NCBI GenBank assembly: GCA_963705305.1
Contig: OY970067.1
Coordinates: 1,536,001-1,600,000, forward strand
Direction of reading: 5' to 3'
Origin: an uncultured Methylomirabilota bacterium
Lineage (GTDB): Bacteria > Methylomirabilota > Methylomirabilia > Methylomirabilales > 2-02-FULL-66-22
Length of the DNA: 64,000 nucleotides
The notes beneath the pieces were generated by a model. That model was given only the letters and a program-made list of their open reading frames with translations, made no database searches and had not been told where the DNA came from. How positions within the stretch are numbered: position 1 is the stretch's first letter; each line of letters starts with the position of its first letter. Below, piece after piece: positions 1-64,000 of this stretch. Position numbers and translations under genes: made by a program.

Positions 1-804
1 CAGGACGATCCACATGGAGGCCTGGCCGGACGCATAGGGCAGCTGAAGGCACTGCAGCGCATCCGTCTCCGCAATGAAGAGTTTTTCGCGGAGATGCATC
101 GTGGACACGCCAGATTCCTGGCGTCCCCCGACGTAAAAGGTGTCAACATGGGTCGCGTGGGGACTGAATTCGAAGGCCCAGGCGCTCTTGAAGTACAGCG
201 CATTGACCAGGACGAGGCGCGTCAGGGATGAGACGCCGCCCCCCGGCACCAGGTCGACGATCTTCCCTTCCGTGACCTTGGACACCCAGCCATTGATGGC
301 CTGCCGCGCCCCCTCCGGATTGCCCTGGAAATCCACCGCATTCGCTTGGGCCCCGTACACCTGCTCGGCCGTCTGCCGAAAGGCGGGCTGGAACGGAAAC
401 CCGTCCTGGGCCCAAAGTCCGTTTGCCACCCGGAGGGCGCCGGTCGCCCTCTGGGCCGGTTTCGGCTGTTCCTGGACGGCCGTCTGGAGGTTGGCAAACG
501 CCGCATTGATCGCGCCCCCGCTCCCGGCCAGGTGCAGCACCCGACCCATCTGCTCGGCGGTGCGGCCCAGGGCACCGGCGCGGGTCATGGCGAGGGCCGT
601 CTCGATGGAGTAGGGTGAGATCAGAACATTCTCCTCCGGCCGTCCAAGCTGGCGAATCAGGTCGAACCCGAAGGCATTCACGGCACCGGCCGCCTCCGCG
701 GGGGGGCCGGCTGTCGCGGCATGGGCCGCCCCTCGCCATCCGCCCACTATCCCCAGTACGATCAGCCCCAAGATCCATCCAGTATTCCTGCGCGCCTGAC
801 GCAT
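1..804 (-). CDS. Secreted serpin (serine protease inhibitor), truncated by window edge
   Basis: Manual translation from ATG at 804 (GGAGG RBS) is open to base 1: signal peptide ending AHA, then serpin hallmarks VNAFGFDL, ENVLISPYSIETALAM, INGWVSKVTEGKI, LVLVNALYFKSAW, LQLPY. Not in ORF track because it has no stop in the window. Confidence 0.93.
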   Translation of the reverse strand, partial: MRQARRNTGWILGLIVLGIVGGWRGAAHAATAGPPAEAAGAVNAFGFDLIRQLGRPEENVLISPYSIETALAMTRAGALGRTAEQMGRVLHLAGSGGAINAAFANLQTAVQEQPKPAQRATGALRVANGLWAQDGFPFQPAFRQTAEQVYGAQANAVDFQGNPEGARQAINGWVSKVTEGKIVDLVPGGGVSSLTRLVLVNALYFKSAWAFEFSPHATHVDTFYVGGRQESGVSTMHLREKLFIAETDALQCLQLPYASGQASMWIVL

Positions 805-996
805 TCCAGCCTCCAATGACTGCCTAGCGTGCCCCGATCCGCGTGCCCGGGCCGGCGGAAATCGCCCCGTCATGGCCCGCGACGTCCACCCCCTCCCTCT
901 GTCGGTAAGACACCGGCGGCCCGGTTTGGTTCCCCGTCGCGGCCGACCGAGTTTGCCGCATGACATCGGCGGAGCGGGACAGCGGGCAGGACGCTA

Positions 997-2164
997 GTCT
1001 ACCGTGTCACACAGATGCCATCTTATGCAGCACTGCTCGAGCCCGCTCGACTTTCGCCAGGATGTCCTCCACCTTGGCCGTCCAGGTGAACGACCGGGGG
1101 TGGCGGTTGTGGTGTGCGATGAAGGCCTCAATGGCGGCGATGAGGTCGGCGACGCTCTTGAAGACGCCCCGGCGGAGCCGCTTGGTCGTGAGCTCCCGGA
1201 ACCACCGCTCGATGAGATTCAACCACGAGCTGCTGGTCGGAATGAAGTGCATGTGGAAGCGTGGGTGGCGGGCGAGCCAGCGCTGGACCGCAGGGTGTTT
1301 ATGGGTGGCGTAGTTGTCCACGATCAGGTGGAGGTCCAGGTCGGGCGGGGTCTGCGCGTCGATCAGCCGGAGGAACCGGAGCCACTCCTGGTGCCGATGC
1401 TTGGGCAGGCACGTGCCGATGAGCTGGCCCGTCACGAGCCCCAGGGCGGCGAAGAGCGTGGTCGTGCCGTTCCGCTTGTAGTCGTGGGTCAGGGTGCCGC
1501 ACCGGCCCTTCTTCAGCGGGAGGCCGGGTTGGGTGCGGTCGAGCGCTTGGATCTGGCTCTTCTCGTCGGCGCACAGCACCAACGCGTGCTCAGGGGGATT
1601 CAGGTACAGCCCCACCACATCGGTCAGCTTCTCGAGGAACCGCCGGTCGCGGCTCACCTTGAACGGGCGGACCCGATGCGGCTTCAGGCCGTGGGCCTGC
1701 CAGACCCGGTGCACGGTCTTCGGGCTCACGCCGACCGCGGCCGCCAGGGTCCGCGTGCTCCAGTGGGTGGCGGCGGGCGGCGCGCTGGTTGTCGTCAGGG
1801 TGACGATGCGCTGCAGGACCGCCGGGGCGATGGCGGGCGTCCGGCCGGGGCGCGGGGCATCCCGCTCGATCCCGGCCAGCCGCTGCTGGGCGAAGCGAGT
1901 CCGCCACCGACCCACACACTCGCGATCCGTGTCCAGGGCCCGGGCGACCTCGTCGTTCCGCTGCCCCGCCGCCGCGCGCAGGACGATCTGCGCCCGGCGC
2001 ACGAGGCGCGCGGGGGTGCGCCGCCCCCGTGCCCAGCGTTCCAAGATGGTGCGTTCCTGCGGGCTCAGCACAATCGGCACCGCCACACGCATGGCTTGCT
2101 CCTCCTCACCGAGGAGCATACCAGAGTACGTACTATAAGTCACCGTATTTATGACACACTAGAC
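997..2164 (-). mobile_element. IS630-family insertion sequence
   Basis: Terminal inverted repeats GTCTACCGTGTCA / TGACACACTAGAC (11/13 match), TA duplicated at 995-996 and 2165-2166 within a CTAG site, single transposase ORF. Confidence 0.9.
1007..2092 (-). CDS. IS630-family DDE transposase
   Basis: N-terminal [52 protein letters not shown] motifs; GAGGAG RBS before ATG 2092. Confidence 0.95.
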
Positions 2165-2189
2165 TAGCACCCGGCTGGGGACGCGTCAA
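2161..2189 (-). promoter_or_regulatory. Sigma70-type promoter whose -10 spans the IS junction (TTGACG-N17-TAGTCT)
   Basis: Reverse complement reads TTGACG-17 bp-TAGTCT with TG extension; removing the IS restores TAGCGT, the same -10 as the promoter at 6002-6030. Confidence 0.6.
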
Positions 2190-2451
2190 GGAGGCGACGT
2201 TCCCTGCGGGGAGTTCCGCGGGATATAAGGAGAGGCAGACAAGGCAAAGGGAAGGACTCGATTTGTTCCGCGGCGTCGTGCTAGTGTCCCAAGTGAGAAA
2301 TCGAGGAACGACTGTACGGCCTGCGGGAGCACCTCCGGAGACCCGCTGGGTGCATCGGACCGCAGCCGGCGGGTCATTCACAGGGCGGATCTCTTCCGGG
2401 TTCCCGGCTGTCTCGTCACTGTGCCGCAAACCGCACGAAGGAGGAGGACAG

Positions 2452-2778
2452 ATGCAGCCCGAAACGCCCATCGCGGCCATCATGCTGCGCGGCGCCGACA
2501 ATGTCGCCACGGCCCTGCGGGAGCTGGCGGCCGGAGAGCAGGCGGTGGTGGGGGTCCAGGACCGCAGGGTTGTCGTGTGCGTGCTCCAGCCCATCCCCTT
2601 CGGCCACAAGCTGGCGATGGCCGATATCCCGCAGGGGGCGAACGTCGTGAAGTACGGGGAAGTCATCGGCCGGGCCACGCAGACGATACCCGCCGGCGCC
2701 CATGCGCATGTCCACAACATCGAGAGCCTGCGCGGGCGGGGCGATCTCGAATCCAAGGGGACGGGCCATGGAATTTAA
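2452..2778 (+). CDS. UxaA/altronate dehydratase small (SAF) subunit
   Basis: DNVATAL, IPFGHKLA, VVKYGEVIG, HAHVHN motifs; GGAGG RBS. Confidence 0.9.
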   Translation: MQPETPIAAIMLRGADNVATALRELAAGEQAVVGVQDRRVVVCVLQPIPFGHKLAMADIPQGANVVKYGEVIGRATQTIPAGAHAHVHNIESLRGRGDLESKGTGHGI

Positions 2779-3928
2779 GGGCTACCGGCGGCCGGACGGG
2801 CGGGTGGGCACGCGGAACTACGTGGGCGTGCTCTCGACCGTGGTCTGTGCGAATGAGGTCGCCGGGCGGATCGCCCGGGAGGTGCAGGGGGCGACCGCCT
2901 TTATGCATCACCAAGGCTGCGGTCAGATGCCGGTCGACGTGGCCCGGGTCAGTCGGACCCTGGTCGGGCTCGGCCAGAACCCGAACCTCGCCGCGGTGCT
3001 CCTGGTCAGTCTGGGTTGCGAGAGCGTGAAGGTGGAGGAGGTGGCCCGGGAGATCGCCGCGTCCGGGAAGCGCGTGGAGCAGCTGGTGATCCAGGAGGAA
3101 GGGGGGGCGGCGCGCTCGGTCGCGAAGGGCGAGCTGCTCGTCCAGGATCTGGTGATGGAGGCCTCGACTCTCTCCGCGTGTCCCTGCCCCGTGTCCGAGC
3201 TGGTGCTTGGCCTCAAGTGCGGGGCCTCCGACACCACCCAGGGGCTGTTCGCGACCCCGGTGGTGGGCATCGCCTCGGACATGCTGGTGGGAGCAGGCGG
3301 CACATCGGTGCTCGGGGAGGTCACGGAGTTCATCGGGGCCGAGCACATCCTGGCCTGCCATGCGCGGACGCCGGAGGTGGCGACCCAGATCCTTGCCCTG
3401 GTCGAGCGGATGGAGCGGCGCGCCAAGGCCATGGGCTGCGACATGCGCGGGGGGCAGCCCACGGGAGGGAACATCAAGGGCGGGCTCTCCACGATCGAGG
3501 AAAAATCCCTGGGGGCCATCGCCAAGGCGGGGACTTCCCCCGTGGAGGCCGTGTACGAGTATGGAGAGCGCCCGCAGGTGAAGGGCTTGGTGGTCATGGA
3601 CTCGCCCGGCCGGGAGCCGGAGATCCTCACCGGTCTGGCCGCCGCGGGGTGCACGCTGATCGCCTTTGCCACCGGGCGTGGCGCCCCCCAGGGCTTTCCC
3701 TTTGTCCCGGTGGTAAAGATCACCGGCAACAAGGTCACCTGGGAGAAGCTCCACGACCATATGGATTCCTACGTGGGGACGATCATGGAGGGGGTCGAGT
3801 CTCTGCCGGCGGCAGGGAAGCGGCTCTTCGCCGAACTGGTGGAATTTGCCTCGGGGCGGCTCACGAAGGCCGAGATCTGCGGCTATACCGACTCGATGGA
3901 CATCTACGTGCTCGGACCGGTGATCTGA
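2768..3928 (+). CDS. UxaA-family dehydratase large subunit
   Basis: GYRRPDGRVGTRNY, HHQGC, SLGCE, LKCGASD, GNIKGGLSTIEEKSLG, FATGRG motifs. Confidence 0.92.
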   Translation: MEFKGYRRPDGRVGTRNYVGVLSTVVCANEVAGRIAREVQGATAFMHHQGCGQMPVDVARVSRTLVGLGQNPNLAAVLLVSLGCESVKVEEVAREIAASGKRVEQLVIQEEGGAARSVAKGELLVQDLVMEASTLSACPCPVSELVLGLKCGASDTTQGLFATPVVGIASDMLVGAGGTSVLGEVTEFIGAEHILACHARTPEVATQILALVERMERRAKAMGCDMRGGQPTGGNIKGGLSTIEEKSLGAIAKAGTSPVEAVYEYGERPQVKGLVVMDSPGREPEILTGLAAAGCTLIAFATGRGAPQGFPFVPVVKITGNKVTWEKLHDHMDSYVGTIMEGVESLPAAGKRLFAELVEFASGRLTKAEICGYTDSMDIYVLGPVI

Positions 3929-4034
3929 GGGGGCGGTTGGGGTGTGATCCGCTTCCCCCCGGGGGAGGAACGCGGGGTGCAGCGTTTTGATCCTGCCAGG
4001 GGAGAATGGCGGAAAATCGCAAGGGGGAGCTGCC

Positions 4035-4826
4035 ATGGCGGATGTGAAAGTGTACCAAGACTACGGTGAAGAGCTTGAGAGAAGACTGCGCCTGAAGACC
4101 TTTCCCATGGCCCTGAAACTCCTGGAAAAGGAGCAGGATATTCCTGCGGGGGCCCAGAGGCCCCTGAAGGACTTCGGCCATCACCTCTCCCTGTGCCAGG
4201 TCTTCCAGATGTCGCGCCGGGAAGGACGGACCGTGGCCATGCTGAAAGAGGACCACTGGTGTTTCGAGCCGGTCGTCGGCTACGGACTGGCCGAGCCCCC
4301 CGACTATTTTCTGGCGGGCCATAACCGGTATCCACGGGACGTGGCGACGCTGGAGGCCGGCAGGCACTATGCCGCGGAGTTCCCCCGCGTGGAGGCGGGG
4401 AGATATGTCGGGATGGTCTCGGCCCCCCTCCGCACCACCAGTTTTGAGCCCGATCTGGTGGTAATCTACTGCGACCCATCGCAGCTGTGCCTGCTCCTGC
4501 TGGGGCGGGAATACCGGGAGGGATACAACCTCAAATGTGAGATCTCCGGCCACGCGGCCTGCGTCTACGGCGTCATTCCGGCGATCAAGAGTGGGGAGTG
4601 CCAGGTCGCCGTCCCCTGTCGCGGCGACCACTATCGGGCCATGGCCGGGGATGAGGAGATGGTGTTCACGGCGCCCCGGGGCAAACTGGATGACTTGATG
4701 CTGGGCCTGCGGAGCATCGAGAAGACGGGCTCGAAGCTGCCGACCGGGTATTCGCTCCTCCCCGAATATCCCTTGCCGGAGAGCTACCGGAAGATCGGGC
4801 AGATGATGGGGTATCTCAAATCGTGA
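4035..4826 (+). CDS. DUF169 family protein
   Basis: SLCQ, HWC, FEPDLVVIYCDPSQL, HAAC, PCRGD pattern. Confidence 0.8.
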   Translation: MADVKVYQDYGEELERRLRLKTFPMALKLLEKEQDIPAGAQRPLKDFGHHLSLCQVFQMSRREGRTVAMLKEDHWCFEPVVGYGLAEPPDYFLAGHNRYPRDVATLEAGRHYAAEFPRVEAGRYVGMVSAPLRTTSFEPDLVVIYCDPSQLCLLLLGREYREGYNLKCEISGHAACVYGVIPAIKSGECQVAVPCRGDHYRAMAGDEEMVFTAPRGKLDDLMLGLRSIEKTGSKLPTGYSLLPEYPLPESYRKIGQMMGYLKS

Positions 4827-4940
4827 CGCAGGCAGCGTCCGGCACGATAAAGAAATCCGCACCGCCCCTGGGCGGCCAACAGCACGAGACGCGGTAGAGA
4901 GAGCCGCGGCGCGGGCGGCCGGGTCTTCATGCTCCGCCAG

Positions 4941-5843
4941 CTATGCCGTGCACTCCGGGCCCTGCGGGCTTCCGCCGAGCCGCTCCCGGACGTGCCGCAG
5001 CTGTCCTTCCAGCCCGCCCTCGCCCGGCAGGGTCCGGCGCACGCCAAACACGGGGGGAAGCGGAAGCCCGCGCTCACGGAGGAGCCGTGCCAGCTCCTCG
5101 ATGAACACGCCCGATTCCGCTTTCTCGGAGGTGTCCCGGTCCAGCCCGAGCATGGTCCCTTTTCCCTTTGAAACCTCCACGCCGCAGGAGGGGCTGGGGT
5201 TCATGCCAATGATCCCGAGGATCGTGCATCCGCATGCCTGGTACGCCTCGACCTGGTCGGCCACCGTTTCGGCCACGCGGCGGAAGGCGCCCCGGATTGC
5301 CGCGTCCGACCCCACGGCCCAGCCCGTCTTCTCGAGCCCCAGGCACAGGAACTCCGGGCAGGGCATCTGGACGATCCCCACCTCGTGGTGCAGCAGCAGC
5401 TCGACCAGGGGGATGTTGGCCCCCGGAAACTCCGCTCCCTCGGGGAAGCGGGTGTTCATATTCAAGAAACAGTGGGCCAGAAAGACCACGCGACGATTCC
5501 GTTTGTCCCCGAGAAAGAGGTACCCGAGGCGGAATGCGTCGGAGAACTCCCCGTCGAACTGCACATCGCCGGTGACCCACAGGGCGAGAAAGAAGGGAAG
5601 CTCGCGCCGGGCCAGCCTCCCCAGGACGTCCCGCGAGCAGCGGAGCGTGAATCGGGACTCGCCGGGTGCCGTGAGCGCGACACCCCCGTCCCCGATCTTC
5701 ATGAAATAGGTCCCGCCGTCGATGTCCCACCGGATGGTCCAGGGCTCGGCCCTTGGGTGCCGCCGCCCGGACCTGTCCTGGTTCGCCCGCACCACGAGCG
5801 TGCGCAGATCATCCGCTATAGACGAGCGAGTCATTTTCATCAT
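4941..5843 (-). CDS. SCP2-like domain fused to DUF523/TudS-related Fe-S domain
   Basis: N-terminal SCP2-like (WVTGDVQFDG); C-terminal LAHCFLN, GIVQMPCPE, SPSCG, GVFIEEL. Confidence 0.7.
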   Translation of the reverse strand: MMKMTRSSIADDLRTLVVRANQDRSGRRHPRAEPWTIRWDIDGGTYFMKIGDGGVALTAPGESRFTLRCSRDVLGRLARRELPFFLALWVTGDVQFDGEFSDAFRLGYLFLGDKRNRRVVFLAHCFLNMNTRFPEGAEFPGANIPLVELLLHHEVGIVQMPCPEFLCLGLEKTGWAVGSDAAIRGAFRRVAETVADQVEAYQACGCTILGIIGMNPSPSCGVEVSKGKGTMLGLDRDTSEKAESGVFIEELARLLRERGLPLPPVFGVRRTLPGEGGLEGQLRHVRERLGGSPQGPECTA

Positions 5844-6001
5844 CCTTTCCGTACGGGCTGTTCTGCGTTCGGCGCGGGCACCCCCGGCCTTGTCGCCGGT
5901 CCGTCGGCGGAAGGAGCATTTCGCGGCGCAACCGGATGTCAAGACCGGCCGCGGCGGGTCGAGCCGGGTCGTGAAATCAGAGGCGCATGACGACGGGCCG
6001 G

Positions 6002-6091
6002 ACGCTAGCACCGGGCAGAGGGCGTGTCAAGGCGGCGGAATTCTCCATGGGCGCCCACGCGTTGACACCCGGGAGAACCGGTGTCTATCAT
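6002..6091. promoter_or_regulatory. Back-to-back sigma70 promoters
   Basis: Minus: TTGACA-N17-TAGCGT (6030-6002); plus: TTGACA-N18-TATCAT (6062-6091), each facing a gene. Confidence 0.65.
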
Positions 6092-6172
6092 ACGACAGCA
6101 CCTTCCGTCCTTCTCTCGGGGGCGTGCCGGTCCGCGGGCGCCCGGCGTGGAACAGATCCAATGGAGGGATTC

Positions 6173-7342
6173 ATGAGCGCGTGGTTGAGAGCCGCCTGGC
6201 AGTGCCTGGGGTGCCTTCTCCTGCTCTCTTTGGCCTCCCCCGGGCCGGCCCGGGCCGATATGGGAATGATCCGGGCGTCCAGCGCGAGAGTGCATGAGGA
6301 CGCGCAGAAGGCCATCATTCTGCACAATCTGGAGGAGGAAGTTCTGATCCTCGGAACCGACCTCGCCGCCGACACGCCCACGACCATCGTCCGATTCATC
6401 GCGTTTCCCTCCGAGCCCGTGGTCAGTCTGGCCCAGCCGGACGCGTTCACCGCCGCGGCCAAGCTCATCGCGGAGAACCGGCTGGTGTTCTTCCATTATT
6501 CCAAGAGCAAGGGCGGCCCCGCGCCGGAGGCCGTGGAGCTCCGGTTTCACGAGCGGCTGGGCGCGCACACGATCACCGTGATCAAGGTCAATGACGCGTC
6601 GCAGATACGGCGCTGGGCGAACGAGTTCTTCCGCCCGGAGGGGCTGCCGCCGCAAGAACGCTACGCGGAAATCGAGTCTGTCGTGGACGATTATGTAAAG
6701 CGGGGCATCGACTACTTCGTGCTCGACGTGGTCGGGGTGACGACGCAGACGCGCTTCATCGAGCCAATCCAATACCGGTTCAAGTCCGAGCAGGTATATT
6801 ATCCACTCAAGACCACGAACACCTTCGGGGGCCACGGGGAGATCGACCTGATCGTGTTTGCGCCCCGGACCCTGTGCCAGCCGCTGGCCGACGGGTATTT
6901 CAAGGGCTGCTTCGACCTGGAGCGGATGTCCGGCAGCACGTCAGCGCAGGTCAGTCCGGCGCAGCTCGGGAAGATCTACGCCGATGCGGATGCCTTCTTC
7001 AAGGGGGAGCATATCTATCTGCAGCTGACGCGCTGGTACGGCGCGTACCAATTTGACCGGGATATCCGCTGGCGCCCGTCGCGGGGCGTGGACGCCGCCC
7101 TGTCGGCGGATCAGCTCATCGGACCCGGCTCCAACAACTATGCCGACGCCGTCTCCCGCATGTTCCCCGAGGCCCGATGCCACGTCCGGCCCGACCCCGG
7201 GCCGTGCAAGGCCCGCCTGGAGCGGTATTACTACGACGCGACCGCGAAGCGGTGCGCAGAGTTCGCGTGGGGCGGCTGTCAAGGCATCGTGCCGTTCACG
7301 ACCAGGGAAGAGTGCACCGTGAACTGCGAAGGAGCAAAATGA
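6173..7342 (+). CDS. Secreted DUF2330-like protein with C-terminal BPTI/Kunitz domain
   Basis: Signal peptide ending ARA; C-terminal CHVRPDPGPCKARLERYYYD..C..F.WGGC....F.TREEC...C has all six Kunitz cysteines. Confidence 0.8.
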   Translation: MSAWLRAAWQCLGCLLLLSLASPGPARADMGMIRASSARVHEDAQKAIILHNLEEEVLILGTDLAADTPTTIVRFIAFPSEPVVSLAQPDAFTAAAKLIAENRLVFFHYSKSKGGPAPEAVELRFHERLGAHTITVIKVNDASQIRRWANEFFRPEGLPPQERYAEIESVVDDYVKRGIDYFVLDVVGVTTQTRFIEPIQYRFKSEQVYYPLKTTNTFGGHGEIDLIVFAPRTLCQPLADGYFKGCFDLERMSGSTSAQVSPAQLGKIYADADAFFKGEHIYLQLTRWYGAYQFDRDIRWRPSRGVDAALSADQLIGPGSNNYADAVSRMFPEARCHVRPDPGPCKARLERYYYDATAKRCAEFAWGGCQGIVPFTTREECTVNCEGAK

Positions 7343-7376
7343 GGGCAGGCCGTCTCTCCGGTGCAGGCAGACGGGG

Positions 7377-7646
7377 ATGAAGTCCTCGTCGGGCCGCGCG
7401 CTGCTCTGGCTGTCCGCGGGCCTCGTGCTGATGGGATCGATTATCGGCTCGTCGGCGGGCGGGGTGGCGAGCCTGGTCCTGGCAGCCCTGTGCGCCGTGG
7501 CGCCCGTTGTCGCCGGACCCGCCGGTCGACGGATTGCGGGCGCGGCGCTGCTGCTGGCGGCCGTCGGTCTCGGCATCGTCCGGCTTCCGGCGGCCCGGGA
7601 GGAGATGGGCCGATATCGTGCGCACGTGATGAAGGGACATCCGTAA
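7377..7646 (+). CDS. Small multi-pass membrane protein
   Basis: Three hydrophobic stretches, co-directional with neighbours. Confidence 0.55.
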   Translation: MKSSSGRALLWLSAGLVLMGSIIGSSAGGVASLVLAALCAVAPVVAGPAGRRIAGAALLLAAVGLGIVRLPAAREEMGRYRAHVMKGHP

Positions 7647-7684
7647 GCGCGGCGCTGTCCGTCGGGAACATGAAGAGGTGACGA

Positions 7685-8083
7685 ATGGGCGCATCCAAGC
7701 GTTCGGTGAGCGTGGGGCCGAGCAAGGGCGGGGCGGTCGTGATGATAATCATGGGCCTCCTCTTCCTGGGCTTTGGGCTCGTCCTGACCAACCTGGGCAT
7801 GGCCGATGCCGCCGACGAGCCCGGGCTCCAGCTGGCGCTGTGGATGTTTCGCCTGATCTGGATCGTGGCGTGCCTCGGCATGGCGGGATGGGGGCTCTTC
7901 TCGCTGCTTCGGCGCACTCCCCTGGCCATGGTGACCCTCAGCACCGACGAGGCGGGGAGCGGAGACGCCGCTCCGGATTTCGACACCCGTCTCAGAAAGC
8001 TCGCCGCGCTTCGCCAGGAGGGACTGATCAGCGAGGAGGAGCACGACCAGAAGCGCGCGCAAATCATGGGCGAGCACTGGTAG
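7685..8083 (+). CDS. Membrane protein with C-terminal SHOCT domain
   Basis: Two TM helices plus RLRKLAALRQEGLISEEEHDQKRAQI. Confidence 0.8.
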   Translation: MGASKRSVSVGPSKGGAVVMIIMGLLFLGFGLVLTNLGMADAADEPGLQLALWMFRLIWIVACLGMAGWGLFSLLRRTPLAMVTLSTDEAGSGDAAPDFDTRLRKLAALRQEGLISEEEHDQKRAQIMGEHW

Positions 8084-8161
8084 CCTCGGCCGGCGCCGCA
8101 CCGCTCGAGGCATGACCTGACGACCCGACTCGCCAGGGGGTTCTCGGGAGTCTCGCAGATA

Positions 8162-9940
8162 TCAGCCTTCCACTCCCGTCCCAACAGAAAGCCGGGCGCT
8201 CTCGCCGCCCCCAAAATCCGGCGTCTCCGCCGGCAGGTCGATGACCGGATCGCGCTCTACGATCTTGTCGAGGGAGACGCCCATGGCGGCGTCCGTCTCG
8301 CGGTCCTCGCGGATCTCGACCAAGACCGGGATCCGCCGTCGGTTCGATTCCTCGATCGCCCAGGCCAGCGCCGGCTTGATCTCGTCCGGCTTGAGCACGC
8401 GGCGGCCCAAGCCTCCGAAACCCTCCATGATCTTGACGAAATCCGGTCCGTACCCGTCGCCATACCCGATGTCCACAGCATAGTTCATCTCGTAGATGTA
8501 CTTCGACGGCTGCCGGATGAGCGACAGGTAGCCGTTGTTCAGCATGACCATCACGTAGGGCACGTTGTTCTGGACGGCGGTGGCCAGATCTCCCAGGAGA
8601 AACTGGAAGGAGTAGTCGCCGACGACGCCCACGACCTGCGCCTCCGGCTTGCCCAGCTTGATCCCCAGGCAGGTCGGCACCTCCCAGCCCAAGGGGCCCG
8701 CCTGCCCGCAGCAGAAGTACGTCTCCGGCTGCTGGATCTCCTGGAACTGCCCGGACCAGATCTGGTACAGCCCGATGGAGGTGACGAAGACGGTGTCGGG
8801 TGGGAAGAACTCGTTCAGCTCCTGGAAGATTCGCTGCGGCTTGATGGGAACCTGGTCGAAGTCCATCTTGCGCCGGAAGCGGCGCTTGTAATCCGCGGCC
8901 TTCTTGGCCCAGTCGCCCGGGGCGCGCGGACCGGTCATCTCCCGGGCGACCCGCAGGAGCGCCTCCACCGCCAACTTTGCGTCCGCCACGATCCCGAGGT
9001 CGGGCGGGAAGACTTTTCCGAGCTGGGTCGGCTCGATGTCGATGTGGATAAACTTTCGGGTGCCGCGATAGACGGGTAGGTCGCCGGTGTGCCGGTCGGC
9101 AAAGCGGTTGCCGATGCAGAGGACCAGGTCCGATTCCAGAAACAGCTTGTTGCCGCCCCGCGTGTTGGTCTGGCAGCCCACCCGGCCTCCGTAGAGGGGA
9201 TGGTCGTAGGCGATACCCCCTTCCGCCATGTAGGTCGGGATCACGGGGACTTGCAGGTGCTCGGCCAGGGCAACGAACTCGCGGTAGGCGCGGGCGCGCA
9301 TCACGCCCCCGCCCATCAGGAGCAACGGGCGTTCGGCCTGGAGGAGCATCTGCAGCGCCCGCCGGATCTTCCGGATGTCCGGTGCCGGCTTACTCACCTC
9401 TAGCGGGGCATCGACGGCCGGGTCGTACTCCACCTCGCCGCGCTGGACGTCCAGGGGCAGGTCGATGAGCACGGGGCCCGGCCGCCCCTCCCGCGCGATC
9501 CGGAAGGCCTCGCGGAAGACGGACGGAATCTGGGCGGTCTCCAGGACACAGTAGCTTTTCTTCACCACCGGTTTGGCAATCTCGGCGATGTTGACCCCCT
9601 GGAAGGCCTCCTTGTGCAGGATGCTCTTGACCGCCTGGCCCGTGATGCAGACGATCGGAATGGAATCGCCCTGACAGGTGTAGAGGCCGGTGATCATGTT
9701 CGTCCCGGCGGGGCCCGAGGTGCCGATGGCCACGCCAACCTTGCCGGTGATCCGCGCCCAGCCATCGGCGGCGTGCGTCGCGCCCTCCTCGTGCCGCATC
9801 GTAAGGTGTCGGATCTTGCCGGACTTCGATAGGGCCTTGTAGAGTGGGAGGATGGCCGCCCCCGGAATGCCGAAACAGACCTCCACGCCCTCGCTCTCGA
9901 GAATCTTGACCGCCGCCTCCATCACGGGCATCTTGGCCAT
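8162..9940 (-). CDS. gcl: Glyoxylate carboligase (ThDP-dependent)
   Basis: GIPGAAI, GTSGPAGTNMITGLY, LHKEAFQ, ADRHTG, GQAGPLGW, GDYSFQF, NNGYLSLIRQ. Confidence 0.9.
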   Translation of the reverse strand: MAKMPVMEAAVKILESEGVEVCFGIPGAAILPLYKALSKSGKIRHLTMRHEEGATHAADGWARITGKVGVAIGTSGPAGTNMITGLYTCQGDSIPIVCITGQAVKSILHKEAFQGVNIAEIAKPVVKKSYCVLETAQIPSVFREAFRIAREGRPGPVLIDLPLDVQRGEVEYDPAVDAPLEVSKPAPDIRKIRRALQMLLQAERPLLLMGGGVMRARAYREFVALAEHLQVPVIPTYMAEGGIAYDHPLYGGRVGCQTNTRGGNKLFLESDLVLCIGNRFADRHTGDLPVYRGTRKFIHIDIEPTQLGKVFPPDLGIVADAKLAVEALLRVAREMTGPRAPGDWAKKAADYKRRFRRKMDFDQVPIKPQRIFQELNEFFPPDTVFVTSIGLYQIWSGQFQEIQQPETYFCCGQAGPLGWEVPTCLGIKLGKPEAQVVGVVGDYSFQFLLGDLATAVQNNVPYVMVMLNNGYLSLIRQPSKYIYEMNYAVDIGYGDGYGPDFVKIMEGFGGLGRRVLKPDEIKPALAWAIEESNRRRIPVLVEIREDRETDAAMGVSLDKIVERDPVIDLPAETPDFGGGESARLSVGTGVEG

Positions 9941-9974
9941 CGGGCCGCCTCCGGAGCCCTGTCAAGACCCACGC

Positions 9975-10358
9975 CTACCTGGGGCCGACGCATAACCCGC
10001 CATTGGCGTCATTTGCCAGCTCCCACAAGGCGATCCACTGGCTGGTCTTGATTCCCAGCGCCTGCCGCAAATAGTAGGCGCGCTCTTCCTGCGCCCACGC
10101 CTCGCCGCACCTGGCCAGCTGTCTCAGCCGTGCGCGGAAGAGCCGGCCATGTCCGTCCGTCCCGATGTGGCACATTTCGTGGAGGAGGGTCTTTCGCACA
10201 TCGGGCGAGGCGCAAATCCAGATGGTCCTGGCCGCATCGTCGATGCAGCCAAACTCGCCGGCGTGCGGCTGGCGTCTTCGCACCCGGTACTTGGGGAGCC
10301 GCCCGTCGAACAGGCGGCTGTTCAGGTCATCGAAGAGCCGGTCCAGATCGGTGTCCAT
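9975..10358 (-). CDS. SprT-like HExxH metalloprotease-domain protein
   Basis: LFDDLNSRLFDGRLP, TLLHEMCH, HGRLF. Confidence 0.75.
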   Translation of the reverse strand: MDTDLDRLFDDLNSRLFDGRLPKYRVRRRQPHAGEFGCIDDAARTIWICASPDVRKTLLHEMCHIGTDGHGRLFRARLRQLARCGEAWAQEERAYYLRQALGIKTSQWIALWELANDANGGLCVGPR

Positions 10359-10432
10359 CCATGCCCTTTTTCGCTGCAGACCCGGGATCCTCCCCACGCG
10401 GTCAGAGGCCGGCCGCTGCCGTGGGGTCTCGC

Positions 10433-12322
10433 CTACCACGAGTCCCCCGGTTTGGCGGCCCACTCGATGCCCAGCTCGACCAGCTTCGCGTAGGTCGGCC
10501 AGCCGGTTTCCGGGTCCCATCCCTCCAACTGGTGGTAGAGCCGGAGAGCTCGCTGAAAGGCGTCCGGCTCGACGCGCACCCCCGCGAGGGGCCCGCTGGT
10601 GAAGGCCTCGTGCAGCCGCTTGGGCAGCGTGTCGTCCTTCGGCGTGAAGCCCTCCCGGCAGTTGAAGGCCCGGGCCAGGGCCTTCGACCGCTCCCCCACC
10701 TTGATCAGCTCCCACAGGCTGGTATCCCAGCCCGTCACGGCGCGCATGGCATTCACGACCAGGGTGAGGCCAATGACGTTGGCGGGCGCGGAGGCAAGGT
10801 GACAGACCCCGATGCAGCTGCAGAGCGCCCACCAGTGATTGGCGTAATGGTAGGCGCGCACCTTCCGCGGGCTGAGCTCCAGGCGCTTGAGCGGCTCGGC
10901 CAGTCCCAGGGGCTCCAGGGGGTGCGCTCCCTGCGGGTGGAAGCCCTCGTAGGCCGGGTCTTGGGGGGCGCGCATGTGGTCCGCCCCGGCGGGGGCGGTG
11001 GCGTAGGAGAGGGACAGGGCCTGCTTTCCCCTCGGCTCGTGCATGGGGAGCTCCTGCCGCTTGACCGTGAGGACGAACTGCTCCGCGCCCTGCCCGAGCC
11101 GCTTCGCCGCCCGGTCCGAGCCCAGAGCCAGGAGATCTCCCAGACCCTCGCGCCGGGCGATCTTCTCCGTCAGGGCGAGCATGGCCTCGGCGTTCCCGAA
11201 CCGGAGGTCCAGCCCGTCGGTGTCGGCCCGGGTCAGGATCCCGTTCTCGAAGCACTCCATGGCGAACGCGATCGTCATTCCCACCGAGATCGTATCCATC
11301 ACGTACTCCCCACAGATCTGATGGAACTTGGCGATGGCCTTCAGGTCGCCGATGCCGCAGACCGAGCCGCTCGAGCCGATGGTCTCGTACTCCGGGCCTC
11401 CGTACTTGGCGGTCACCCCCATCTCGGGGACGTTCACGTCCCGCTTGCAGGCGATGGCACAGGCGTAGCAGGTCCCTTCGTCCTCCAGGATCGTCTCCGC
11501 CATGGTCTGGCCGCTGATGGCCTTGGCGTCCTCGAATTGCCCTTCCCGGAAATTGCGGGTGGGCAGGATGCCGTCGGCGCTCATCGCCACGACATTCCGC
11601 GAGGTCCCGTACTTGTGGAGCATGTCGGTGTCCCGGTTGTAGTGCTCGCGGAACCATTTCACGCAGGCCTGAAGCCCCTCCTTGTCCTTGGGCTCGAGTC
11701 GGTCGTGGCCCCGGACGACGATGGCCCGCAGCTTCTTGCTCGCCATGACGGCCCCCAGGCCGCTCCGGCCGTTAAAGTGCTTCAGCTCGTTCACGATGTT
11801 GGCCATGAGGTTGCCGAGCTCGCCCGCGATCCCGCACTGGAGCACCCGGGCCCGCTTGTCGGTCTCCGCCACCAGGCGATCCTGTACGTCGCCGGAGAGC
11901 TTCCCCCAGACGTGCGCGGCCTGCCGGATCTCCACCTGCCCATCGCAGATCCAGAGATAGACCGGGGCGGGGGACCGGCCAGTCACGATGATCCCGTCAA
12001 AGCCGGCAAACTTCAGCTCGGGTCCCCACCAGCCGCCGGCCTCTCCCTCCCCGTACCCCCCTGTGAGGGGCGACTTCGCGGCCGCGCTGAACCGATTCGT
12101 GCCGGAGAGCGGAATCCCGTTCAGCGGACAGGTGGCAAACACGAGCATGTTGTCCGGACCCAACGGATCCACGCCCGGCGGCAGCTCGCGCAGCAGGATC
12201 GAGGCCGCCATCGCCGCGCCCCCCATGAACTGGCGGTAGGTCAGGGGAGAGAACTCCTCCACGGCGGTGGTGCCTTCAGTCAGGTTTACTCGCAGGTACT
12301 TCCCGGTGAACGCTCCCTGCAC
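10433..12322 (-). CDS. Aldehyde:ferredoxin oxidoreductase family protein (W/Mo)
   Basis: DPLGPDN, KSPLTGG, GRSGLGAVMASKKLRA, CYACAIAC, GPEYET, HEPRG. Confidence 0.93.
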   Translation of the reverse strand: MQGAFTGKYLRVNLTEGTTAVEEFSPLTYRQFMGGAAMAASILLRELPPGVDPLGPDNMLVFATCPLNGIPLSGTNRFSAAAKSPLTGGYGEGEAGGWWGPELKFAGFDGIIVTGRSPAPVYLWICDGQVEIRQAAHVWGKLSGDVQDRLVAETDKRARVLQCGIAGELGNLMANIVNELKHFNGRSGLGAVMASKKLRAIVVRGHDRLEPKDKEGLQACVKWFREHYNRDTDMLHKYGTSRNVVAMSADGILPTRNFREGQFEDAKAISGQTMAETILEDEGTCYACAIACKRDVNVPEMGVTAKYGGPEYETIGSSGSVCGIGDLKAIAKFHQICGEYVMDTISVGMTIAFAMECFENGILTRADTDGLDLRFGNAEAMLALTEKIARREGLGDLLALGSDRAAKRLGQGAEQFVLTVKRQELPMHEPRGKQALSLSYATAPAGADHMRAPQDPAYEGFHPQGAHPLEPLGLAEPLKRLELSPRKVRAYHYANHWWALCSCIGVCHLASAPANVIGLTLVVNAMRAVTGWDTSLWELIKVGERSKALARAFNCREGFTPKDDTLPKRLHEAFTSGPLAGVRVEPDAFQRALRLYHQLEGWDPETGWPTYAKLVELGIEWAAKPGDSW

Positions 12323-12430
12323 GGTGGCTCCTCCACACTCGGCAACTGCGTGTCATGGTGCGGGACGCCGGTCAGGTCGGGCCGGCTGGCGCATGGCTCC
12401 CGCCTCGGCGATCCGGCGCGCCGCGCATCC

Positions 12431-12703
12431 CTAGTGCCCCTCGAGCACCCGCCGCACCGTCTCCTCGGCCGTCCGGACCTCGGCGTTGACCGCCTTCTCG
12501 ACCATCACGGCCGCCCGGATCGCGTCCTCGGCCGCCTGGAGCTCCTGCGGAGTGCACAGGCCTTTGGCGACCAGCACATTCGTGATCGCGGCGACCCGGT
12601 AGCCGTACTCCTCAACCGCGTGATGGAGGGCGCCGAGATAGCCCAGGTACTTCCGGTCCATTGCCCTGAGGAGTTCCTGATGCTCCAGCGTGAATTCGGA
12701 CAT
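12431..12703 (-). CDS. Hypothetical helical protein
   Basis: AGGAG RBS, protein-like composition, fills gap in co-directional run. Confidence 0.6.
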   Translation of the reverse strand: MSEFTLEHQELLRAMDRKYLGYLGALHHAVEEYGYRVAAITNVLVAKGLCTPQELQAAEDAIRAAVMVEKAVNAEVRTAEETVRRVLEGH

Positions 12704-12726
12704 GGGCCACACTCCTGAATCAGCGG

Positions 12727-13440
12727 CTACCCGTTCCACGCGCGGACGCGGGCTGGCGCCAGAGCCGCGAGGCATACCAATGCATCTTGGCTGCGACCGT
12801 GCTCGCGCATGACTCGCTCACAAACCTCGTAGTCCTTGAGCCCGAGGGCGAAGAGGGCGTCGCGGTGCGCCGCCACGGCCCGCTGACAGCCGTCGCGGGA
12901 GATGCGCGCGCCCGGCCAATGGCGCATGAGATGCTGGCTGTTGGCCAGCATCCGGCCGGCAAGCCGCGGCGTGCCGGCAACACCGGCCGTCAGGGATGCG
13001 TGAAACCGGTGATTCCACGACGCGACGCCGATCAGACTCCCGCGTGCCATGGCGGCCTCCGCCTGCCTGACGGTCTCGGCGAGAGCCGCCAGGACCTCCT
13101 GGCTCGCCCGCTCGCCGAGAAAGCGAAACATATGCCCCTCGAGCACTCCCGTAAGCTCGGGGAGATCATCCATCTCCGCCTCCGACTGGAGCGGCATCAT
13201 GAAGCCCCGGTGGGCGTGGGGCACGATCAGGCCCTCCGCTTCGAGCCGGTGTAGCGCCTCCCGCACCGGAGTGCGACTGACCCGGAGCGCATCGGCGAGA
13301 TGGACCTCGGTCAGCCGCTGGCCGGGCGGAATCGAGGCGGACAGGATCGCCTGCTTCAAAGACGCGTAGACCCGGGTGCGGGCGGGAGGCGCAGCTGGGC
13401 GGCCGGGGTGCATCGCGGGGGAGGGTTTGGTCTCCATCAT
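12727..13440 (-). CDS. GntR-family regulator (FCD domain)
   Basis: PGQRLTE..LA..L.VSRTPVREAL..LE.EGL; NHRFH, AAHRD in FCD. Confidence 0.85.
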   Translation of the reverse strand: MMETKPSPAMHPGRPAAPPARTRVYASLKQAILSASIPPGQRLTEVHLADALRVSRTPVREALHRLEAEGLIVPHAHRGFMMPLQSEAEMDDLPELTGVLEGHMFRFLGERASQEVLAALAETVRQAEAAMARGSLIGVASWNHRFHASLTAGVAGTPRLAGRMLANSQHLMRHWPGARISRDGCQRAVAAHRDALFALGLKDYEVCERVMREHGRSQDALVCLAALAPARVRAWNG

Positions 13441-13517
13441 TACCCTGAAATCCGAGAGTGATCCGGGGCTCACCCCGGCAACGGGGCCGGCGCACCAGCC
13501 GGGCGTCAAATTCTTTA

Positions 13518-13535
13518 TATGCTTTTTAAAGCATA
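13518..13535. promoter_or_regulatory. Palindromic operator TATGCTTT-TT-AAAGCATA
   Basis: Perfect 8-bp inverted repeat next to a minus-strand TTGACT in the AT-rich divergent intergenic region. Confidence 0.55.
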
Positions 13536-13796
13536 GTCAAGGGGATGCTCACAGCCTCGCGGTGTTTGTCATGATCGACGTGCCACTTCCAGACTCCCGG
13601 CGGACGGAACGGCGCGCCGTCCTCGAGGGGATAGGCAAAATTCATTTGATTTATCGGATGGATGGCGGCGATTATGTGGTCGCCGGCAAAAAGAGCGGGT
13701 GATCGACCCGGCGGAAGGCACGGCGAACGGGTCATGCGAGGATCGCTGGCGCGCGAGGAGTTCTGCACGCCGACAGCGGGGTGAGGAGCCGTCGGT

Positions 13797-15041
13797 ATGG
13801 CAAGCCCCAAGACCATTGCTGTTATCTGTACCCTGGATACGAAGGGTCTCCAGGCGGAGCTGATCAAACGGCTCATCGAGGGGGCCGGTCACCGTCCCCT
13901 TATCGTAGATACCGGCGTGCGGGGGGCGCCGGCCTTTTCCGCCGACGTGTCCCGCGACGAGGTGGCCCGGGAGGGCGGAACCAGCATTCCTGCGCTGGCG
14001 GGGCTGGGAGACCGGGGGAAGGCCTTGGAGGCAATGATGATGGGCGCATCCGCCCTGGTGGCCCGGTTGCACCGCGAGGGGAAGATCGACGGCGTGCTGG
14101 GTCTGGGCGGAGGCAGCGGGACCTCGATCGCCTGTGGGGCCATGCGAGGACTGCCCTTCGGGGTGCCCAAAGTCATGATTTCCACGATGGCGAGCGGAGA
14201 GGTGGGCCGGTACGTCGGGACCAAAGACATCGCCATGCTGAATTCGGTCACCGATATCATGGGGTTGAATCCCATCCTGCGCCGCATCCTGGCCAACGGG
14301 GTCGGGGCCATCGTGGGCATGGTGGAGGCGGCTGAGCGCGCGATCGAGTGCGAGGGTGAATCGACAAAACCGACCGTTGCGATCACCGCCTTCGGTGTCA
14401 CGACCCGCGCGGCCATGCGATGCCATGCCCTGCTGGAGGCGGCGGGCTTTAACACGATGATCTTCCACGCCAACGGAACCGGCGGCCGAGCGATGGAGGA
14501 GCTCATCGCACACGGGGCTATCGACGGCGTGCTCGATCTCACCACTACCGAGCTGGCCGATGAGCTCTGTGGGGGGAAGTTGAGTGCCGGTCCGCGGCGG
14601 CTCGAAGCGGCTGGCGCGCGCGGGATTCCCCAGGTCGTCCTGCCGGGCGCCATGGATATGGTGAACTTCGGCCCGCCGGAGACGGTCCCGCCCGAGTACA
14701 CCGGGCGACGCCTCTACCGCCATAGCCCCGCGACGACCTTGATGCGGACCACCGTCGACGAGAATCGCCTGCTGGGGAAATGGATGGGGGAGAAGCTGGC
14801 GAAGGCCGTTGGTCCAACCGTGTTGATGCTGCCCCTGCGGGGCTTCTCGGAGTATGACCAGGCAGGCGGGGTGTTCCACGACCCGGAGGCCGATCTCGCC
14901 TTTATAGAATCGGCCCTGTCGGCGCTGGGGAGCCGTGTCGAGGTGGTGCGGCTTGATCGCTCGATCAACGACCCTGCGTGCGCCGATGCCGTCGTGAAGT
15001 CGCTGTTGGAATTGATGGGACGAACGAGTCCGAAGGGGTAG
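13797..15041 (+). CDS. Tm-1-like ATP-binding protein (UPF0261)
   Basis: TLDTKG, GGGSGT, LPFGVPKVMIST, FHANGTGGRAME, DLTTTE, DMVNFG. Confidence 0.92.
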   Translation: MASPKTIAVICTLDTKGLQAELIKRLIEGAGHRPLIVDTGVRGAPAFSADVSRDEVAREGGTSIPALAGLGDRGKALEAMMMGASALVARLHREGKIDGVLGLGGGSGTSIACGAMRGLPFGVPKVMISTMASGEVGRYVGTKDIAMLNSVTDIMGLNPILRRILANGVGAIVGMVEAAERAIECEGESTKPTVAITAFGVTTRAAMRCHALLEAAGFNTMIFHANGTGGRAMEELIAHGAIDGVLDLTTTELADELCGGKLSAGPRRLEAAGARGIPQVVLPGAMDMVNFGPPETVPPEYTGRRLYRHSPATTLMRTTVDENRLLGKWMGEKLAKAVGPTVLMLPLRGFSEYDQAGGVFHDPEADLAFIESALSALGSRVEVVRLDRSINDPACADAVVKSLLELMGRTSPKG

Positions 15042-15076
15042 AAGGCATTTCAGGGATTGGCATGGGAGGCACGCGA

Positions 15077-15913
15077 ATGGCGATCAGGTACAGTCGCAAC
15101 CAGGTGGCGGCACGACTTGCGGCAACCCTCAAGGCCGGGAGCCCGGTGATTGTCGCGGGGGCGGGAAACGGCCTCTCCGCCAAGTGTGCAGAACTGGGCG
15201 GTATCGATCTCATCATCATCTACAACTCCGGACGCTTCCGCATGGATGGGATGCCCTCCATCGCGGGTCTGATGCCGTATGGCAATGCGAATGACATCGT
15301 GCTGGAGATGGGGGAGCGTCATGTCCTGCCCGCGGTGAAGGGGACGCCCGTCCTCGCCGGGGTCTGCGGAACCGACCCGACCCGCGACATGCGCCGGTTC
15401 CTCGGGCGGGTCGTGGACACCGGCTTCTCGGGGGTGATCAACTACCCGACCGTGGCGCGTTTCGAGGGCAATCTTCGTCGGGATCTGGAGTCGGTCGGTC
15501 TGGGATTCGCCCGGGAGGTTGAGATGATCGGCATGGCCCGAGAGCTCGATCTTTACACGACCTGCTACGTGCGGACTCCGGAAGAGAGCCGGCAGATGGC
15601 GGCAGCGGGCGTCGACTTGGTCGTCCCGCATGTGGGCCTGACCACCGGGGGGACGATCGGCGCGAAGAATGCCCTCAGCCTGGAGGAGGCAGCCGCGGCC
15701 ACCCAGGCCATGATTCGGGCGGCGCGGGAGGTGAATCCCGAGGTGATTGCCCTGGCGCACGGCGGGCCGATCGCCGGCCCGGAGGACGTGGCGTACATCT
15801 TGACGCACACCGACGCCCAGGGGTTCGTCGGCGCGTCCAGCATGGAACGGCTTCCCGTAGAGCGGGCGATCGTGCAGGTGGTCGAGGACCTCAAAGCTCT
15901 CAGGCTGCGATAG
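15077..15913 (+). CDS. PEP hydrolase-like / TIM-barrel signal transduction protein
   Basis: GAGNGLSAK, IYNSGRFR, GVCGTDP, HVGLT, HGGPI, GASSMERLP. Confidence 0.92.
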   Translation: MAIRYSRNQVAARLAATLKAGSPVIVAGAGNGLSAKCAELGGIDLIIIYNSGRFRMDGMPSIAGLMPYGNANDIVLEMGERHVLPAVKGTPVLAGVCGTDPTRDMRRFLGRVVDTGFSGVINYPTVARFEGNLRRDLESVGLGFAREVEMIGMARELDLYTTCYVRTPEESRQMAAAGVDLVVPHVGLTTGGTIGAKNALSLEEAAAATQAMIRAAREVNPEVIALAHGGPIAGPEDVAYILTHTDAQGFVGASSMERLPVERAIVQVVEDLKALRLR

Positions 15914-16225
15914 CTCTATCGATCGGGCGCTCACGATCGGTGGGGTGCTAGTGGAAAGCGGGACAGGAAGCCAGACGCTCCTTCCTCTGTCTCCTGGATC
16001 CCCTTGAGCAGGTGGCGCGGGTGGCGTCGTCGGGGGAGATCGTCCGCCTCGATCCTGCGGACGATCATGGGGTGGAGGATGCCCAGGACGGCCGGCCGCA
16101 CTGGCGGGGCATCACGGCTCCTGTCATCCTGAGTGAAGGTCGTCAGAATAATTCCAATGAGTCAGCAACCCCAGTGCGGAGCGAGGACGAGCGTCGTAGC
16201 AGAATGGAGCGGATGCCGGCGGCCC

Positions 16226-17140
16226 CTACCGATCAGTCTTGCCGGCCGGAATTCGGCTCTCGCAGGGGACATCGGTCTGGCACAGCCCGCAGCCCGGGTA
16301 CGGGCCCACGTAGCCGGTCCTGCCCTCCGCCTGCAGGCGGGCCGGCATTCCCGTGCGAAGGTACGTCGCACACGTGGCCTTGTCATGGCCCTGCGCGGTG
16401 ATCGCGCCCACGGGGCATCTGGCGGCGCACCGGCCGCACGCCCCGTTCCTGTAGAACAGGCAGTAGGCCGTATGGGAGCCGGCGGGACGGGGCGACGGCG
16501 GGATGGGAAGGTCGCAGACGACGCTCCCGAGCCGGACGGCGAGTCCCCTGGGCGTGATCAGCCCGTCGTTCAGGCTGAAAGTGCCAAGGCCGGCGGCGTA
16601 GGCGACGTGACGCTGGGACCAGCGCGAGGCGGGGGCATTGGGGACATCGCGCTTGACCTCGAACCAAGGCGCCAGCTCCGGGGCGACGGCATGGTAGCCG
16701 TGGTCTTCGAGCAGTGCGACCAGGTGGCGGGACAGCCGGACGATGCACTCCTGGCCGTACCAACGGGTGGCATTCCAGCGGGGTGAGCAGATCGCCGTTT
16801 CCTGGTGCTGGCTTGCCCGCGTCGCCGCCGTGCTGGGCAGGACGAAGGCGATGACGCTCACGGCTGCCGGATGAGGTCGATTGCACTCCGTCGCCCGGAT
16901 GCGCATCTCCAGGGCCTCCCGCGGCGTCATATGGAAGTCGCCGATGATCCGCCGGTAGTCCTGGAAGAGCGGGTCGTCGCCATCGGCAAAGCCCACGAGG
17001 GGGGCGTCCCAGATGGCCTCCCCCAGCGCACCGGGCAGCCGGTTGTTCACGCTGGTTGCGACGTACGTCTCGATGGCCGCCGTCAGCACCTTGGCGGGGG
17101 CTATCGCAAGTTGTTCCGCGGCTGCCGGAACATCATTCAC
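16226..17140 (-). CDS. Epoxyqueuosine reductase (QueG)-like Fe-S protein
   Basis: WSQRHVAYAAGLGTFSLNDGLIT, CGRCAARCP, GCGLCQTDVPC; GTG start after GGAGGAGG. Confidence 0.85.
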   Translation of the reverse strand: MNDVPAAAEQLAIAPAKVLTAAIETYVATSVNNRLPGALGEAIWDAPLVGFADGDDPLFQDYRRIIGDFHMTPREALEMRIRATECNRPHPAAVSVIAFVLPSTAATRASQHQETAICSPRWNATRWYGQECIVRLSRHLVALLEDHGYHAVAPELAPWFEVKRDVPNAPASRWSQRHVAYAAGLGTFSLNDGLITPRGLAVRLGSVVCDLPIPPSPRPAGSHTAYCLFYRNGACGRCAARCPVGAITAQGHDKATCATYLRTGMPARLQAEGRTGYVGPYPGCGLCQTDVPCESRIPAGKTDR

Positions 17141-17905
17141 CTTGGACCTCCTCCGGGAAGACAGGATAATACCGCGTCGGTCGACCCGCGAAGCATACAC
17201 CGAATTGCCGAAGAACGCCTGCGGTATCTGCGGCAATCCGACCGGTCGGGGCGAGTCATGGACGCGATGAGGATCCACCCGAAGGCTGGTAGCAGGTGGG
17301 CTGCAGGGGCAGGAGCCGAGCTCTTGAAGGCACGGGGCCGACGGGATCGGTCAGGAGACAATGAGGCTGCCGGGGCAGGCCGGCGACCATAGATAGGTGG
17401 TGTCCCCAGCAGGATGCGCCCACCCGCGGGAGCAGCCCTTACGTTTCAAATCGAGGGTGGCGCTTGTGGATTCTGCTTGCCGGTAACATGAAATCCCAGG
17501 GTAATTCGTTGACTTACTATGGCGCTTCCTTTTTCGCCATGGGTAGCATCGGGTGGTTTTGGGCGGGTTTTGGGTCCTCGCCGGCACAGTCTTGGACCCA
17601 ACCGGGCAGACCCCCGACTTCCCTAAAATGACTCGCGGGCCCCCCGCTGGTGCTAGTGGGCAGACCGGCGGGCGACCGTCAGCCCAATTGCGAGAATTGC
17701 GCATATCACGCTCCTGCCCTCCGTCATGCGTTCTTCATATGAGCATTTGGGCTTGACAACCATGTTTGGTGCAACGGATACTCCGCCGCACACAAGGCGC
17801 CGAGCCTGGACCGGGCCGCCAGGGGGCTTTTTGGGGCGCTCCGTCGGGGTGCGAGATGGCCGCTGCCCCAACAAGAAGCAACTTCCTGTCACGTTAAGGA
17901 GGTGC

Positions 17906-18904
17906 ATGATGTGGAGAGTTATTCGGCCACTACTTGCGACTCTGTTCGTGAGCCTGTTCGTCGTATCTCTTGCCGCCGGAGCACCGAAGGAGCCCGAAAA
18001 AATCTTTATGAAAATTTATACCGCCTATCCGCCGGGGGACGAGTCCTATGTGACCGCGATGGAATTCGCCAAGCGCGTCGCCGACTACAGCAATTCGACG
18101 ATTACGGCGGAAGTCTTCCATAGCGGGACGATGGGCGGAGAGAAGGAAACCGTGCAGGCCGTCAAACTCGGCGACGCGCAGGGTGTTACGACGGGCCTTC
18201 TTCCTGTGACGATGTTCACCCAGGACTACGGCTTCTTTGACGGCATCTACGTCTTCAAGAACTTCGACCATTTTCTGGCGGCCTGGAACGGAAAACCCGG
18301 GGAGGGAATCAAGAAGATCCTTCTTGAAAACAACCTGCGTACGATGGGAGTCTATATGCGCGGCATGAGGAACCTCTCGGCGAACAAGCCGATCAGAACT
18401 CCCGCCGACGCGAAGGGATTGAAACTCAGGACTCCCCAGGACCCGGCCATGGTCATGACCTATCAGGCCATGGGTTTTCTCCCGACGCCGATCGCACTGC
18501 CGGAGCTCTTCACTGCTCTTCAGACCGGTGTTGTCGACTGTGCCGAAGGGCCCCCCTCCCAGATGCTTTCCTATAAGTACCAAGAGGTGCAGAAGTACCT
18601 CATGATGACGGGCCACAACGTGTCGGTCGCGATGTTCAACCTGAGCGAGCGTTTCCTGCAGGGATTGAGCGCCGACCGAAGGGCGATCGTCGAAAGGGCT
18701 GCCAAGGAGGCGGTCGTCGCCGGCGGCGAATACGCGGCGAAAGCCGACAAGGAGAAGCTCGATAAATTGATCCAGGGCGGAATGACCCGAATCGAGCCGG
18801 ACCGGGCCGCGTTCATGGCCGCGGCGCGACCGGCCGTCGAAGAGCTTTTCAAGACCAAATGGAAGGTCACAAACTGGAACGAGATCATGTCGTACGCGAA
18901 ATAA
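17906..18904 (+). CDS. dctP: TRAP transporter solute-binding protein
   Basis: Signal peptide, KGLKLRT, ELFTALQTGVVD, EVQKY. Confidence 0.92.
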   Translation: MMWRVIRPLLATLFVSLFVVSLAAGAPKEPEKIFMKIYTAYPPGDESYVTAMEFAKRVADYSNSTITAEVFHSGTMGGEKETVQAVKLGDAQGVTTGLLPVTMFTQDYGFFDGIYVFKNFDHFLAAWNGKPGEGIKKILLENNLRTMGVYMRGMRNLSANKPIRTPADAKGLKLRTPQDPAMVMTYQAMGFLPTPIALPELFTALQTGVVDCAEGPPSQMLSYKYQEVQKYLMMTGHNVSVAMFNLSERFLQGLSADRRAIVERAAKEAVVAGGEYAAKADKEKLDKLIQGGMTRIEPDRAAFMAAARPAVEELFKTKWKVTNWNEIMSYAK

Positions 18905-18926
18905 AAGCTCGGAACCGGCGCACAAG

Positions 18927-18955
18927 AGGGCTCCGCCCTTCAGCGGAGCCCTTTT
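18927..18955 (+). terminator. Stem-loop/terminator after dctP
   Basis: AGGGCTCCGC-loop-GCGGAGCCCT followed by TTT. Confidence 0.7.
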
Positions 18956-18977
18956 GGTGGAAGCATGGGGCGCGACT

Positions 18978-19478
18978 GTGATTCCAGTAATACGAAAGCT
19001 GACAGCGGCTTCCGTCGATTATCTTGAATGCGTCTGCGCCGCGCTGTTTGCTGGCATCTGTTTCATCGTGCTTTTTCAGGTAGTCACCCGCTTCATCCTG
19101 AAGATTCCGACGCCATGGTCCGAGGAGCTGGCTCGCTATCTTCTCGTTGTCCTCACGTTTCTCGGTGCCTGCATATCCATCCGAGAGGAGACGCACCTTA
19201 TCGCACTGAACATCTTCAGCGGCCGCTCGGCCAAGGTCGAGAAGATCGGTCGATTGATCGTCGCTGGAATCCTCTTGTCCGTGAACGTCCTGTTCACCCG
19301 CAACAGCTTCCGCATGTCCGCGATTGCCGGCACGGAGATGGCTTCCTCGATGGTCTGGCTTCGAACGAGCTACCTCTACGATATCATTTCGCTGGGCTTT
19401 TTGATGTCGTCCCTCTTTTCCGCGTCTCTGATCCTGGAGGCCCTCTTCGGCAACCAGCGCGAGATAGGGACATGCTAG
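18978..19478 (+). CDS. dctQ: TRAP small permease
   Basis: QVVTRF, WSEELARY, four TM segments; start approximate. Confidence 0.88.
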   Translation: MIPVIRKLTAASVDYLECVCAALFAGICFIVLFQVVTRFILKIPTPWSEELARYLLVVLTFLGACISIREETHLIALNIFSGRSAKVEKIGRLIVAGILLSVNVLFTRNSFRMSAIAGTEMASSMVWLRTSYLYDIISLGFLMSSLFSASLILEALFGNQREIGTC

Positions 19479-20773
19479 AAACGGCTCTCCTTTTTGGCGG
19501 CATCCTGTCGGCGGCTTTTGTTATCGGGGTCCCCGTAGGGTATGCCATCATCTTTACCGCGACGCTGCTCTACTTCCTCTATAATGGCGGCTCCGGCGAT
19601 TCCGCGATCCTGCTCCAACGCATGTTCGACGGCCTGAACAGCTTTCCGCTGCTCGCCATTCCGATCTTCCTGCTGACCGGCAATTTGATGAACACCGGCG
19701 GGATCACCCTGAGGATCTTTCGCTTCGCGTCGGCTCTGGTCGGCCATTTCCGGCTCGGGTTGGCGCAGGTGAACGTCGTCGCGAGCATGATCTTTTCCGG
19801 CATGTCAGGATCTGCCACCGTGGACGCTGCCGCTCTTGGCCAGGTGGAAATACCGGCGATGCTCGCCGCGGGATATGACCGGGATTATTCCGCCGCCGTC
19901 ACCGCCGCGTCGGCCACCATGGGACCCATCATTCCCCCGAGCGTCCCGCTCGTCATCTACGGCATTGTGGCGGAGGTCTCGATCGGGCGGCTCCTTTTCG
20001 CGGGCGTCATCCCCGGCTTCATCATCGGCGCGACCCTCATGATTCTGATCGCGATCCAGGGGCGGAGGGGAGGTTACCAGAGGGGCCGCTTCGAAGGGTT
20101 CGCCCATCTCTGGAAGTCGCTGAAGGAGGGCTTCCTGCCCCTCCTGACGCCGATCATTCTTCTCGGCGGCATCCTGCTGGGTGTCTTCACGCCGACCGAA
20201 GCCGCTGGTGTGGCCCTGTTCTACGCAATGGTTCTCGCCATGGCAGTCTATCGAGAAGTAAGCGTGATGCGGCTATGGGAGCTGATGAAGCAGACCTTCC
20301 GGGTGACGGTGGAGATCATGGTCATCATCGCGGGGGCGAACGCCTTCGCGTACATGATCATGAGCGCACGACTTCCTCAGGACATCGCGCAATTCGTCAT
20401 GTCGTTTTCCTTGAACAAGTATACCGTCCTGATTGTGATCAACCTCGCCCTCTTGGTCGTAGGCTGCTTCATGGAGACGGTCGCCGCCATCACGATCTGC
20501 GTGCCAGTCCTCATGCCCCTCGTGAATCACTACGGTATCAACCCGATACATTTCGGTCTCATCCTGGTGTTCAATCTCGTCTTCGGCCTCTTGACGCCCC
20601 CCGTTGGGATGGTGCTCTTCGTGACGAGCCGCATCGCAGAAATCTCCGTGTCCCGGCTTGTTCGGGCACTTCTGGTTTTCTATATTCCGCTCTTATTGTG
20701 TTTGATTCTGATCACCTTCATCGAACCCCTCTCGGTCTGGCTGCCGACGGTATTGATGGGCGCGAGCAGGTAA
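19472..20773 (+). CDS. dctM: TRAP large permease
   Basis: SFPLLAIP, GMSGSA, IIPPS, FTPTEA, TPPVG. Confidence 0.93.
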   Translation: MLETALLFGGILSAAFVIGVPVGYAIIFTATLLYFLYNGGSGDSAILLQRMFDGLNSFPLLAIPIFLLTGNLMNTGGITLRIFRFASALVGHFRLGLAQVNVVASMIFSGMSGSATVDAAALGQVEIPAMLAAGYDRDYSAAVTAASATMGPIIPPSVPLVIYGIVAEVSIGRLLFAGVIPGFIIGATLMILIAIQGRRGGYQRGRFEGFAHLWKSLKEGFLPLLTPIILLGGILLGVFTPTEAAGVALFYAMVLAMAVYREVSVMRLWELMKQTFRVTVEIMVIIAGANAFAYMIMSARLPQDIAQFVMSFSLNKYTVLIVINLALLVVGCFMETVAAITICVPVLMPLVNHYGINPIHFGLILVFNLVFGLLTPPVGMVLFVTSRIAEISVSRLVRALLVFYIPLLLCLILITFIEPLSVWLPTVLMGASR

Positions 20774-20789
20774 ACAAAGAATCCTGTGG

Positions 20790-21138
20790 TTCCCGCCTGA
20801 GTGCGACGCGCCCGGAGCGGGACCTGAGGGCCCAGCCCGCCGATATGCGCCGCCTCCTCGCCAAGCACATCCCGTAGGCCCGGCAGATGCTGCGGAAAAT
20901 GCTGGAAGACCGGCTCGATGTGACGCCCATCGAACGGAACGGCAAGATGGGAGTTCGCTTCGAGGGGAAGGATTCCTACGGCGGATTGCTCTCAGGGGAG
21001 GTCGGACTGGCGGCAGAGGGTAACACGTCTGCCACCAGCCATCGTGTCCCCAGGGGGAATTTCCTCAAATACATACCCCTGGACCCTCTGCAGCATGCCG
21101 GATTGATCGTCAGTTTTGAAGGAAGAGTGGCGGCGTAA
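20790..21138 (+). pseudogene. Probable C-terminal relic of a large serine recombinase
   Basis: Frame with internal TAG (20875): ...RRLLAKHIP*ARQMLRKMLEDRLDVTP...VRFEG...GGLLSG, resembling LSR tails; no catalytic domain present. Confidence 0.45.
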
Positions 21139-21156
21139 CAGAGCTCTACAGGGGTT

Positions 21157-21317
21157 GGTGCCGAGGGACCGGACCGCCAATTGAGCAAGACAGATGTCCC
21201 CCAGAAGGGATTGCCTCTGAAGCGAGACTTGGGGACCCTTGGAGCGCAGAGATTAGCGGGCGTCTTCGGCGCTGAAGGCCCAGGACGTTTGCACAAGGTA
21301 GGGCCGTGCAAGCGCGG
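21157..21317 (+). repeat. 161-bp direct repeat, copy 1
   Basis: Ungapped match to 55518-55678 with 8 mismatches by manual count. Confidence 0.95.
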
Positions 21318-22102
21318 CGCGGCTCCCACCGAGTTGCCCTGTGTGGCGATGCCTCTCCACCGAGACGCCGCCTCTCGGCGAGAGCTAGCCCCATTCCAAA
21401 AATATCCCACCGCCAAGGACACCCAACGCTCGCGTTGGGTACCCGGAATGGCACGGCAGGGATGGGCAAAATACCAAAGGCCTCGACCCCCGTCATGTCC
21501 CCTGGGGGGCGTTGCGGTGCCCCGAATCAAAGCCGCCGAACCCCATGGACTGTGGAGCCTTGGCGTCAGGGCGGTTGAACAATTCTTTCGGTTCAAGGTT
21601 TAGCATACTGCGTGACATGGCACGAGGGATTACCTACCTTCTTCCAATTTTGACGATTTGCCCATCGATTGTTCCTCGGTGCCATGACGGAGTACAGCCT
21701 CGCTTACGCGGGGGTGCCGGCGCGGCTCCAGACCAAACAGGTAAAGGTCCTCGGCATTCAAGGGGGCCCCGACGTGAGGAGTCCAGAAGAGGCAGAGGCT
21801 GAGGCCCAGGCTGGCCTGGCGGACTTCGCGTGGAAAGCGGATTCAGCCCGGCGCCGGAAGCGGCGGCAGGGAGGCGGCCCGTGCAGGGGGCGCAGGAGGT
21901 GGACGCCGAAGGCTGAAGCCCTGCACAGGTCCCCGGCCCAGCGGGGCCGCGCTGCCCAAGGCGCTACCGCTGGGGGCGACGGGAGTGGCCGCGGAGGGCA
22001 TGCCGTCGGAGGGGGGAGGGGCCGCCGTTACCCGGGGGAGCCCGCGGCCGTCGAGACCGCGGGGGATCGTATGGCCCTGTCGGCGTCTTTGAGCAATCAC
22101 CT

Positions 22103-25100
22103 CTACACACTGCGTGCGCTGCCCGAGGTGGGCATTCTCACCTCGACCGTGTGCTCCTGACGGTCGTCAACTAGGTGAATCGCCTTGTCGTCCTGCTCAA
22201 CCCCATCAACAGTCAGACTCATGCCGCCATTTCCAGCGCTCGTCTGCAGGACGGCGATGTGGAACACGGTTTCCCGATACCGGTAGTGCACGGTGAACCC
22301 AGTCCAATGCGCCGGGAGACGCGGCGCAACTTGCAGTGTGCCTGCTTCCAGCTTCAGCCCCAAGAGGGATTCCACGATCAACCGATACATCCAGCCGGCC
22401 GAACCCGTGTACCAAGTCCATCCACCGCGGCCGGTGTGCGGCTGGAGCGCATAGACGTCGGCCGCAACGACGTACGGCTCGACTTTGTAGGCCGCCATGG
22501 CCTCCGGAGACCTGGCATGGTTCACGGGGTTGAGCATTGCCAAGAGCTCCCACGCACGCTGGCTGTCGCCCAGTGCCGCGAACGCCATAGCTGCCCAGAC
22601 CGCCCCATGGGTGTACTGTCCGCCGTTCTCCCTCACGCCCGGGGCATACCCGCGGATATACCCCGGGTTCAAGGTTGAGGTGTTGAACGGGGGGTCCAAA
22701 AGTTGGACCAGTGCACGGTCTCGGCGAACCAGCCGCCTGTCCATCGCCGCCATGGCCGTGCGCGAGCGTTCAGCATCGCCCGCCCCGGAGAGCACAGACC
22801 AGCTTTGCGGAATCGAGTCAATCTGGCACTCCGGGTTGCTCGCCGATCCGAGCGGCGAGCCGTCGTCGAAGTAGGCGCGGCGATACCACTCACCATCCCA
22901 GCCGTGCTGTTCGATATTCCGGCGGACCCGAGCCGCCTCCCCCTGGCAGCGGTCGGCGAAGGGTGCGTCCCCATGCCCGCGGGCAACCGCGGCGAACCGC
23001 AGGAGCACGTCATACAGAAAGAAGCCCAACCAGACACTTTCGCCTTGGCCGTGTTCGCCCACCAGGTTCATGCCGTCGTTCCAGTCGCCGGAGCCAATCA
23101 GTGGCAGGCCGTGCCCACCGTATCGAAGACCCAGCAGAATGGCTCGCATGCAATGCTCGTACAGGCTGGCCGTTTCCTCGGACCGGCTGGGCAGGTCGTA
23201 ATACGAGTCCTCCTCCGCGTTGACCGGGCGGCCGTCGAGGAAGTGGACGGCTTCGTCCAGCACACCCGTGTCCCCGGTGGTCAGGACGTAGCGGCTGGTT
23301 GCCAACGGCAGCCACAAGTAATCATCCGAACAGCGGGTCCGCACACCCCGGCCCGAGGGAGGGTGCCACCAATGCTGGACATCTCCCTCTCGAAATTGAT
23401 GCGCTGCGGAGAGGAGCAAGTGCTCGCGGACGAGGCGCGGCTCGGCGTGAATGAGTGCCATCACGTCCTGCAACTGGTCGCGGAAACCAAAGGCGCCTCC
23501 CGGCTGGTAGAATCCGCTCCGCGCCCACAGGCGGCACGCAAGCGTCTGATACAGCAGCCAGCCATTGGCCAGCACGTTGAGGGACGGGTCCGGTGTGTCG
23601 ACGTGCACCGCGCCGAGCGTGTGCTTCCAGTACTGCCATACCGCTTCGAGCGCGCCGCGGGCTGCGGCCGATCCCCGGAAGCGCTGCGCGAGAGTACTGG
23701 CGTCGCCGGCGTCTTGGCCGACGCCGAGTCGAAAGATCACCTCACGCTCCTGGCCGTCCGCGAGCTCGAACGTCACCTGGATCGCGGCGCAGGGGTCCAG
23801 CGCGGCCCCCACCTTGCCAGACAGCCGCGAGCGGGCCATTGCCGCCGGACTCGCAAGCGTGCCGTTCCGCCCCAGAAATTCCGTCCGGTCGCCGCTCATG
23901 GTCCGCGGCGCCGGGTCCGTGTCAAAAAAGGCGACCCGACCGGCGAACTCCGGGTTGTACGGGTTCCGGGCGAAGAGCGCGCCGCTATTGGGGTCGATCT
24001 CGGTGACCACGTGCATGGCCGTTTTCGGCCGCAGATCTCCCAGCACCCACTCCACATATCCCATGGCGGAGAGCCGGCGGAATCGGCCGGACTCGTTACG
24101 CACTCTCAACACCCCGAATTTGATCGGCGCATCCAGGGCCACATAGACCCACACCTCCGAGCGGATGCCGCCCTCCGTGTGCTCGAAGACGCTGTAGCCG
24201 AATCCGTGGCGACTGACGTACGGCCGCGGGCTGCCGCTGGGCAGCGGCGTGGGGGACCAGAAGTGGCCGCTCTCTTCGTCCCGGAGATACAAGGCTTCCC
24301 CGCTCGAGTCGCTCACCGGGTCGTTGGACCAGGGAGTGAGGCGGAACTCGTGGGCATTCTCGCTCCACGTGGTGGCCAGGCCGCTCTCCGAGACGATACT
24401 CCCGAAGTGCGGGTTCGCCAGCACATTCACCCAGGGGGCCGGCGTCATCTGCCCGGGCATGGTCGTGATGACGTACTCGCGCCCATCCGGGGTGAATCCT
24501 CCGAGCCCATTGAAGAAGACCAGATCGTGGCGAGGCGGCCCGGCGGCGGTCTGGACTTCGGCGCGGTGGGTCCGGGTCGGTACGAGGCGCGGGACCGGCA
24601 CGTCCGCCAGGCCGCGACGGTTGAGCTGATCCGCTAGCGTTCCCCGGCCGTCGGTGAGGATGGCCCGGGAGACCGCTTGCAGCAGAATGCGGTCCTCGGT
24701 CGAGATCTGGTCCACCGGTCGGACAAAAATGCCGCCCGGCCGATCGGTCACGTTGGCTTCGATGCCAGCGGCGATCAGCCCCATGATCTGCTCGTGGAGA
24801 AGCTGCCGGTACCCCGCATGGTCCTCGTTCCAGATCACCAGATCGACCGCCAGCCCTTTGAGGCGCCAGTACGCGTGGGCCTGCACGAGCTGGCGCGCCA
24901 GATCGATATTGGCTGGCTCTTCGATCTGCAGGAGCACGATCGGTAAGTCGCCAGAGATGGCGTAGCCCCAGAGACCGGATTGCCCGCGACGGTTCTTGAG
25001 GAGGATGCTCGGATTGGCACGCAGCGAGGCATTGGCGTAGAGGATGGAGCCGGCCAGGCGTCCATAGAGTTGCGCGTCGGCCTCTGTGGCATTGAGCTGC

Positions 25101-28100
25101 CGCAGGAGGACCTGGCTATGCGTCCATGCCAGCTCGAAAGCGCGATCCGCGAGCCGCCGATCCTGGTATTTCACCACCAGGGCCAAGCCCCCGTCGCGGG
25201 TCTCAGCGATGCCGGAGACCATAATTATTGTCGCCGATGCCTCCGGACCGAGCGTGATCCGGCACTGGATCGCCACAATCGGATCCAGCACGGAGCCCTG
25301 GCTCCCCGAGAGCGGTGAGGACTCGTGCATGATTTGCGGATCGCCGGCGGTGCGTCCCCGGCCGATGAACCGCATGCGGTCGGTCTCGTAGGAAATCCCT
25401 TCCACGTCTGCACCGTGCACCGCCATGAGGTGAAACATCCAGGGGGCCGGCTCGCCAATGGAGCGGGGGCGGCGCGTGCAGAGGATCGCCTGCCGCTCCG
25501 GGACGATCTCCGTCTGCACGAAGAGATTGCCGAACGCCGGGTGCAGCGCGTCCGCAGCCGGCGATGCCAGCACGACCTCCGCGTAACTCGTGACCTCAAT
25601 CGTCCGGGGTGTTCGAGAGCAGTTGGTGATGCGAATCCGCCGCAGCTCAACGTCATCCTCCGGCGAAACGGCGACCTCTGTATGGGTGTCCAAGTCGTGG
25701 CTGCGGGAGCGGAACTCCGCGCGCGCCTCCGAGAAGATCACTTCGTACGTGTCCGATCGCTTGAGCGTCGGCTGATACGCGGGAGACCAGAACTCCCCGC
25801 TCGTCACATCGCGGAGGTAGCAGAATGTGCCCCAGTTGTCGCGGGTGCTGTCTTCACGCCAGCGCGTGACAGCCAGCTCCTTCCAGCGGCTATACCCGCC
25901 GCCCGCGTTCGTGATCATCACGTGGTACCGGCCGTTCGACAGCAACTGGACTTCCGGTATCGGTGTGTCGGGGCCGCTGAACACGCGGACCGGCGTCTCC
26001 GGACCACTGGACATGGTCTGGTAATGGGAGCGCTCGGCGGTGTACGAATAGGTCGCGGTGGCCTTTGGCACCCGCTCCTGGAGCAGCAGCGTGGTGGCCT
26101 GGAATGCCGGATCCGACTCGAATCGTTTCTGCATCGGACGGTCCAGGAGCAGATGGGTCAGGGCGAGGAGGCTCATGCCCTGGTGGTGTGCCATGAACGA
26201 CCGGACGACGACACCCGATTGCCCACGGGGGACACGCGACGGGGTATAATCGATAGCCTCATAGAGACCATACTGGCCTTCCAGTCCGTCGGCGGCGAGT
26301 CGCTGCAGGTTCAGGCAGGCCTCCTCGGGTGCCACCATCAGGGCGAGCGTCGAGGCGTACGGCGCAACGACCACATCTTCAGCGAGCCCGCGTTTGAGTC
26401 CCAGGCCGGGCACGCCAAATGCCCGGTACTGGTAGTGCAGGTGCACGTCGATCGTGTTGTAGCCGCACTCCGAAATCCCCCAGGGGACCCCACGCGTTCT
26501 CCCGTAGGCGATCTGCCTCCCCACGGCCGCCCTGCACGTCTGGTCGAGCAGCGTGTGCTCATAGGTCGGCATCACCAGGAGCGGCATCAGATACTCGAAC
26601 ATCGAGCCGCTCCACGACAGGAGAACCGGCTCTCCGTCAACGCTGGTCAGGAGGCGTCCCAGGGCAAACCAGCTCTCCTGGGGCAGCTGGCGCTGCGCAA
26701 TCGCCACAAAGCAGCACAATCTCGCCTCTGAGGCCAACAGATCGTAGTAACTCGCATCCCGCCGCCGCTCACCAACGCTGTAGCCGATCGCCAGGAGTTG
26801 GCGCGCCTTGTCGAACAGGAAGTCATACTCGATCCCCGCGAGTGTGCTGCATTGCAGGGCCAGGCGCTCGACGGTCGCAATTCGGGCCGTGGCGCGGCGG
26901 CTGGCTTCCGTGACGAGCCGTCGGAGCTCCTCGCACCGCTCGCGCTCCTCCGGACCGGACCCCGCGCCGAGTCGTGCCTCGATTCCCGGCAACCACTCCA
27001 TCTCGAGCCGTGCCAGTTCGCGCAGCGTCGGGATCTCATCGGGTCCGTGAAAGTCGTTGAACGCCTTCTGAGATGGTGGCAACCCGATCCACGGCGCGAG
27101 ATACCTCAGCTCATCGAGAGCATCCTGGCATTGCCGGGCGAGGGCCCGCGCCCACCAGGTGGCGTGGCTCTCGGGGGCGATCTGGAGGCTTTTCACCACC
27201 TCCGCCGCGGAGGCCACCAGCCGATCGAGGCAGCGGAGCGCCCCCAGAAGCGTCGCGGGCCGAGACTTGGATGCGGATGCCAGATCCCCCTGCAATTGAG
27301 CGAGTTGCGCCGGAGCGGCTCCTCCCGCCGCGTCCACGAGAATCCCGAGCGTATCGCCGAGCCCGGCAAACACTCGTGCTCCCAGAATCTTGTCATCGGG
27401 CAGCACGAGAAGACCTGGCCCCAATGTCAGCAGATGGCCCGCGAGGTTCCCGCTGTCCACCGTCGATACGTAGCGCGGCGGCAGCGGCTGCAACGACTGG
27501 GTGTCGTACCAGTTGTAAAAGTGGCCGCGGTGCCGTTCCAGCGCCTCCATCGAATGGAAGGCATTGGCCGTGCGCTCGATGAGCTGTCCGGCCGGGAGGT
27601 AGCCGAAGTCGTATGCGGACAGATTCGCGAGGAGCGCCAGCCCCATGTTGGTCGGCGAGGTGCGGTGCGCCACCGCGCCCACGGGATGCTCTTGATAGTT
27701 ATCGGGGGGCAGCCAATGATCTTCCGGGCCCACGAAGGTCTCGAAAAACGCCCAGGTCTTCCGGGAAAGTTGCTGGAGGAAGCGTGTCTGGTCTGCTGAG
27801 AGCCGCGCGCCGTGGCGACCGAGCGGCCGGCCGAGCCACCACACGATCGCGGGTGAGGTAAACCAGAGGCCCAGGATGGGCCAAGCCACCCCGAACGCGG
27901 CCGGCCTCGAAAGCGTCAGATCAAGCGCTGCGGCGACCGCAAGGATGGGGGCGATCCACATCGTCCGGCAGGAGGCGGCGAGGTGTGTGCGATTCGGGCG
28001 GTCCGGGTCGCTCGACGGACTCCACTCCAGCAGGTGTGTGTGGCTGACCAGCATTCGACCGGCCGTGCGCACGATCGCGTCCAGGCTGAAGAAGGCCTCG

Positions 28101-30835
28101 TAGGGGAGACAGGCGAGCGCGAATGCCGCCTGAGCGGAGTGCCGGCCGGCCGAGCGGACCCCGGCGGCGAGATGCTGACGGAGCAGCACATCACCCGGCT
28201 TCTGAAACAGGTCCAGGATCGAGGCCATCCACGGGGGAATCAGGATGGTTCCGATCACCGCCAGGGTCCAGAGCCAGGCTGGAGACAGGACCGTCCAGCC
28301 CAGGAGCAACAGCAGAGTCAACGCTGGAGCGACGAGGCTCCGACGCAGGTTATCGAAGATTTTCCACCGGGACAAAGCAGAGAGCGGATTCTTCTGGCGG
28401 CCGGTGCCGAGGCGGGGGACGCACGGCAGCAGCCACCGCGCAATCTGCCAATCCCCGCGAATCCAGCGGTGCCGGCGGCTCACGTCCGCGCTGTAACGGG
28501 TGGGGTATTCCTCATAGAGCTGCACATCGCTCAGCAGCCCCGCTCGCGCGTAGCAGCCCTCCAGAAGGTCGTGGCTGAGAATCCGGTTCTCGGGAAACCG
28601 CCCCTTGAGGCTCCGCTCGAACGCATCAACATCATAGATCCCCTTGCCAATGAACGAGCCTTCCCGGAAGAGATCCTGGTACACATCGGAGACCGCACGC
28701 GTGTACGGGTCGATGCCCGATTCACTCCCGTACAGGCGCGCGTACCGTGACCGGCTCGTCCCTGGCAAGCTCGCCGCCACGCGCGGCTGCAGGATGCCGT
28801 ACCCCTCGGAGACACGCTGCCGCTTTTCATCGTACCGTGCCCGATTCAACGGGTGCGTCATAGTCCCCACGAAATGCCACGCCGCATCGCGCGGGAGTTG
28901 CGTATCCGTGTCCAGGGTGATCACGTACTTCACGTTCGACAAGACCGCCCTCTCCCCCACGATGAGAGAAAAACGATCCCTGGCGCCGCCGCGCAGCAGC
29001 GCATTCAATTCCGCCAGCTTCCCTCGTTTCCGCTCGTACCCCATCCAGAGCCGTTCCTGCGGATTCCATCGGCGCGGGCGATGAAAGAGGAAGAAGGTGT
29101 CGCCTGTCGCGCTCCGGTACTTTCCATTCAACCCTTCGATCCGCTGCTGGGCCAGTCGCAACAGTGATGCGTCCTCCGGCGTCGTCTCCTCCGGTGCGTC
29201 TCGGAAATCCGTCAGCAGCCCGAAGTGCAGGTGCGGGTCTCGGTTGGCCAGAAACCGCACTTCAAGCGCCTCGGCCAGCTCCTCGATGCCGTGGGTGCTC
29301 GTGAGCATCGTCGGGATCACGACCAGCGCGCGCGCTTCCGGCGGAATGCCTCCAGACAAGTCCATTCGCGGCAGGACCTGCGGCGTCGCCAGCACGGTCG
29401 CCAGCCAGTTCACCATCGCGACCGCCAGCTGACTCGCGCACACGACGGAGAGGACCCCGACCAGCGCGAGGAGCCACCCGCGCACGCCGTTGGCGTGCGC
29501 CTTCGCCAAAAGGGTGCCGGTGAGGATCACTGTCAGCAGCAGGATCGTGCCGAGGTAGGCACACAATGGGCACCGGCGGCTCAGCTTCTGCAGAACCTCC
29601 GCGGGGGACCGACGGACCTTCGTCCTGCGTTCGAGCGCCGGCACCCCCTTGTCAATCAGGTAGAACCCGACGTGCGCCGCTCGATCGTCGTGGCCATGCT
29701 TCGCCGCCCCCGCGTGGGTCAATTCGATTGCGCTGCGCGCCACCTCGCTTTCGGAGAGCCGGCTGCTCTTTGCGATCTTCTCCACCACGTGACGGTAGCG
29801 ATCGCGGGTGGCAAAATCCATCTTGTTGTAGACACCGCCGGGGTCCTCCCGCAGGGTCCGCTCGACGACGCTCATCGTCTCGACGAACTCGCGCCAGTCC
29901 ATCGCCCCCAGGAAGCGAAGGCTGCCGATGCTGTTGCTGATGGAGACCTGATCGGCGGCCTGCTGCTGGTTCTCCGCCTGCACCAGCTGCTCGATTGTCA
30001 GGCCCGACTCGGAGAGCCACTGCTCGATCCAGGTGAGCGGCAAGGCCAACGCGGGGCCCTTTCCCTGCAAGCGGCGCGCACACTCGGCGACAAACGCACC
30101 CACCATCGGCGGCCTCGACCGCGCCATATCCGCGATCACGAGGATCAGGCTCTTGGGGTCCTTCTCGGCGATCTCCGTCATCTGGTCCGCCCAGCGGTCG
30201 GCGTGGTTGCGGTCGGCGCGGTCAGCCGCAAGCCGAGCGCCAACGCGTCGGAGATTCTCGATCAACGCCAGACGCAGCATGATCGGGATGGCCCACAGCT
30301 CGCCCAACGCCAGGATGGTCACCGTCTGGTAGGCCGCGACAAAACTGCTGAGACTTTCCGGATCCACCCGCCCATCGCCGTGTGTGATCGTCTCCAGCGC
30401 GATGTCATACACGCGCGGAAGTCCAGCCGATGGGCCGCTGAGCAACCGCGGGAGCCCCCGGCTATAGCCCTTGGGCAAGTGTCGTCTGGCCGTGCGAATC
30501 TGTTCTTCGATCAGGTAGAAGTTGTCGAGCAGCCATTCCCCGGCCGGCGCGATGCGGCGGCTCGCCGTGACCGCCTCGGAAAGGAGGCTGCAGGCTCCCC
30601 GCAGGACGCCTTCATTTTCGGCGAGCCGGCTCAGCAGTTGGTCCGGGGCGCGGCTCACTCCCACCCGGTGCGCCCCCGCCAACATCTTGCCATGCTGCTC
30701 CATCTGGTCGCTGCTGAACAGCTCCGCCCGGAACGGGGGCTCGTCGCCGGCGTACTCGTGTGGCCCAGAGTTTCCGCGGAGGCGTGTCCATGCTTGGCGC
30801 ACGGTGGCGCGAATGGTCTGGCTGCCCACCTTCAC
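22103..30835 (-). CDS. cgs: Cyclic beta-1,2-glucan synthase (GT84 + glucoamylase-like/cyclisation + GH94 phosphorylase)
   Basis: ~2900 aa; [78 protein letters not shown] start after GAGGAG. Confidence 0.9.
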
Positions 30836-30959
30836 CTTTGAGGTCTCCTCCCACGCGACGGTACCGAGCGCGCGCGTCACGATTCCGGAGTGGTCAGGAT
30901 CTGGGGACACAGCGAGGTCAAGGGCCAGAAGCGTCGACGAGGCCGAGGCGTATCTGTCT

Positions 30960-31583
30960 CTACCCGGCGGATTCTCCTGCCTGGGCGAGGCGCGCCTGGA
31001 TTTCCTCCGTCGTGAGGGCATCCCGTCCCACGGGCCGGCGGTCCGAGAGCAGCGTCCCTGTCCGCGGATGCGCCAGCTTTCGCTCGATCATCGCCTTGCG
31101 CCGGAGCTGGGGGTAGAGGAAATGCACGGCGATGGTCGCCGGGGGCGGTACGCCATAGGGGAGCGGCGGGACGCCGAACCCGCCGTCGGCCCGCCGCACG
31201 AATGGCGCCAGTCGGGATTCGTCGTCCCTCAGCGTGTCGCCCCTTTGGGGGCGGCATTGATTGGTGTGCGTCCGGATCGTCTCCCAGGTCGCCAGGTAGG
31301 CTTCCCAGCGATCGGCCTTGTCGAGCATCGAGAGGATGCCGCGATAGAGCAGAATCTGGTTGGCCTGGCACCCGCGCTCGCCGAGCTGCCGGCGGTGCTG
31401 CTGCGTGGCCAGGAGCAGCCGCAATCCTGCTTCCAGGCCATCCTCGTACGCTTCGGTCGCGTCGATCTCTCGCCAAAGGGCCTTCCACGTCTCGCCCTCC
31501 ATGGTGACGCAATAGCTCTCCCAGTCGAGCGGGTCCGCTGTCGGGCGCGAGAGGAGCTGCGCGAGCCATTCCTGAATGTTCAT
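30960..31583 (-). CDS. Hypothetical protein
   Basis: GAGGG RBS, protein-like sequence, co-directional upstream of cgs. Confidence 0.6.
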
Positions 31584-31689
31584 GGGGCCCTCTTGTGAAG
31601 GGGCGATTGGCACGGAGGCTGACCGAAAAGAGCCGGCGTGTCACCGGCGCGAGCGCCAATGCCAGGTGGGGAGGGATGCGTCATACGCC

Positions 31690-32760
31690 TCAGCCTCTTG
31701 TTCGTTCGCTGCGCAGAGCCTTCAAGTGGCCGTACCCGACCCACGCGCGTCGCTCCTCATCCCACAGGCGGTAGGTAAGGGATCTCAGACTGGAGAGCAA
31801 CGTCACGCGTTCGACGCTCTGAAACAGCGGATCGGCATTGTAGCACCTCTCGAGGTTATAGTTGGGGATCCCGGGGCTCAGGTGATGGATGTGGTGGAAC
31901 CCGATGTTGCCCGTGAACCACTGCAGCACCCTGGGGAGCTTATAGAAGGAGCTGCCGTAGAGTGCCGCCGTCACATAGTCCCAGCGGTCGCGGTGCTCCC
32001 AGTAGGCGCCGTCGAATTGATGCTGGATGTAGAACAACCACACCCCGACCGACCCTGCGATCATCAGGACCGTCACCTGGATCGCTAGGTACGCCTGGAG
32101 ACCCATCTGCCAGCTCAGCAGGGCAGCCATCCCGAGAAGGGCCACATTCGTCCAGAAGACGTTGCGGCGTTCTCGCCGGTCCGCCTTCCGCCACGGGAGT
32201 CGCTGTCCGACCACGAGCAAGAAGAGCGGGGCAATGCCGAACAGCACCACCGGGTTCCGTACCAGCCGATAGGCAATCCGCCGCCAGCGCGAAGCTTCGA
32301 GGTACTCTCGCACCGTCAAGGTCCAGACATCTCCGGTGCCCCGCCGATCCAGGTCGCCAGACGTCGCATGGTGGATGGCATGCTTATGCCGCCATTGGTA
32401 ATAGGGGGTGAAGGCCAAAATCCCGGTGATCACCCCCAGGGTATCATTGGCCAGCCGGGACCGGAAAAACGAGCCGTGGCCGCAGTCGTGGAAGATGATG
32501 AAGAGCCGCACCAAGAACCCCGCTGCAAGAATCGCCAGGGCGAGCGTGATCCAGTAGGAAAGCGCCAGGCTTCGGTCCATCCCATACCACAGCACCCCAT
32601 ACGAGACGACCGCGCTCGCCGCCTGCCACACGCTGCAGCTCAAGGCAGGCTTCTCATATCGAGATACGATCGGCTTCCACATGGACTTGGCAGGCTGGAG
32701 TGTGTTGAAGGAGAGGACCCGATCGCCCCTTCCTTCCGTCGTAGACCGCGGGGAGTTCAC
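31690..32760 (-). CDS. Membrane fatty acid desaturase
   Basis: Histidine boxes HDCGH, HAIHH, HHIHH; GTG start after AAGGAG. Confidence 0.92.
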   Translation of the reverse strand: MNSPRSTTEGRGDRVLSFNTLQPAKSMWKPIVSRYEKPALSCSVWQAASAVVSYGVLWYGMDRSLALSYWITLALAILAAGFLVRLFIIFHDCGHGSFFRSRLANDTLGVITGILAFTPYYQWRHKHAIHHATSGDLDRRGTGDVWTLTVREYLEASRWRRIAYRLVRNPVVLFGIAPLFLLVVGQRLPWRKADRRERRNVFWTNVALLGMAALLSWQMGLQAYLAIQVTVLMIAGSVGVWLFYIQHQFDGAYWEHRDRWDYVTAALYGSSFYKLPRVLQWFTGNIGFHHIHHLSPGIPNYNLERCYNADPLFQSVERVTLLSSLRSLTYRLWDEERRAWVGYGHLKALRSERTRG

Positions 32761-32882
32761 TCTTGTACTCCTTGTAGTGTGGTCTAGGGTTCGCATCACA
32801 ATGCAGCATCCTACAGGGGGGGGCTGCGGGCGATGCCCGGGACCTGCGACTCCCGCCACACTGGCCCCACTCGCATCGCGCA

Positions 32883-33083
32883 TTACCCGGCTCTCCCGCT
32901 GTCGCAGAATGCCTCCGCGGAGGCCTTCGCCTCCCGCTGGTTCCTCCAGGGGCCCCCGAGGACCGCACGATCGCCCCCCACATCCTTCTCCGCCGCGCGG
33001 GCCTTGGCCCACCACACGCCTTCGTCCCGGAGGGTCGTGATCGTGTAGCGCTGATAGGGGTAGCTCGTCCACTCCGCGTCCAT
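32883..33083 (-). CDS. 66-aa hypothetical protein, paralog A
   Basis: Strongly similar to 37101-37301 at protein level; GAGG RBS. Confidence 0.8.
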   Translation of the reverse strand: MDAEWTSYPYQRYTITTLRDEGVWWAKARAAEKDVGGDRAVLGGPWRNQREAKASAEAFCDSGRAG

Positions 33084-33183
33084 GGTCGTCCTCTGCCGTC
33101 ACTCCACCGAAGCAATGCCCCCGGCCATTCGCGAACCCGAGCGACCGGGGGCCATCCCCGTGGAGTCCAAGAGCCCCGTCTGC

Positions 33184-33396
33184 TTAGGCGATGGGAGGGC
33201 CCACTTTCATATGAGCGGCCCGCGGGCCCTTTTCGCCCTTCTCAATATCGAACTCGACGGCCTGTCCTTCCGCCAGGGCGTCGAACTCCTCACCCGGGAG
33301 CGCCGACCGGTGAAAGAAGAGCTCTACCCCATCGGAGGCCTGAATGAACCCAAAGCCTCGCTCCCGGACCAGCTTCTTGACCGTGCCTGTTGCCAT
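33184..33396 (-). CDS. Cold-shock domain protein
   Basis: GTVK, RGFGFI, LFFH, EGQAVEF, GPRA; AAGGAG RBS. Confidence 0.93.
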   Translation of the reverse strand: MATGTVKKLVRERGFGFIQASDGVELFFHRSALPGEEFDALAEGQAVEFDIEKGEKGPRAAHMKVGPPIA

Positions 33397-33529
33397 GATT
33401 ACCGCTCCTTTCCGGATCGCCATCCGGCATACATTTCACTGCCCACCACTGCGCCACCAGACCATTCTTGGCGCCTGCACTTCCTGCCTCCTCGGCCGTC
33501 CGTTCAGGGCCGCGTCGCTCCGACCCGAA

Positions 33530-33687
33530 AGGGTTGCACCCCCCGCCCTGGACCACCTCCTTCTCCACCAGCCGGCATGCGGGTTGCTCGAGGAAGTCCC
33601 GCTGCGATGCGAGGAGGGCGCCGAGCCTTGCGTGCGCCTCGACTATGAGCCCGCTCCCTCGGCGTCGACGAGTCGCGCCGTCTCCGC
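33530..33687 (-). pseudogene. ftsH 3' relic
   Basis: AETARLVDAE / EAHARLGALLASQRDFLEQ..RLVEKEVV aligns with the C-terminus of ftsH at 49158-51038; frameshifted. Confidence 0.8.
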
Positions 33688-33709
33688 CCGGTGATGGATC
33701 TCACGCCGA

Positions 33710-34027
33710 TCATCGGGTCCCTGACCTTGCCCTTCTCTTCTCCCCCCGCAGGGTTTCCGGGCGCAGAGTCATGCGCTTCCCGTTGGCTCCCCCTTTGCGG
33801 GCGAGGCTCCGGATGCGGCGGATCGCATTGGCCTGGGCCTCCACGTTTGCGAGCAGATTGGGCTTGCCATCCCGCTTCAGCCCCTCCTCGATGAGGGCGC
33901 GGAACACGATCTGCAGGCTCACCGGGAGCTTGAGCGTGGTCGTCGCCTTCCCCGCCAAGGCCCGCGCCCGGTCGAGGATGTCTTGGGGGAGAATCAGCAG
34001 AACCCTGGACCTATTGGCGAACATCAT
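33710..34027 (-). CDS. Small basic protein, possible ribbon-helix-helix DNA-binding protein
   Basis: RSRVLLILPQDILDRAR...RALIEEGL; own AT-rich promoter. Confidence 0.6.
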   Translation of the reverse strand: MMFANRSRVLLILPQDILDRARALAGKATTTLKLPVSLQIVFRALIEEGLKRDGKPNLLANVEAQANAIRRIRSLARKGGANGKRMTLRPETLRGEKRRARSGTR

Positions 34028-34109
34028 CCGATCCCCCCTATCTGCCGGCCGAGCCTCCGCGTCAAACGCCCCGTCTATTTCATCGTTACATACTTTATAC
34101 TATTGATAT

Positions 34110-34148
34110 ATATTATATTACATGTTGTGCCTGGTCAAGCGCAACATG
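34110..34148 (-). promoter_or_regulatory. Sigma70 promoter with inverted repeat around the -35
   Basis: TTGACC-N17-TAATAT; CATGTTG(T)GC at 34121-34130 and GC(G)CAACATG at 34139-34148. Confidence 0.55.
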
Positions 34149-34417
34149 AGGTTAGCCTCCAGATTCCGCCCGTAGTGTGCCCAGGTCCCCCATCCGTGCC
34201 GGCCGCCGCCCGCGGATTGAGCGCCTCGTACGCCGCCTGCACTCGCTCGCTGGCGACGCACCAGCTATGGCCTTCCGCCTCTCCATGCGGCGTCGGCACT
34301 CCAGACTGAGCACCTCGTTCGAGGCGGTGAATTGCTTGGTTGGATGTGGCATGGCATCCGCGATGTCCCATCCGGGATGCCATGCCCCACACAAGGGGGA
34401 AAGCCTCCTGCGACCGT

Positions 34418-36127
<1,710 letters not shown>

Positions 36128-36418
36128 TTACTGCAGGATGCCGAGGACATCCTCCTCCCGCATGATCAGGTATTCCTCATCGTTCAGCTTCACTTCGCTC
36201 CCCGAGTACTTGCCGAAGAGGATCTTGTCGCCCACCTTCACCGCCATGGGCTGGAGCTTTCCATCGTCGGTGACCTTGCCGGGACCCACGGCGATGACTT
36301 CGGCCTCCTGGGGCTTCTCCTTGGCGGTATCCGGGATGATGATCCCGCCCTTCTTCGTCTCTTTCTCCTCCAGACGCTTGACCAGGATCCGGTCGTGCAA
36401 TGGCTTCATCTTCTTCAT
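36128..36418 (-). CDS. groES: Co-chaperonin GroES
   Basis: [37 protein letters not shown]. Confidence 0.97.
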
Positions 36419-36504
36419 TGTGCTTCGCTCCTTTCGACAACGGATGCGGAATGATCGGCGCACCCGTGCAGCCGAGCACTGCGATGGGGTCGGCGCCTCG
36501 AGGT

Positions 36505-36605
36505 TCCCACGGTGCGAGCACCGCCTGAGCGGAGACGCCGTGAGGCTCCGGACGGCCTCGAGGCAATGCACACACGAGCGCTCCTGCTATTCATTGACAG
36601 GTCTT
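36505..36605 (-). pseudogene. Decayed FmdB-like zinc-ribbon gene
   Basis: [30 protein letters not shown] aligns with MPTYEYQCRSCGRRFDAFQSIMASPLTRCPH at 51400-51696. Confidence 0.65.
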
Positions 36606-36624
36606 CCCACGTTCTCTCATCACT

Positions 36625-37101
36625 CTACCGAAGATCCGTCACGTAGCTGTCCATCCTGGCCAGGATCCCGCGGATGGTCCGCGAACTGCGCCCCTCCTCC
36701 TCGGCCATCTCCCCCAGCCTCCCGCGGAGGAGCCCGTCCGGCGTCAGCCAGCGGGCCTGCCGGTACAGCGTGTACAGATCTTCGGTCTCCGCCAGGTCCT
36801 GGATGAGCTTGGTGGCCGTCAGCGCCCCGCGCCGACGCGCGGTCCCCGCAGCTGCCGCCAGAGTGGCTCCGCCCCCGATCTCGAGCGCCAGCGCGTGAGC
36901 GTTCTGGCCCTCCCGCGCGGCCAGCCCCTCGAGGCTTAGCCGGTGGGGGGCGAAGCGCACCGCGCGCGCCCGGTCGGCCAGGTGGTCCGCCAAGGCCGTT
37001 TCCTGCCAATAGATCCGGGTCAGGAGCCCCTGCAGGGCCTCCGTAGTGTCCGGGTCCGGCCCGGCCTCCTCGACCCGCTGGCCCCACCACGAGTCGCGCA
37101 T
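36625..37101 (-). CDS. Ferritin-like four-helix-bundle protein
   Basis: Helical pattern E..LA.H / RE..NA..L / E..LY..Y / EE; start overlaps upstream stop (TAATG). Confidence 0.6.
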   Translation of the reverse strand: MRDSWWGQRVEEAGPDPDTTEALQGLLTRIYWQETALADHLADRARAVRFAPHRLSLEGLAAREGQNAHALALEIGGGATLAAAAGTARRRGALTATKLIQDLAETEDLYTLYRQARWLTPDGLLRGRLGEMAEEEGRSSRTIRGILARMDSYVTDLR

Positions 37102-37301
37102 TACCCCGCCCTCCCGCTGTCGCAGAATGCCTCCGCGGCGGTCTTCGCCTCTCCCTTGTTCTTCCAGGGGCCGCCCAGGACTGCGCGATCGCCCCCGGCC
37201 TCCTTCTCTGCCACGCGGGCCCTGGCCCACCATGTGCCCTCGTCTTGGAACGTCGAGATCGTGTAGCGCTGGTACGCGTAGCACCGTGTCTCCTCGTCCA
37301 T
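37101..37301 (-). CDS. 66-aa hypothetical protein, paralog B
   Basis: YQRYTI.T..DEG.WWA.AR.AEK..GGDRAVLGGPW.N..EAK..AEAFCDSGRAG shared with 32883-33083; AAGGAG RBS. Confidence 0.8.
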   Translation of the reverse strand: MDEETRCYAYQRYTISTFQDEGTWWARARVAEKEAGGDRAVLGGPWKNKGEAKTAAEAFCDSGRAG

Positions 37302-37456
37302 GGCCGCTCTCCTTCCGCATCTCCCGGGATTCTTACGTCCTACCCCCTCGGACTCCCGTGGGGCCAAGGTGTCACCCTGGGAGGTTCCGTATGTCGCAAC
37401 CGCGGACCGGGTCAGCCTCCATCCCTCCGTCCTGTAGACACCTCCTTCAAATGAGT

Positions 37457-37606
37457 ATGCAACAACAGATCCACACGGCGTCTCGATTGGCCTGAAAAGG
37501 TCTCAGCCCTGATGAATCGGGTGGTTAGATGAGATGCTGCGGTGAAGTCTTCGCGTGGACACCGGCGGGAAACACCCGAGATATCGGAGCGGCTCCGATG
37601 GGTTGG
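37457..37606 (-). promoter_or_regulatory. Sigma54 module A (enhancer, IHF-like site, -24/-12)
   Basis: TGGATCTGTTGTTGCAT (37473-37457); AATCGG-N4-TTA at 37515; CCGA-N4-TCGG-AGCGGCT-CCGA-N4-TTGG at 37576-37606. Confidence 0.8.
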
Positions 37607-37709
37607 AGGGGGAGGCGGAACTCAGCGGGCACGCTGGAACCCGAGCGTCTCGATACGGGACGCGAGCGTGGTGGACTTGAGGCGGAGAAACGTGGCGGCG
37701 CCGGCCGGC

Positions 37710-39566
37710 TCACCCCTTCGAAGTCCCCACGGCAACAGGCTGCGCGGTTATCGGGCCGTCCCCCCAGAACCCCAGCAGCTCGCCCGCCCGGGTGTAGGCC
37801 TGCCGGATCCGGTCGAGGTTCTCCGTGAACAGGAGGCCGATCCTCGCGAACGGCTCGAAGACCGGGCCCTGCTCGAAGTTCACCGGGAGCGGGATCACCC
37901 GGGCCCACTTGTCCAGGTTGCCCTGGAGGGCGGCGGTCACGGCGCCCAGACGTTGCGACAGCTCCTCCTTGCCCTTGGCCGCCCGCTCTACGATGGGCGT
38001 GATGATCACGTCCACCGTCTGCTGCACGCGGTGCAGCGCGTCCACCACCGGCTCCGCCAGGGGGGTCACCCGGACGCCCAGCTCGTGCAGGAACTGCTCC
38101 AGGAGCCGCCCCAGGTCCTCCTGGATGAAGGCCTCGGGGACCGCCACGGCACCTTGGGCGCCCCGGCCGGCGCGCTGGCGCTCCGCGTACAGCTCCTGCC
38201 GGAGCCGCGCGGTGTGCGCCCGGTTCACCGGGTCCTTCCACCAGTCCCCCACCAGTCGCTTGGCGGAGAACCGGAGGGCGGCGGTGAAGAGGTCGCGTCG
38301 GAAGAGCGACTCCAGGATGGCGCCCCAGGAGTAGAACTGCTCGGTGGCCTGCATGGCCGCCATCTGCAGCTCGTAGGGAGCGATCCTGCGCGGCTGGTGG
38401 ACGCAGTGGTGCCCGTCGTACAGCTCCCAGTTGTTGCTGAGGATGTCCTTCTTGCCCTGGGCGTAGAGGGTGCGCCAGTCGGACGAGCCGGGGCACGGGG
38501 TGAGGATCATGAATTGGACGGATTCGATGTGGTTGGCGCGGGCGAATCGGGCCGTCTGGTAGATGGTCTCCACGTCGTCCTCGTCGGAGCCCACCACGAA
38601 CATTCCGTGGATCTTGATTCCATGGTCGTGGAACTTGTCGATGGCTCGCTGGATCTTGGCCAGGTCTTGCTTCTTCTTGAAGAGGCGCAGGGTCTTCGGA
38701 TTGATTGACTCGAAGCCGACGTAGACATTGAAGCAGTTGCTCCGGCGCATGAGCTGGAGCAGCTCGTCGTCGTTCACCGTCTCCGTGCGCACCTGGGCGC
38801 CCCACTTGGGCGTGATCCCCTCGGCGATCATGCGGGTCAGCAGGTCCTTGGTGCGTTTCGGGTTGGCGGTGAAGATATCGTCGGCGAAGAAGATGTAGGG
38901 GGTCCCGGCGTGGGTCTGTAGCTCGGCGATCACCCGGTCGATGGAATGGGTCCGGAACGCGCTCCCGTACATCCCGGGCACCGAGCAGAAGGTGCAGGGG
39001 AAGGGACACCCGCGAGAGGTGGCCACCGAGGCAATGCGCTGGCGCCCGTACCCCACCACCAGGGAGAAGTCCGGGATGGGGTTCACATCCAGATCGGTCA
39101 ACCTGGGCTGGTCCGGGTTGTGCGCCTTCTGGCCGTCGCGCCAGCAGGAGAGGCCCTGGATCCCCGCGACCCCCCGGCCCCGCTCGAGGGCCTCCGCGAG
39201 TTCCGGGAAGGCGACCTCGCCCTCCCCGCGGATCACGAAGTCGGCGTGGTCGAGGCCCTCGTCCGGCAGGAAGCTCACGTGGGTCCCCCCTAGGACCACG
39301 GGGATGCCGGCCGCCCGGACCGTGGCGGCCAGGCGGTAGGACGGTGGCGCGGTGGGGGTGATGGTGGAGATGCCCACGAGGTCCGCCGCGAGGACCTCCC
39401 CCATGTCCACGGGGGCGATGTCCTCGATGTAGACCTTCACGTCCCAGCCCCGATCCCGCATGATGGTGCCCAGAAGCACCGACCCCAGGCGGGGGATGGT
39501 GAGCCGACTGTACACGTGGAGGTGGGTCGACGAAGGCTCCACGAGGACCACCCGCTTCCGGTTCAT
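37710..39566 (-). CDS. B12-binding radical SAM protein with C-terminal extension
   Basis: VLGGTH, RGEGE, TSRGCPFPCTFC, FADD, GFES. Confidence 0.92.
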   Translation of the reverse strand: MNRKRVVLVEPSSTHLHVYSRLTIPRLGSVLLGTIMRDRGWDVKVYIEDIAPVDMGEVLAADLVGISTITPTAPPSYRLAATVRAAGIPVVLGGTHVSFLPDEGLDHADFVIRGEGEVAFPELAEALERGRGVAGIQGLSCWRDGQKAHNPDQPRLTDLDVNPIPDFSLVVGYGRQRIASVATSRGCPFPCTFCSVPGMYGSAFRTHSIDRVIAELQTHAGTPYIFFADDIFTANPKRTKDLLTRMIAEGITPKWGAQVRTETVNDDELLQLMRRSNCFNVYVGFESINPKTLRLFKKKQDLAKIQRAIDKFHDHGIKIHGMFVVGSDEDDVETIYQTARFARANHIESVQFMILTPCPGSSDWRTLYAQGKKDILSNNWELYDGHHCVHQPRRIAPYELQMAAMQATEQFYSWGAILESLFRRDLFTAALRFSAKRLVGDWWKDPVNRAHTARLRQELYAERQRAGRGAQGAVAVPEAFIQEDLGRLLEQFLHELGVRVTPLAEPVVDALHRVQQTVDVIITPIVERAAKGKEELSQRLGAVTAALQGNLDKWARVIPLPVNFEQGPVFEPFARIGLLFTENLDRIRQAYTRAGELLGFWGDGPITAQPVAVGTSKG

Positions 39567-39704
39567 CTCGGACTCCGTGCTGGCGGCCTGCTCCGCGCCT
39601 CAGGGATCGGCTCGCACGGCACTGGGAACGCCGGGGCGCTCCTGTCTAAGCCGCGCAGGCCATGCGTGCGCACGCGCAGGGAGAGGCTCCTGGCTCGCGC
39701 CGAT

Positions 39705-39875
39705 TCAGTGCTGCCTGCTCTTCTCCTCGAGGTCCTTGCGCCCTTTCTCGGCGGTCCGGTACTCGCCAGTCATGGTGATGACGGACTTTTTGAGTGAAAG
39801 GACCTTGAAGTACCAGACACCCCCGCCTCCGACAACGAGCCCAATGAGGATTCCCAACCAGAAACTGCTGTCCAT
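39705..39875 (-). CDS. 56-aa single-pass membrane protein (below ORF-track cutoff)
   Basis: AAAGGAG RBS; MDSSFWLGILIGLVVGGGGVWYFKVLSLKK...KSRQH. Confidence 0.7.
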   Translation of the reverse strand: MDSSFWLGILIGLVVGGGGVWYFKVLSLKKSVITMTGEYRTAEKGRKDLEEKSRQH

Positions 39876-40001
39876 GGCATTCTCCTTTCATCCAACCAGC
39901 AGCGAGGTCACAAGGCTGAAAGGCTGGCCGCGCTTCATCTCCTTCATCTTGTTCATCTTGTGAGCGCTCTGGCCATCCAGGCGGCCTGGGAGTGGGACGG
40001 C

Positions 40002-40421
40002 CTACTTGCTGACCAACATAAGCAGCCTGGCACACTCGGAGGCCACCTTGCTATCGGGTGTCTCCTCACCGGGCATCGTCGCCCACCCCTGTTTTTCTAC
40101 GTACTCACTCCGCTGCCACGAATCTGTTTTTTCCAATTCTTTGAGCTTCTGGTCTTTCCCGGGATCCCGGTTGAACTGGACGACACACATCGGTGCCAGG
40201 CGCTTGACGACAGCATCTTCCGCCATCGTCTGCGCCATGCTCCGGGCGGTCCCCCCCGTCACCCATCCGCCCCACGCAAAGCCGATGATCATTGTGAGAA
40301 CAACAGAGCCAACCCATGACCAGAAGACGATCGTTTTCGTCGGGCGCGCCTCATCCCACCGCTGTCGAAGACTCAGCTTCCGCGTTTGTTCCCCGCCTCT
40401 ACCCCCCTTATCCTGCTCCAT
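40002..40421 (-). CDS. Membrane-anchored hypothetical protein, paralog A
   Basis: GFAWGGWVTG, LAP.CVVQF, GWATMPG, ..CA; paralog at 54691-55104. Confidence 0.85.
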   Translation of the reverse strand: MEQDKGGRGGEQTRKLSLRQRWDEARPTKTIVFWSWVGSVVLTMIIGFAWGGWVTGGTARSMAQTMAEDAVVKRLAPMCVVQFNRDPGKDQKLKELEKTDSWQRSEYVEKQGWATMPGEETPDSKVASECARLLMLVSK

Positions 40422-40752
40422 TGTTCTCCTCCTCCGTACGCCACGTGTTTCGACCGGAAACAGCCTTGGGGGTTGTGGTTGATCCAGGCAGATCGTGCAT
40501 TCCCTCCTCGCTGCACTCCTGGGAGTTCGCTCTGGTGCTGCTACGCAGGCACTCCCATTCGGTGCTGTCTGTAGTCCCCCGACTCCGCATCCAATGGCAC
40601 GGCAGGTGGCGATGCCTGCCGCCGCTCACCCAGGCGGCGCAGCTCTTCGCTGGCACGCGTGTAGGCGGCGACTGCGGAGTCCAACACGGCCTTCATCGAG
40701 GCCTCGGATCCCGCCAGGGGGCCGGTGCCGCTGCGGTATACAGGGTCCGCTC

Positions 40753-40989
40753 CTAGATGCTCGCCCAGAGCAGGCGCTGGGCGCCGATCACGAGGACCGC
40801 CCCGATGAACGCGACGACGACCGCCATGAAGAGCCCCGCGCCGGGAGAAACCCCCAGGGCCCGGAAGATCCAGCTTCCCAGGAGGCTGCCGACGAGCCCG
40901 AGGACGATGTCGCCGATCAGCCCGTAGCCGCCGCCCTTCATGACGAACCCGGCCAGCCAGCCGGCCAGCAGCCCGACGAGCACCCACAT
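40753..40989 (-). CDS. GlsB/YeaQ/YmgE stress-response membrane protein
   Basis: VGLLAGWLA...GYGLIGDIVLGLVGSLLG...AFIGAVLVI. Confidence 0.88.
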   Translation of the reverse strand: MWVLVGLLAGWLAGFVMKGGGYGLIGDIVLGLVGSLLGSWIFRALGVSPGAGLFMAVVVAFIGAVLVIGAQRLLWASI

Positions 40990-41229
40990 CGCAAACAGTT
41001 CCAGCGTCCTGGCCCTTCCTCCTTCACCGACTGCGCCGGTCTTCCCCCGGCCCCTCGCGCCGTCTCGCGGGAGGGGCCGCCCCTCCGGTCCGGGCCCCGC
41101 GACGCCCACCGATGGGAAGTGCCCAGCCCGGGCCGGCTGTGCCGAGGATGGGTGGGGACCGCCGTAGACGGCCCCCAGCCGCCCCCCGTACGCCGGCGGC
41201 TCCCTAGATCAACCGACCGGGCCCGACCG

Positions 41230-41805
41230 CTACTTGTCCTTGTGGCTCTGGAACGGCTCCTTCAGCACCACCTTCACGCCGGCGATCGTGCCCGTCACGG
41301 CGTTGCGCACCTGCGCCGCAGCCGCCGAGCCGATCTCGCCCGCAGCCTTGAGCGCCCCCGTCGCGGCGGCCGCGGCGGCCTCCTCCGCGCTCAAGCCGAC
41401 GGCTTTCGCGCCGGCGATCGCACCCTCGACGGCGCCCTTCGCCGCCGAGCCCAGGTCGCCGCCGACCTCGGCCGTGCTCTTGACCAGGGCGGCGGCGGTT
41501 GCGCTCACGGCGTCGAGCGCCTCGCCGCCGACCTCCTTGGTGCCGCGCAGCACGCCGATCACTGCCCCCTTGGCCGCGCTGCCGATGTCGGCGCCGATCT
41601 CGGTCACGCCCTGGACCACTCCGCGCACCACCGCCGAGATCGCCCCGGTGAGCGCCGCGCCCATCTCTCCGGTGCGCGTGACCGCGTTGACCAGGCTGCC
41701 GCTCACCGTGTCGACGACGGCGTCCGTGATCTCACCGACGCCCTTCACTGCGGAGACGATACTGTCCTTTACCGATTTCGCCAGGCTCTTGCTCTCGTCC
41801 GGCAT
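41230..41805 (-). CDS. Ala/Gly/Val-rich repetitive protein
   Basis: Internal repeats such as GADIGSAAKGAVIG / GGDLGSAAKGAVEG. Confidence 0.8.
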   Translation of the reverse strand: MPDESKSLAKSVKDSIVSAVKGVGEITDAVVDTVSGSLVNAVTRTGEMGAALTGAISAVVRGVVQGVTEIGADIGSAAKGAVIGVLRGTKEVGGEALDAVSATAAALVKSTAEVGGDLGSAAKGAVEGAIAGAKAVGLSAEEAAAAAATGALKAAGEIGSAAAAQVRNAVTGTIAGVKVVLKEPFQSHKDK

Positions 41806-42029
41806 GGGAGGCCCCCTTTCTCAGACGATCCCCTGACTTGTGATGGGCCAAATCGCCTGCTGTCGGTTCGCGCCATCAGCGTACCCCCCCCGCGTCGTGG
41901 TGAGGGGGATCGAACACTACTCCATCTGGCCGGAAAGCCGCGGCCGGGCCAAGTCCGTTCAGGAGCGGGGCGGGGGAGTCCACGTCGCAAAGCTGACCCT
42001 GTCCGATACCCCGCGTGTCGAGACCGTCG

Positions 42030-42287
42030 TTACTTGGGCGATCCCTTGCTTCCCTGGGGCCGGCTTGGAGCGCGCTGGGAGTTCGGACTCGGCCAATATC
42101 GCCGACGCGGCGGTGCCATCTTCCGCACCGCTACGCCGTCCTTGGGGCTGGTGCGCGCACCAGCCTTCTCGTCCCGCCCGGCGTTCCACCCTTTGAAGCT
42201 GGCCTTCACGGCGCGGGTCCGTTTTTCCAGGTCGCGCTGGATGACCCGGCGCGCCTCTTCGTCGGAGAGCAATCGTTTGGCCGGCAT
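42030..42287 (-). CDS. Small basic hypothetical protein
   Basis: AAGGAGG RBS; first ORF after sigma54 module B; C-terminus may be read-through. Confidence 0.5.
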   Translation of the reverse strand: MPAKRLLSDEEARRVIQRDLEKRTRAVKASFKGWNAGRDEKAGARTSPKDGVAVRKMAPPRRRYWPSPNSQRAPSRPQGSKGSPK

Positions 42288-42379
42288 GATGCGGCCTCCT
42301 TCTCGATGTGTCGAATCAGCGTTGAGCTTGCCGCCAGGATTATCCTCGTCCTATCTATGCGGTGCGCGCTATTCATCCT

Positions 42380-42528
42380 ATGCAAAGATAGATCCAGCTT
42401 GCTCTCGGAGTGGCGCGAAGAGGTCTTGACGCAGCCGAATCGACTGATTGGATCGGACGCCAGGGTGAAATGTCAGCGGCCGGGGCGGCGGGACCACCCG
42501 AAATCTCGGAGCGGCTCCGAGATACTGG
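42380..42528 (-). promoter_or_regulatory. Sigma54 module B
   Basis: TGGATCTATCTTTGCAT (42396-42380); AATCGA-N4-TTG at 42438; CCGA-N4-TCGG-AGCGGCT-CCGA-N4-CTGG at 42498-42528. Confidence 0.8.
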
Positions 42529-42544
42529 AGGCAGGGCCCAACGA

Positions 42545-42595
42545 TCAGCGGGGACGTTCGAGGCCGAGTTTCTTGATGCGGGATTCGAGGGTGGT
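42545..42595 (-). pseudogene. 3' relic of a second sigma54 activator
   Basis: Encodes TTLESRIKKLGLERPR*, identical to the C-terminus of the 52660 activator. Confidence 0.85.
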
Positions 42596-42611
42596 GTTCT
42601 TCCCATCGCGG

Positions 42612-42725
42612 CCCCCGAGACCTGCGTGCCCACCGGGACGGTGACGACCGCATTGGGGGTCCCGGTGGCCGAGACGGTGGACCGGAGGTCCCCGCGGGTC
42701 ACGGGAATGGTCGAGAAACGAGGAT
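42612..42725 (-). pseudogene. Relic of efflux periplasmic adaptor (MFP) N-terminus
   Basis: PVTRGDLRSTVSATGTPNAVVTVPVGTQVSG. Confidence 0.7.
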
Positions 42726-42769
42726 GGACCAGGCCCCCAGTGGACAATTTTCGGAGCACAACCCTCGCC

Positions 42770-43465
42770 TCATGAGATCGCTCGGGCGATCAGGAAGGCC
42801 GCTCCCGCGGCCAGCCCGCCGATGAGCATCGTTTGAATGGAGCTCCGTACCGGAGCCGCCCCCGTGAAATGCCCTTTCACGTATCCGAATATGGCAAGGG
42901 CGAGCAGCGTGATGGCCACGGACGCCACGAGCGCCGTAGAGGCCTTCGGCTGGAAGATGTACGGCCCGAGAGGAATGAACCCACCACCGATGTACGCACC
43001 GGCGATCGTCACCGCGCTGCGTAGCGCGCGTTTCGGGTCCGGCTTCTCCAGCCCCAACTCAAATCGCATCATGAAGTCGACCCAGGCCATGGGGCGCTTC
43101 CGCATCGCGGCCACCACCGGCGTGGTCTCGTCCGCGGTCATGCCGTAGGTCGTCAGCACGTCGGCGACCTCCGCGGCTTCGGCGTCCGGTTTCTCCGTGA
43201 CCTCCATTTCCTCTCGGTTCCGTTCTGCCTGGTAGTGTTCGGCATCGCTCTTCGCGGCCAGATAGCCACCGAGCCCCATCGCTATGGAGCCTGCGGCGAT
43301 CTCGGCCAATCCCGCCGTCACGATGATCCGCGTGGTGTCAACCGCGCCCGACAGGCCCGCCGCAAGAGCAAACGGCACCGTCAAGCCATCCGCCATGCCA
43401 ATGACAATGTCGCGGACGGTTTCCGAGCCTGTGAAGTGGCCTTCGATATGCGGCGTCTGGGGCAT
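42770..43465 (-). CDS. VIT1/CCC1 Fe/Mn transporter
   Basis: RDIVIGMADGLTVPFAL, AEIAAGSIAMGLGGYL, FMMRFELG. Confidence 0.93.
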   Translation of the reverse strand: MPQTPHIEGHFTGSETVRDIVIGMADGLTVPFALAAGLSGAVDTTRIIVTAGLAEIAAGSIAMGLGGYLAAKSDAEHYQAERNREEMEVTEKPDAEAAEVADVLTTYGMTADETTPVVAAMRKRPMAWVDFMMRFELGLEKPDPKRALRSAVTIAGAYIGGGFIPLGPYIFQPKASTALVASVAITLLALAIFGYVKGHFTGAAPVRSSIQTMLIGGLAAGAAFLIARAIS

Positions 43466-43537
43466 GCCTGTCTCCGATCACGTCACGCTGATCTTCTGGG
43501 TTGGAGCTCCCTGGTAATTGATCTCAGGCGGCCACCG

Positions 43538-43600
43538 TCGCAACGTCTGCGCCTGCTGCAGCGCCTCCCGGCTCTTTTCGGTCATCCGATTTGGGTCCAT
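43538..43600 (-). pseudogene. clpB 5' relic
   Basis: MDPNRMTEKSREALQQAQTL directly after cbpM, then similarity stops. Confidence 0.7.
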
Positions 43601-44025
43601 CCTCGGGCTTCCTCCTCGCGCCTGTGCATGTCGAGCACCACGTCCCCGGCCGGGGAGCGGCCGTCAGCTTCGGCCGGGAGTTCCGGCGGCGCCTCCGGAG
43701 CGCGGCTGAGCTCCTCCCGGAGGCGCTCGATCTCCCCCTCCATCGCCTCCAGCCGGCCCACGAGGTCCAGCACGATGCCTACGGCAACCAGGTCCACCCC
43801 GAGATCGCGACGCAGGCGGATCGCTTTGCGGAGGCGACCCACGGCCAGGACGGGGAACCGCCCAGTCGAGGCATTGCACTGCACCACGTCAACCTGGGTG
43901 TAGGCTTCCAGGGCGGCCGGAGGCAGGCCGCAGCGCAGGGCGAGGTCGTCTGCCGTGAGGTCGTCCGTCTCGTCCTCCACGATCGCCGCGATGTGAATCC
44001 GGATCTCGGCCTCATTGCACGCCAT
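43582..44025 (-). CDS. cbpM: Chaperone modulator CbpM (MerR-like)
   Basis: RLRKAIRLRRDLGVDL...VLDL..RL; follows the DnaJ gene. Confidence 0.8.
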   Translation of the reverse strand: MACNEAEIRIHIAAIVEDETDDLTADDLALRCGLPPAALEAYTQVDVVQCNASTGRFPVLAVGRLRKAIRLRRDLGVDLVAVGIVLDLVGRLEAMEGEIERLREELSRAPEAPPELPAEADGRSPAGDVVLDMHRREEEARGWTQIG

Positions 44026-44069
44026 CAGCCTCCTCCTCTTCCCCCACGCTCCCGCACCCGCCGCGCCCG

Positions 44070-45071
44070 TCAGCGCCACTGGCGAGGGCTGTCCGGGGTC
44101 AGCCGGCCGACCTGTTCGAGCAGGCGGCGTTGCTCCTCCGTGAGCGTCGCCGGCAAGACGAGGCGGAGGCGCGCGTACAGGTCGCCCCGGCTCCCGTCTC
44201 GTCGGGCCAATCCCTTCTCGCGTAGCCGCAACCGCTGACCAGCCGAGGCGCCGGGGGACACCTTGAGCGTGACCGAGCCCTCCAGCGTCGGCACCTCCAC
44301 CTCCGTCCCCACGGCCGCCTCCCAGGGATACACCGGCAGGTCAATCTCGAGGTCGTCGCCGGAGATGCGGTACAGGCGGTGGGGCCGCACCCGCACCACG
44401 AGGTACAGGTCCCCAGCCGGGCCGCCGTTTCTCCCCGGCTCACCCTGACCGGCCAGGCGGAGCCGAGTGCCCCCTCGTGCGCCGGGGGGGATCTGGACTT
44501 CCAGCGTCCGTGGTTTCCCGATCTCTCCTTGCCCGTCACAGGCCTGGCAGGCCCGGTCCTTCGCGACGCCGGTTCCACCGCAGATCGGACAGTCCTCCGA
44601 GCCTTCGACCGTCACCGACCGGCGACCACCCCGGGTGGCCTCCTCCAGCTCCAGGCTCAGGTCGGTCTCGATGTCGCGGCCCGCGACCGGTTGGCGAGGG
44701 CGGCGTTGCCCTCGCGGGCGACCGAAGAGACTGGCAAAGAAGTCGCTGTAGGCGGCGCCATCCCCGCCGCCCAGGTCTCTGTATTCACCCCGTCCGTGGG
44801 GGGGCCCTTCCGAGGGCCGTGTGAAATCGCCCCCCGCCATCCCGTTCGGGCCGAGCTGGTTGTAGCGGGCCCGCTTGTCCGGGTCGGAAAGCACCGCGTG
44901 CGCCTCGTTGATCGCCTTGAACGCCTCCTCCGCCTGCGCTCGCGCTTTGCCGTGATGCAGGTCCGGATGGTGCTTCCGGGCCAGCCGGCGGTAGGCTGCC
45001 TTGATGGCGTCCGTTGAGGCGCCTCGGGACACGCCGAGCACCTCGTAGTAGTCGCGAAACTCGACCGGCAT
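44070..45071 (-). CDS. DnaJ/CbpA-type J-domain co-chaperone with two CxxCxGxG motifs
   Basis: DYYEVLGV, HPD, CPICGGTG, CQACDGQG, GDLY. Confidence 0.92.
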   Translation of the reverse strand: MPVEFRDYYEVLGVSRGASTDAIKAAYRRLARKHHPDLHHGKARAQAEEAFKAINEAHAVLSDPDKRARYNQLGPNGMAGGDFTRPSEGPPHGRGEYRDLGGGDGAAYSDFFASLFGRPRGQRRPRQPVAGRDIETDLSLELEEATRGGRRSVTVEGSEDCPICGGTGVAKDRACQACDGQGEIGKPRTLEVQIPPGARGGTRLRLAGQGEPGRNGGPAGDLYLVVRVRPHRLYRISGDDLEIDLPVYPWEAAVGTEVEVPTLEGSVTLKVSPGASAGQRLRLREKGLARRDGSRGDLYARLRLVLPATLTEEQRRLLEQVGRLTPDSPRQWR

Positions 45072-45079
45072 GGCGGTTC

Positions 45080-45643
45080 TTACCCCTCCCGCGCCCCAGG
45101 GCGCACCCCGTGCGACAGGCGGACCTCTCGCTCCCCGTCCTCCGGGGTCGACTGGGCCACCACGACCTGGGCCGGACGAAGGACTTCCCCGCCCAGAAGG
45201 AATCCCCGTCGGATCTCCGTCACGACAGTATCCGGCGGGTGGTCAATGGCTGGAACAGTCCCCACCGCCTCGTGGAGCCGCGGATCGAAAAGCGTCCCGA
45301 CGCCGGGGATGGGGACTGCGCCCAGGCTCGCCACAATCCGGCGGAGCTGCTCCGCGATCGCATCGACCCCCCGCAGGAAGGCGGGGTCGCTGGACCCGGC
45401 CGCCAGCGCGCGCTCCAGGTTGTCGTGCACCTCCAGGAGCGGTAGCAGAACCTCGCTCTGGCCCGCCCGGCGAGCGCCACCGGCCTCCCGTTCGGTCCGC
45501 CGGCGGAAATTCTCGAGGTCTGCCAGCGCCCGCAGTCGGCCCTGATGCTCGTCGGCTCTCGCCCGCTCCAACTCCGCGACACGCTGCTCCAGAGCGGGAA
45601 TGTCCGTATCTGTGGTTCTGGGGATGAGGGGAGCGTCCGCCAT
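45080..45643 (-). CDS. grpE: Nucleotide exchange factor GrpE
   Basis: ADLENFRRR, DNLERAL, FDPRLHEAV, LRPAQVVV. Confidence 0.93.
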   Translation of the reverse strand: MADAPLIPRTTDTDIPALEQRVAELERARADEHQGRLRALADLENFRRRTEREAGGARRAGQSEVLLPLLEVHDNLERALAAGSSDPAFLRGVDAIAEQLRRIVASLGAVPIPGVGTLFDPRLHEAVGTVPAIDHPPDTVVTEIRRGFLLGGEVLRPAQVVVAQSTPEDGEREVRLSHGVRPGAREG

Positions 45644-45687
45644 GATGATTCTCCGGCAGACTCGCTGGGCTGACCCGGATCGCAGCC

Positions 45688-47550
45688 TCAGGCCACCTCA
45701 CGAAAGTCTGCATCTACAACATCGTTCTCGCCTTGCGGTGTCGCGTTCTGGGGGCGCCCGCGAGCCGTATCCAGCGCCGCGGCCGCTTGACGCAGGTCAT
45801 CGGCGAGGGTCCGGATCCGCGCGAGGTCCGCCCCCTCCTTCAGCGCGCGCCGGAGCTCGCTCACCAGCTGGTCGAGGCGGGCCTTCTCGTGCACGGGTAA
45901 CTGGCCCCCAACATCGCCCAGGCGTTGCCCCACCTGGTACGCCAGGGCATCAGCGGCGTTGCGGGTCTCTGCCTCCTCCCGTCGCTTGCGGTCCTCAGCC
46001 GCATGCGCCTCGGCCTCACGGAGCAACCGCTCGATCTCTTTCTTCCCCATCTGGGCGGTCCCAGTCACCGTGATCTGCTGCACCTTCCCGGTGCCGAGGT
46101 CCTTGGCGGATACGCTGACGATCCCGTTGGCGTCAATGTCGAAGGCCACCTCGATCTGCGGGCCTCCCCGGGCAGCCGGCGGGATCCCCTCCAAACGGAA
46201 CTGGCCCAGCGTACGGTTATCCCGCGCCAGCTCCCGCTCGCCCTGCAGCACGTGGATGTCCACGGCGGTCTGGTTGTCATCCGCCGTGGAGAAGGTCTGG
46301 CTCCGCCGCACCGGGATGGTGGTGTTCCGCTCCACCAGCTTCGTCAGCAGGCCTCCCAGGGTCTCCACCCCCAGGGACAGCGGCGTCACGTCCAACAGCA
46401 CCACATCCTTCATCTCGCCCGCCAGCACCGCCGCCTGAATGGCGGCACCCACCGCGACGACCTCGTCGGGGTTGACCCCCTGATGCGGCTCCTTGCCCTG
46501 CGTCAGCTTGCGCACCAAGGCCTGAACGGCCGGGGTCCGGGTCGCGCCCCCCACCAAGATCACCTCGTCGAGGTCCTGTGCGGCCAGCTTCGCGTCCGCC
46601 AGGGCCCGCTCGAAGGGCACCCGGCACCGCTCGACGAGGTCGGCCGTGAGCGCGTCGAACTTCGCGCGGGTCAGTTTCATCTCCAGATGCTTCGGCCCGG
46701 CGGCATCGGCCGTGATGAAAGGCAAACTGAAGGTGGTTTCCGGAACCGCGGACAGCTCGATCTTGGCCTTCTCCGCCGCCTCGATCAGTCGCTGCAACGC
46801 TTGGCGGTCCTTCCGGAGATCGATCCCTTGATCTCGCTGAAACTCCTCGGCGGTCCAGTCCACGATCCGCTTGTCGAAGTCATCGCCACCCAAGTGGGTA
46901 TCGCCGTTGGTGGCTTTCACTTCAAAGACCCCGTCGCCCACGTCCAGGATGGAGACGTCGAACGTCCCGCCCCCCAGGTCGAAGACCAGGATCGTCTCGT
47001 TCTTCTGCTTGTCCAACCCGTAGGCCAGCGCGGCAGCCGTCGGCTCGTTGATGATCCGGAGGACATTCAATCCGGCGATTTTTCCCGCGTCCTTGGTAGC
47101 CTGCCGCTGAGCATCGTTGAAGTAGGCCGGCACGGTGATGACGACGTCCTTCACCTTCTCGCCGAGGTATCGGGAGGCGTCGTCGACGAGCGCGCGCAGG
47201 ACCATGGCGGCGATTTCTTCCGGGGGGTATTCCTTGCCCCCAGCGCGCACCCGGACTGCCTCGCCCGGTCCGGCAACCACCCGGTACGGGACCAGCTTTG
47301 CCTCCGCGGGGATCTCCCCGAACAGCCGCCCGATGAAGCGCTTGATCGAATAGATCGTGTTCTCCGGATTCAGGACGGCCTGGCGCTTGGCGAGCTGCCC
47401 CACCAGCCGCTGCCCATCCTTTGCGAAAGCGACCACGGAAGGTGTCAGCCGGTTCCCTTCGGCGTTCACGATCACCATCGGCTTCCCGCCCTCCACCACC
47501 GCCACGACGGAATTGGTGGTCCCGAAATCAATCCCGACCGATTTGGCCAT
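45688..47550 (-). CDS. dnaK: Chaperone DnaK
   Basis: [32 protein letters not shown]. Confidence 0.97.
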
Positions 47551-47740
47551 CTCGGCCCTCCTCTCCTCAAAGGTACCCGCGAGCGTTCAAAGGCTCGGGT
47601 CGCCAAAAGAGCCCGCCGTCGATGGCGATCACCAACGGGGCGGCCTGAACCCAGTCAGCTCTTCGACGCGCGCGCGAACCGTGCCTCCCTCCAACCAATA
47701 CGTTCCCCTGCGTGCGGATCTCGTGGCCGCGGCATCCGTC

Positions 47741-47878
47741 TTACCGGGACTCCGGCCGGCCGACGGCCACCGGCACCACCGCCATGGGGAAGATCACGGT
47801 CCCCCGCAGTGGCAGCACCGGGAGCGCACCCGGGATCGTGGGGCTGCTCGTCTAGGGATCCGAGTTCTCCGGGCTCAT
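47741..47878 (-). pseudogene. lon protease 5' relic
   Basis: MSPENSDP*TSSPTIPGALPVLPLRGTVIFPMAVVPVAVGRPESR*. Confidence 0.78.
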
Positions 47879-47915
47879 GACCTGCGCTGCACCCTCTTTC
47901 AGCCCGTTTGTGCTC

Positions 47916-47998
47916 GTGTTCGGCATCGCTCTTCGCGGCGAGATACCCACCGAGTCCCATCGCGATGGATCCTGCGGCGATCTCGGCCGGCCCCGCCG
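47916..47998 (-). pseudogene. Internal relic of a second VIT1 gene
   Basis: AEIAAGSIAMGLGGYLAAKSDAEH duplicated from the intact VIT1. Confidence 0.85.
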
Positions 47999-48051
47999 AG
48001 ATGCACGGCCAGAGCGGGGCGACCCTTTCTCGGATCGGCCGAACGCCCCCT

Positions 48052-48387
48052 TCACAACCTCACCATCCGATAGAACATCCTCTTTGCCACCTCCGCCGAG
48101 ACAATGTATGCGATGATGACTCCCCCGATGAGCCCGAAATAGGAAATCGGCAGCTGGCGAAAGCCAAACACCGGTCCGAGCGGGGTGAAGGGGAAGATCA
48201 CCGTTGCGAGGAGAACGAAGAGCGTGGCCATGAACAGACTTGTCGACGGTCGACTCCTGAAGAAGGGCTTCCGACTTCGAATCACAAGCACAATCAACGC
48301 CGCCGACATAACGGACTCCATAAACCAGGCGGTCCGGAATTGATCCGGCGTCGCGTGCAGGATGAGCAACAGGACGCCAAAGGTGAG
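48052..48387 (-). pseudogene. 3' relic of Mg-transporting P-type ATPase (MgtA-like)
   Basis: LTFGVL...FRTAWFMES...LIVLVIRSRKPFFRSRPS...PFTPLG..FGF; no upstream part. Confidence 0.8.
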
Positions 48388-48424
48388 GCCGCCGCAACGA
48401 GGGGCTCGGTGACTCTGATGAGGA

Positions 48425-48769
48425 TCAGGAGCTCCCGCTCCGCCTCGGCATGCGCCAGCGCTGCAGCCGGCTGCCTGTGCGTCTGGTGACCGTATCGAAG
48501 TGAATCACGGGCTGCTTTTGCGACAGCTCGATCGCCGCCAGGACGGCGCGATAATCCTCGGAGCGTAAGCGGAGGAGCAGATCGGCCTGCGATTCCCACT
48601 CCTCAACCAGAGTAATGGCTTCTGAGTTTTCGACATCCTGGTAGAGGTCACACTTGCGGCAGCCCGGGAGCACACGCGTCGGCTCCAACTGGGCGGCGAG
48701 CGTCCGGACCACCTCGCCCCGGGACTGGGGCGCCGTCACGATTCGGAGGGTGGAAATAAGCATAGTCAC
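48425..48769 (-). CDS. ABM (quinol monooxygenase-like) domain protein, paralog A
   Basis: TR..PGC..C.LYQD.E......LVEEWES. Confidence 0.85.
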   Translation of the reverse strand: MTMLISTLRIVTAPQSRGEVVRTLAAQLEPTRVLPGCRKCDLYQDVENSEAITLVEEWESQADLLLRLRSEDYRAVLAAIELSQKQPVIHFDTVTRRTGSRLQRWRMPRRSGSS

Positions 48770-48778
48770 TCTCCTTCC

Positions 48779-49075
48779 TCAGCTCGCCGGGGGATTGTCT
48801 TTATCGCTCCCGGAGCCGAAAGGCCGAGGGCAATCCCCGTGGAGTCCAAGACGTCTCGTCCACTCAGGCGCTGGGGGACGCACTCTCATGTTCACGGCCC
48901 GCGGTCCCTTGTCTCCCAACTCGACATCGAACTCAACGGCCTGCCCTTCCGCCAGGGTGTCGAATCCTCCCCCCTGGACGGCAGACCGGTGAAAGAAGAG
49001 CTCGAAGCCGTCCCATCCCTGGACGAACCCAAAATCTCGCTCCCGGACCAGCCTCCTGACCGTACCCGTTGCCAT
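48779..49075 (-). CDS. Cold-shock domain protein, second copy with read-through C-terminus
   Basis: RDFGFV, LFFH, GPRA; alignment with copy 1 suggests a 1-bp loss near the stop. Confidence 0.8.
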   Translation of the reverse strand: MATGTVRRLVRERDFGFVQGWDGFELFFHRSAVQGGGFDTLAEGQAVEFDVELGDKGPRAVNMRVRPPAPEWTRRLGLHGDCPRPFGSGSDKDNPPAS

Positions 49076-49157
49076 TGTTGCTACTCCTCCCCGAACATCC
49101 GTCCGGATCTCATCGCGTTTCCACCCCCGATTCACCCCGATGCTCTGCGTATCTGCT

Positions 49158-51038
49158 TCACGCCTCCCGCTCCCGGCCGCCCTCTTTGGCTGGCTTCGCG
49201 CCGGCCAGCAGGGTTTGCAGCTCCTCCCCGTCCACCACCTCCTTCTCCAGCAATCGGTGCGCGAGCTGCTCGAGGAGGCTCCGCTGGTCCGTGAGGAGGG
49301 CCCCCACCTTCACGTGCGCCTCGGTGAGGATGCGGCTGGCCTCGGCGTCGAGGAGCCGCGCCGTCTCCTCGCTGTGCTCGCGCGGCGGGGCCAGGCCCGG
49401 GAGGAGGCCCGGCCGGCCATCGCCGTCGAAGGTCATCAAACCGACCTTCTCGCTCATCCCGTACTGGCCCACCATGTGCCGGACGAGATCGGTGGCCCGC
49501 TGGAGGTCGTTCTGGGCACCGGTCGAGACATCGCCAAAGATGATCTCCTCCGCCGTCCGGCCGCCCAGGAGGACGCACAGCCGGTTGAACAGCTCGGAGC
49601 GGGTCATCAGGTACCGGTCCTCCGTGGGGAGCTGCTGCGTGTAGCCTAAGGCTGCGATTCCTCTCGAGACGATCGAGATCTTCGCCACCGGGTCGGTCCC
49701 GGGCAGGCACGCCGCCGCCACCGCGTGCCCGGCCTCGTGGGTGGCCACGATCTCCCGCTCCCTCCCGCTCATCACCCGGGTCTTCTTCAGCCCGGCGACC
49801 ACCCGGTCGATGGCCTCCTCGAAGTCGGCCCGTCCGACCGCCGCCTTGCCCTGCCGGGCGGCCAGGAGGGCGGCCTCGTTCACGATGTTCGCCAGGTCCG
49901 CGCCCACAAAGCCGGAGGTCTGGGCGGCGAGGGCGGCCAGATCGACCTCCGGGGCCACCGTCACCCCCTTGGTGTGGACCAGGAGGATGGCCTCTCGCCC
50001 CTTCCGGTCCGGCCGGTCCACCAGGACCTGGCGGTCGAATCGGCCGGGCCGGAGCAGCGCCGGGTCCAGGATCTCCGGTCGGTTCGTGGCCGCCATGATG
50101 ATGACGCCCTTGTTGGTTTCGAACCCGTCCATTTCCACGAGGAGCTGGTTGAGCGTCTGCTCCCGCTCGTCGTGGCCGCCCAGGGGATTCATCCCCCGCG
50201 CCTTGCCCAGGGCATCCAGCTCGTCGATGAAGATGATGCTCGGCGCATGCTGCACCGCCTGGGCAAACAGATCCCTGACCCGTGCGGCGCCGACCCCAAC
50301 GAACATCTCGACGAAGTCCGAGCCGCTGAGGCTAAAAAACGGGACCTTGGCTTCGCCCGCCACGGCCTTCGCCAGCAGGGTCTTGCCCGTCCCGGGGACG
50401 CCGATCAGCAGGACCCCCTTCGGGATCTTCCCGCCCAGCCGCTGGAAGCGCTCCGGCGTCTTCAGGAACTCGACGACTTCGACCAGCTCGGCCTTGGCCT
50501 CCTCAATCCCCGCGACGTCGCCGAAGGTCACCCCCGTATCCTTCTGGACATAGACCTTGGCCTTGCTCTTCCCGATGGCCATGAGTCCGCCCAGTCCGCC
50601 GCCCCCGCCCATCTTCTTCATGGCGTACTGCCAGATGAGGAAGAAGAGCCCAATGGGGAGGAGCCAGCTCAGCAGCGTCGGGAGCCACGTGTTCGTCGCC
50701 TCGCCGCGGAAGTTCACATTGGCCTGCTGCAGGTCGTGAACAAGCGCGGGGTCGTCCACCCGGACCGTCATGAAGGGCTCCTCACCCGTCCCGGACTTGG
50801 TCAAGGCGTCGATGCGGGCCTTGGGGAGCAGCCCCGCGAGCCCGTCCCGGTTCAGGCGCCCCGTGATGATCTTCGCGCCGATCGCCACGTCGCTGATCTT
50901 CCCCTTCTCCAGCAGCGTCGTGAACTCGCCGTAGGTGAGGGTGTCGACGTGCGGCGCAAAGACGTAGTCCTGCAGCGCCATCAGGAGAAGGAACACGGCC
51001 AGAAAGTACCAGAGGGAGGCGATGTGCTTCTTGTCCAT
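49158..51038 (-). CDS. ftsH: ATP-dependent zinc metalloprotease FtsH
   Basis: Two TM helices, [27 protein letters not shown]. Confidence 0.97.
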
Positions 51039-51044
51039 GGCGTC

Positions 51045-51407
51045 CTATCCCTCCAGGAGGGCGTGTCCAGTCCGTTGCGCCATCCGGTGGCGGCAGACCA
51101 CGGCCTCGGGCTCCACCACGCAGACGCCGCCGCTTTCGGAGCAGTGCCGGCAGGAGAGATTCAACGGGTGGAAGTACCAGTAGCGCACCTCGACCCGGCC
51201 GTGGTGCCCGTCGGGGCAGAGATGGAAGAGGGGATCGGCCGCCAGCGCGGCGTCGGCGTCGCGCATCGCCAGGCCGGCGATCGCCAGCGTGGGCCACCGG
51301 CAGGGGGAGGGCGCGGTCTCCTTCAGGTTCTCGAGGGGGTCCGCCTCCCTCGGAATGACGGCGGTGCCGGGGCCGCTGCTCGGTTCGGTCTCACGTATCC
51401 TATCCAT
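51045..51407 (-). CDS. Cys/His-rich hypothetical protein
   Basis: CPDGHH, CRHC, C..C; overlaps fmdB stop; GGAGG RBS. Confidence 0.55.
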   Translation of the reverse strand: MDRIRETEPSSGPGTAVIPREADPLENLKETAPSPCRWPTLAIAGLAMRDADAALAADPLFHLCPDGHHGRVEVRYWYFHPLNLSCRHCSESGGVCVVEPEAVVCRHRMAQRTGHALLEG

Positions 51408-51696
51408 GTCCCGCCTCCATCTTCTGGTCTGTGCCGACTTTCGAGGGGGCCTGCGCCGCGAGGGGAGCCCTGCCGCTCCTCTCATGGTCTCTCTTCGCCG
51501 CCTCCTGGTAGGATTTCGAGCGATGGTCAGTGGTGTAGAAGCCCGACCCCTTGAAGAGGAGCCCGGCGCCTGCGCTGATCAGGCGGTCCACCTTCTTCCT
51601 GCAGTGCGGGCACCGCGTGAGCGGAGATGCCATGATACTCTGGAAGGCATCGAACCGACGCCCACAGGAGCGGCATTGATACTCATAGGTCGGCAT
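51400..51696 (-). CDS. FmdB-family zinc-ribbon protein
   Basis: MPTYEYQCRSCG..F...CPHC...FKGSGFYTTD. Confidence 0.92.
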   Translation of the reverse strand: MPTYEYQCRSCGRRFDAFQSIMASPLTRCPHCRKKVDRLISAGAGLLFKGSGFYTTDHRSKSYQEAAKRDHERSGRAPLAAQAPSKVGTDQKMEAGHG

Positions 51697-51909
51697 TTAT
51701 CCGTTCTCCCGTAACTCCCCCCAGAGGTCGAGCCACCGCCCCGCCATCCGACACACTGAGGCGTGAGGGTCTCCCTCCTCGCTCCCCTGTGTGCCACGCT
51801 CCTCATCCTCCGGGCGATCTCTGTCTTCCGGGCGGTCGGCCTAGATCGTGGTACGCACTTCCTCCCCCCACTCGTTCGAGGGGTCTTCCTCACCACGTCG
51901 GCCGGGTCC

Positions 51910-52251
51910 TCACCGTGCCGCTTCGCGCCGCAACCCTCGGGCCCACTCGATCACCTCCAAGCCCGCGCGTCTGGCGACCGTGTCGAAATGGATCACGGGT
52001 GGCTTTTGCGCTAGCTCGATCGCCGCCAGGACGGCACAGGAACTTTCGGAGCCTAAGCGGAGGCGCAGATCAGCCTCGGATTTCCACTCCTCCACCAGCG
52101 TGATCGCCCCCTGGTTCTCGATATCGCGGTAGAGATCGCACCGGAGGCAGCCCGGTTGCCCCCGCGTTGGTCCCAGTTGCGCGGTAAGCGTCTGGACCAC
52201 CTCGGCCCGGGAGTGGGGTGCCGTGAGGATTCGCAGGGTGGAAATGACCAT
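51910..52251 (-). CDS. ABM domain protein, paralog B
   Basis: Close paralog of 48425-48769; first gene after module C. Confidence 0.83.
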   Translation of the reverse strand: MVISTLRILTAPHSRAEVVQTLTAQLGPTRGQPGCLRCDLYRDIENQGAITLVEEWKSEADLRLRLGSESSCAVLAAIELAQKPPVIHFDTVARRAGLEVIEWARGLRREAAR

Positions 52252-52319
52252 GGCCACAGTCGTTCCCTTTCGCTTGGATTGCCTCTCGGATGGAATCTCG
52301 CGTCCCTGTGGGATGGAAG

Positions 52320-52469
52320 ATGCAACAACAGATCCACACCAGGCGTCGGGGGAGCAGAGAAGGACTGTGCCCTTCGAAATCAATGAGTTCGCGACGATGC
52401 TGTGGCGGGACTCGAGGGGCCGGGCCGGTGGGAAACACCCGAGATATCGGAGCGGCTCCGACAGGTCGG
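52320..52469 (-). promoter_or_regulatory. Sigma54 module C
   Basis: TGGATCTGTTGTTGCAT (52336-52320); AATCAA-N4-TTC at 52378; CCGA-N4-TCGG-AGCGGCT-CCGA-N4-TCGG at 52439-52469. Confidence 0.82.
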
Positions 52470-52553
52470 AGGGGGAGCGGCACGTCGCGTTAGCGAGCGC
52501 AGCCTGCCCGCCAGAGGACGTCTCTTCCCGCTCTTCAAGGAACGGAGACTTGG

Positions 52554-52579
52554 CCCTTCGACAGGCTCAGGGCGAACGG
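52554..52579 (+). repeat. REP-like half element CCCTTCGACAGGCTCAGGGCGAACGG
   Basis: Short CCCT..AGGG hairpin resembling a widespread intergenic repeat from memory; single copy here. Confidence 0.35.
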
Positions 52580-52659
52580 AATCGTAGGTGGCCTGCCCCC
52601 ACTAATTGATCCAACCGCATGGTAGTTCACACCGAACCATTGGAGGCGGGGCCAGCCGC

Positions 52660-54226
52660 TCAGCGGGGGCGTTCGAGGCCGAGCTTCTTGATGCGGGACT
52701 CGAGGGTGGTGGGCTTGAGGCCGAGCAGCTTGGCGGCTCCGGCCGGGCCGCGGATGTGCCAGCCGGTCTGCTCCAGCGCGGCCACGATCTGCGTGCGCTC
52801 GGCGTCGGCGAGGGTCGGTGGCGCGGCCACACTCGGGCCGGCGGTCGCCCCTAGCGGCACCCGGAGAGTCGAACCCTCGCTGAGGATGACTGCGCGCTCG
52901 ATCACGTTCCGCAGTTCCCGGATGTTGCCGGGCCAGGGGTAGCCCTGGAGCGCCGCCATCGTCTCCTGGGGGATCCGCTCCACGGGCTTGCCGAGCGCCT
53001 GGCCGAATTGCTTGGCGAAGGTCCAGACGAGCAGTGGGATGTCTTCCTGGCGCTCCCGAAGCGGCGGCACGGCGATCGGGAAGACATTCAGGCGGTAGTA
53101 GAGGTCCTCGCGGAAGGTGCCGTCCGCGACCCGCTTGGCGAGGTCCCGGTTGGTCGCGGCGATCACCCGGACATCCACCGTGAGGGTCCGGGTGCTGCCG
53201 ATCCGCTCCAGCTGCCCGTTCTCCAGGACCCGCAGCAGCTTGACCTGCAGCTCCAGCGGGAGCTCGGCGATCTCGTCCAGGAAGAGCGTCCCGCCGTGCG
53301 CCAGCTCGAACCGCCCGGCCTGGCGGGTCAGGGCCCCCGTATAGGCGCCCTTCTCCCGCCCGAACAGCTCGGCCTCGATCAAGGTCGGGGGGAGGGCCGC
53401 GCAGTTGACCGTGACCATCGCACGGTCCTTTCGCCGGCTCCGGCGATGGATGAGCTGCCCGAGCAGTCCCTTGCCGGTGCCGGTCTCCCCCAGCAGCAGC
53501 ACGGCGGTCTCGGTGGGGGCGACGTGGTCCGCCTGGGACAGCACCTGCTGCAGCGCCGGCGAGTTCCCCACGATCTCGCTGGGTTGCGCCTGGGCCGCCT
53601 CGCGCAGATAGGCGTTCTCGGCCTCGAGCTGCTGTTTCAGGCGCGTGGCATCGTCCAGGGCGCGCCGGAGCGCCTGCTCGCTCCGCTGGCGCGCCAGGGC
53701 ATTGGCAAAGATGTCCGCCAGGAGCTGCAGGCGCTGCACCAGGACGTTCCGGCCACTCGCGCTCGGTCCGGAGCGTGCCGAAGGAGAGCGCCCCGAACAC
53801 CCGCCCGCTCGCGGCCAGCGGAAAGATCAGGTTGGACTTCTGGTGGATCTTGCGGAAGGAGACCTGGTCACGCGTGGCCTCGGGGGGGAGCTCCGCCAGC
53901 GTCGCGAAGCGCACGGTCCCGCCCCGCAGCAGCGTCTGATGCACCCAGGGGAAATCCCGGATCGCAAAGAGCCCGGGCTGGGCCGCGAAGTCCGGCACGG
54001 CCCAGGCGTGTGTGATGACCAGGTCGTTCTCCGCCTCCGCCCGCTGCAGGAGGGTGCTGCGGTCCACCCCCAGCGCCTCGACGATGCGCCGCTGGGCCTC
54101 CTCAATCAGCCGGTCCACCTGCTCGGCCGGCACGTGGACGAAGCGGGCCGAGAGGTCGGCGAGAAGCGCCTCGAACCGCAGCCGCTCCTCCAACTCCGCC
54201 CGCAGGCCCTCTTCCGCCCGGGTCAT
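52660..54226 (-). pseudogene. Sigma54-dependent activator (GAF-AAA+-Fis HTH), frameshifted near 53747
   Basis: GAF N-terminus in one frame; [47 protein letters not shown] and HTH in another. Removing one A in CCGGAACGTC joins them (WPDVLVQRL). Confidence 0.88.
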
Positions 54227-54450
54227 GGCGCCACCCGCCGAGGGATGTGAAATTCGGGTAGTACCAAGATCCACACCTATTCGCTCTCCGCGCCGAGACA
54301 CCGTCACCACAGTTCGTCGCGACGGCACCTTACCCTGAAATTAGACCACAATAGCCTTAGTGCATTCAACCCAATTCAACCACCTCGCGGCGATGGCGTT
54401 GGCCGCGTCCCCTCTCTGCAGTGCGCCGCCTCTCCACTCCCCCTCCCCGT

Positions 54451-54600
54451 CCGATCCTTCGGAGCCTCTCCGATATATCGTGCGATTCCCGTCGCGATCT
54501 CCCGGGAGGCTTCATGCCGGCATCACCCCCCAACCGTACGATTCAACGCGACGGACACCTCCTGAGGCCACGGGAAAGCCAAATGGATTCGGCCTTGCAT
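54451..54600 (+). promoter_or_regulatory. Sigma54 module D (divergent from activator)
   Basis: CCGA-N4-TCGG-AGCCTCT-CCGA-N4-TCGT at 54451-54481; reverse AATCGT-N4-TTG at 54543-54531; TGGATTCGGCCTTGCAT at 54584-54600. Confidence 0.78.
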
Positions 54601-54690
54601 GCTTGCCGTGCAAGGAGGGTGCGCCCAGAGAAGCCTGACGAGCCCCATGCCGGTGTCGATGGAAACACGTCACTCACGGAGGAGAAGACC

Positions 54691-55104
54691 ATGGAACAAG
54701 ACAGAGGCGACAAGGGAAGGGAGCAGCAGAGGAAGGCGAGCATGGGAGAGCGGTGGGGGGACGCCCAACCGACGAAAACAATCGCCTTCTGGTTGTGCGT
54801 GGCCTCGATCGCGCTCACGATGATCGTCGGCTTCGCCTGGGGCGGATGGGTCACGGGGGCGACCGCCCAGAAGATGGCGGAGACCAGGGCGGACGATGCC
54901 GTCGTCAATCGCCTGGCCCCGATCTGTGTCGTCCAGTTCAACCGCGATCCGGCGAAAGTCGAGAAGCTCGCGGAACTGAAGGGGACAGACTCGTGGCAGA
55001 GAGACGGGTACATCGAGAAGCAGGGGTGGGCGACCATGCCCGGCGAAGAGAAGGCTGACAGCAACGTCGCCGGGGCGTGCGCCCGGCTACTGCTGCCCAG
55101 TTAA
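54691..55104 (+). CDS. Membrane-anchored hypothetical protein, paralog B
   Basis: Paralog of 40002-40421; GGAGGAG RBS. Confidence 0.85.
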   Translation: MEQDRGDKGREQQRKASMGERWGDAQPTKTIAFWLCVASIALTMIVGFAWGGWVTGATAQKMAETRADDAVVNRLAPICVVQFNRDPAKVEKLAELKGTDSWQRDGYIEKQGWATMPGEEKADSNVAGACARLLLPS

Positions 55105-55517
55105 GTAACGCTCGTGGACTTGTGCCGTCGCGGTGGCCCCAGGCCAGCTGCTCCCCCTGCTCGCCCTCGGGCCACCCGTCGAGGAGTCGGCGCGTGGAGT
55201 CAGCCCAGAGGGTCCGGACTGTCCAGGTCGGTCGAGAAGACCTCGAGGAGCGCCCAAGACCGGATGGCCCCGGAATTCCCACCCCCTGGATCGCCTGAGC
55301 AGCCTGAGATTCCTGTCAAGAGAACCTGAAGATCGTCTGTCCGCAGGGCTGACCGGACTAGTCTATTTCAGGCGAGGGCGCACCAGTAAGATCCTGGTTT
55401 CACGCCGTTTGCAGGAAGGCATGTGGGCCTGGACGGGGGTTTTGGCGGACAACAACGCGACGCTGCGATCCAATCAACCTGGATGCCTGTGGGCCCACCC
55501 ATCCATTGCACAATTAG

Positions 55518-55678
55518 GGTGCCGGGGGAGCGGACCGCCAATTGAGCAAGACAGATTTCCCCCAGAAGGGATTGCCTCTGAAGCGAGACCTGAGGACCTT
55601 TGGAGCGCAGAGATTAGCGGGCGTCTTCGGCGCTGAAGGCCGAGGACGTTTGCGCAAGGTAGGGCCGTGCAAGCGCGG
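55518..55678 (+). repeat. 161-bp direct repeat, copy 2
   Basis: Matches 21157-21317. Confidence 0.95.
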
Positions 55679-55857
55679 GACGAATTGGGAGGCGGGAATC
55701 GGGACTACGGGATCCGAGCCACCCGTGGATTCAAAGCGCCTGCACAGGCTTCCCAGGTGGCGAACGTCGGTTGTGGATCCCCAAATGGTTCCGGCTGGTA
55801 CGGTGTTTTGTGACCCGGCATCGATGTTTCCAGCATAGTTTTCACCGAAAGATTCAC

Positions 55858-55886
55858 TTGACATAATCTAAGTTTAGACATACTCT
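55858..55886 (+). promoter_or_regulatory. Sigma70 promoter with AT-rich inverted repeat (candidate Fur/PerR box)
   Basis: TTGACA-N17-TACTCT; TCTAA-GT-TTAGA in the spacer. Confidence 0.7.
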
Positions 55887-55895
55887 TAATTTACC

Positions 55896-56291
55896 ATGGA
55901 GGACATGCTAAAGAAACTGGCTGCCCACGGGATTCAGCCGACCCCGCAAAGAATTGCCGTGGCGGAATACGTCTTGAATACCCTGAACCATCCGACCGCG
56001 GACGAGGTGTGGATGAACGTGCGCGACCGCTGCCCGACCCTCTCGCGCGCAACGGTCTACAACACGCTCAACCTGTTCGCCGAGAAAGGCCTGCTCAGGA
56101 CACAGTTCCTGAAGGAAGGCGTCGTGGTCTTCGATCCGCACGTCGCGCCGCACCACCACTTCATCGATGAAGAAACTGGCAACGTGTTCGACATACCCTG
56201 GGACGCCGTGAAGGTCACGGGCGAGAAATCCCTCCAGGGCCTCGAGGTCAGGGAATACCAGGTCGTGCTGCGCGGTCGGAGGCGGAAGTAG
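55896..56291 (+). CDS. Fur/PerR-family repressor
   Basis: TPQR, HPTADEV, SRATVYNTL, PHHHF; lacks CxxC motifs. Confidence 0.9.
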   Translation: MEDMLKKLAAHGIQPTPQRIAVAEYVLNTLNHPTADEVWMNVRDRCPTLSRATVYNTLNLFAEKGLLRTQFLKEGVVVFDPHVAPHHHFIDEETGNVFDIPWDAVKVTGEKSLQGLEVREYQVVLRGRRRK

Positions 56292-58619
<2,328 letters not shown>

Positions 58620-58699
58620 CCTCAAAGGATAGGCCTGAAAGGTCTTATGCTGAGCCTCGACCTGGCGTCCGGTTCTCCCGGACCAGGTCGAGGTTCAGT

Positions 58700-58845
58700 G
58701 AACCTGCCGCTTCCTTTTTGACCTCGCGCGTCGCCCGGTAGCGATCGAACACGATTTTCTGGGCCGCGTCCGGGACGCAAGCCGCAGTCGCCGGGATGTA
58801 CGGCCCCCACCTGTCCATAACGACAAGCAGGACGCGGTGGCCCAA
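58700..58845 (-). pseudogene. ISL3-family transposase fragment
   Basis: VVMDRWGPYIPA...VPDAAQKIVFDRY resembles the ISL3 MDMW.PY / IVFDRFH motif. Confidence 0.65.
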
Positions 58846-59299
58846 TGGGCCGTGAGTGGTCAGCGTCCCAACCGGGACACCGAATCAAACGATAGTGGTT
58901 CCCCTCACAAACTACGCCGATCCGGGACGCGTCTCAAGATTATCCTTGATGGACATGGAGCGGGAGAATACTCATTCATGGGATCTAGGAGTTCATGCTC
59001 AGAGGAGAATCGAACCCGGCCGACGATTTCCTAGATCCATCAAGGGGTTACGGCCGGGATGCCTTTCCCGGCGCGATTCGAACCCGCGTTTATGCTACGA
59101 CCACGTTTTCGCCAATGTTTTCAGACGGTTATGAGATGGAGAGTGATGAAAAACTGGGTACGACTAAAACACGGGGGGTGGTTGTGGCTCGCCAATACGA
59201 GGGCCGCAGTTGGGGCTTTGGATGGGTCCCCACATCACGGCAACGAATAGTAGTAGGCTTGCCCCCCATGTTTCCGGGGTGGGTAGGCCAGCCCTTACC

Positions 59300-59974
59300 T
59301 CATACCCACTTTCTTAGCGAGTGCCTTTTGGCCCGAGTAGGCATCACTCGTGAGAGAAACCGACGTAGAGGCCATCTTGCCAGGCGAAACAGACGAATAT
59401 CGAAATCGCTGATATCCTTGCAGCGTCTTTGCCTGATAATGGAATACACGTCGTGCGCGTCCAGGTTGTTTTCAGAAAAGGCAGCCGGCTTCCGCGCCTT
59501 AACAAAAACGCCGGGGCCGCGAGGATCCCTTTCGACGACCTCAATCGAGAGGTCGGAAAATATCACTCTTGCATCATCCACTTCAAAGCGCCAGAAGTCA
59601 TGCGGGTACGCGTGGTAGCCCCATCCTTGCGACCGCGTTGTCAACAGCAGGATTCCATCCGGCTTCAGAACATTTTTCAAGTTGGAAGCGGCATTCCGCC
59701 AGTTGCGAACATGTTCGAATAGCTCAGTGCAGATCACTACGTCGAAGCTCTCCTTCCCATAACGGGAAGCTACATCGCAGATATCACATATATCGTCGAC
59801 ACCCGGACCCTCCACAATGTCAACACCCAAATAGCTCGAAGGTCGAAGAGCTTCAACAATTCCCCTCAGCGAGCCATTGACGTCAAATGCTCCCACTTCG
59901 AGGACCTTCTTCTTCGCTACCTCGTCGGAGGAGAGGTGGGACCTCCCAAACTGGAGGCAGGCTGCGTTGCACAT
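59300..59974 (-). CDS. Class I SAM-dependent methyltransferase
   Basis: [35 protein letters not shown]. Confidence 0.88.
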
Positions 59975-60246
59975 AAGCTGTCCTTCGGGCTTCTAATACG
60001 TCTTTTGCCGATGCAAGCCCCCCGCGTAGGGCTGGGGCTCCTCCTGTCGATTCTTAATGGGTGATGTGTTCGGGGGATTGCGCCAGAAGCGTATCGAAGG
60101 ACTCGACTGGTGTCAACAGCGGACGCTGCTGTCCCGGTAACGCGGGGGGCTGCCAATGCCGGAGGGATGGGGTGCCAAACCCGCGTTGATTGCCCCTGTA
60201 CTATCCCTGCTGTAGAATCAATAAGTTAGTTGACCGTCGGACAAGC

Positions 60247-60281
60247 CTTTAACCCCCGGGCTGCTAACCCGGGGGTTAAAG
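60247..60281. repeat. Perfect 14-bp inverted repeat
   Basis: CTTTAACCCCCGGG-CTGCTAA-CCCGGGGGTTAAAG. Confidence 0.8.
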
Positions 60282-60578
60282 TTTGTATGGGCAGGTGGAC
60301 AAGGAGGGACGCGTTATCGGCTGGCGAGGGCGATGACGCCGACGGCATTGGAACCCGAGTTATGGTTACGGCCACGTCTTCGCTTACGGATTCAGGAAGT
60401 TACACAGGGCGAAAAGGTCGAAAAATGGGGACGGACAAAACAGGGGCGTGCTTTTTTGGGAAGACCGATCTGGAGTGATACTAGTTCGACTCCTAGTTGC
60501 GTCCGCTAGTGGGTGAATGTCGGGACTGGCAGGGGACGTTTGAAATGGTCAAATGAAAACCGCCCCCAAGGTAAGCAC

Positions 60579-61241
60579 CTAAGAATCCATGAAAGCCTCA
60601 ATAAAAGCTGCAAATGACTTTATGTGTCCAGTCTCGCTTAAACGCGCGTGAATCTGTCGAAAGTACTTCTCATGGCTAATAACGCGTGGGTTACCTTTCG
60701 TATAGATTAATCTTGGATATCGGTCCTTCAACATTCTTTTGAGGTAAACGAAAGCAGATTGAGAGCGATTCAACTCCTCTGCGAGAGAAGGAAGAAGTTC
60801 TGGGTCTTGTTCTCGTACGTCATACATCCTGAGGTATTGCCTCAATATCACGTCTTGAGGGTGGCGACGGCACACTATGCGATTACCAAGAGCCCACGTT
60901 TCCAAACAAGGACATTGAACTATTAATCGTAGCTTCTGAGGGTCAAATCGGCCCCTTAGATATTCGAATATTTCGGTTACCTTCTCTTCGTAAGAAAACT
61001 CCTCTGCGTCAACAGCTACAACTAACACATCTATAGCAGCATTAGAATTGCAGTCCTCTACTGCGGAGTCGATAATTTTGAAATACCGTGGGTATCCGTT
61101 TCCCGAAATTAAGAAGTAGTTGTTCTTTACTATATCACTCACGGAAAATACTTGGACCAAATTAGGCTTGATAATTGACAGCCACTTGGGATAGACAATT
61201 CTCTCGCCACTCTTACCTTCAACAACTACGTATAGGTTCAT
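60579..61241 (-). CDS. TOPRIM-like protein (DUF4276/DUF4435-like)
   Basis: VVVEGKSGE, VAVDAEE, CLETWALGN; start overlaps ATPase stop (ATGA). Confidence 0.6.
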   Translation of the reverse strand: MNLYVVVEGKSGERIVYPKWLSIIKPNLVQVFSVSDIVKNNYFLISGNGYPRYFKIIDSAVEDCNSNAAIDVLVVAVDAEEFSYEEKVTEIFEYLRGRFDPQKLRLIVQCPCLETWALGNRIVCRRHPQDVILRQYLRMYDVREQDPELLPSLAEELNRSQSAFVYLKRMLKDRYPRLIYTKGNPRVISHEKYFRQIHARLSETGHIKSFAAFIEAFMDS

Positions 61242-62368
61242 TCAATTCCGTCCGTATAAAATGGGTCATTAAGTAATTGGGTAAATTGTTCTTGCTTGGA
61301 TCCTTTGTATTTCTCCTTCACCTCCCTACCGCTTTTGATCCTCACTGAAAGTCCTTTGCGATGAAAGATATGCCAGTCTTCAATAGGAATGTTGTTAATA
61401 ATGTACGGATGGTGGCTGGTAATTATAAATTGACATTTGTCGGATATCGAATAAATAAGGTCGGGGAGAAAGTTGATTGCGTTGACACCTAATGAGTTTT
61501 CATACTCGTCAATAAGCAAAATCCCTGAATCTCGCATTAGAAATAAGTCAAGTATTAGTAGAAACAGTTTTTGCATGCCGGATGAGATATCATTGACAGG
61601 AACCCAGTCGTTAATGTTCTTCTCCTTGATGCAAAACACTGGGGCTATTAATGGCATTGCTGCAGACTCAAATACTTGCGAAAAACTGTGTATGGTTGTC
61701 TCTGAAATGAATGGAAACGCCTGTTTGTACAGATCGGTGATTGCATGATACATGTTAGAGTCAAGTGCCTTTAAGAGGTTCATTCTATTGTGGAAATCCA
61801 TGGGCTCGGCCAGAAGGAGTTGAACGTCCTTTTTTGCAAGTAGTTGTTTCTCGGCGTCTGGTGCGAGTGCGCCAAACTGAAAATTATTGCTTAGGTCGGT
61901 GCCATAGAACCTTCTAGCGACAATTCTGCGAAATCCATTATAGAGATCGCGGATCTCAGGTTCATCTTTAAGCAATGAGATAGCGGAAATATTCGTTGAT
62001 AATTTGGGCAACTCGATATCTTTCCAATGGAATGCCTGCCGATCTCTCCTGGCCAGTACTTGATTATTGTCTTTCCAAATCAATTCTTCGTTGACCACCT
62101 CCTTTTGGTTGATGCGTGAGGGAGAGGTCTGAACTAGTAGCTTGTAATTATAGACCTTGCCGTTAATTGAAACATCAGTATCCCAGTCACCCTCGTACAG
62201 TAATGTGTCCGACACGATTTGTTTTGTGAAGTTGACTATTGTGTTGAGGAATCTGGACTTACCGGTAGCGGAGTCGCCTACTAGGAGGTTGACTCTCGCG
62301 AAAGCAACCTCATCAAACTGCCATCCATCATGTGTTCCGCTGGAAAGCTTGTATCTGAGTAATTGCAT
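61238..62368 (-). CDS. ABC/SMC-type ATPase (AAA_15/AAA_21-like)
   Basis: Walker A GDSATGKS, signature ISSGMQK, Walker B LLIDEYENSL, H-loop TSHHP; no TM partner. Confidence 0.88.
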   Translation of the reverse strand: MQLLRYKLSSGTHDGWQFDEVAFARVNLLVGDSATGKSRFLNTIVNFTKQIVSDTLLYEGDWDTDVSINGKVYNYKLLVQTSPSRINQKEVVNEELIWKDNNQVLARRDRQAFHWKDIELPKLSTNISAISLLKDEPEIRDLYNGFRRIVARRFYGTDLSNNFQFGALAPDAEKQLLAKKDVQLLLAEPMDFHNRMNLLKALDSNMYHAITDLYKQAFPFISETTIHSFSQVFESAAMPLIAPVFCIKEKNINDWVPVNDISSGMQKLFLLILDLFLMRDSGILLIDEYENSLGVNAINFLPDLIYSISDKCQFIITSHHPYIINNIPIEDWHIFHRKGLSVRIKSGREVKEKYKGSKQEQFTQLLNDPFYTDGIE

Positions 62369-62705
62369 GTGTCCACTCCTGGAATAGTCGGTAGTTCTAC
62401 AGTGGGGCTACGACTGGGTACCAAGTTTGTTAAAATTAGACGGCGAGGAAAAATCGAAAGTGTTTTGTTAGAGCCTCCTCGACGTTGAGGGCGTCTGGAT
62501 TTCAGTCTGGTTATGTGGGAGTCTGGGCCTATACTGCATCATCACCCACACGGGTGGATCTTGGCGAGGGCAAGTTGAACGGCGCGGAAAGTAGTAGAAG
62601 TGTAGCGACGGTGGGGCACAATGTCAACGGCAGAGGTCGGAATTGCAGCGAGGGTGAGGGATATAGGAGCAAGGGGGGTCTGATTCTGACGTCGTGGAAA
62701 AATAC

Positions 62706-62738
62706 TTGACACCTCTTCGCACTAGTGTACACTAGTGC
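62706..62738 (+). promoter_or_regulatory. Sigma70 promoter overlapped by a perfect 20-bp palindrome
   Basis: TTGACA-N16-TACACT; GCACTAGTGTACACTAGTGC at 62719-62738. Confidence 0.75.
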
Positions 62739-62761
62739 ATATCGGAAGGAGGTGAGGCGTG

Positions 62762-63043
62762 ATGGCGGTTGGCCCCGGAAAGACGCGGATCATCGTAACG
62801 GTGGATGCAGATGTGGTGGAGGACGTGCGGAAGCTCTTGGAGGAGTTGGGTTTTCGGCGAGAGTACCTGTCAACGCTGATTAACGATTCGCTGAAGGCCC
62901 AACGGGTGGCGTTCGGGCGGCTGGTCAAGGAAAAGAGGAAATTGAAGGGAAAGCAGAAATCGTTCGGGATGGGGGAATTCGTGGACCTGGTCTTCGGTGC
63001 GGTGGATGATTTGAAAGCGGCCGAAAAGAAGGGGAAGCTCTGA
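62762..63043 (+). CDS. Small protein, possible ribbon-helix-helix regulator
   Basis: AAGGAGGT RBS; KTRIIVTVDADVVEDVRK...LSTLINDSL. Confidence 0.65.
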   Translation: MAVGPGKTRIIVTVDADVVEDVRKLLEELGFRREYLSTLINDSLKAQRVAFGRLVKEKRKLKGKQKSFGMGEFVDLVFGAVDDLKAAEKKGKL

Positions 63044-63287
63044 AAAGGGGGTGATCCAAGGTGGGGGCGAGGTCGAAGGGAAGGAGGGCAGGGGGACCAC
63101 CCAGCCGAGCGATGCTGTGTGTCCTGGAGCGTGCGGTGGAGTCGGCAGGGCCAGGGGGCGTCGTAATGACGGTATGGACGCCTGGGCGGACATTCGGGGC
63201 AAAGGACCAGGGAGAGCTGCGCGAATACCTCATGGAGAAGTGGGGGGCAACCTTCGCGGGGAGCATCGGACGGAGGGGGGTCCTGAG

Positions 63288-63689
63288 GTGAGGGGGGAGG
63301 TCGGAACGTTGAACCGGGGGCATCCTGGAGGGTCGGTTTTGATCGTGTGCGTAGAAAATTCGGCCCTGGGCGAAGAACACCCAGCGCGGGCGGCTGCGGG
63401 GGGCACCCGCCCGCGCACGCACCAGGGACCAGCGAGGGCCGAGGCCGGCGACGCGAGGCCGGCCCCCCGGGCCAGCGCGGAGCCGGTCCGGCCCGGACGG
63501 TCGGACACCACCACGCCCAGTCATCGACAGACACCCGCCGGCAAAGAGCCCTGCTATCTGGTGGAGTGTCCCATCTGTGGAGGCCAGGTGGATCATGGTG
63601 GGTCGGAGTCGATCGCGTGGGCGTGGGCGACGGTGCATGACGAGGTGGAGGGGCACGAGGTCGGGACGGCGTACGTGGTGAGGGCCTAA
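63288..63689 (+). CDS. Hypothetical protein with CxxC...HxxxxxH zinc-binding-like motif
   Basis: VECPICG...HDEVEGH; GTG start overlaps the stop of ORF 63061-63291; start uncertain. Confidence 0.4.
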   Translation: MRGEVGTLNRGHPGGSVLIVCVENSALGEEHPARAAAGGTRPRTHQGPARAEAGDARPAPRASAEPVRPGRSDTTTPSHRQTPAGKEPCYLVECPICGGQVDHGGSESIAWAWATVHDEVEGHEVGTAYVVRA

Positions 63690-63804
63690 ACAAAGAGGCG
63701 GCCCCCCGGAAGAGCCGAGGCTTCCAGGGGGCCAGGTGGGGGGAGGTGTGATGAGTCAGTCACAAGCCCCACCATATGAGACGGTGTTGGTAGCACCGTC
63801 CCAC
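63688..63804 (-). ncRNA. Candidate ~115-nt three-hairpin small RNA
   Basis: Promoter TTGACT-N17-TACGCT (63840-63812), three consecutive stem-loops, U-rich tail. Confidence 0.6.
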
Positions 63805-64000
63805 GGGGTGGAGCGTAAGGGAGTTTCGGAGCAAAGTCAAGCGGGGACCATCCTCGATGGGGGTGGTCCCTGTGCTGTTCCTGGGGCCGGGGCCGTAGGC
63901 CCCGCTTCACTTGATAAAGATAGTCATAAGTCGAAACATATCCCCTGGTCTCGTCGCCAAAAGCGCATCTATCAGCGTGTCCAATCCCTTTTGAGCTATT

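Follow-up and report, generated by a model that had tools for sequence, protein, structure and literature searches.

A repeated enhancer, IHF-site and sigma-54-type promoter module associated with an FhlA-clade activator in a Methylomirabilota genome, and its predicted regulon

Modules and genes at the locus

The window, which is the whole stretch of 64,000 nucleotides that was analyzed, contains an island bracketed by 161-nt direct repeats, with a gene for a GAF-AAA+-Fis activator and four promoter-like modules, A to D. When the sequence was rechecked, all four modules were found at the coordinates and on the strands given in an earlier note on this DNA. The features are as follows.

21157..21317, plus strand: left copy of the 161-nt direct repeat, beginning like the reverse complement of a tRNA-Leu 3' end
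34418..36418, minus strand: island groES-groEL, predicted to lie under module A; an identical copy is at C1:370.9-373.1 kb
37457..37606, minus strand: module A; sites 37595-37606 and 37576-37587, IHF-like site 37515-37527, -24/-12 core 37457-37473, predicted start ~37447
37622..37720, minus strand: activator relic (C-terminal helix-turn-helix tail), immediately before module A
42380..42528, minus strand: module B; sites 42517-42528 and 42498-42509, IHF-like site 42438-42450, -24/-12 core 42380-42396, predicted start ~42370
42545..42610, minus strand: activator relic (C-terminal tail), located before module B
45688..51038, minus strand: ftsH to dnaK, co-directional with module C
51910..52257, minus strand: ABM-fold protein with a CxxC motif, the first gene after module C
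52320..52469, minus strand: module C; sites 52458-52469 and 52439-52450, IHF-like site 52378-52390, -24/-12 core 52320-52336, predicted start ~52310
52480..52643, minus strand: broken first half-site after the activator stop and ~150 bp of other DNA, which contains a short repeat that recurs in the genome
52660..54225, minus strand: FhlA-clade GAF-AAA+-Fis activator, frameshifted by 1 nt near 53747
54451..54600, plus strand: module D, divergent from the activator gene; sites 54451-54462 and 54470-54481, IHF-like site 54531-54543, -24/-12 core 54584-54600, predicted start ~54610
55518..55678, plus strand: right copy of the direct repeat, 95% identical to the left; fur and katG lie beyond

Between the end of the second palindrome and the first G of the GG lie 103, 102, 103 and 103 bp in modules A, B, C and D; the two palindromes are 7 bp apart, and the IHF-like 13-mer stops 41, 41, 41 and 40 bp short of the T in TGG (41-42 bp short of the G), all in agreement with the earlier note. 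The GG-N10-GC core is present in all four modules, with a -24 box that is mostly TGGATC rather than TGGCAC; the longer motif had been written as TGGAT-N7-TTGCAT and reads TGGAT-N6-TTGCAT in the sequence. Two CCGA-N4-TCGG palindromes had been described in each module, but the pair is perfect only in C, with one mismatch in A, two in B and one in D. The intervening spacers do diverge as described, yet they retain 45-50% identity compared with 28-33% by chance. An activator relic had been recognized upstream of module B, and the relic that likewise precedes module A had been missed. Modules C and D do flank the activator, with C set off from it by the broken half-site and the other DNA; in contigs of two public runs, the activator end is joined directly to module C. 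The mechanism of enhancer, IHF and sigma-54 is textbook, and the modules support this architecture at the level of sequence, with binding, bending and start sites being predictions.

Module A heads ORFs of 66 and 158 aa, groES and groEL, and module B heads an ORF resembling the GroEL N-terminus, a 191-aa ORF and a transglycosylase-associated protein. Module C heads the ABM-fold gene, an FmdB zinc ribbon, a 120-aa ORF, ftsH, a cold-shock gene and a second ABM-fold gene, and module D heads a small conserved protein that is also found behind modules in genomes G005 and G010. Relics of cation ATPase, VIT1 and Lon-like genes lie between 47550 and 48425, and control of dnaK-grpE-cbpA-cbpM-VIT1 would require read-through of this 874-bp gene-relic stretch. 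Many of the island genes are relics. No module was found at katG or fur, and both lie beyond the repeat-bounded island.

The activator, its predicted site and the module copies

The locus had been described as self-contained, which does not hold for the activator. The window copy is frameshifted, and the only intact copy found, encoding 521 aa at C1:366269-367834, is 1.2 Mb from the window and otherwise identical. Because this intact copy exists, no activator repair is needed for testing. Walker A and B are intact, and the sigma-54 contact loop reads GAYTGA instead of GAFTGA. Tyr variants of this loop are listed as functional (PMC4641369), and changes at the loop Phe usually lower activity (PMC3162934, in excerpt). 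The GAF fold was confirmed by a predicted structure (pLDDT 90.5) and the domain lacks cysteine. No ligand-bound close relative of this GAF was found (best sequence match E 0.0095); a small ligand held in the cysteine-free pocket is the probable signal.

The module had also been called four-copy. The pattern did not arise by chance: an HMM built from the four window modules identified four further full-length copies outside the window (E 3e-26 to 5e-17; next match E 0.33), giving eight copies at four loci in this genome (G000). In the island stretches fetched from three genus relatives, 22, 13 and 10 modules were found. Among the resulting 53 modules of four genomes, the distance from site 2 to TGG is 111-116 bp within a search window of 108-122, with 34 modules at 114, inside the ~80-150 bp expected of a palindromic UAS, and the -24 box is TGGATC in 36, departing from the TGGCACG consensus. 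The IHF consensus peaks at -54 (mean 6.0 of 9 vs 2.6), and a score of at least 7 was obtained there in 34 of 48 modules compared with 1 of 48 in a control window; outside the genus this signal is weaker (14/32 vs 4/32). Across 21 genus genomes, the module is present in 8 of the 9 with an activator HTH at least 76% identical and in 0 of the 12 without it. The reversed pattern gave no matches across 61 genomes, and no module multiplication was seen outside the genus in 400 kb from five genomes. Shared descent inflates these conservation and co-occurrence figures, and the island and the activator move together.

Of 86 FhlA-type activator genes sampled across several phyla, 43 are followed by the layout within 300 nt of their stop, compared with 0 of 27 other activators of G000, by a scoring rule that was written after the sequences were inspected. 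The site covaries with the recognition helix. KPTTLES helices accompany TCCGA-N4-TCGGA, mostly with a period of 19 and a distance of 111-114, and KRTTLQS helices accompany TGCC(G)A-N4-T(C)GGCA, with a period of 18 and a distance of 118-120. Co-occurrence, position after the activator genes and this covariation all support the earlier proposal that the activator family would read the palindromes. The ABM-fold family occurs within 900 nt downstream of the activator in 23 of the 86 loci. The layout test failed at 43 of these loci.

G000 has one rpoN (PF04552, 208 bits, RpoN box included) and three genes identified by motif search as IHF/HU-like, with subunit type not assigned. In addition, it has a second sigma factor that is RpoD/RpoS-like and could itself run a stress response; no match above cut-off was obtained in G000 for RpoS (211 vs 379 bits) or SigBFG (102 vs 234).

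From these comparisons, we consider it probable that the module comprises a sigma-54 promoter and its enhancer, fired by the FhlA-clade activator through an IHF bend, and that it was copied to form a regulon. Two dimers of the activator would bind the two 14-bp palindromes, TCCGA-N4-TCGGA, with a 19-bp period; IHF would bend the DNA by binding at about -54 to -41, counted from the T of TGG; and the activator oligomer would open the sigma-54 complex at TGGATC-N5-TTGCA, with a start ~12 nt beyond. For the window modules, the activator would be supplied in trans from the intact gene at C1:366 kb. The ancestral unit across phyla would be the activator gene, its own downstream promoter and a small first gene. 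In the genus, the promoter would have been copied, often with the activator's last codons, before many unrelated island genes, resulting in a regulon whose promoters number from 8 to over 20.

Regulon content and alternative explanations

The designation of a stress regulon stands as a reading of gene content. The 51 first genes fall into 26 families, and the largest island carries general-stress-type genes, with fewer stress markers in the window itself. In a Pfam scan of 96 of the 137 called ORFs of the G005 island, CsbD, six BON proteins, YtxH, DUF948, three DUF3309 proteins, entericidin, dodecin, PRC-barrel, trehalose-phosphate synthase, USP, hemerythrin and KaiC/B were found. With chaperones, FtsH, small proteins of the membrane and periplasm, and the synthesis of trehalose and of cyclic glucan as its targets, the regulon may be a general-stress or growth-arrest program, and we lean slightly toward this interpretation.

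The same promoter mechanism could instead serve a non-stress regulon, in which the activator senses a metabolite or redox cue and the genes are mobile-island cargo. Activator relatives in other phyla lie beside unrelated targets (cyanate/nitrate transport, MsrQ/DoxX, SDR enzymes, globin, OmpA), the genes after the promoter outside the genus are varied and not clearly stress-related, and the sensor domains vary among GAF, PAS and receiver. The island relics and the 12 of 21 genus assemblies in which both activator HTH and module are absent also fit such cargo. However, the same target families recur behind modules of G000, G005, G006 and G010, the G005 set is rich in families regarded as general-stress markers, and the island groES/EL lacks the CIRCE box that is present at the other groES/EL locus. 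We consider this explanation rather unlikely.

The activator's last 30 nt match just upstream of 12 of the 53 modules (four of them whole activators), against a background of 0.1%. Therefore, we infer that the promoter spread by copying; the relics are observed directly. These tails, together with the residual identity of the spacers, three blocks identical between the window and C1:366-373 kb (one of which stops inside a palindrome) and att-like tRNA-Leu remnants near three of the four module loci of G000, would also fit an account in which the modules remain from duplicated island segments or mark recombination hot spots and most copies are dead promoters. This is improbable, as the functional elements are far more conserved than the spacers. 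In 48 non-redundant modules, pairwise identity is 0.70 at site 1, 0.81 at site 2, 0.90 at -24 and 0.97 at -12, compared with 0.45-0.48 in the spacers, 0.32 downstream and 0.28 by chance. Identity thus falls near chance just past -12, while the 111-116 bp length is kept. In addition, cross-genome modules before the same gene family are the most alike (0.64 vs 0.51), which indicates that module-gene pairings are old and kept.

It is very doubtful that the activator is mainly a repressor at the palindromes, or that the -24/-12-like box is read by another factor. The GAYTGA loop and the TGGATC box are both non-canonical, and sigma-70-dependent bEBP homologues with altered loops exist (PMC3162934, in excerpt). 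However, canonical TGGCAC-N5-TTGC cores occur at several homologous layouts in distant phyla, some with GAFTGA activators, sigma-70-like sites in 36.5-56 kb are as few as 2 against 1.3 expected, and the Tyr loop is among the active variants noted above. Finally, a structured RNA, terminator or small mobile element is scarcely credible: the inner halves do form a hairpin directly 3' of the activator stop codon, but the folding does not stand out from that of shuffled sequences (z -0.7 to -1.3), no Rfam match was found in 30-60 kb, the outer half-sites are also conserved and the distance to the GG-N10-GC core is fixed.

Returning to the copied sigma-54 promoter, its implications may be wider. 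General stress responses are usually tied to sigma-B, sigma-S or EcfG, and if the stress reading is true a sigma-54 route would be added. More tentatively, and with somewhat less confidence than doubt, FhlA-clade activators with exchangeable sensors and one shared DNA-binding helix could run a general stress response from a stereotyped promoter copied from the activator 3' flank, as a portable regulon of more than 20 promoters. The conserved first gene (CxxC ABM-fold, or STAS in the sister clade) would serve for feedback or as a redox module, and with the helix-to-site code such regulons would be recognizable in many uncultured phyla. Thousands of proteins of environmental bacteria are annotated as formate hydrogenlyase activator with site and target not known; the FhlA-type clade now gains a concrete predicted site, a spacing and a first helix-to-sequence rule, and an example of regulon growth by promoter copying with the source still visible. 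No description of such a sigma-54 stress regulon was found in a literature search.

Comparison with known systems

The nearest named activators are FhlA and HyfR of E. coli (45% and 43% identity over ~390 residues), with a similar C-terminal helix-turn-helix and the same sigma-54 logic. They form one supported clade with this activator (100/98) in a midpoint-rooted tree, in which the clade comprises 19 FhlA-type rows and one long-branch other bEBP of G000; this activator lies in a separate subclade (99/98). It has 521 aa and one GAF, compared with 692 aa in FhlA, and FhlA itself was rejected as its identity (NCBIfam FhlA score 375 vs a cut-off of 830 bits). No formate dehydrogenase or hydrogenase genes were found among the 62 window ORFs or 117 island ORFs scanned. 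With the family matrix, five target regions of E. coli (fdhF, hyc, hyp, hydN and hyf) score weakly, near background (best tandem 2.2 vs ~27), and these weak matches lie at 67-78 bp compared with 111-120 here. The published FhlA site, CATTTCGTACGAAATG, differs from this palindrome (PMC4987338, in excerpt).

The sigma-B, sigma-S and EcfG/PhyR regulons, which are run by sigma-70-family factors, share target families with the islands: CsbD, BON/OsmY-like, YtxH, entericidin, transglycosylase-associated proteins, trehalose synthesis and USP. The islands differ in their -24/-12 promoters, ATP-dependent activator and patchy distribution.

According to excerpts of the source, PexR of Myxococcus xanthus is also a GAF-AAA+-HTH protein with tandem palindromes before sigma-54 stress-gene promoters; its binding site is CACCG-n6-CGGTG, and it regulates ahpC and katB by means of a Zn/Fe GAF (PMC12754779). 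Here the palindrome is another, the GAF is cysteine-free and katG has no module. RedR1/RedR2 of Aromatoleum anaerobium act at three aligned sigma-54 promoters with a conserved UAS at about -136 to -120, an IHF site and conserved spacing (PMC10084136, in excerpt). That system is a catabolic resorcinol pathway with three promoters, and the likeness is drawn from layout, not from UAS sequence. The low-oxygen lxa locus of Burkholderia cenocepacia is a regulon carried on an island, with a single motif repeated at 17 intergenic points, and has BON proteins, USP, a cation ATPase and an ATP-dependent Zn protease in common with these islands; its motif is the Anr/Fnr-like TGA-N6-TCA, and no sigma-54 layout like the one here appears in the excerpt (PMC3721108). 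Lastly, putative mobile promoters are similar stretches of upstream DNA before unrelated genes, as here, with a threshold of at least 80% identity across the 50 nt that precede non-paralogous genes (PMC3575422, in excerpt). Modules A and C share 92% identity across 53 nt, whereas most module pairs fall below that threshold. Unlike the mobile promoters of that excerpt, the unit repeated here is a whole enhancer-IHF-core module, with a source traceable to the activator 3' flank.

The modules and their copies

The modules are read here as parts of a real and so far undescribed regulon, run by sigma-54 and an activator of the FhlA clade; this reading is well supported. Each module is a unit of about 150 bp that combines two tandem palindromes (the enhancer), an IHF-like site and a predicted -24/-12 core. 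The four modules that the earlier note had placed in the window were all recovered, each with tandem palindromes 7 bp apart, an IHF-like site and a GG-N10-GC core:

Module A, 37457..37606, minus strand
Module B, 42380..42528, minus strand
Module C, 52320..52469, minus strand
Module D, 54451..54600, plus strand

The enhancer-to-GG spacing, re-measured in modules A, B, C and D, was again 103, 102, 103 and 103 bp, and the end of the IHF-like 13-mer lies 40-41 bp from the TGG. Predicted transcription starts of A, B, C and D are near 37447, 42370, 52310 and 54610. The core had been given as TGGAT-N7-TTGCAT and measures TGGAT-N6-TTGCAT. Tandem 12-bp sites of the claimed CCGA-N4-TCGG type are present in all four modules, but both sites are perfect only in module C. 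Structured RNA was rejected as the nature of the repeat, which matched no known RNA and was not unusually stable. The first ORF of module B (85 aa, window 42030-42287, minus strand) is derived from the GroEL N-terminus; its relatives occur ahead of groES/EL in two other genomes of the genus (G005 and G010) and at locus L009, and the ORF may encode a conserved small protein instead of being a relic.

The module is not limited to the four copies first described. An HMM of the window modules identified four further full-length modules elsewhere in the 5.65-Mb genome (C1:363410, 367842, 953877 and 3358482; E 3e-26 to 5e-17), and the next-best match had an E of 0.33. In total, 53 modules were counted in four genomes of the genus: eight in this genome (G000), 22 in G005, 10 in G006 and 13 in G010. 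This count derives from 57 matches of a loose regex after removal of four matches in G000 that had no HMM support; this regex also matched twice in the reversed genome and did not recover all of the HMM matches. The distance from site 2, the second palindrome, to the TGG is 111-116 bp in the 53 modules, 34 of which have 114 bp. Among 48 non-redundant modules, pairwise identity was 0.70 and 0.81 for the two sites and 0.90 and 0.97 for the core boxes, compared with 0.45-0.48 in the spacer, 0.32 downstream and 0.28 by chance. The IHF consensus forms a single positional peak in the genus modules, and its support is weaker outside the genus (14/32 versus 4/32). A marginal A/T periodicity in the spacer (11-11.5 bp, p 0.03) was left out of the argument. 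Back-to-back divergent modules were also observed (G005 C1:245332/245357 and 268783/268960; G006 C63:108683/108729; G010 C45:94557/94598), and in G006 and in G010 a single enhancer pair seems to be shared by the -24/-12 cores that flank it.

The activator and its candidate sites

Three comparisons, of co-occurrence in the genus, of loci after activator genes and of recognition helix with site, point to the activator family as the reader of the palindromes, although the loci and genomes compared are kin and hence not independent. First, among 21 genus genomes the module pattern was present in eight of the nine with an activator helix-turn-helix (HTH) at least 76% identical, the sole exception being G003, which is 82% complete, and in none of the other 12. 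A stricter pattern had no match in the 40 genomes from other families that were scanned; reversed patterns had none anywhere.

Second, at 43 of 86 FhlA-type loci the first 300 nt past the activator stop contain both tandem sites and a -24/-12 core, scoring above the 99th percentile of shuffles under a rule made by hand after the sequences had been seen; the other half of the loci do not pass. The 86 loci remain from 126 after exclusion of 23 without an HTH match and 17 that were redundant or too short, and come from metagenome contigs and from records labelled Acidobacteriota, Gemmatimonadota, Bacteroidota, Thermodesulfobacteriota, Myxococcota and others. Of the 27 other activators that G000 encodes, none is followed by this layout. 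Third, the site changes with the recognition helix. Nineteen loci with the KPTTLES helix carry TCCGA-N4-TCGGA, and nine with KRTTLQS carry TGCC(G)A-N4-T(C)GGCA; the enhancer period is mostly 19 bp with the first helix and 18 bp with the second, and the distance differs too. Inspection by eye picked out comparable tandem sites next to relatives in four cultured organisms, with a matrix match in two of the four. A search of E. coli DNA returned zraR only, among the matches listed. The best family-matrix tandem score in 53 kb of E. coli DNA was 17.9, inside hycH (L103, about 8200-8240), probably by chance.

The activator has GAF, AAA+ and Fis domains and shares 45% identity with E. coli FhlA across about 390 residues. 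It groups with FhlA and HyfR in a clade that is supported, but in a subclade of its own, and its closest relatives are in records labelled Methylomirabilota or Methylomirabilis. Its GAF domain has a confident generic GAF fold in the predicted structure, and a fold search returned GAF domains of generic type and bilin-binding ones; as the domain has no cysteine, a role for bilin is unlikely. Residues H73, W94, D120 and S131 of the GAF domain are conserved. The loop reads GAYTGA in 32 of 41 aligned relatives. Tyr variants of the GAFTGA loop are counted as active in part of one paper (PMC4641369), and passages of another state that changes at that position often lower activity (PMC3162934). G000 carries rpoN and IHF/HU-like genes.

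The window activator gene (54225-52660) has a 1-nt frameshift. An intact copy (C1:366269-367834) matches it at 1598 of 1599 nt and has its own module directly after it and a divergent module before it; a group II intron reverse transcriptase lies between the intact gene and the divergent module (L002:18660-19952, G000 C1:363660-364952). The extra base, at 53747, is missing from all listed contigs there from four public runs. These contigs may stem from relatives or from the intact copy, which is otherwise identical, and one of the runs (X1) may be that of the source sample; the frameshift may be real or an assembly error. In contigs of two public runs the activator end is joined straight to module C.

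Island borders and probable growth of the regulon

Modules A-D all lie inside a 34-kb block, the island, bracketed by a 161-nt direct repeat that begins like a tRNA-Leu 3' end; related remnants occur near two of three other module loci. The att remnants resembling the tRNA-Leu 3' end are:

Window 21157-21317, first copy of the direct repeat
Window 55518-55678, second copy of the direct repeat
C1:319595, remnant
C1:360554, remnant
C1:365643, remnant
C1:465585, remnant
C1:946477, remnant
C1:1528832, remnant
C1:2851524, remnant
C1:4044281, remnant

One remnant is ahead of a serine recombinase that carries a frameshift, near C1:360642-361446; another adjoins the tRNA-Leu at C1:4044163. Other repeats in the window are a DDE_3 transposase element (991-2171), which occurs about eight more times in the genome in near-identical form, and a repeat of 70-200 nt (21386-21608), which occurs about 18 more times. 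The AAA_21/AAA_15 ATPase encoded in a low-GC segment (about 46%; 60579-62368, minus strand) may form a toxin-antitoxin or defence pair with its partner there, which is unannotated.

The regulon is larger than first thought and was probably built by promoter copying. The last 30 nt of the activator gene were matched just upstream of 12 of the 53 modules, versus 0.1% of random sites; four of the 12 follow whole activators and eight follow relics, including A and B. The first genes after 51 modules fall into 26 families by rough calls. Module identity across genomes is highest ahead of the same gene family (0.64 versus 0.50-0.51; 0.33 when shuffled), and for 39 of 51 modules the nearest neighbour is in another genome. 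Thus, the promoter-gene cassettes are old within the genus and have been reshuffled. In addition, three window blocks (34374-36625, 40775-41973 and 52632-54230) are 99.9-100% identical to C1:366265-373139, with sharp ends, which may reflect recent exchange (gene conversion), duplication or assembly collapse, the genome contamination figure being 6.49%. No multiplication of modules was seen outside the genus in the pattern and matrix scans. The phylum-wide pattern was found in two of 151 genomes, both of this genus; in five genomes of other groups, the matrix scan of 400 kb gave eight matches, few above shuffles and none in three genomes, and the pattern search gave three.

Putative target genes and comparison with known systems

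A stress function of the regulon is plausible from its gene content. The window block includes a cyclic-glucan-synthase-like GH94 giant, fatty acid desaturase, cold-shock proteins, groES/EL, a B12 radical SAM, a transglycosylase-associated protein, VIT1, cbpA/cbpM-like genes, grpE, dnaK, ftsH, two ABM-fold genes and several relics; fur and katG are outside it. In the G005 island, where 96 of 137 called ORFs were scanned, CsbD, six BON, YtxH, DUF948, three DUF3309, entericidin, dodecin, PRC-barrel, OmpA, trehalose-phosphate synthase, USP, hemerythrin, DnaK, GroES/EL, an FtsH piece, KaiC/KaiB and CheB/CheR-PAS were identified. Many of these families are sigma-B, sigma-S or EcfG targets in other organisms. 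The island groES/EL of G000 has no CIRCE box; the other groES/EL locus has one. No RpoS or SigB/F/G scored above the model cut-off in G000, and an RpoD/RpoS-like second sigma factor is present. The mixed targets of activator relatives in other phyla count against a family-wide stress role. In G005 (L087:5606-15479), an activator of PAS-GAF form is directly preceded by kaiC, two kaiB and genes for a CheB-CheR-PAS protein, a hybrid kinase and a PAS protein.

The one conserved neighbour of the activator is the ABM-fold gene, which at 23 of 86 loci lies no more than 900 nt away; of the 23 KPTT loci that pass the layout test, 14 have it. CxxC is kept in 35 of 37 aligned members. A feedback role for this protein is a guess by likeness to HycA. 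Modelling the activator together with two ABM-fold chains gave an uninformative score of 0.00, with controls not folded. At loci L154, L175-L181 and L185, a KRTTLQ-type activator is followed by its promoter and a STAS-like gene of roughly 93 aa, with an ECF sigma factor gene next at most of them (Pfam-checked for L175), which suggests a sigma-54-to-ECF cascade.

A literature search of open text, with subscription papers, figures and supplements outside its reach, turned up neither this site nor this regulon, and the earlier note had known of no description either; motif logos in figures or supplements of PMC4641369 and PMC10084136, likewise outside it, could hold a related site. The module would work like IHF-assisted sigma-54 promoters in general. 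The activator differs from FhlA in that its score is far under the FhlA cut-off and E. coli FhlA target regions score weakly with the family matrix. The system also differs from PexR (PMC12754779) and from the lxa locus (PMC3721108) as part of each source describes them, and the modules resemble the putative mobile promoters set out in part of a further paper (PMC3575422).
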